From Chiloscyllium plagiosum (taxonomy: Eukaryota): 40,449 bases of DNA. The stretch is from the NCBI RefSeq assembly GCF_004010195.1, contig NC_057758.1, forward strand, positions 3,634,850 to 3,675,298, read 5' to 3'. Below, piece after piece: positions 1 through 40,449 of the stretch; positions within the stretch are counted from its first letter, which is position 1, and each line of letters begins with the position of its first letter. The notes below the pieces were generated by a model that searched no databases, was not told the DNA's origin, and was given only the letters and a program-made list of their open reading frames with translations. The position numbers were made by a program, and so were the translations under genes.

Positions 1-190
1 TTCTGTTGGCACAGATTCTATGCTCCTGTGAGTGTATGGTGTGGAATGTCAATCATTGAGCAGCTTAAGGCAGGAATCGATGGGTTTCAGAAGAGTATAT
101 TCACAAGGGTTATAAGAGTGAACTGTAATAGCTTGTCAAATTATGTCAATGTGAGAAATATCAGAAAACACGTGCAGCTTCCTTACAGTT

Positions 191-444
191 TATAGCTTTA
201 AATTAAGGGGGGTAGATATAGGACTGAATTTAGGGGTAGGTTCTTCACTCAGCGAGTCGTAAGTTCATGGAATGCCCTGCCAGTAGCAGTGGTGGACTCT
301 CCCTCTTTATGGGCATTTAAGCGGGCATTGGATAGGTATATGGAGGATAGTGGGTTAGGATAGGTTAGGTGGGCTTGGATCGGCGCAACATCGAGGGCCA
401 AAGGGCCTGTACTGCGCTGTATTCTTCTATGTTCTATGTTCTAT
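191..444 (+). mobile_element. CR1-clade LINE, 5'-truncated 3' end
   Basis: ORF2 C-terminal signature (ttcttcactcagcgagtcgtaagttcatggaatgccctgcca = FFTQRVVSSWNALP), 3' UTR gagggccaaagggcctgtactgcgctgt and a (TTCTATG)n tail. Confidence 0.88.
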
Positions 445-579
445 AACATTAATTCAGCTACATTTGCAATATTATGCACAATTCTGGTATCACTAATTTC
501 GGAAAGGGTTGTGAAACTTGAAAGGGTTCAGAAAATAATTGCAAGGTGTTTTCAGGCTTGAGCTTTTGGAAGAGATTGA

Positions 580-2240
580 ATATTATTTTTCATCACTATT
601 TTAAAACTAATACTATTATGGTCGCTGGCCCTAAAGTGCTCCACCTCAGTCACCTGCTCTACCTTATTTCCCAAGAGGAGATAAAGCCATCCAACTTCTC
701 GAGGAGGTGCATCCACATACTGAAACAGAACATATTCTTGCACACTCTTAACAAATTCATCTCCATCGAAACCCTTAGCACGATGGTAATTCCAGTTTAT
801 GTTTGGCAATTTAAATTTCCTTGCATATCTACTTTATTATTATTACAGATGACTGACATCTCCATACAAATTTGTTCTGAATTTTCCTTTGACTATTAGG
901 GCGTCTATAATACAATCCAAATAAAGAGATCTTTCCTTTCCTATTTCTCAGTTCCAACCAAATAGCTTCACTGGAGGTATTTCCCTTAATATCCACAATC
1001 AGTTCAGCTGTAAAGCTAACCATTATCAGATCTCCACTCCACTCCTCTCTTATTTCCTTTTCTAACATTCTTGTAGATTATGTATCCTGAAACATTAATT
1101 TGCCAGTTATGTCCATCCCTGAGCCATGTTTCTGTAACTGTTACGATATCCAAGTCCCATGATCTTCATCATGCCCTGAGTTCATCTGCCTTCCCTGTAA
1201 GGCATCATGCAATGAAAGAAAAGCAGTTTAATTTATCAGTCCTAGCTTGTTCCCTGCTTTGTCCCTGCCTGCCCTGATTGTTCGACTCACCTTTGTTCTC
1301 AACTGTATCAGTCTCAAATTGATCTCTTTCATCAATATCTGCATGAGTCCCAATCCCACCACGATACTAACTTCAATCCTACCGAACTGCTCGAGCAAAT
1401 CTCCCTGCCATTATATCAATCAACTTCCAATTTAGGTGCAATCCGTCCTTCTTGACAAGACCACTTCTGCACCAAAACAGCTTCCAATGAGCCAAACATG
1501 TGAATCATTATCTCATACACCAGCTCCTCGGCCGTGCATTCTTCTGCTATATCCTCCTTTCCTTCCGTCACTAGCTCGTAGCACTGGGAGTAGTCCAGAT
1601 ATTACTACTCTCGAGAAACTCTTTTTTAAAAAAATATCCTGCCTAACTATCTTCAATCTCCCTCCAGAATCTCAACATTTTCCCTTCCTGTGTCATTGGT
1701 TCCAATGTGTACAATGATTTCCTGTTGGCCCCTCTTCCCCAATAGAATATTCTGAACTCTCTCTCTGAAACATTCTTGATCCTGGCACAAGTGAAGCAAA
1801 AGCCCATTCTGATTTTTCGCCGCTGCCCACAGAAACGTTCGTGTGTACCTCGGATTAGAAAGTCCCTGAACACAATCGATTGCTTGCATCACGAAGTCCC
1901 TCTCATTTTATTAGAGCCAGTCTCAATTCCAGAAATTAGGCTATTCGTGCTACGTTCTCCTGCGAATCCATCACCCCCGACATTTTCCAAAAAGGTATAC
2001 GTTTTAGAAATATGAAGGCTCCTACTCTACCTGCCTACCTCTACTACCTTTCCTAGAGTTAACCTATCTATGTGACTGTATCTGAGACTTGCCCAATTCT
2101 ATAACTGCCATTCATCACATACTCTTGCTCTTGTAAATTCCTCATTGCCTCTAACTAACTCTCTAAATGATCCATTCGGTCTGATAAGATTCAAAATCAA
2201 CGACAGTTATTGCAGTTATAATCCACAGTAACCTGTAAAC
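580..2240 (-). mobile_element. Decayed CR1 LINE 5' half: ORF1 (SGNH esterase-type) and ORF2 AP-endonuclease
   Basis: Minus-strand fragments: VHIGTNDTGR and DFLIRGTHERFCG (ORF1 esterase); SSEAIWLELRNRKG..GLYYRRPNS, PNINW..EFVKSVQE..QYVDAP and SDHNSISFKI (endonuclease). Many frameshifts. Confidence 0.88.
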
Positions 2241-4855
2241 ATTTTTGAATCTATCAATTCTACAGACCAAGAAAATAGCACGGTCTTATTCCTCGAAATA
2301 AATCTCTTCTCCAGATTAAATTAATAATAATGCCGTATATATTTTAATTTTAATCAAGAAACTTAGCTCAATAAAGCATATAGTCAAGAAAGAACTCACA
2401 CTATTCAATACTGCAGACTTTCGTAATGGCCACGCTTACAATCGACTTCTCTGTTTCTGTTCTGTAACCTCTGCCAAACAGGTTTCTGCAAGATCAGTTG
2501 AGAATTTCATTGTTTTTTATATTTTCCCAGACGCACTCCGATATCTGGCGATATATAGATTCTGCAGTAAAAGCAGCAACTGCAGACGTTCACTGTTCTG
2601 TCAGTTAGCAATGTTGTTTACTTCCCCCCTCTCTCCTGCACTGACATCGCCATGTGCTTCCTTTGTTGTTGTTCTCCCTTTTAAAAGTGATGTTGTTTTG
2701 ACTTTACTTTTCTCTCCATAGTTCCAAAACAATCCCAAAGCATAGAACACAGGAATGGCTGCACCTGGAATTCGAGGAAATCATATCGAAAGCCGAAAAT
2801 ACATCAAACAAGGAGCATCTGTTACAGCCAGATATTTTTCCCGTTCTCCACTCAAACCTCGGAACCGTTATACTTTTTTTGCCGACATTGTGTAAAAATC
2901 ACCAATTACTTTTGTTTTCGCTTCCCGTGAGGCCATTATTCCATGTTCACCAAAAAGCTTGCTTTCCGACGTCGACCGAACAAGTCCAATAAATGCTGTA
3001 AATGTTCCTCCCATGAGTGGTAAAAATCAGCAAATTTTCAATGTGCACCACATCTGGCAATGACAGATACGGACAGATACGTTTTGACATGTGGACAGAT
3101 AAAGAGGAGGAAAGAAGACATTCAGAAATAGGTGAATACAGGGCGATATAACACAATGATTTCGAAGAACTTGATTAAATATACAATCAGAAAAGTGCAT
3201 GCAGCAGTATGGAAGCATAGAGACTGAGAAACAGAGATAAACAAATACAAAGACACCAAGTGAATCTGAGGGGGAGATAGAAACGTTTCTCTTCAAACAT
3301 GGCATCAAATTAAGCAAATGTGTTTGGAACGAATGCAAAGAAAGGAAATACATTGATTTGCATGATTTGTATATTGTGAATATGTATACCCGCTTAAAAC
3401 AAAAAAGCCGGCCAAAGTGTGATTGAGCATAGGTCCACACGGGTAACAGTTTCGACCCGTGTTGTCCAGAATATGTAAGCATGCCAGATTAAGTTCACTA
3501 ATGATATTAGTGACCAAAAGATTTTTGATGACGAATAGCAACTGCCGCATGGCCACTGTGAGGTCATCTTTTGCTTTCATCCCAGATTTCTATGAAATTC
3601 CAACTTTGTCATCCAATCCCATGTCCCAGAACGCCAGCCATTAAATTTGGATGAATAGTCAAGTGACTACATTAATTGGTTCACCCGTACTCCAAATACA
3701 AGAGGATTTGAATGCAGCTGTTTCAAAATTAAACTTGGTCACTTCCTGAAGAGTAATCATATTTTATCTGTTTTAACTGCTCCAAGAAAGTTGCACTGCA
3801 CTTGGGAAACTTGATGAAACGGAAATGTGGAAGGAATTGAGTTTTCAACAATTAACACTTTCCAGCTTCACTGTAAATCAAATTAGCATGGCTATTAAAA
3901 GAGAGCAGGAGGTTTGGAGACAAACAGACAGGAGAGAAAAAGAAACAGTCCTCTACAGTCATTGAGCTGCAGATAATGTTGTTTGGTAAAGAATTGTCGT
4001 CAGATCTGAGAGACCAACTAATCCTGTTTTTCTGAATACGCTCCTCATTTTACCGGTAATTGCAAGAAGGCCTTCATCTATTTTGCTGTAAGTCTTCATA
4101 CAGGACGTTTCAATTTTACTGAAACATTTTGTCATTCCTGTGAATATCTAAATGAAGCATTATGTGCACCCGGTTTTCTTTACTCGCTATGTCAATCATG
4201 CTGTATATTAACCGTTCAGTTTCTATGATGCCGATTACAATCATGCCAGATCTTTAATCAATTCGATATTGTGTTGCATGGAATAATTTAAAAGATAAGG
4301 TGATTCCATGATCACTGTCAATGAATTATTCCAGAAGGGCAAACAACAATTCTGAATTACATTTACTCAGCAGCTGTTACTCCAACTTTGGTTCTGGTAC
4401 TTTAAGTTTCGTGGGCATTTGGTGAGCCATTTAATTATGAGGTGTCGCTCAGATTATATGTTCAAAGATATATTAGATAAATTCTCTTCTGCTTTCAACT
4501 AAGAAGCCAAATTGATTTATTCAATTATCTCCAGGGATCTTTTCCGAAACTGTCCATTATTTCTGTGCCATGAAATCCAAAGCGCTACAGAGATATAGCA
4601 GATCCGATTCAAAAATCTACACTGAGAGTTTCAGTTGGTGTCCACTGGAGGATGCTGACACATCCAAGAATAGACAGTAATTCGGTCGTGAAAGAGAGAT
4701 TTACAGGTTTATCAGTAAAATATCAAAGCAGCACATAAAGCGTAATGCATACATTTAAGACCAAATGAGAAATACATTCGTCCATTTTATATTAACATAA
4801 ATTATATTTATCAACCTATTTGTGGTGCATTACTGGACAGTTTGACTTCTGATGA

Positions 4856-5515
4856 TCTTCCTCCAACCGTCGTGTTGCTGTGGTCTGGCGATGGAGGAGT
4901 CCAAGGACCTGCATGCCCTTGGTGGAGTGGGAGGGGGAGTTGACGTTTTGAGCCACGGGGTGGTTGGGTTGGTTGGTCCGGGTGTCGCAGATGTGTTCTC
5001 TGAAATGTTCCGGACGTGGCCGGCCTATCTCCCCAATATATAGGAGGCCACATCGGATGCTTGCCGACTTGCCTACTTGGCTACATGCAGGTCCTTGGAC
5101 TCCTCCATCGCCAGACCATAGCAACACGATGGTTGGAGGAAGAGCACCTCATCTTCCGCCTAAGAACCCTCCAACCACAACGGATGAACTCAGATTTCTC
5201 CATTTTCCTCATTTTCCCTCCCCCGACCTTGTCTCAGAAAAAATCCCTCGAACTCAGCACCGCCTTCCTAACCTGCAATCTTCTTCCTGACCTCTCCGCC
5301 CCCACCCCCACTCCGGCCTATCACTCTCACCTTGACCTCATTCCACCTATCGCATTTCCAACGCCCCTCCCCCAAGTCCCTCCTCTCTACCTTTTATCTC
5401 AGCCTGCTGGACACACTTTCCTCATTCCTGAAGAAGGGCTTATGCCCTAAACGTCGATTCTCCTGCTCCTTTATGCTGCCTGACCTGCTGCGCATTTCAA
5501 ACAACACATTTTCAA
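4856..5515. mobile_element. Penelope-like element (GIY-YIG) in inverted two-part arrangement
   Basis: 4856-5058 on the - strand encodes RCGLLYIGEIGR..EHFREH..HPVAQ..MQVLGLLH. 5084-5515 on the + strand encodes MQVLGLLHRQ..LEEEHLIFRLRTLQP, then the C-rich 3' region and a hammerhead-like motif. Confidence 0.88.
5424..5460 (+). ncRNA. Minimal hammerhead ribozyme-like motif (mutated) in the Penelope-like element
   Basis: CTGAAGA-a-GGGC ttat GCCC-tAAA-CGTC. The conserved GAAA box reads TAAA, so it is probably inactive. Confidence 0.55.
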
Positions 5516-6335
5516 CCATTATCAACTGGGCCAATGGACTGAGGAATGGATGATGGAGGTAAATTTAGATAAAGCAAAATATTTCATTTTTTTTGTTTAA
5601 ACCACGGCTTACCTAGACAGTAAATGGTAGGCATTGGGTAGCGTTATGGAACAAAGAGACCTAAGAGTCCTGATATGTAGTTCCTTGGAAGTGGAATCAA
5701 ATGTAGACAAGCTGGTGAAAAAGATTTTCCGTATGCGAGCATTCATTGGTCAGAGTATTTAGTTCAGAAGATGGAAAGTCTTGCAGCTGAGAAAGACGTT
5801 TGTGAAGCCACATTTTGAAATCCAGGTGCAGATCTGGTGGCCCCACTATAGAAGCAATATTGTTAAACTCGAAAGTATTTGGGAAATACCTGAACTGAAA
5901 GATTCATTTTCTAAGAAGAGATGAGATCGGCAGGACCTTTTTATCTCCTGAAGCAGACGAGGCGGAGGGGTGACCTTGTAGACATCTGTAAAATCATGAG
6001 AAGCAGATCTTTATGAGATAGTCAACAGCTTTTCCCCATGGTAAGGGAGTCTCAAACTGGATAGATTTAAGGTGAGTGACGACAAATACAAAAGGGTCCA
6101 TAGAGGCTTTTGTTTACCTCACAGGTAATGGTGAGTGCCCTAACAGCCTGCCAGAGGTAGCAGTGGGACTGAATATAATTTTGTAATTTAAGAAACATTT
6201 AGAGAGGTGCGTGACTGGGACATTTGTGGAGGGGTATGGAACAACCGTGGGTAATGAGAACCAGTTTAATTGCCTTGGTCAGTTGCACCGAATGGCTTGT
6301 TTCCATGCCGTTGATCTCTAGCACTCTATGTGATG
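5516..6335 (+). mobile_element. Decayed CR1 LINE ORF2 3' part and tail
   Basis: Recognisable CR1 segments (gaacaaagagacctaagagt, gtgcagatctggtggccccactatagaa, gatttaaggtgag) and the tail gaatggcttgtttccatg..ctctatg. Confidence 0.75.
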
Positions 6336-7496
6336 ATGTTGTCGGTAGACAGTCATGCTTACAGAATGCTATGTCACCGAAAATGACCAACTGTTACTTG
6401 ATTAGTCTGTGAGAAATGTGTCTCAGTTCAGTTTTATATAATCTACAACAAGGTGCTAACATCAGTTTATTTCTTCGATGCATATCAATAAACTAACCGT
6501 CATTGTTTCTCAGTTAAAACTAATTGAAGTTAACAATAATTAAATTAGCAGAATAAGCATTCAATTGTTACACATTATAGTTACCAAAGTAAGCAGCTGA
6601 TTTATGTTCATAACTGTGAACACACCATCTCGCAGTCTGCAAATCTATTGAAAATGGCTTTTTAAAACGCCTGAATTCAGAGACAGTGCTACCGAATTTC
6701 ACTATTACTTCCAGAACATTGACCATCTCTTATATCTGTCTAGAGAGCTGGACCGAGACAGTTATCCACACAACAGCTCGCGACATACCAGTTTGAGACG
6801 TGCCTGAAAAACAAGGAAATACATGGTGCAGTTCTCAGTGCTAGTCCAAATATAATTTAACATTAATAAAAATGAGGTGTGAGCAACCATGGATCGCAAA
6901 TTCATCTATGTGAATGACTTCTGGTGAATGACCTAAACTGTGTTATTCTATAACTTTGCTCCAATGCTGAATGGAAGTGTTATAAAGATGATTGACTCGA
7001 GCAGCACATTGCGCTCTATATTGAATCCCTCAACTGTTACGGCCAGAATGCAGTGAAAATAGTGCAGACATCACAATAGGGTATTCGACCAGATGAGTCA
7101 GGTTATTGCATCCAAGATCAAATTATAAAGTGTAAAGGCTTCGAAAATGTACAATTATTTTCATTTGTATGTATATTGTTTGCTAATATGCACTCACAAT
7201 TATTGTCATATCAGGAACTTAACTGTGTCTGAATATTCTACAGTCCAGATTCGCGTATATTTTCATTGCTTGTATATTAAAATGTGTGGCGTAGTGCATG
7301 GGAATGTCAGTATCCATTGGGTGGTCGAAAAGTAGGCCATGCCTCTGAAAGACTGACAGATTGTTTCAAACAGCACATCCCTTCCACAGCATATGGCAAG
7401 CAAACTACTAAATGGACCAAACGAACCTGCACTGACAAAACTCAAAACTGAGTGTCCAACATTGGTCATGTTTGGACAATGTTTATGACCTTAATT

Positions 7497-7850
7497 TATT
7501 GATGGGAAGCTGGCATCGCTCGTAAGGCATTATACATTGCCATTCCCTCGTTTCCCTTGCGAAAGTGTTAGTGAGATGACTTCTTGAACAGTTGTTTTCC
7601 GTTTTCGATAAGAATACTTACAATGTGATCACGGAGAATCGTAAAACATTGGCACTGAATGAACGCAGACATATTTACAAATAGTGCTGGTGAACGACTT
7701 TTGAAAAGAACTTGCACATGCTGCTATCTGCCAACCTTGTCATCTCGATGCCCATCAAGGTGAGAGGCGCTGTGTGTGGAGTCTTGGTGAGTTTCTGCAG
7801 GACACCATGCACCTTGTTGCTTCTGAACGTCGGTGGATGACGGTTATCTG
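7497..7850 (-). mobile_element. Old LINE 3' fragment, CR1/L2 group (duplicate at about 32700-33055)
   Basis: Resembles the reverse complement of a LINE 3' end I recall from shark genomes (cattgccattccct..cccttg..gtgag..cttcttgaac; cttggtgagtttctgcag). Highly decayed. Confidence 0.4.
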
Positions 7851-7859
7851 TTCTCTCCA

Positions 7860-9670
7860 GACAAATGGGACAGATATAGAAAAAGGGCAGATGCAGAATA
7901 ATTCTCACACTGCGTTGCCCCATCATCTCTCCACAACACGGACAGAATGAGTTTCAAGACAGAATAAAGGTAGGCTTCCATTAGTCTTTTCTAAATTCTA
8001 GGCCATATTCAGCATGACCTAAGATATTCAATACATCTTGCACACAATTGCAAATGCAATCGCTGATGTTGAAATACAGGACGGAGGTAGGTACAAGTTA
8101 AAGATTCCACTACGGTAGCAACTTCCAAATGTGCATGCCACATTCAACATGATGTAACTTATTATCTAAATCAGAATTACTGTGACTGCACAACACACTC
8201 ACAGGACAGGTAAACAATGGGATAAGATACAATGGAAGCAACATCTAACCTGTCCTGCATCAAAAGATTCCAGTCGAAGTTAATCACAGCTTCAGACTCA
8301 GATCAATACTCACTCCTGCGCTGTCCTCAGCGAAAAATGAAGGATAGTTATAACATGAGTTAAATACAGAATAATACTCATTTTATAATGTTACCATCAA
8401 ACAGCCTTAGGGCAGGTACAGAAACGGTTAGAAACAAGTTAACTTTGCATCTACACTGTTGTCTACCAAACAGTGCCAAATCAGTGACAGCACACAATTA
8501 ATTACGAATTAAATCTCCTTCCCTTTTAAAGTAATACTAAATGGAAAATAAGCCGTCTTTATCATTGTGACCATGAAACACTCCAGAATAGGTACACTGC
8601 AGGTTTAGATGCAGCATAAAGCTATTTCTGCACTCGCACCTTTCAAGATCCCAGGCTATGTTCAATACTAAATTAAATAATCATTGAATTACACCACACA
8701 CTGTCACAGTCAAACATTACCAATTCATCTCTTTGTACACTTTCAAAATAAAACTAAAATTCCTTTAACATTTTCCGAGCTAAACTCTCCCACGGTAGAC
8801 ACAGAAAGTAATTAGATATTGTGTGATGACTGTTCTCTTACTTGAAACTGGACATAAAATTAAGTTCAATAAAACAAAGAAAGAACCTCAGATGCTCTTA
8901 GTCAGACACAAAAATAAAGATTGCTGGAAAAACTCGGCAGATCTGGATGTATATGTTGTGAGAAACCAGATTTAAAGTTTTGGATCTGGTGACCCTTCTT
9001 TCAGATCTTTAAATTTGCCTTCTCGCCACAGATGCTGAAAGACTGCTCTGGACTGTCCCCATCAAATATTCCAGGAACAGCCCTTCAGTATTTTGCATTA
9101 CGAGTAAAGTTCATTCAATGCAGGCACTTCTCAAATAATAAGGCCATGTTCAGTATGGGGTTCGGTATTGATTAAATCACTGCCACGTTTTTCCTGAAAA
9201 CAGTCCCATGACAACATGGGGTTTGAACCAGAATGTCACACTTATCAAACTTGCAGCCCACGTAAAACATGGCTTATATTCTCAGTAAATCACTCCACAC
9301 CTGTCCAGCAGAATAATTGAAGGATACAAATAACACAGTTTTAGATACAGATTAATACATTCCTCCATTCTGTCCCCATTAAAAAAAATCTGATGGCAGG
9401 AATGGATAAGCTTAATTCCCAATTGAATTTTAATCTTCACTGGCCGTTGCCAAATAGAACACGTTCAGCGTGGTTAGATATTAATGAAGATGCTCCCCAC
9501 ATTGTCCTCCTCAAAAAAATCTCAGAACAGAGACAGCACCGGTTTAGAGACAGAGTTACAGATATAAAGCGAACATTCCTCTGCACCGTGCCCATCAAAC
9601 ACTATCAGGAAACGGATAGGACGTGGTGAGATACAGTAAAAACGAGCATCTCACTGCCTCCAGTGAAAGA
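7860..9670. repeat. Degenerate ~70-bp tandem satellite (duplicate at about 33070-34880)
   Basis: Recurring variants of CAGGACAGGTACAGCAxxGGTTAGATACAGAxTAAAGCTCCCTCTACACTGTCCCCATCAAACACTC, e.g. near 8200, 8400, 8580, 9050, 9340 and 9580. Confidence 0.75.
8880..9048. mobile_element. Short Penelope-derived non-autonomous repeat with decayed hammerhead-like motif (duplicate at about 34095-34260)
   Basis: gctggaaaaactcggcagatctgg..gtgacccttctttcaga..cacagatgctg. The - strand reads ctgaaagaagggtcaccagatccaaaac. Confidence 0.5.
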
Positions 9671-9849
9671 CTAAAGGATCTGACTTGGAAAAATATTAGG
9701 TCCAGTTTCATAGATCAATGCATTACTGTGGTTTTCACGATTACTATTTTATTTTTAAAAAATCCGTAATTCACAGACATAAAAAATTCGAATCCATACA
9801 TAGTCACAAAAGCAGTTCAGTTCTGTATTGTGACATATCAAGGAAGCAA

Positions 9850-9978
9850 GAGAAAGTGAGGACTGCAGATGCTGCAGATCAGATTGAAAGTGTGTGGTGT
9901 TGGGAAAGCTAATCAAGTGGCGACCAGGGAGCAAGAGATCAACGTTTTGAACACACGCTCTTCATCATGGATGAGGCT
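9850..9978 (-). mobile_element. Penelope-derived short repeat with decayed hammerhead-like motif (duplicate at about 35060-35190)
   Basis: Same family as 17680-17891 and 20250-20378. The - strand reads atgatgaagagcgtgtgttcaaaacgttga. Confidence 0.6.
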
Positions 9979-10099
9979 TTCAGGGAAGCAAACGAAATTT
10001 GAAGTTTGAATGCACCGAAGAAAGGGCATCACAGACTCATGCAAATGTATATTTGGATACTACAGGAGTCTGACGACTGAACACACCTCAATTTACTCG

Positions 10100-10600
10100 G
10101 CAGAAAGAGCTCAGGTAGTGGTCTTTTCCAACTGTGCCTAGTGGCAGCTATCCCGATCTTTAGTGTGTCCCGCAGCACGTACTCCTGGACGTGAAAATGA
10201 GCCAATCTGCAACACTCTGTGGAGTTCAACTCCTTGTTCTGGAAGACGAACAACTTTCGGGCAGAACAAAGACCGTCGGTCACCGAGTTGTTAGTCCTCC
10301 AGACGGAGCTGTCTCCGTGTGCCCATTGGAGAACACAGACCTGTCTCAAAGTGCTGCTCTGGACATACCGCGAGAAAGAAATTAACACTGCGTCTGCGTC
10401 TTACTCCAGACTTCCTTTGCAGACGCACTTTCCATCAGGAGATGTGAGACAAAATCTACCCTCTTGCAATTATTTCGAGGGCAACGTGCGGTGGTGCACA
10501 CCGACCAGATGCACATCAGGAATTTCACAGGTTTGGTTCAGAGCTTCTAACAACCAGACAAGCGATGTCTTGGTGCTCCTCCAGCTGGACAGGTATTTCG
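10100..10600 (-). mobile_element. Tx1-like (L1 clade) retrotransposon ORF2 C-terminus, decayed
   Basis: Minus-strand fragments HQDIA, CTTARCPRNNCK..VSHLL (zinc-knuckle region) and WRTNNSVTDGLCSARKLFVFQNKELNSTECCRLAHFHVQEYVLRDTLKIG. Confidence 0.8.
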
Positions 10601-12009
10601 TCTCGGAATACTAGTCTGATCGACATAATGCTCCAAAATTAATATATATCCTGTCGTGTCAAGACGGATTCTGTGAGGTGGATTCAGAATGTGATATAAC
10701 TAACCATTTCATCAGATCTACTTTACTTTATGCTCTCATCCTTCTGAATATCCTCCAACATGTGACTCAACCAGCTTGTCCCATTTCTGTACCCACACAT
10801 TTCAGCATTTTAAAAAGTATAGCAAATGTCTAGTTTTATGTAGAATACTTGCCCTGTATCTTTCCCTGGCTTTAGTGCTGTTCACCCTGAACATCAGGTC
10901 CCACCATTAAGAAGCTCTGAACCAAACAAAAATGTGGCTCGTGCTTTCTATCACTTACAGATGTCCGTGTGGTCCTCAGTGATGGACAAGGGGTTTCAGC
11001 AGCTTTGAGAGACGTATTTGGAACTTCTTCTATGCCTGTTTGCTGCTCGCCTGTATTGGTCGTTCTCTGCTGATCATGTGATCAGTAACATGTGGAATCC
11101 CCTCAATTGTCATTGAATCAGACCATGCTTCGAACTTGTCGATGAATGTTCTGACATCATCCTTGAACTGAAAAGTTAGTGCAGACGTTGTCATTGCGTT
11201 TTAAGTGCTGTGGATATTCAGGAAGACCAGAGGCTATCGTGGCCCACTGTAGAAACATCACGGTGACTGTATTTAAGCATCTGAATCTGCAAAATGAGCA
11301 AATAATGGAGGAGAAGTGGCAGAAAGGGGAATATGTGTAAAATGAATAAGGAGCCTCAATCAGATCAGCCATCATCTAATGAATGGCAGAGCAGAATTGA
11401 AGGCCCACTCTTGCAAGTTATTTAGATACTTCTGTTTATTACAAGCCAATTCCCCTCCTCTCCTCGTGTCGAATACTGGTGCGGAGGAAGTCACCTCCCT
11501 CTCTTCAAACACAAAGTGATCCTGCGGACTTACTTGCCTCCTAAATTTTCTGTGTAACAGACGCGAGTAATTGAATGACTGCTTCGAGTTTCTATGCAAC
11601 AGCTTTGTGAAAAAAGATGCCCAAATCCTTTTCCCGAGGAACAGGCTTGGATAACTATGTGACCTCCTTCTGTTTCTGTGGAATAGAATTGAGGGACTGA
11701 ATGTCCTCTTCACATTTCTTGCAGCTTCTATTAACTGAAATCCTATCTCTTATTTCTGTAAAACATCCTCAATATCGGAATGATAGATTCTTGTTTCTTA
11801 TTTTCTGAGTTGAGCAAACAAACAGGCTGATTGGCTCTGCTGTGATATGATAAAATTCAGAAACTGAATAGCTCTCTCTTTCTATTGTGTACCAGTCTTG
11901 AAAGGCTGATTGGCCTAATTCGGCCCCGGTAACAGTCTCGTGAGGCAGAATGGACTCCTCCTATTACTGTGTTGCTGGCTTGAGAAATTAACTGGTCTCC
12001 TCCAATTGG

Positions 12010-12275
12010 ACCTTCATAGAGATATGAAGCATGGAAATAAAATTCAAAGGAAAAGAAACTCGCTGCTGACCAGACGTCCTAAATTAATCTTGTCCTATTT
12101 GCCAGCATTTGGGCCTTACCTCAAGCGTCCCTGTGTATATTCCCATCCAAATGTCTTTTAAATGTTTTGTTTCGCTCCTTCTCTCTCACATTAAACCTAA
12201 TGCATCTAGTTTTTGACTCCCGTCCCCAGGGGCAAAACATTGAATAGTTACCGTATTTATGCCCTTCACGATTGC
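12010..12275 (-). mobile_element. CR1 LINE 3' fragment (duplicate at about 37330-37590)
   Basis: catagagat.., atttgccagcatttgg, ccatccaaatgtcttttaaatgtt and ttaaacctaatgcatctagtt are the reverse complement of a CR1 3' end. Confidence 0.7.
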
Positions 12276-12419
12276 ACAAATTTGTATAAGGCCAAACATT
12301 AGCCAACGATGCGCCTGGGAAAATAGAGAGGCATACACATCCATTCTTGATAGCTCAAACCCTTCAACCTGTGTAAATCTGGAGAAATGTAGTAAACTCC
12401 CCATGTTCTGCTTACGGAG

Positions 12420-12612
12420 TTTGAGAGGCTAAACACTCCTTCTGTCCCTCTGTAACAGGGTCTCGAGGCTGATGACTTCCTCCACACCCCGTGTAACATG
12501 ATCTTGAAGTTGGTTGGGCTTTTTCGGTCCCTCTGTAACTGGCTGTGGAGGCCGAATCGCCTCCTCCTGCACCACTTTGACACTCTCAAGAGTTCAATGG
12601 CCTCCTCCTTTT
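12420..12612. repeat. Degenerate ~40-bp tandem repeat (GAGGCTGAATGGCCTCCTCCTGTxCCTxTGTAACAG type)
   Basis: Several imperfect units. Related arrays lie at about 11820-11975 and 14280-14430, and at the matching positions in copy B. Confidence 0.55.
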
Positions 12613-12615
12613 TAA

Positions 12616-13255
12616 AGTCGTAGAGTTACACAGCAGGGAAACAGAGCCTTCTGTCCAGCGCGTCGATCCGAATCAAACATCATTAACTACTCTTATCCCT
12701 TTAACCAGCATTTGGCCCTTGCTTCTCTGAATCCATCCAGATGAATTTTAAATTTTGCAACTAAAACAACCGTCACCACTTCGCCTGAAAGCTGTTTTTC
12801 TTTCCTCCGTACACGGGCCACTCTCCATGTGAGAAAGATGCCCTTTTGGTCCCTTTTGCACCTTTCCCCTGTCAGCGTAAACTGAGTTCCTCCATTTCTG
12901 GTCGCCCCTACCCAGGGAAGGATCTTGGCTGATCAACGTATCCATGCTCCTCATGATGTCATGAACCTCTGTAAAGTTACCCCCAGAGTCCCCAAGGGTC
13001 CGACGCTTCAGGGAAATTATACCCAACTTGTTCATCCTCTCCCGATAGCTCAAACAATCCAAACCTGGCATCATTCATGTATTTTTTTCTGAACAGTTTG
13101 AAGCTTAACAATATCTTTCCTATGGAATTAAATGTAGTATTCCAAATGTCGCCTAACCAGTACCCTGCAGTTCCACAAAATGACTTTCTTCTCTGATACT
13201 TAAAACTCTGACCAATGAAAGCAATGTACCAAAAGCCTTCGTCAGTAACCTGTCT
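12616..13255 (-). mobile_element. CR1 LINE ORF2 3' part and tail (duplicate at about 37935-38575)
   Basis: ORF 12748-13074: MMPGLDCLSYRERMNKLGIISLKRRTL..FTEVHDIMRSMD. Confidence 0.8.
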
Positions 13256-13689
13256 GCTTCAGACCTCACAATTAAGAAAAGGTGAACCTTCATTCCGAGT
13301 CGACACGATGGCTGATTGGAAACATTGCTGCCTCACAGTCCATCAGAATCCCCTGCAACAACATGCCCACTACCGATGTCAGCTTTACTGGTCTATTTTT
13401 CCATAGGTTTTCGTCACAACTTTCTGACGTTAGACACCTTTCTGTCTTCCTTCATCTCTCCTGTGGATATATAAAATACGAAAAACTTAGCATGGGACCG
13501 AGCATTCACTTCACTAGCTTCCCACAAGCTTCTGGCATACCCATGATCAGTCTCTGAGCATTCATTCACCTTTGTGCATATTGAGATATCCATTACCACC
13601 TTCACTGTAAAATGAAAACTTTCAAAAGGTCACTATTTATTTTTCCCCTAGTACCAGAGCCTTATCCACTGTAAGCATTAAAGCATATT

Positions 13690-14180
13690 AATCGATGAAC
13701 ATCTCATTCATCCCTGCGGCCCCACACATAGAAGAACCTGTGGATATTTTCGGTGACCTCGTTATTCTCTCGTTGTTCTTTTGTCTTTTATGTACTTACG
13801 AAATGTCTTTGTATTCTCCTGAAAACTCGTTGCCAAAGTTATCTCATGTCTGCTTTTTGCCCTTTTGATTTCTCTTAAAAGTATTGCCCAACTGCTGTTA
13901 TACTCCACTAGGGATTCCCTCGATCCCAACTGACTGTACCTATAATAAGTTTCCTTCTTTTTCTGACTGGAGCTTCAATCTCTGTTTTCATTCAGCATTC
14001 TCTACACTTACCATTTCTGTCCTTCACACTGACGGGAATACACGGTCACTCGACTCTCGTTATGGTATTTTTGAACACACCGAACTTTGAAACGATCCTT
14101 TTTGCCCGCAAATCGTTTTTCCGAGTCAGAATTTCCTTTTGTTTGCATAATATGTTCAAAATTCGCCACATTCTAGATTA
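13690..14180 (-). mobile_element. CR1 LINE ORF2 internal fragment (duplicate at about 39010-39500)
   Basis: Copy B ORF 39225-39491 reads GKSDWENDL..FGAFKNKITRVERQCVPV..ECWMSTEIEAPVRKRRK, typical of the region between endonuclease and RT. Confidence 0.75.
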
Positions 14181-15355
14181 GACTTCAAAAGGTAATATAA
14201 GAATAAGAAGCATCTAAAACTATTTTTTAAAAAACCTAATAGTTAATGTTTAACAGTCTCAATATGTAGACGATGTCATCCTGTTTCCTTGTGAAAGGCT
14301 CGACAGGATGAATGGCCCCATCTCTCACGCTGCAAAAGGCTCAAGAGGCTGAATGGCTTCCTCCTGTCCCTCTGTTACATAATAGATACACTGAATGGCC
14401 TCTTGCTGTTAATATGTAGCAGGATTGATAGTCTAATGTCCACCTTCAATCCATCATTAGCACATTATTCCATGGTATCCGATGGATGATGACCATCGAT
14501 TCAACTGTATTTGATGGAGGCCCCTCCCTTCTCCTATACATAAACACACACAATAAAACTACTCCAGGTATCATCTCAGTAGCAACTCGGACAGCTGTAA
14601 CAATACTTCTCTGTATATTGATAAATTTTGCAAAATAAGGCAACATTCCAGAGCTCCACTTCGTCAAGTGATAATAGACAACATTGGGTTGAATGTTGTC
14701 TTCTTAACCCACTGTCACTGGCAGATGGGAACACAATTGATTCCCTGTGTTCCCGAACAGCAGTCTGAATGCTCTGAATAATGTTTCAAGGTTATGAATG
14801 AATTTAATAACACACTAATTAAAAGCTGGAGCAGCATTACACAGAGACAATGTGAAATGAATATCGTTGCCCGGCGTTCTGGTCTGCAACAATTCCCCGA
14901 AGAAGTCATTTTATGTAGCTGGGGCATTATTTTATCCCTGTCTCCTTGTATAAACAGAGTGGACCAGTTAGAAATATGCAGTCTTCTGACACTGTTTCTG
15001 TAAGCAAGGAAGAAAGATGAAAACGTTTCAAAGATTTATGGTCCATCCCATAGCAACCCTCAACATTTCGGTCAGACTGTGTAAATGTTCCCTTTCATTG
15101 TGATACGAAAAGTGATATAAGGAAGGTGTTAACTGAAACTGTTTGTTCAGAGACTGTTATTAATGCAAGTCTCCACAGATTCTAATTAAGCCAGTGGAGG
15201 CTTTATATCTGTAAATGATAAATGAGCTCCGTTCGATATTTAATTAAATAGTATGAGAGGAAGCATCACCCATAGCACTACTAGGATTCAGCAACTCCGG
15301 AGAAATTTAGCGAAGAGATCAGAATCTGAGAACATTCAAATGGAATGATCAAAAA

Positions 15356-15536
15356 ATGGATGATAATTTGAGAATGATAGACTGGAATGTTACAGCAATG
15401 GACAGGAGTTTAGCTGGGAGAATTTGGTATCTTTCTAAATACTATCATCGGTTGCCTTTATCACGTCGGATCGAACTTGTACTATTCATTATTCAATACA
15501 TTTATTATCCCATCCTGGCTATCGTTGGTGTCCCTC
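15356..15536 (+). CDS. Exon 1 of a class A GPCR, GPR139/GPR142-like (N-terminus and first half of TM1)
   Basis: ATG in a strong context (aaaATGG) opens MDDNLRMIDWNVTAMDRSLAGRIWYLSKYYHRLPLSRRIELVLFIIQYIYYPILAIVGVP. It contains an NVT sequon and a hydrophobic TM1 start, and ends at a canonical donor C|GTAAGT (GT at 15537, phase 1). In-frame ATGs at 15374 and 15398 are alternative starts. Confidence 0.85.
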
Positions 15537-15924
15537 GTAAGTCTCATTGTCCAAATATTGTTTTGATAAACTATGTGTGACTGTTTGATTGTACTTCTCA
15601 TGCTTCCACACCTTGTTACAGTTATTGTTCCTGCTGAGACACTGAGTCCAGAGATTCACCGTGCAAACCACTATTATATGCATCAGTGAACTTGTTCATT
15701 CATTCTCTCCATCTTTGCTTCAGGCAGTGCCCGTCGTAGGTCTCTCTGTGTTGACATACCCTCAATTCCATCTGTGAAACACAATATATTGTATCACTGC
15801 CCTTGTTAGTTAATGTTGAGAACTGATAATTCACTGTCTTGTGTTTTAGATGCAAGTTTCAATTCCTTCCTCTGACTTTATCCCATCTCTGGACAGTAAA
15901 TGAGATTGAAACGGGCGATTCACA

Positions 15925-17045
15925 ATTAGAACAAAGAATAATGAACAATACAGTTCTTCCATATTAATGCTGTTTCAATTACAAGATGTGTATCCCTCTA
16001 TTTCCTTCTTATCCATGTATTTGTCCAGATACTTCTTGAATGCTGATCTTTGTTTCTTGCTTCCACTACTTCCTCTGGCAGTGCATTCCAGGCATAACAT
16101 CTTTTGTGTGAAAAACTTGGCACGCACATCTAACGTATGGGCGGCATGGTGGCACAGTGGTTACCAATGGGCGGCATGGTGGCACAGTGCTTCGCACTGC
16201 TGCCTCACAGCGCCTGAGACGCGGGTTCAATTCCTGCCTCAGGCGACTGACTGTGTGGGCCTGTTTCCACACTGTAATGTAATATAATGTAAAAAAGAAA
16301 TGTAATTGCCCCACATATCTGTATGTTGAACCTGTGTCCCCAAGTAAATGACCACGCCACACTGCGAAAAAGCCTCATATTTTCGAATCTATCCATGCTA
16401 TTCACAATTTTTTAAACTTCCATCAGTTTCCCCTTTCAACCACCTGCATTCCAATGTAAGGAAACGCAGCCTGCCCAAACTTTATTCAAACATATAATCC
16501 CCCCAACAAACAACGTAATAATATTTTATGTAACCTCTCCAAAACATTCATGTCCTTCTGGTAATGTGTGTTCAGAACTGTACACAATATTCCAAATGTG
16601 CATTTTAAAATTAATGTTTTAAAAAGCTGCAGCATAACTTGACTATTGATATAATTCATGTCCCTTACATTGTCGCCAACTATGCCAAATGCCTTATTTT
16701 TACGATCTTAGCGATTTGCATTCCCAACCTCAGTGATCCGTGGACTTGCCCACACAGATCACCCGGCATTTCATTTTTTGCTCGACAATGATCACCTGTA
16801 CATCTCCTAACAAAATGTATCACGTCATACTTTTCCAATTAAACCTTCATCTACCATTTGTCTGCCCATGTCTTCAAACGCTGTACCTCCTGCTTGATCC
16901 GCTAACAATTCTGCTCACTTTTCACATTTCCATCAATTGTTCCATTGCCAAAAACTAATCTTAACAACAATGTTTTTCTGCAAATCATTTATGTCAAAGA
17001 TGAACAGCACAGATTCCAGCACTGGCCCTTGTAATGATACCTATA
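15925..17045 (-). mobile_element. Old intronic CR1 LINE relic, interrupted by a SINE
   Basis: ttgtccagatacttcttgaatg, ctggcagtgcattccaggca, cagaactgtacacaatattccaaatgtg, caaatcatttatgt..aacagca..cccagcactg. Confidence 0.65.
16137..16292 (+). mobile_element. tRNA-derived SINE (HE1-like), internally deleted, with duplicated 5' end
   Basis: A-box TGGCACAGTGG, B-box GGTTCAATTCC, gcactgctgcctcacagcgcc, then a direct jump to the tail gcctgtttccacactgtaatgtaat. Confidence 0.85.
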
Positions 17046-17544
17046 TCTGTGGTAATCCCTTTGACCATGAGTTGATTTCTGACACCATGCCCTACCATTT
17101 CCTTATTCTATTTCCAGAAACATCCAGAACATACCTGACTGGCTCATCCAAACTTCTATTTAAACTTGCAGCAGGGAAATATATTCTCATTGATTCGAAT
17201 AATCTGTAACTGACACTGCCAGCTTCAAATGTGTAGAAATAAATTCTGATTCGAAGCTCCATCCGAACTGAAACCAGAAATCCCCTGTATCGGTCATTCC
17301 TGTGAAAACGTCTCTGAATTGTTATTAGATCCGGCAATACACTAATGTTAATGTGCTTAATGACATCGTCCTATCTGTCCATTAAATGTCCAGCCATCTC
17401 TCTCTTTTGAAAACCCCAAGTCCTGCTAGTTCATCTTTAAACTAATTTCCTTCATGCACGTACTTTCTCAAACAATGACCCTCACCTATACCACGGTTCC
17501 CAACTTAGTCACACAGACTCACTCGCTTTTTTCTCTCTTGATCT

Positions 17545-17625
17545 GTCACGCAGACACAGACACATGCGCGCACGCACACGCTCACACACACACTCATACT
17601 GACACAATCTCACACGTCCACACAC
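17545..17625. repeat. Imperfect (CA)n microsatellite
   Basis: cacgcagacacagacacatgcgcgcacgcacacgctcacacacacactc... Confidence 0.7.
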
Positions 17626-17679
17626 CTATCCGCACGTTGAACTCATACAATGGAGATTTGGAGAAATCAATGTAGTGGA

Positions 17680-17891
17680 TAAATTTAGGACTGCAGATGC
17701 TGCTGTTGGGCAGAGTCAAAGAGTGTGGCGCTGAGAAAGCAGAGCTGGTAAAGCAGCATCTGAGGTATAAGAAAATCGATGTTTCAGGGACAAGACGGTC
17801 ATGATGAAGGGCTTCTGCCTGAAATGCCGATTCTCTTGCTCATCAGATACTGCCTGAGGACTTGTGCTTTCCCAGCGCCACACTCTTCGAC
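17680..17891. mobile_element. Fold-back (inverted-repeat) Penelope-derived short element
   Basis: 17715-17741 and 17865-17891 are reverse complements at 25/27. A decayed hammerhead-like motif, atgatgaagggcttctgcctgaaatgcc, starts at 17801. Confidence 0.75.
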
Positions 17892-18839
17892 ATTTCGACA
17901 TAAGTTTATAGGAACCACATTTATTTTCACTCACAACATAGGATGCAACTTCCCCATGATATGCTGTTATGTACTGCTTGTAGTACCAATATGCAGGCTT
18001 TTTTTTAAATGCTCGCCATACCGGTCAGATAGTTCAGCTTTCTGAATAATGAACTAGCATTGTCCTTGCCGCACTCCATATTGGCCTGTCGTCTTGTACC
18101 TCTTTACTGTGTCTCGGTTGGTCCAGATTCAGATGTTGAGAGAGCGAAGATCTGGCGATACCTTTATTCAATGTTCTCAATCATGTGACTTGGACCGTCT
18201 CAGATCTGAATCCTTCAGTTAGTACCACTCCTCTTGTCTTTTTTTCCCTATTTCTACCATATGTTCTCAGGAAAGAAAGTATGTTTCTGTTTTCAATACG
18301 AATCTTCCAGTCCCTCTGTACCTTTTCTGGCCTTGGTATATTGCTCTTGAGATTATCAAGTATCGGCCTTGTGAACCTCAGAAACAATAAAATGGAATGT
18401 TTCGGGCTGTTGCTTACTTTCTACTGTATCCCTTGTGGTGCTGTATTTTGGACAAGGGTTTGATCAGGTTTGACTCACGTCTTTGAAATGCTGTCTGTAT
18501 CTGTGCACTCAGTGCCAATGTGTGCCACTCTGAGCTGATCATGCGTTCAGTAACTCAGGTATGCTAGGAGGAAGCTTATCGTGAATTACCGGACAGAACA
18601 AAATATCTAACTTGCAGCTGAGGGGATTTGACTGACTCCTGTTATTGAATATTTAGAGGAGTTGCTGGAGGTGGTTTACTGGATGTTGTTCTGTGACATG
18701 TTTCAGACATTCAGGGAGACCTGAGGATTTCGTGCTCCAACTCTTGATGGAGCATGAGTACTGTAGTGCATCATCAAGGTCTGTAACATGAGCAACAAAT
18801 GGAGCCGAGTCTGCAGGGAGTGGAAACTCTGAAATCGCA

Positions 18840-19930
18840 GTGTCATAAAGTCATAGTGGTGTGCAGCAGCGAAACAGCTACTTTGGTATAACTCATCCAA
18901 GTCGACTAGACATTATGCATTAATCTAGTCCCATTTGCCAGCATGTGGACCATATCGCTCTAAACACTTAGTATTCATCTACTCATCCAGATGTCTTTTG
19001 AATATTGCACTTGTACCAGCCTCCTGCTCTTGCTCTGGCAGCTCATGTTGTACACGCACCATCCTCTGCCTGAAACATTTGATCTTATATTCTTCTCGCA
19101 TGCTTCCCTTATCACCTTAAACCTATGCCTTCTAGTTTTGGGCTCGCCCACTCTTGAAAAAGAACATTGACTATCAGGTGTATCCATGCCCTGCATGATT
19201 GTCTTAGCTTATTTCAGGTTATTACTCAGCCCCGATGCTCCAGGGAAAGCAGCCCCAACATATTCAGCCAGTCCCTACAGCACAAATTCTCGAACACTGG
19301 GAACATGCTTGTGAATCTTATTGGCACCATTTCATGTTTCACGCCATTTTTCCAATAGTAGGGAGATGGGAAATAAATGTTGTAATCCAAAAGTGGTCTA
19401 ACCAATGCCTTGCATGGCCACGACATGATTTCCCTACTCCAAGACTCAGTGCAGTGACCAAAAAAGGGCAATCGTAAAGAACACCTTCTTCACTTTCCTG
19501 TCTGCCTATGCGACTGATTTCAAGGATTAGAGAATCTAATCTAATCTAATCTAATCTAATCTAATCTAATCTAATCTAATCTAATGTTGCGATGTGCACA
19601 TGCATGGCACGTCGTATTGGTGAATACCCACAGCCCTAAATGTAGCCATAGCCTCTTCATTCAGAAGCAGTCAGCCATTATTAACGGCTTCTGAACTTGT
19701 ACTCCAAGGTCTCTTGGTTCAGCAAAACTCTCTTGATTCTGTACATAAGTCCAGCCTTGATTTGCCAGACCAAAATACAGGAACTTAGATTTATCAAAGT
19801 TAATCTGAATCTGGTATTCCTTGGCCCAACGACCCATTTACTTAAGGCCTCATCGGACTCGGAGATAACATTCATCTCTGCCCATTAAACCATCAATTAT
19901 GGTGCCATTTGCAAACTCACTAACGATCGG
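18840..19930 (-). mobile_element. CR1 LINE ORF2 3' part and tail, interrupted at 19528-19691
   Basis: ORFs 19226-19471 (KALVRPLLDY..SPYY..RFTSMFP..LGLLSLEHR) and 18975-19196 (KTRRHRFKVI). Tail gtcataaagtcatag. Confidence 0.82.
19533..19585. repeat. (AATCT)n microsatellite, about 10.6 perfect units
   Basis: Direct reading of the sequence. Confidence 0.95.
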
Positions 19931-19945
19931 CTTCCTATAATATCG

Positions 19946-20378
19946 TTTACTGTACATCCACTAATATCATTTATTGTATCCGTTGCTCCCGATGCGGTCT
20001 CCTCTACATTGGGGAGACTGGGCGCCTCCTAGCAGAGCGCTTTAGGGAACATCTCCGAGAAACCCGCACCAATCAACCACACCGCCCCGTGGCCCAACAT
20101 TTCAATTCCCCTCCCACTCTGCCGAGGACCTGGAGGTCCTGGGCCTCCTTCACCGCCGCTCCCTCACCACCAGACACTCTATGCTACTCTCTCCCCACCC
20201 CCACCCTCCCCTAGCTTATCTCTCCCCGCTTCAGGCTCACTGCCTTTATTCCTGATGAAGGGCTTTTGCCCGAAAAGTCGATTTCGCTGCACGTTGGATA
20301 CTGCCTGAACTGCTGTGCTCTTCCAGCACCACTGATCCAGAATCTGGTTTCCAGCATCTGCAGTCATTGTTTTTACCT
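19946..20378 (+). mobile_element. Relatively young Penelope-like element fragment (GIY-YIG endonuclease plus 3' region)
   Basis: Translates as CTSTNIIYCIRCSRCGLLYIGETGRLLAERFREHLRETRTNQPHRPVAQHFNSP, with an internal deletion near 20177, then the C-rich region, hammerhead motif and ctgcagtcattgtttttacc end. CpG-rich, which suggests youth. Confidence 0.9.
20247..20285 (+). ncRNA. Minimal type I hammerhead ribozyme motif
   Basis: CTGATGA (20252-20258), a, stem II GGGC-tttt-GCCC, GAAA (20272-20275), a, GTC. Core boxes are intact; minimal hammerheads are a known feature of Penelope-like elements. Confidence 0.65.
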
Positions 20379-20879
20379 TCCTCTGTTCCTTTCCGACTTA
20401 TTCATATAAATCACAAAAAATGAACATTACACCAATTATTCTGGCGCACCATTAGTCACAAGCATCCATTCCAAAACGTATGCCTTCACCACATGCTCTG
20501 AATACTACCTTCAATCCAATTTTGTATTCAAATATCTTTTTATCGCTGTATTCCATGCACAGTCTTAACAGAACTTAACAGTCTACCATGACAAACCCTG
20601 TTGAACGTCCTACAGAAATGTGAAAATGCAATTACCACAGGTGTGTGCATGTGTGGGCGCGCGTGACTGTGTTTTGGAGTGTGGGTGAGATAGGGAAGTA
20701 ACTTGATGTATCCATCCCAGGATTTCCAAGAACACGTCCCCAACCTACGCTTAACCCAGGAGCAGTGTGTGAGGGATCCAAGGAGCTGGTCACAGAGCGT
20801 TGTCACCTCCTGCAACACGACTTGCAGCTTCACACCAGCGGAAGGATAGTGCTAGAGTCACAGTTTCATTCAGTTTCGA

Positions 20880-21560
20880 ATATCAGGAAATGGCCTGGCA
20901 GGTATGGGTAACATATCAACCATCTCCCATGATGCTTACATCAATGTTGGAGGACATATATTGCGGATTAGGTTAATGCAATGCGCTCTCTCTCAGCAGG
21001 GAGCAACCCAGTGTATGCTTGTTTTCCCGGTATAGCGGTATTCACAATCATATACATGGGCCTATGTGGTCCACATGTCATCGCGGAGAAGGAGAGGGAC
21101 TGAAGGATCTCTCAGTGATTATCACTGCTGTCTCACAGCACCAGGATTCCAGGTTCGATTCCAGCCTTGGGAGACTATCTGTGTGGAGTTTGCACATCCT
21201 CCCCATGTCTGCATGTCTGCATGGGTTTCCAGAGGGTGCTCCGGTTTGCTCCCATAGGTCATTGTGGACTTGTTGGGACGTAGGACCTGTTTCCACGCTG
21301 TAGAGAATCTAATCTAATATAATAGAATCTAATGTTGCAATGTGCCCATGCATGGCACGTCGTGTTGGTGAATACCCACAGTGGTGAACAGCCAGAGCCT
21401 CTTCATTTAGAAACAGTCAGCCATTCCCAACGGCTTCATGTCTTCACGTGCAAGGAAAACATGGCCTTTCAGATTGACGTCATATCCTTAATGCGGGGCT
21501 TGAAACACCCCCCTGCTCATCACTTGCCACTGAGAGAAATGGGACCCTTGAGAACATGAC
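20880..21560 (-). mobile_element. Possible highly decayed PIF/Harbinger transposase relic, split by a SINE
   Basis: Minus-strand fragments in the expected order: FLSVASDEQGxxQ, GYSPTRRAMHGHIA (cf. GFP..GAIDGTHI), VNTAIPG..LRES and IMGDG*Y (cf. LLGDxGY). Weak, by eye. Confidence 0.4.
21110..21333 (+). mobile_element. tRNA-derived SINE (HE1-like)
   Basis: cactgctgtctcacagcaccagg, B-box GGTTCGATTCC, tgtgtggagtttgcacatcctcccc, ggtgctccggttt, tail cctgtttccacgctgtagagaatctaatctaat. Confidence 0.88.
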
Positions 21561-22009
21561 AAAGCAGTCCATCAGATTTAGCAAAACTTGCGAAGTCTGA
21601 ACGGGTAAGAGTGAATCTTCCAGTTCACACTGTATCACGAATGCTGCTATCTCTCTCTCTTTCACTCATATACTGCCTCACATTCGTCCTGAAACTAAAA
21701 TGACATGGGATATGTCATGTTATATTCGATCTTCCAAACTTTTACCCGCTGTTTTCACCTCCAAGTATTCATTTGGACACTCTGCACCTTCCCTGAATGA
21801 TGTAATTGTCTGTTTACATTAACGTCATCGCCTAACATAGTTACAGTGCATTTATGCTGAATCATTGATACGGCTTCCAAACAGCTGAACACCCAATACT
21901 GCTTACTGTGTGACTTGACATGATATGTTCTGTCAAACTGATCAAGGCTGATTTATTTCGAGTTACTGATTGCTGTTTGGTACCTATTCGTAACGCATGC
22001 TCATGTTAC

Positions 22010-22795
22010 ACATTCAAGTTTCCTTATCGACATCAATGATTTGAATGAGGATGTACAAGGCATGATTCGTAAGTTGCTGATGAAACTAAAGTAGATGATA
22101 CCATAGAAAGTTCGGAAAGTTATCAGAAATTACAGCAGGATCTTGATCAGCGGGGAAGTGGACCGAGTAATGCAAAATGGAGTTTCATGTAGATAAGTGT
22201 GAGGCGTTGTGTTTTGGCACCTCAAATAAAGGTAGAATTTTATGGTCAATGTTCGGACCTGAAGGAGTGTACCAGAGTAGTGGGGCCATGGAGTTCAGGT
22301 TCACAGTTCACTTAAAGTGGCGTCACAGATCGTTAGGGCAGTGAGGACGGCCTTTGGTACACTGACATTCATCGATCAGGGCACTGAGTACAGAAATTGC
22401 ACAATTATGTTAGAGCTAAAAAAAGACGTTAATGAGGCCGGACTCAGAGTATAAGTGTTCAGGTTGGGCCACCTTGCTGTCGAAAGGATGTTATTAAACT
22501 GGAAAGAGTGCAGAAGAAATTTGCAGTAATGTTGCCAGGACTCAACACTCTCATTTTTAGAGAGAGTTTGGATTTTCCAAATTTTTCCAAATTTTTTTGG
22601 AGACTGTGTGAGGTCCTCATAGAAGTGTATAAGGTCATGAGGGGCATGGATAGACCGAATGCACTCATCATTTTTCATAGCATTGGGATCCGAGGGTGAG
22701 CGGGCCTAAGTTTAAGGTTAGAGTGGAAAGAGTAAAATGGAAACTGAGGCGCAATTGTTTTGCAACGAGTGTGCTACGCATATGGAATGAACACA
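22010..22795 (+). mobile_element. CR1 LINE RT domain to near the 3' end, decayed
   Basis: atcaatgatttg..taagttgctgatgaaactaaa (INDL..KFADDTK with a frameshift), LQQDLD, LERVQKKFAVMLPGL, LIEVYKVMRGMDR. Confidence 0.85.
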
Positions 22796-22899
22796 AATCC
22801 ATGAAGTAAAATTTTATTTCACATTCCTTTCTAGATTGCTCTCTGCTCTCTCGCATTCAGCTCCGCCCTGAGTCAAGTGAACCCCTCTGACACCTGTCT

Positions 22900-23140
22900 T
22901 TCAATTCTTCTTATTTGTGAACTTGAACTTGATATTGAGTCCAGAGTGATGCAAATTCTCTCAGAAGAATATGAGATGTTTCTTTTCGAAATGATGGTGA
23001 GCTTCGCTGAAGCACTGGACTAAGCCTGAGAAAGATGATGGACAGGGAATAGGTTCGTGCATGCAAGTGTAAGACAGCTGGAAGCTCTGGTTCACTTTTG
23101 CGGGTGGAATTTAGAGCTCTATGAAGTAGCCATGCAGTCT
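22900..23140 (-). mobile_element. Old Penelope-like GIY-YIG C-terminal relic
   Basis: The - strand reads QCFSEAHHHFEKKHLIFF*ENLHHSGLNIKF, matching the LEExHLIFRLxTLQPxGxNxxF end of the element at 5084-5200. Confidence 0.55.
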
Positions 23141-23815
23141 GGTGCCCTGACTTGAGAACTGATCATCGGAGGAAAATGTCAGGTTTTTTTTTCCAGAACC
23201 AAGGGGTTAAAAGTAAATGATAATTGGAGAGAAATCCGAAAGAGAGAGAACAGTTGGACGGAAAAAGGAGTGGAACAATCTATGGAGTGTTCTTCAACTG
23301 ATGGTATTAGTCACTGGCCAAAAGTCAGTGAATTGACCAAAAGACATGATTCTTAAGAAAGACATCACGTTGCAGGGAGAAGAACACATTGTTTCGAAGT
23401 ACATTCAGGCAGTTAATGGGGTGGACTTTTTTGTCTGTGTTTACGTTTCTTCAGGACAGAATGGCGACCACAACTGAGATTGAAAGACAGGAATTTTCAA
23501 CCTCCGTTTCTCTGTAAGGTTGAACCGTTCAGAACCGTTAAGAACGATTTTCACTTTTCCTGTCAGGAAATGTAAAGAAATAAACTTTGCTTACTTGCAA
23601 GTGATCGAGTGTGTGACAGTGTCTTAGAAACTTTATGTTCTTATGAATGGTCGTCTCCGTGTTTGGGAAAGGAGGATTTCTTGTATTTACGTCACATTTC
23701 TGAAGTAATTCAGACATTGCGCTGTGTTATTGCAGCACCAATAATTTCAATAGATCTCCAAGTGAGCCATTTGAAATCTGACAAAGCATAATTTCTTTGT
23801 TTACTTTCCTTACAG

Positions 23816-24723
23816 TTACCAGAGTGACAATCTTCATCCTGCTTCATAAAGATTGTGGATTGTCCTCCTGTGTCAGTCGTTACCTGGGGGCCATGGCAGT
23901 GGCGGATCTACTGGTCATTATCCTCGATCTGATATTGAGACACATTCCCATTGTTTATTGGGAAGAGTTTACTTTCCTGTGGTACATCCATGTGTGTAAT
24001 ATCCACGCCGTCCTGCTTTATGCAGCAACTGACTGTTCTGTCTGGTTCACAGTCACTTTCACCTTTGATCGGTTTGTAGCCATTTGTTGCCAGAACCTGA
24101 AAAGGAAATATTGCAGTGAGAAAACGGCGGTTGTGGTTCTTGGAACAGTGACTGTGCTAAGCTGCTTAAAGAACATTTTCTGGTATTTCATGCTGTCAGG
24201 GCTGTATAATCTGGATAACATCCCCTGGTTTTGTCACATAACAAGCAGTGTTCAATCCTCTCGTGTCTGGACTGCAATCGAATTCCTCCATCACGTACTA
24301 AACCCGGCTCTTCCATTTCTCCTGATTGTACTCCTCAATATTTTCACCGTCAAACACATTTTAGTGACCAGCAGAGCCCGCAAGAGACTGCGTGCTCACA
24401 CAAATGGGGACGGTCAGTGTGACACAGAAATGCGAAATCGACAAAGATCCATAATTTTGCTGTTTGTAATCTCGGGCAATTTCATCTTGTTATGGTCAAT
24501 GCTGATGGTGTATTCTATATGGAACCGGATGTGGTATTTAGGGTATAGGTCTGTGTTTGTCTATCCATTTGTGCAGGAATTAGGCTTCATGCTGCAGCTC
24601 CTCAGTTGCTGCACAAACACAGCGATATATGCTGTGACCCAGAAAAAGTTCAGACAGCAGTTAAAGAATGTGCTGAAGTATCCCTTTATCCAAATTCATA
24701 AATCAATCCAATTCACTCATTAA
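23816..24723 (+). CDS. Exon 2 of the GPR139/GPR142-like GPCR (rest of TM1 through TM7 and C-tail); spliced protein 362 aa
   Basis: Polypyrimidine tract and acceptor tttctttgtttactttccttacAG|TT (AG at 23814-23815). Exon 1 C + TT gives Leu, in frame with the 308-aa ORF. Class A motifs: TM2 AVADLL, TM3 VCN...SVWFTVTFTFDRFVAIC, ECL2 Cys (WFC), TM5 NPALPF, TM6 FILLW, TM7 SCCTNTAIY, helix 8 KKFRQQL. No frameshift or internal stop. Family assignment is by motif recognition, not by search; it is probably a lineage-specific paralog rather than the GPR139 ortholog. Confidence 0.92.
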
Positions 24724-24938
24724 TTAATCAATTTAGGATTTTCATATTTGAATTCAATGTTTCAGCAGTTCAGCAGCTTGTCAATATGGTAATAGACTGA
24801 GGACAGTACTGGTTTGTCCATCCTTATGCTCTGACAGGTGATTACAGGGGTATATCTCAGCGTTTCTCTCAACTGAGGGGCCAGCCAGACAAGGCACTGC
24901 TCTCACCTGACTGTATCCATAACTTCAATTCTTAACTG

Positions 24939-24956
24939 ATTAAAACGTTCATTAAA
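24939..24956 (+). promoter_or_regulatory. Candidate polyadenylation signals of the GPCR gene
   Basis: Two ATTAAA hexamers (24939-24944, 24951-24956) about 220 nt after the stop, followed by a GT/T-rich stretch (agagtttgtcttttcttt). Confidence 0.4.
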
Positions 24957-25339
24957 AAGTGTTAAGCAGTAGAGTTTGTCTTTTCTTTGAAGAAGCTGAG
25001 CTGGAGATTCTAACCCATGTCCTTGTCATCCGAGAAGGGGATGGAACCGGAGGGGACAGAAGAATTCTGTTTAAGTCATTTTGTCCTTGCTTTCACGTCT
25101 GTGTTAAACACCCCGTCCTGGCCTCAGCAGAATTCAACTTTCTCTCTGTTCCCCTCCATTCGTATCATTCTCCCATCCTCGCAATTTCTCTCATTTGTAC
25201 TCACTGCACCTCTTATTTTGTAATTGCTGTTCACTGTATCTCCCTCCCCCATTCTCATTCACTGTCTCTTCGTCTTGCTCTCCCTGTACCTACTCTATTC
25301 TCTCTCTTTCAAATCCTGTCCACCTCGAACTCCCTCTTA

Positions 25340-27130
25340 GCTTCTGTTGCTGGAGAAACAGGGTGCGTTTACGTTCGCAATCTGTTGTTTGGGGAAAAGA
25401 ACGGGATGCAGATATAGAGTGTGGGGTTTTGGCAGAATGCAATTGCTCGTGGACTCTGTATGTGTGACCAATGACTGTTACTAGGGCAAAGGGTGAGCGT
25501 CGGACAATATTCCCGTGAATGCAACACATTGTGTGCAACTACTGTTTGTTGCTGTGGAAACAGAATGGTTATAAGTTCACAGGCAGTTTCTACTGGGTTA
25601 GAGTGAAGATGTTTTCAGAGGCGGTTGCTCGGGGAATCAAGCAGGGACGTGCTCAAATTAGGAATGCAACTGTTATGGGAAAAGTATATATGTGGAACAA
25701 CTTGGCTTTCATAGGTGTTCACGGAGATGGTTTCGACAATGGACTCTTCCAAGGGAAAATTATGTGGAAGTGGACAAAACCTGTTGTTAATGCAACAGTG
25801 CAGTGGTGGTCCAGCTGCCAGTTATTAGGGAAAGAAAAGCAGGTTTAGGATCATGAACCCTTGTCAGAGAAACAGTGTGGTGGTGGGGCTGACGGATGTT
25901 GTCTTTGGAAGAATGTGGGATGGGTCCACATTCCGTTGCCAGGGGAAAATAATTGGTGTTCGACCAGTGTCCTTTGCTGGGGGCAGAGTGCCTATGTGCA
26001 CAAAGGCCGTTGCTTGGAGAAAGGGTTGGGGAAATGTGGACAGCCGATTGTTGGGTGAATAGAATGATTAATGGGTCACAGGCCTATCTGGAACAGATTA
26101 GGTACAGATTCCCAGGCCATTGCTGACAGGAAAGCAAGGTAGTGAGAGCATAAACATTGCAAAGGATAACAGAGGGATCTGATGACGTTGGGTGTTCATG
26201 TGGGATCAGAGTAGCGGTGCAACAATTGCTAGTTGCTCGGCAATCGAAATGGATATATGACCACAAGTGGAATAGAAAGGTGATGGATCCAGCAGTCTTT
26301 GCTAAGAGAGAAGATTAGATGCAGAATCACTGACTGGTGTTTCAAGAACAGGTTGTGGGTAGGTCCACAGTCCGTTGCTTGCGGAAGAGAGTGAGCGTGA
26401 GAATGCAGTCTGTTGCTTGGGGAGCAGCGTGGAAACATTGCAACAAGCCTTTGCTCAGGGAACAGAGAGAGTGTTTGGCTGGAGACCATTGTAAAGCAAA
26501 ACGGTCGTCGTTTAAGCCTCCTTCTGTGTCCAGGGGAACACTGTGTTTGCGGGGTCATATACTGATGCTGTGTGAAAGGTGGGTCAGGTGGTTTCAAAGG
26601 CTTTGCATTGGAATAGTGTGGGTGCATTGCCACAATCCTTTCTGAAGGAGGAAGTGTGGGTGGAATCAGAGCCGACTGCACAGGCTGTGGTGCTGCAGGC
26701 CTCTGCTTGGGAAAAGGTTGAGAACAGGCCACGGTCTGTTGCTCGTTTAGCAGAATCGGAAGGGTCTGCAGGTATATAGCCTGAGAACCGAGTCGGGTTG
26801 GACTACTGAGCTTTCCTTGGGGAAAGTAAGGGAGTGGAACCATTGATCATTGATAAGGGACAGAGTACAGATGCTACACTGGCCAATTCTGAGGGAACAG
26901 ATTTTCTATGTGACTATTATGCTACTGTGGGAACAGAGTGGTAGGGTTACAGACCTTTGCTAGGGGAACAATGTGTGTGGGACAACTGACTGTTGCTATG
27001 GCAAGTTAGAGGGGGTGGAGTAGGAAGCCATTGATATCGGACTAATTATGTGGTAGGCCAAAGGTCCATTCCCAGAGGATTAGAGGGGGTAGTGTGACCG
27101 GCCATTGCTCGCAGAACAGAGTAGGCTTTG
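25340..27130. repeat. Degenerate G-rich minisatellite, unit about 36-40 bp
   Basis: Recurring variants of GxCxGTTGCTxGGGAAACAGAGTGxGGGTGGxxCCAC, clearest at 25850-26060, 26340-26480 and 26860-27130. Confidence 0.65.
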
Positions 27131-27569
27131 GATGAGATAACTCCACAGATTTCATCATTCCCAGATAGTTGGCACAAAAAAAGAACCAGACCAATGCTGC
27201 CCTTTGGTGAGAATTTCTACCATGCTCACCTGATATCCACACATATACAGAAATTCAAGGCGTTGTTCCTTCATTTTAGCCTTGATATGTTTCAGAGCAT
27301 TGTTAGATATTTAGATGATGATTCTAGCCTTACATCCAAAAACAGCAAGAAACGTTTATATCTATCCCAGTGCTTTGTATTATTGCCTCAAAACTTCAAT
27401 TCTATCCCACCCTTAAAATAATGCAACCGTGGGTTTGTGTCATTTTACTGCCTTGCCATTGAATATTTGCTGTCCATCCACCATTCTGGTTTATCAACAT
27501 TGAACTGACTTGAGCAAGTTCTCCCAAGTCTACATTCTTTCTTGCCTTTCCCTGTTTATAAGATGAGTG

Positions 27570-28055
27570 AGACTAGGTTTATCGGGCTGTTTCAAGGCAC
27601 GTTGGAATGAAGTATGTAGAAAGATTGGTCAGGTTAGGATTATTTTCACTGGAGTTCAGTGAGTGAGGGAGAGTATAATAAAGTCCTTTAAAGTTTCTAA
27701 CATGACGAGACAGGGCAGATGCAGGGAGGCTGTTCCTAATGGTGCATATGCCCAGATCCAGGGTTTTACTGTCTGAGGATTCGAGGTGAGACATTTATGA
27801 TTGAGATGAGGAGACATTTCATCAACCAAATAATGGTGGGCCACTGCATTTCCTTATCACAGGAAGTATTTGATGCCAGAACAGTGTCTGTTTTCAAGAG
27901 GCGGTTAGATGTAGCACTTAGTGCAAATGGGCTGAAAGGTTATGTGGAGAAATGAAGGGTCAGGCTATTGAGCTGGAAGATAAGTAACGGACGTGATGAA
28001 TAACGGTGACAGTTGGAAAGGCCGTATTGCCTCCTCGTGCTCCTATCTTCTATTT
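27570..28055 (+). mobile_element. Decayed CR1 LINE 3' fragment
   Basis: gaaagattggtcaggttaggattattttcactggag, gagatgaggagacatttc, tail ggccgtattgcctcctcgtgctcctatcttctat. Confidence 0.7.
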
Positions 28056-28774
28056 TCCTCTGATATCAGTGTTGTGCTACCATAAAATGGCTGCTATGAC
28101 TATCTTTAAATAGTTGACTGACACCTTCTAATTACTTGTCCTGGTTTGCAGATTAAAACGCACTTTATTTTTTGTATGTCTCTCAGCCTCCTACAGATAA
28201 ATCACAGCGAGATGTGAACTGGTTCTGGATTTTAGAATTAGAAGGGACAATATAAACTCAATATTAAAGATTTAAACTGGGTGAAGGAACAGAGAAGCCT
28301 TCAATTTGGTTGTGTAAATCTGACAGCACTCGTGAGAGGCAAATGTGACAAAAGGTGTTTTCATTCAGACATTCCTGCCTTGCAAACATATCAGTCTGAA
28401 ATGGAGAAGCAGGATATGTAGAACTCTTAGAAATAATGTGCAAGTTTTGATTGATAAAGATAAAAATTCCTGAATATGTTTGAAGTTACTGCACTGAGAA
28501 AATTATACGTTTCAGCAGATCCTGCTTACTTCTCAAGCTTCAAACAGACAGAGCGACATACATGTACAAAACGTGACATTTCAGGTCATCCACTGAATAA
28601 TAGGTGTGGAACCTTGTTCAGGATCTGTCTCAGCATTTACCTCGTCTCCGCCTTGTTTTATGCAGAAAACATAATTTTATCAAAAAAAAACACATTTGCT
28701 TCAAATGTTCTGCATTTAAAAGGAAGCAGAATTGCCAATAAACAAATTCCTGGAGCTTCCAGTCCAATTTAGGA

Positions 28775-29945
28775 AGTGGACGTGACAGTGAGGGATCGAA
28801 TGTGACTGTGAGCGAGCGGCTGTAACTGAGTGAGACAGTGAGGGATAGAGTATGACTGTAAGGAACTGAGCTAGAGAGTGCGATATTCAGTGCGAAATGG
28901 AGGGAGTGACTGAGACTGAAGGAGTGAGTGATACTGTGAGTGTGAATCCGGCTGTGAGTGAGTGCAACACTGAAGGAGTCAGTTTGACATTGGGGGTTGA
29001 GAGCAACGGTGGAGGAGTGAGTGTGACAATGTGGAAGTGGCGACACTGTGAGGGAATGAGAATGGGAGCGACATAATCAGGTTGACAGCGAGAAAGTCAT
29101 TATGACAGTGAGGAAACAGTGAAATTGTGAGGGAGTGAGACTGTGTCAGAATCAGTGAGATAGTGAGGAAGTGACTTTGAGGGAGTCAGTTTGTCTGCGA
29201 GGGAGTCAGTGTGAAGGCGGTAAAGTCAGCGTGACTATGAGGGCGTCAGTGCATCTGCAATAATTTCGGGATGCCTGTGAGAGTGTCAGTGCTTTTCCGA
29301 GGAGTCGGTGTTCCTGTGAGGGAAAAAGTGTGACTGTGAGGAAGTCAGTGTGATTGTGAGGAATTCAGTGTAACATAACTGTTAGAGATTCAATGTATCT
29401 GAGAGTGACTCGGTGCGATTATGGTGCAGTCAGTGAATCGAGGGAGTCATACTCTCTACGAGGGAGTCATTGTGTCTGTGAGGGTATCGGTGTGTCTGTG
29501 CGCAATTCAGTTTGTCTCTGAACAAGTAAGAGAGGCACATCGAGAACAAAGTGTGAGGGAGAAAGTGTGAGGGTGAGTGCGTGAGAGAGTGCGAGGGACA
29601 GTGTGTGAGACAGAGAGCATGTGACTGTGTGACAAAGTTTGAGGGATAATGTGTGTGGGAGATGCTTTTTTAGTGTCTCTGTGTGTTAGAGACAGTGTCT
29701 ATGTGTGTGTTTAAGAATGCTAGTACGTAAATGTGTGCATGTGTGTGAGAAAGGGAGAAAGAGAGGGAGAGAGTTTAAGGGAGTTAGTCATTGTTTGTAT
29801 TTGACTGAGAGAGTGCTCTGAGTGCGTGAAATTATGTGTGAGATTGATTGACTGTGGGTGATGGTGAGTGTGTAATAATGCACACGTATGAGTGTGACTG
29901 CATGCAGACAGTGTCACCGAGAGACTGGGAGAGCGAGACTCTCTC
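28775..29945. repeat. Degenerate GTGA-rich low-complexity array (about 20-bp unit GAGGGAGTCAGTGTGACTGT in the centre)
   Basis: Repeated gagggagtcagt..tgtga units at 29170-29500, with (GA/GT)-rich flanks. Confidence 0.75.
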
Positions 29946-30739
29946 AAAGGATACTCAATAGTGGGGAAAATCTCAACTAGAGAGATTCCTAACAAGACAT
30001 CCTTTTGTACCTGATACAATCTGTTGGCATCTCCACGCTGCCTCCACCGTCATGTAAATTTGTGACAACATTAATCCTTCTGGGCAATAATGTTTCATAC
30101 TTCCGCATTACTTTTAACAGAAACATTCATTTGTTTCTCTATTCTTTCTATAAACATGAATCATATTTTACCATGTGATACTCCATCTCCGAATTCTTTC
30201 AATATAATTCGTACGACATAGACTGCAACGTAGACGCTATGATTGAATGCAATGAACTGTACTCTCAGTACTTTCATTTTTTCAACTTCAAAATATCCAG
30301 TCGGAAAACTGCCATCTGTCATGGATACCACTTTATGAGTCTGGAAGTTTGGACTCAGCATGGAAAGAGACTTTGAACCTGTCACTGAGTTCGTTTGGAA
30401 ATCGCTGCTGCACAGGGATGTCTGTTCACACTATGCGATTTGACATTTACTTTTCCAATAAGTGAACATGTCCACAGCAAGTTACAGCCTCTTCGGTTGC
30501 CCTCACACTTTCTTTTCCAACCAACATGTGTCTTGTCAGTGAATGTAGGGGCAGTGCACTTGTTTCATTTGGCAAAATAATTGACAGTGTTTGGAAATGA
30601 CTGTGGCTTTAACAGACACGCTTCGAGAAACCACCACGAGTACCAGTTCAGAAAGCTGGAAATAAACCACTGAGTTGGAGGAAATGCAGAGGCATGTGAC
30701 CGAGGGCAATTTGGCAGTTTGGATTGGAAACTGGATTTT

Positions 30740-31765
30740 GAAAAAATGCAGCAAGTTGTAGTTGATGTGAAATATTCAACCTGAAGTCTACGTATTAGTG
30801 GGGTATGACATAGAATTGTTTTGGGACCGATGTTGTTTGTTATTTTTTATAAATGACTTAGACGCAGGCATAGGTGGATGGGTTAGTAAGTTTGCAGATA
30901 ACACTAAAGGCTGTGGAGTAGTGGACAGTGTGGAAGAATTTTGCAGATTGCAGGGGGACTTGGATAAATGGGCTGCAGAATTGGGCTGAGAATTGACAAA
31001 TAAAGTTCAATGCGGCTAAATGTGAGGTGAATCACTTGGGATGAATAACAAAAAGACAGAAAACTAGGTCAATGGAAAGATTCTTGGTAATGTGGATGTG
31101 CAGAGGGATCTTGGCGTCCATGTACAAAGATCCCTGAAGTTTACCATCCAGATTGACCGTGCTGTCAAGAAGAGATACGGTGTGTCAGGCTTTATTGGAA
31201 GAGGGATTGAGATGCGGAGCTGTAATGTCATGCTAAAACTATCCAAAACGCTCGAGCGGCTTCACTTGGAACGTTGTGTACGTTTCTGGTCGCCCCATTC
31301 CAAAAAGGGTGTGGAAGCATTGGAAAAGGAGCTAAGGAGATTTACCAGGATGTTAACTAGTCTGGGGGTAGATCTTATGAGAAAAATCTGTTCTCATTGG
31401 AAAGAAGAAGGGTAAGAGGCGATTTGATAGAGAGATACAAGATCATCAGTGGATTAGATAGGGTAGACCGTGAAAGAATTTTTTTCTAGTCAAATGATGT
31501 CAGCTTGCAATTTGAGGGGTTATAGATTTCAGACAGATGTCAGAGTCAGGTTCTGTACTCAGAGTGGTCAGGCCGTCGAATACCTTGCCTGCCAATGTAG
31601 TTTAATCAGCCAAATGATTAAGTTTTAAACAGACCTTAGATAAGCACATGGATGATGATGGGGTATGATAGGGGGGATGAGCATAGATTACATCACATGT
31701 TGGTGTAACATTGAGGGCCGAAAGCGCTGTTCTGCGCTCTATTGTTCTATGTTCTATGTTTTATG
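30740..31765 (+). mobile_element. CR1 LINE RT domain through 3' tail
   Basis: ORFs 30798-30989 (FINDLDAGIGGWVSKFADNTK..LQGDLD) and 31092-31415 (QRDLGVHVQRSLK..CVRFWSPH..RFTRML). Tail gagggccgaaagc..(TTCTATG)n. Confidence 0.9.
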
Positions 31766-32168
31766 TAAACCTGTTTGCTGTCCACCAGCAAATCCTAAAC
31801 GCTCGAGAACACAGCAAACTAGTGCATGCTTAATGTGGTGCATGGTCTTCCTTAATATTACCATGTTATAGTTTACAGTAAGTGGATTGTCAGACATGGG
31901 AACAGTGTGAGACACAGAGCGGAGCACAGAAACAAGCACAGAGAGACAGAAGGACTGGGGTTGGGGGGGGGAGGGAGTAGAAGCAAATAGCAAGGAATGA
32001 AAGGGAGGAATGTGAGGACTCACAGAGCTGAATAGCTCCCTGAATAACATCACAACATTAAATTTTAATTACAACGTAATTTTCCTAACTTTTAAACTTG
32101 GCAAATGTAAGTATCACTGAAAAATTCTCAGGCCTTTCCAGATTTTTTAAAAATCACTAATGCGATTA

Positions 32169-32668
32169 NNNNNNNNNNNNNNNNNNNNNNNNNNNNNNNN
32201 NNNNNNNNNNNNNNNNNNNNNNNNNNNNNNNNNNNNNNNNNNNNNNNNNNNNNNNNNNNNNNNNNNNNNNNNNNNNNNNNNNNNNNNNNNNNNNNNNNNN
32301 NNNNNNNNNNNNNNNNNNNNNNNNNNNNNNNNNNNNNNNNNNNNNNNNNNNNNNNNNNNNNNNNNNNNNNNNNNNNNNNNNNNNNNNNNNNNNNNNNNNN
32401 NNNNNNNNNNNNNNNNNNNNNNNNNNNNNNNNNNNNNNNNNNNNNNNNNNNNNNNNNNNNNNNNNNNNNNNNNNNNNNNNNNNNNNNNNNNNNNNNNNNN
32501 NNNNNNNNNNNNNNNNNNNNNNNNNNNNNNNNNNNNNNNNNNNNNNNNNNNNNNNNNNNNNNNNNNNNNNNNNNNNNNNNNNNNNNNNNNNNNNNNNNNN
32601 NNNNNNNNNNNNNNNNNNNNNNNNNNNNNNNNNNNNNNNNNNNNNNNNNNNNNNNNNNNNNNNNNNNN
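32169..32668. other. Assembly gap (500 N)
   Basis: Exactly 500 N. A round number suggests a scaffolding placeholder of unknown true size. Confidence 0.98.
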
Positions 32669-35600
32669 CATGTTTGGACAATGTGTTTGAGCATAAATTA
32701 TTGATGGGAAGCAGGCATCGCTCGTAAGGCATTATACATTGTTTCCCTTGAGAAAGTGTTAGTGAGATGACTTCTTGAACAGTTGTTTTCCGTTTTGGAT
32801 AAGAATACTTACAATGTGATCAGTAAGAATCCTAAAACATTGGCACTGAATGAACGCAGACATATTTACAAATAGTGCTGGTGAACGGCTTTTGAAAAGA
32901 ACTTGCACATGCTGTTGTTCCCACGTATATGCCAACCTTGTCATCTCGATGCCCATCAAGGTGAGAGATGCTGTGTGTGGAGTCTTGGTGAATTTCTGCA
33001 GGACACTATGCTGACAGTGCACCTTGTTGCTTCTGCACGTCGGTGGATGACGGTTATCTGTACTTATCCAGACAAATGGGACAGATACAGCAAAAGGGCA
33101 GATGCAGAATAATTCTCACACTGCGTTGCCCCCATCATCTCTCCACAACACGGACAGAATGGGTTTCAAGACAGAATAAAGGTAGGCTTCCATTAGTCTT
33201 TTCTAAATTCAAGGCCATGTTCAGCATGACGTAAGATATTCAACACATCTTGCACACACTGTCAACATCAATCACTGATGGTGAAATACAGGACAGAGGT
33301 AGATACAAGTTAAAGATTCCACTACGGTAGCAACTTCCAAATTTGCATGCCACATTCAACATGATGTATCTTATTATCTAAATCAGAATTACTCTGCCTG
33401 CACAAAACACTCACAGGACAGGTAAGCAATGGGATAAGATACAATGGAAGCACCATCTAAACTGTCCTGCATCAGAAGATTCCAGTCGAAGTTAATCACA
33501 GCATCAGACTCAGATGAAAACTCACTCCTGCGCTGTCCTCAGCGAAAAATGAAGGATAGTTATAACATGAGTTAAATACAGAATAATGCTCATTTTATAA
33601 TGTTACCATCAAACAGCCTTAGGGCAGGTACAGAAACGGTTAGAAACAAGTTAACTTTGCATCTCCGCTGTTGTCTACCAAACAGTGCCAACTCAGTGAC
33701 AGCACACAATTAGTTATGAATTAAATCCCCTTCCCTTTTATAGTAATACTAAATGGAAAATAAGCCGTCTTTATCATTGTGACCATGAAACACTCCAGAA
33801 TAGGAACACCGCAGGTTTAGATGCACCATAAAGCTATTTCTGCACTCGCACCTTTCAAGTTCCCAGGCTATGTTCAATAATAAATTAATTGATCACTGAA
33901 TTACACCACACACTGTCACAATCAAACATTCTCAATATATCTCTCTGTACACTTTCAAAATAAAACGAAAATTCCTTTAACATTTTCCGAGTTAAACTCT
34001 CCCACGATAGACGCAGAAAGTAATTAGATATTGTGCGGTGCCTGTTCTCTGACTTGAAACTGCAAATAAAATTAAAGTTCAATAAAAAAAAGAAAGAAAT
34101 GCAGATGCTCTTATGCAGGCACAAAAATAGACATTGCTGGAAAAGCTCGGCAGATCTGGATGTATATGGTGTGAGAAACCAAATTTAAAGTTTTACACCT
34201 GGTGACCCTTCTTTCAGATCTTTAAATTTGCCTTCTCTCCACAGATGCTGAAAGACTACTCTGGACTGTCCCCATCAAATATTCCAGGAACAGTACTTCA
34301 GTATTTTGCATTACGAGTAAAGATCATTCAATGCAGGCACTTCTCAAATAATAAGGCCATGTTCAGTATGGGGTTCGGTATTGATTAAATCACTGCCATG
34401 TTTTCACTAAAAGCAGTCCCATGACAACTTGGGGTTTTATCCAGAATGTCACACTTATCAAATTTGCAGCCCACGTTAAACATGGGTTATATTCTCAGTA
34501 AATCACTCCACACCTGTCCAGCAGAATCATTGAAGGACAGAAATAACACAGGTTTAGATACAGATTAATACATTCCTTCATTCTGGCCCCATAAAAAAAA
34601 TCCGATGGCAGGGATCCATAAGGTTAATTCCCAATTGAATTTTAATCTTCACTGGCCGTTGCCAAATAGACCACGTTCAGCGTGGTTTAGATATTAATGA
34701 AGATGCTCCCCACACTATCCTCCTCAAAAAATCCCAGGACAGAGACAGCACCGATTTAGAGACAGAGTTACAGATATATAGCGAACCTTCCTCTGCACCG
34801 TCCCCATCAAACAGTATCAGGAAAGGGATAGCACGAGGTGAGATACAGTTACATCGAGCATCCAACTGTCTCCAGTGAAAGACTGAAGGATCTGAGTTGG
34901 AGAAATATTAGGTCCAGCTTCATAGATCAATGTATTACTGTGGTTTTCACAATTACTATTTTATTTCAAAAAATTACGTAATTCACTTACATAAAAAATC
35001 GAATCCGTACATAGTCACAAAAGCAGTTCAGTTCTGTATGGTGACATGTCAAGGGAAGCAAGAGAAAGTGAGGGCTGCTGATGCTGCAGATCAGATTGAA
35101 AGTTTGTGGTGCTGGGAAAGCTGATCAAATGGCGACCAGGGAGCAAGAAATCAACGTTTTGAACACAAGCTCTTCATCATGGATGAGGCTTTCAGGGAAG
35201 CAAACGAACTTGGGATTTTGAATGCACCTAAGAAAGGGCATCACAGACTCATGCAAATGTATATTTGGATGTATTGAGATACTACAGGAGTCTTACGACT
35301 GAACAGACTTCAATTTACTTCGGCAGAAAGAGCTCAGGCAGTGGTCTTTTCCAATTGTGCCTAGTGGCAGATATCCCGATATTTAGTGTCTCCCGCAGCA
35401 CGTACTCCTGGACGTGAAAATGAGCCAGTCTGCAACACTCTGTGGAGTTCAACTCCTTGTTCTGGAAGACGAACAACTTTCGGGCAGAGCAAAGACCGTC
35501 GGTCACCGAGTTGTTAGTCCTCCAGACGGAGCTGTCTCCTTGTGCCCATTGGAGAACAAACCAATGAGCACACAGACCTATCTCACAGTGCTGCTCTGGA

Positions 35601-38600
35601 CAAACCGCGAGAAAGAAATAAACACTGCGTTCTTACTCCAGGCTTCCTTTGCAGAGGCACTTTCCAGCAGGAGATATGAGACAAAATCTACCCCCTTGCA
35701 ATTATTTCGAGGGCAACGTGCGGTGGTGCAGACCGACCAGATGCACATCAGGAATTTCACAGGTCGTGAGCTTCTCACCACCAGACAAGTGATGTCTTGG
35801 TGCTCCTCCAGCTGGACAGGTATTTTGTCTCGGAATACAGGTTAATGCATTTGAGCATTCAGCACAATGTCCCATTCCGGGCAAATCGTCAGGTTCACTT
35901 TGGCAGTACACAAGTCTGATCTACATAGTGCTCCAAAATTAACATATATCCTGTCGGGGTTTGTGGTGTCAAGACGGATTCTGTGAGGTGGATTCAGAAT
36001 GTGATAGAACTAACCATTTCAGCAGATATACTTTACTTTATGCTCTCATTCTTCTGAATATACTCCAACATGTGACTCACCCAGCTTATCCCATTTCTGT
36101 ACCCACACATTTCAGCATTTTAAAAAATAGAGCAAATGTCTAGTTTTAACTAGAATACTTGCCCTTTATCTTTCCCTGGCCTTAGTGTTGTTACCCTTAG
36201 AACATCAGGTCCCACCATTAAGAAGCTCTGAACCAACCAAAAATGTTGCTCGTGCTTTCTATCACTTACAGATGTCCGTGTGGTCCTCAGTGATGGACAA
36301 GGGGTTTCAGCAGCTTTGAGACACATATTTGGAACTTATTCTATGCCTGTTTGCTGCTCGCCTGCATTGGTCGTTCTCTGCTGATCATGTGATCAGTAAC
36401 ATGTGGAATCCTCTCAATTGTCATTGAATCAGACCGTGCTTCGAATTTGTAGATGAATATTCTGACATCATTCTTGAATTGAAAAGTTAGTGCAGATGTT
36501 GCCATTGCGTTTTAAGATGCTGTGGATATTCAGTAAGACCAGGGGCTTTCGTGACCCACTGTGGAAACATCACGGTGACTGTATTCAAGCATCGGAATCT
36601 GCAAAATGAGCAAAGAATGGAACAGAAGCGGCAGAAAGGGGAATATGTGTAAAATGAATAAGGAGCCTCAATCAGATCAGCCATCGTCGAATGAATGGCA
36701 GAGCAGAATTGAATCTCCACTCTTGAAACGTATTCTGATACTTCTGTTTTTTACAAGCCAATTCCCCTTCTCTCCTCGTGTCGAATACTGGTGCGGAGGG
36801 AGTCACCTCCCTCTCTTGAAAGACAAAGTGATCCTGCGGCCTTACTCACCTCCTAAATTTTCTGTGTAACAGTCGCGAGCAATTGAATGACTGCTTCCAG
36901 TTCCTATTCAACAGTTTTGTGAAAAAAAATGCCCAAATCCTTTTCCCGAGTAACAGGCTTGGATAACTCTGTGACCTCCTTCTGTTTCTGTGGAATGGAA
37001 TTGAGGGACTGAATGTCCTCTTCACATTTCTTGCAGCTTATACTAACTGAAATCCTATCTCCTATTTCTGTTAAACAACCTCAATATCGGAATGATAGAT
37101 TTTTGTTTCTTATTTTCTGAGTTCCTGAGCAAGCAAACCGGCCGATTGGCTCGTTTTTGATATAATAAAATCCAGAAACTGAATGGCCCTGTCTTTCTAT
37201 TGTCTACCAGTCTTGAAAGGCTGAATGGCCTAATTCGGCCCCTTTAACAGACTCGTGAGGCAGAATGGACTCCTCCTATTACTGTGTTGCTGGCTTGAGA
37301 AATTAACTAGTCTCCTCCAATTGGACCTTAATAGAGATATGAAGCATGGAAATAAAATTCAAAGAAAAAGAAACTCCCTGCTGACCAGACGTCCTAAATT
37401 AATCTTGTCCTATTTGCCAGCATTTGGGCCTTACCTCAAGCGTTCCTGTGTATATTCCCATCCAAATGTCTTTTAAATGTTTTGTTTCACTCCTTCTCTC
37501 TCACATTAAACCTAATGCATCTAGTTTTTGACTCCCATCCCCAGGGGCAAAACATTGACCAGTTACCGTATTTATGCCCTTCACGATTGGACACATTTGT
37601 GTAAGGCCAAAGATTAGCCAACGACGCGCCTGGGAAAATAGCTAAGTCGTATACATCCACTCTTGATAGCTCAAACGCTCCAACCTGTGTAAAACGTCTC
37701 GAGAAATTTAGCGAACTCCTCATATTCTGCTTACGGAGTTTGAGAGGCTAAACGCTGCTTCTGTCCCTCTGTAACAGGGCCTCGAGGATGATGACTTCCT
37801 CCACTCCCTGTGTAACATGATCTTGAAGTTGGTTGGGCTTTTGCTGTCCCTCTGTAACTGGCTGTGGAGGCCGAATCGCCTCCTCCTGCACTACTTTGAT
37901 ACTCTCAATAATTCAATTGCCTCCTCCTTTTTGAAGTCATAGAGTTACACAGCAGGGAAACAGAGCCTTCTGTCCAACCCGTCGATCCGAATCAAACATC
38001 ATTAACTACTCTTATCCCTTTTACCAGTATTTGGCCCTTGCTTCTCTGAATCCATCCAGATGAATTTAAATTTTGCAACGAATACAACCGTCACCACTTC
38101 GCCTGGAAGCTGGTTTTCTTTCCTCCGTACACGGATCACCCTCCATGTGAGAAAGTTGCCCTTTTGGTCCCTTTTATATCTTTCCCCTGTCAACGTAAAC
38201 TTAGTTCCTCCATTTCTGGTCTCCCCTACCCAGGTAAATACCTTGGCTGATCAACGTATCCATGCTCCTCATGATGTCATGAACCTCTGTAAAGTTACCC
38301 CCAGAGTCCCCAAGGGTCCGACGCTCCAGGGAAATTATACCCAACCTGTTCAGCCACTCCCGATAACTCAAACACTCCAAACCTGGCATCATTCATGCAT
38401 TTTTTTCTGAACCCTTTGAAGCTTAACAATATCTTTCCTATGCAAATAAATGTAGTATTCCAAAAGTCGCCGAACCAGTACCCTGCAGTTCCACAAAATG
38501 ACTTTCTTCTCTGATACTCAAAACTCTGACCAATGAAAGCAATGTACCAAAAGCCTTCTTCAATACCCTGTCTGCATCAGACCTCACCATGAAGAAACGG

Positions 38601-40449
38601 TGAACCTTCATTCCAAGTCGACACGATTGCCGATTGGAAACATTGCTGCCTCACAGTCCATCAGAATCCCCTGCAACAACATGCCCACTACGGATGTCAG
38701 CTTTACTGGTCTATTTTTCCATAGGTTTTCCTCACAACTTTCTGACATTAGTACCTTCCTGTCATCCTTCACCTCTCCTGTGGATATACAATATACGAAA
38801 AACTTAGCATGGGACCGAGCATTCACTTCACTAGCTTCCCATAAGCTTCTGGGATGCCCATGATCAGTCTCTAAGCATTGATTTACCTTTGTGCATATTG
38901 AGATATCCATTACCACCTTCGCTGTAATATGAAAACTTCCAAAAGGTCACTATATATTTTTCCCCTAGTTCCAGAGCCTTATCCACAGTAAGCATTAAAG
39001 CAAATTAATCGATTAGCATCTCACTCATCCCTGCGGCCGCACACATAGAAGAATCTGTGGATATTTTCGGGGATCTCGTCACACTCTCGTTGCTCTTTTG
39101 ACTTTTATGTACTTTCAAAATGTCTTTGTATTCTCCTGAAAACTCGTTGCCAAAGTTATCTCATGTCTGCTTTTTGCCCTTTTGATTTCTCTTATGAGTA
39201 TCATCCTACTGCCGTTATACTCCATTAGGGATTCCCTCGATCCCAACTGACTGTACCTATACTATGTTTCCTTCTTTTTCTGACCGGAGCTTCAATTTCT
39301 GTACTCATCCAGCATTCTCTACACTTACCATTTCTGTCCTTCACACTGACGGGAACACACTGTCTCTCGACTCTAGTTATCTTATTTTTGAACGCACCGA
39401 ACTTTCCAACGATCCTTTTTCCCCGCAAATCGTTTTCCCAGTCAGATTTTCCAATTGATTGCATAATATGTTCAAAATTCGTCACGTTCAAGATTAGAAC
39501 TTCAAAGGTAATATAAGAATAAGAAGCATCTAAAACTATTTTCTAAAAAAACTAATAGTTAATATTTAACAGGCTTAAAATGTAGACGATGTCACCCTGT
39601 TTCCTTGTGAAACGCTCAACAGGATTAATGGCCCCATCTCTCCCGCTGCAACAGGCTCAAGAGGCTGAATGGCCTCCTCCTGTCGCTCTGTTACATACTA
39701 GATAGACTGAATGGCCTCTTGTTGTTAGTATGTAGCAGGCTTGATAGTCTAATGTCCGCCTTCAGTCCATCTGTAACACATTGTCCCACAGTATCCCATG
39801 GATGATGACTATCTGTTCAACTGTATTTGATGGAGGCCCCTCCCTTCTCATATACATAAACACACATAATAAAAAATAGTCCAGTATCATCTCAGTAGCA
39901 ACGGCTGTACAGCTGTAACAATACTTCTCTGAATATTGACGATACATTTTGCAAAATAAGGCAACATTCCAGCGCTCCACTTCGTCAAATGATTTTAGGC
40001 AACATTGGGTTGAATGTTGTCTTCTTAGCCCACTGTCACTGGCAGATGGGAACACAATTGATTCCCTGTGTTCCCGAAGAGCAGTCTGAATGCTCTGAAT
40101 AACGTTTCAAAGTTATGAATGAATTTAATAACACATTAATTAAAACTTGGAGCAGCATTAAAGGGAGACAATGTGGAATGAATATCGTTGCCCGCCGTTG
40201 TGGTCTGCAACAATTCCCCGAAGAAGTCATTTTATGCAGCTGGTGCGTTATTTTATCCCTGTCTCCTTGTATAAACAGAGTGGACCAGTTAGAAATATGC
40301 AGTTTTCTGACACTGTTTCTGTAAGCAAGGAAGAAAGATGAAAACGTTTCAAAGATTTATGGTCCATCCCATAGCAACCCTCAACATTTCGGTCAGACTG
40401 TGTCAATGTTCCCTTTCATTGTGATATGAAAAGTGATATAAGGAAGGTG
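32669..40449 (+). repeat. Segmental duplication, copy B (predicted upstream region of the next GPCR paralog)
   Basis: Direct diverged copy of 7467-15128, offset about 25.2-25.3 kb. Truncated by the N gap on the left and by the window edge on the right. Confidence 0.97.
35325..35830 (-). mobile_element. Tx1-like ORF2 C-terminus, copy in duplicate B
   Basis: ORFs 35578-35781 (CTTARCPRNNCKGVDFVSYLLLES) and 35315-35506 (SARKLFVFQNKELNSTECCRLAH). Confidence 0.8.

What the first reader, a model, noticed from the sequence alone, without database searches (positions are those of the whole stretch)
7467..40449. Tandem array of GPR139-like orphan receptors; next paralog predicted just past the window
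Seen: the 7.7 kb directly upstream of the GPCR is repeated in the same orientation about 25 kb downstream, and the window ends at the position equivalent to 15128, 228 bp before the ATG. Established: GPR139 and GPR142 are single-copy aromatic-amino-acid-responsive receptors in mammals. Inference: a second exon 1 should begin near window position 40680, and the locus is a birth-and-death cluster of diverged receptors copied as whole units of 25 kb or more, promoter and repeats included. Such clusters are typical of chemosensory or immune receptor repertoires, so this may be a little-studied elasmobranch chemoreceptor family. Function cannot be read from the sequence.
Basis: partly seen in the sequence, partly recalled or inferred. 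Interest (0 to 1): 0.75.

Follow-up and report, generated by a model that had tools for sequence, protein, structure and literature searches.

The report
Duplicated shark orphan-receptor repertoire gene
A duplicated stretch beside a shark receptor gene points to a very large family of cell-surface receptors, seen here only in sharks, rays and chimaeras, whose outer faces vary like those of smell or immune sensors, but what they detect and where they are made is untested.

Summary
The duplication is real: 7467-15128 recurs at 32669-40449, same strand, 93% identical over 7,635 columns. That is too diverged for two haplotypes, and it is not one transposon. A two-exon, 362-aa class A GPCR follows copy 1. 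The last 200 bp before the window ends are the best-conserved part of the pair, which favours a second promoter. The second gene itself could not be checked. The '25 kb unit' is not measured, because copy 2 starts at the edge of a 500-N gap.

The receptor is not a GPR139 orthologue: a close paralog is about 28% identical, and one of four ligand residues is lost. It belongs to a chondrichthyan clade with 1,968 database hits (all 120 listed are sharks), separate from two single-copy fish/amphibian relatives. Within one species, outer loops diverge 2-4 times more than inner loops; in single-copy orthologues the ratio is 0.5-1.0.

Best reading: a birth-and-death sensor repertoire with many ligands and one output, probably chemosensory; an immune role is the main rival. 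No expression or ligand evidence. Ten literature searches found no description of it; two earlier scan notes flagged the same family.

The parts
7467..15128 (+). Copy 1 of the duplicated upstream segment (non-coding, a patchwork of old repeat fragments)
   Evidence: 0 of 35 stop-free frames of 68 aa or more in 7266-15035 hit Pfam; no terminal direct or inverted repeats bound it
32669..40449 (+). Copy 2, 93.0% identical, cut on the left by the gap and on the right by the window end
32169..32668 (.). 500-N assembly gap; true size unknown, so the repeat period is unknown
14929..15128 (+). Putative proximal promoter, the most conserved 200 bp of the duplication; TATA-like boxes at 14949 and 15116
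   Evidence: 3 mismatches vs about 14 expected, lowest of 38 non-overlapping bins, binomial p 3.5e-4 uncorrected; motifs
40250..40449 (+). Equivalent putative promoter of copy 2; TATA-like boxes at 40270 and 40437; projected ATG near 40677, outside the window
15356..15536 (+). Exon 1: N-terminus and most of TM1 (60 codons + 1 nt), donor GTAAGT follows
15537..23815 (+). 8.3-kb phase-1 intron at position 1.49 of TM1
   Evidence: five of the 28 database models in alignment A1 switch to unrelated N-termini at this same point
23816..24723 (+). Exon 2: end of TM1 to C-terminus of the class A GPCR; carries Thr in place of Asn1.50
24939..24956 (+). Two ATTAAA hexamers, candidate polyadenylation signals
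   Evidence: motif scan only

Best explanation
The window is part of a tandem cluster of a chondrichthyan-specific class A GPCR family from the GPR139/GPR142/FMRFamide-receptor-like lineage. An old segmental duplication, most likely by unequal crossing-over, copied a gene with its upstream DNA and promoter. SHOWN: the duplicate, the gene, the family size and the variation pattern. INFERRED: the family works as a many-inputs, one-output sensor repertoire. The G-protein-facing loops stay nearly fixed among paralogs, so all signal the same way (Gq/Gi-type by analogy with GPR139, not tested). Deep-pocket residues differ between subfamilies and set the ligand class. Hypervariable rim positions (N-terminus, outer TM1, ECL1-3, 6.58, 7.32) tune specificity within a subfamily. 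The most likely ligands are external water-borne or dietary peptides, amino-acid derivatives or similar charged molecules met at sensory or other surface epithelia. The duplication and family parts deserve about 0.9; the score given is for the whole statement including the chemosensory role.
For: Duplication: 93% and even along its length; promoter-proximal 200 bp most conserved. Family: 1,968 hits among 2,928 candidates; all 120 listed are sharks (Heterodontus 58, Rhincodon 28, Heptranchias 13, Stegostoma 10, others 11). 111 clusters at E<1e-30 remain after 50% clustering; 9 of 10 mid-range representatives looked up are named sharks, rays or chimaera, 1 is unnamed. 16 of 28 whale shark hits lie on one 94.4-Mb sequence, and 7 of 9 looked up have accessions within XP_048456451-482. 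Tree: 24 chondrichthyan-type rows form one side of a branch (89/84), apart from single-copy groups A (100/99) and C (100/100) (66 rows, SH-aLRT 89). Outer/inner loop divergence ratio: 4.3 in 20 whale shark paralogs and 2.4 in 25 horn shark paralogs, against 0.54 in 22 group C and 0.96 in 53 group A orthologues. Entropy ECL 1.54 vs ICL 0.79 bits, p 0.001, 117 sequences. Pocket positions near-invariant in the close subfamily are fully mixed in 33 distant members, while W6.48 (30 of 33), R3.50 (33 of 33) and Y7.53 (32 of 33) persist. Model-feature neighbours include FMRFamide-receptor-like and Srw-bearing clusters; that lineage has expanded in tandem in a snail (PMC11589774, passages).
Against: No expression, cell-type or ligand evidence was obtained. 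No coding DNA of paralogs was at hand, so dN/dS was not computed and relaxed constraint on the loops cannot be told from positive selection. The same pattern fits immune or irritant receptors. Catshark work names V2R as the main olfactory family and found no GPCR among the 50 most specific brain-plus-olfactory genes (PMC11979771, passages), though V2Rs were absent from that list too. Clade support is moderate (89/84, not starred), true GPR139/GPR142 were not in the trees, and the sister group is unresolved. This copy has Thr at 1.50 (0 of 91 others) and Arg at 1.51 and may be impaired. The second gene is predicted, not seen.
Confidence: 0.5

Rival explanations
1. Immune or irritant-sensing repertoire, working like formyl-peptide receptors or MRGPRs: same cluster and same evolution, but expressed on leukocytes, mast-like cells or nociceptors, or diversified by pathogens that bind the outer loops.
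For: Hypervariable outer surface over a conserved core fits a host-pathogen race equally well. One Chiloscyllium model cluster joins this GPCR to a RING-type protein, a weak hint of TRIM-like neighbours. FPR and MRGPR biology is recalled.
Against: No immune gene or expression evidence here. The pocket also differs between subfamilies, which suits ligand range better than escape from binding alone.
Confidence: 0.25
2. Largely neutral copy-number drift: a repeat-rich region that duplicates easily, with purifying selection on the fold and merely relaxed outer loops; many copies redundant or dying.
For: No dN/dS available. This copy has lost Asn1.50. Many database models are partial.
Against: TM and inner loops differ by only about 0.08 among whale shark paralogs while outer loops differ by 0.37. 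Invariant and hypervariable sites alternate (R6.59 in 115 of 117 next to 6.58 at 3.4 bits). Single-copy orthologues keep their outer loops (group C 0.19). The promoter end is conserved between copies. This copy has 7 departures at conserved sites, against a median of 5 and an upper quartile of 7.
Confidence: 0.12
3. Receptors for a diversified set of endogenous or mate-derived peptides, as the related MIP/sex-peptide receptors are; chondrichthyans fertilise internally.
For: GPR139/142 share an origin with MIP/sex-peptide, FMRFamide, proctolin and myosuppressin receptors (PMC8514136, passages). The close subfamily has a conserved charged pocket (D2.57, R2.61, H3.28, E5.39, R6.59, E7.36).
Against: No matching ligand expansion was looked for or is known to me. 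Endogenous peptide receptors are normally few and conserved, as groups A and C are.
Confidence: 0.08
4. Assembly artefact: copy 2 is an uncollapsed haplotype or misplaced contig of the same locus.
For: Copy 2 starts exactly at a scaffold gap; no read depth could be examined.
Against: 7% divergence with 28 indels spread evenly over 7.7 kb is far above ordinary vertebrate heterozygosity (recalled, under about 1-2%). A misjoin would change adjacency, not paralogy.
Confidence: 0.04
5. The 7.7-kb segment is a single transposable element inserted twice, and its place before exon 1 is chance.
For: It contains short repeat-derived fragments.
Against: 0 of 35 frames hit Pfam; no bounding LTR or TIR; homology runs to within 228 bp of the ATG and is highest there.
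Confidence: 0.01

Closest known systems
GPR139 (and GPR142), class A receptors activated by L-Trp and L-Phe (PMC5430874 and PMC6367278, abstracts)
   Same: Best solved-structure match for the family profile (E 1.1e-11) and for paralog P0007 (E 1.2e-10). Y/F, H and W stand at three of the four ligand positions in this subfamily.
   Different: About 28% identity (my count on the alignment); window exon 2 alone does not retrieve GPR139 at E 10; N7x38 is F in 111 of 117; tens of paralogs per species instead of one conserved gene; pocket not conserved across the family.
Fish/coelacanth orphan relatives of GPR139/142 named GPR210A and GPR210B (PMC6504862, passages and supplement search)
   Same: Non-mammalian members of the same lineage. 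My single-copy groups A (coelacanth, sharks, fishes, amphibians, reptiles), B (P0265) and C (amphibians, sturgeon) are the nearest non-chondrichthyan relatives found, 23-29% identical.
   Different: The paper's text has no occurrence of 'shark' or 'cartilag' and describes no expansion. I could not match its Ensembl ids to groups A, B or C. Sharks keep their own group A gene (P0299, P0302, P0306), so the expansion is a separate lineage.
Vertebrate chemoreceptor repertoires (OR, TAAR, ORA/V1R, V2R); catshark survey PMC6368271 (abstract and Methods)
   Same: Works like them on sequence evidence: many clustered paralogs, lineage-specific growth, conserved inner face, variable pocket and outer face.
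   Different: Different ancestry. That survey used only known families as queries, so it would not have reported this family. Sensory expression is untested.
Invertebrate FMRFamide-receptor-like / Srw expansions (Lymnaea, about 450 genes in tandem groups, PMC11589774 passages; nematode srw as chemoreceptors is recalled)
   Same: Same broad lineage by model features and Pfam Srw/Srx side hits; tandem birth-and-death growth.
   Different: An independent expansion in a jawed vertebrate: the vertebrate rows group apart from the three invertebrate-type rows (100/100, long branches).

Membership tests
Class A (rhodopsin-like) GPCR | 7tm_1 domain and seven-helix fold | tested here: met
   Pfam 60.3 bits vs cutoff 30.5; AF2 model of exon 2 (pLDDT 63) matches class A receptors at TM about 0.6
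Class A (rhodopsin-like) GPCR | Core motifs D2.50, C3.25 with ECL2 Cys, D/E-R-Y, P5.50, W6.48, N7.49-x-x-x-Y7.53 | tested here: met
   D, C121/C200, DRF, P, W, NTAIY present; P6.50 and P7.50 are absent in this subfamily
Class A (rhodopsin-like) GPCR | Asn1.50 | tested here: not met
   Thr in this copy; Asn in 89 of 91 relatives that cover the column
GPR139 orthologue | High sequence conservation with human GPR139 | tested here: not met
   about 28% for paralog P0007 (hand count); window exon 2 misses GPR139 at E 10; GPR139 is described as highly conserved (PMC12208981, abstract passage)
GPR139 orthologue | Trp/Phe site F3x33, H5x43, W6x48, N7x38 (PMC5430874 abstract) | tested here: not met
   Y106/F11, H115, W117, F111 of 117 close relatives (mapped by hand through); in 33 distant members H in 8 at 5x43, W in 30
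GPR139 orthologue | Single-copy gene | tested here: not met
   28 whale shark and 58 horn shark clusters at 90% among the top 120 hits
GPR139 orthologue | Activation by L-Trp/L-Phe and habenular expression | not testable with these tools
   needs assay and RNA data
GPR139/GPR142/'GPR210' lineage (broad) | GPR139 is the nearest human receptor and the family nests in this lineage in a tree | tested here: inconclusive
   nearest solved hit is GPR139 (group A likewise); no true GPR139/142 sequence was available for the trees
Birth-and-death chemoreceptor repertoire (functional class) | Many lineage-specific paralogs in clusters | tested here: met
   clustering is inferred from a shared contig and adjacent accessions in whale shark, not from coordinates
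Birth-and-death chemoreceptor repertoire (functional class) | Variable ligand face over a conserved signalling face | tested here: met
   outer/inner ratio 4.3 and 2.4 vs 0.54 and 0.96 in controls
Birth-and-death chemoreceptor repertoire (functional class) | Positive selection (dN/dS above 1) at pocket and rim sites; pseudogene fraction | not testable with these tools
   no coding DNA of paralogs and no genome
Birth-and-death chemoreceptor repertoire (functional class) | Sparse expression in sensory cells and response to external chemicals | not testable with these tools
   no read or tissue evidence obtained

The most novel reading that the evidence does not exclude
This is an undescribed class of vertebrate chemoreceptors, confined to cartilaginous fishes and larger than their known OR, TAAR, ORA and V2R families together. 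It was recruited from the GPR139/FMRFamide-receptor lineage in parallel with invertebrate expansions, and it explains how sharks detect many chemicals with a nominally tiny olfactory repertoire.
Probability: 0.3. Interest if true: 0.9.

Novelty: new variant of a known kind. Interest (0 to 1): 0.62.

Why it matters
Published surveys give the catshark 5-8 genes each in OR, ORA and TAAR (PMC6368271, abstract) and about 35 V2R or V2R-like genes (PMC11979771, passages), and the first searched only with known families. A family with at least 28-58 distinct members per shark in the top hits alone, hidden under the automatic name 'probable GPR139', could be the missing part of the shark chemical senses, or an unknown arm of chondrichthyan immunity. 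Existing organ RNA-seq can decide between these. The duplication in this window is by itself ordinary; its value is as a view of how the family grows, promoter included.

Tried and rejected
No whole genome is held, so paralogs could not be counted or mapped here and the window could not be extended. The sequencing-run search listed no RNA holder; this is no evidence either way, and the word shares of the DNA runs were not interpreted. No read evidence was obtained, so depth, splicing, expression and the Thr1.50 codon stay unverified.

Foldseek with the moderate-quality model returned generic class A hits and did not rank GPR139 in the rows shown; it is uninformative on kinship. A second exon 1 or exon 2 remnant inside the window: none by tblastn at E 1. 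Transposon reading: rejected; 126 of 134 stop-free frames were scanned, 3 had hits, 1 above cutoff (GIY-YIG, intron); the 8 left out were exon 2, two antisense frames over it and five intronic frames.

Group C or group A as the sister of the expansion: unresolved. Three internally duplicated gene models (P0001, P0002, P0106) were dropped before the counts. The careful 91-row tree did not finish and the quick one was used, then a careful 38-row tree.

Literature: searches found no description of the family (one search was for the binding site). One search was swamped by unrelated papers. I read passages in only one of the four hits. The library lacks most subscription journals, and the supplement of PMC11979771, which holds organ-level expression lists, could not be read.

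Full report
OBSERVATION. The only long repeat pair in the window is 7467-15128 against 32669-40449, on the same strand. Aligned end to end the copies are 93.0% identical over 7,635 columns, with 251 transitions, 282 transversions and 28 indels (K2P 0.073); the 15 full 500-bp bins lie between 90 and 95%. The window ends at the equivalent of 15128, so a second ATG would fall near 40677. Downstream of copy 1 lies a two-exon gene: exon 1 15356-15536, a GT-AG intron, exon 2 23816-24723, giving 362 aa without an internal stop and a 7tm_1 domain. No other GPCR remnant is in the window.

Copy 2 starts at the first base after a 500-N gap. The DNA left of copy 1 (1-7466) has no long match to the DNA left of the gap (24724-32168; one 58-bp hit). 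Either the gap hides at least 7 kb more, or the breakpoint lies inside it. The '25 kb unit' is therefore not a measurement, and adjacency rests on the scaffolding.

ARTEFACT AND TRANSPOSON TESTS. Even 7% divergence is far above normal heterozygosity (recalled), so two haplotypes are unlikely, although depth could not be checked. The segment is not one mobile element: 0 of 35 frames in it hit Pfam and no terminal repeats bound it. The last 200 bp carry 3 mismatches where about 14 are expected, the lowest of 38 bins (binomial p 3.5e-4, about 0.013 after correcting for bins; the effect is weaker at 150, 250 and 300 bp, and mismatches are somewhat clumped). Two TATA-like boxes there are kept in both copies. 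This is what selection on two working promoters would leave; local gene conversion could do the same. I put the chance of a second exon 1 at about 0.85.

THE FAMILY. Exon 2 retrieves 1,968 proteins among 2,928 candidates. All 120 listed are shark proteins, 50-84% identical, most labelled 'probable GPR139': Heterodontus 58, Rhincodon 28, Heptranchias 13, Stegostoma 10, others 11. The other 1,848 were not seen. The closest are carpet-shark proteins. After clustering at 50% there are still 111 hits below 1e-30; of 10 mid-range ones looked up, 9 are named chondrichthyans, including skates, a stingray and Callorhinchus, and 1 is unnamed. In whale shark 16 of 28 hits share one 94.4-Mb sequence and 7 of 9 looked up have accessions within 32 numbers of each other, which suggests a cluster (inference).

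IT IS NOT GPR139. GPR139 is the best solved match for the family profile and for a full-length paralog, but identity is about 28% by my count, and exon 2 alone does not find it at E 10. Of the four residues needed for agonist, Trp and Phe action (PMC5430874, abstract), mapped by hand through, three have counterparts in 117 close relatives (Y/F, H, W) and N7x38 is F in 111. In 33 distant members the pocket is mixed. Nearer than GPR139 are two apparently single-copy vertebrate groups: A (coelacanth, sharks, fishes, amphibians, reptiles) and C (amphibians, sturgeon; 21 of 25 hits). In a careful tree the 24 chondrichthyan-type rows are one side of a branch (89/84), apart from A (100/99) and C (100/100), and the order of the three is open. 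True GPR139 and GPR142 were not in the tree. Rinne et al. named fish and coelacanth relatives GPR210A/B and do not mention sharks (PMC6504862, passages and supplement search); I could not match ids.

HOW IT MOST LIKELY WORKS. Among paralogs of one species the outer loops differ far more than the inner ones: p-distance 0.37 vs 0.085 in whale shark (20 of 28 sequences used) and 0.37 vs 0.16 in horn shark (25 of 58 used). The single-copy controls show the reverse or no difference (C 0.19 vs 0.35; A 0.53 vs 0.56). Loop boundaries were set by hand. Hypervariable positions (7.32, 6.58, several in ECL2; 3.3-3.7 bits) sit beside near-invariant charged ones (D2.57, R2.61, H3.28, D3.37, K4.57, E5.39, R6.59, E7.36); those pocket positions then change between subfamilies while D/R3.49-50, W6.48 and N7.49/Y7.53 persist. 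Shown: this two-level pattern. Inferred: one shared G-protein output, ligand class set by subfamily, fine specificity set at the rim. Inferred more weakly: the ligands are external (0.5). Rivals are an immune or irritant repertoire (0.25), relaxed drift (0.12), endogenous or reproductive peptides (0.08) and artefact or transposon (0.05 together). Protein distances cannot separate relaxed from positive selection, and no expression or ligand evidence was obtained.

THIS COPY. It has Leu-Thr-Arg at 1.49-1.51, across the splice junction, where relatives have Val-Asn-hydrophobic (Asn in 89 of 91). Its total of 7 departures at conserved sites is at the upper quartile, not beyond it. It may be impaired or miscalled; the family reading does not depend on it.

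COMPARISON AND NOVELTY. It works like a chemoreceptor or FPR/MRGPR-type repertoire on sequence grounds but is a member of none of those families. The lineage shares an origin with protostome MIP, FMRFamide and proctolin receptors (PMC8514136, passages), and FMRFamide-like receptors expanded to about 450 tandem genes in a snail (PMC11589774, passages); model-feature neighbours agree. The catshark chemoreceptor survey queried only known families (PMC6368271, abstract and Methods). Nine searches aimed at the family found no description, but subscription journals and the supplement of PMC11979771 were out of reach, and RefSeq already holds the gene models. PMC12294341 (passages), PMC6367278 (abstract) and PMC12208981 (passages) add nothing on sharks. 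Two earlier scan notes reached the same family in other genomes; they are leads, not support, and the upstream 26-bp satellite one of them reports is absent here.

VERDICT. Observation confirmed with the gap caveat; interpretation partly supported. The duplication is ordinary. The family is a real, large and apparently undescribed variant of a known kind of system, with a directly testable bearing on the small known olfactory repertoire of sharks. Interest 0.62.

Noticed in passing
window 15536 and 23816-23823: Three unusual residues in a row across the splice junction (Leu1.49, Thr1.50, Arg1.51); Thr is seen in 0 of 91 relatives. Possible impaired allele or base-call error.
   Followed up: partly
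window 15356-15400; P0008, P0051, P0084, P0099, P0109: The N-terminus has one unit of a roughly 14-aa motif with an N-glycosylation sequon that is tandemly repeated several times in other paralogs, giving a stalk of variable length.
   Followed up: no
window 7467-15128 vs 32669-40449: Transitions are fewer than transversions (251 vs 282) and adjacent double mismatches are in excess (62 vs 37 expected); window CpG o/e is about 0.5. Unexplained.
   Followed up: partly
P0246, P0299-P0416 (group A): An apparently single-copy orphan GPCR in sharks, fishes, amphibians and reptiles, with no mammal or bird among the 120 of 145 hits listed; S/C at 6.48; two gene models are labelled TMEM183A isoforms, suggesting it lies next to that gene.
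   Followed up: partly
P0244, P0417-P0436 (group C): An apparently single-copy orphan GPCR found in amphibians and sturgeon only, with Asn in place of Asp2.50 in 23 of 23.
   Followed up: partly
P0169, P0295, P0296: Chiloscyllium models that join this receptor type to a RING-type protein; a probable annotation fusion with a neighbouring gene.
   Followed up: no
window 19924-20211 and 4853-5146: GIY-YIG fragment in the intron (Pfam 25.5 bits) with a related inverted piece near 4.9-5.1 kb; probably Penelope-like retroelement remains (recalled).
   Followed up: no
window 28600-30100: Degenerate purine-rich minisatellite with periods of 20 and 24 and a strong G skew downstream of the gene. A below-cutoff Pfam ETX_MTX2 match on its antisense frame (19.2 vs 22 bits) is judged a low-complexity artefact.
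   Followed up: partly
window 11500-14430 and 19533-19585: Clusters of degenerate 41-42-bp repeats, probably retroposon tails (identity recalled), and a perfect (AATCT)10 microsatellite.
   Followed up: no
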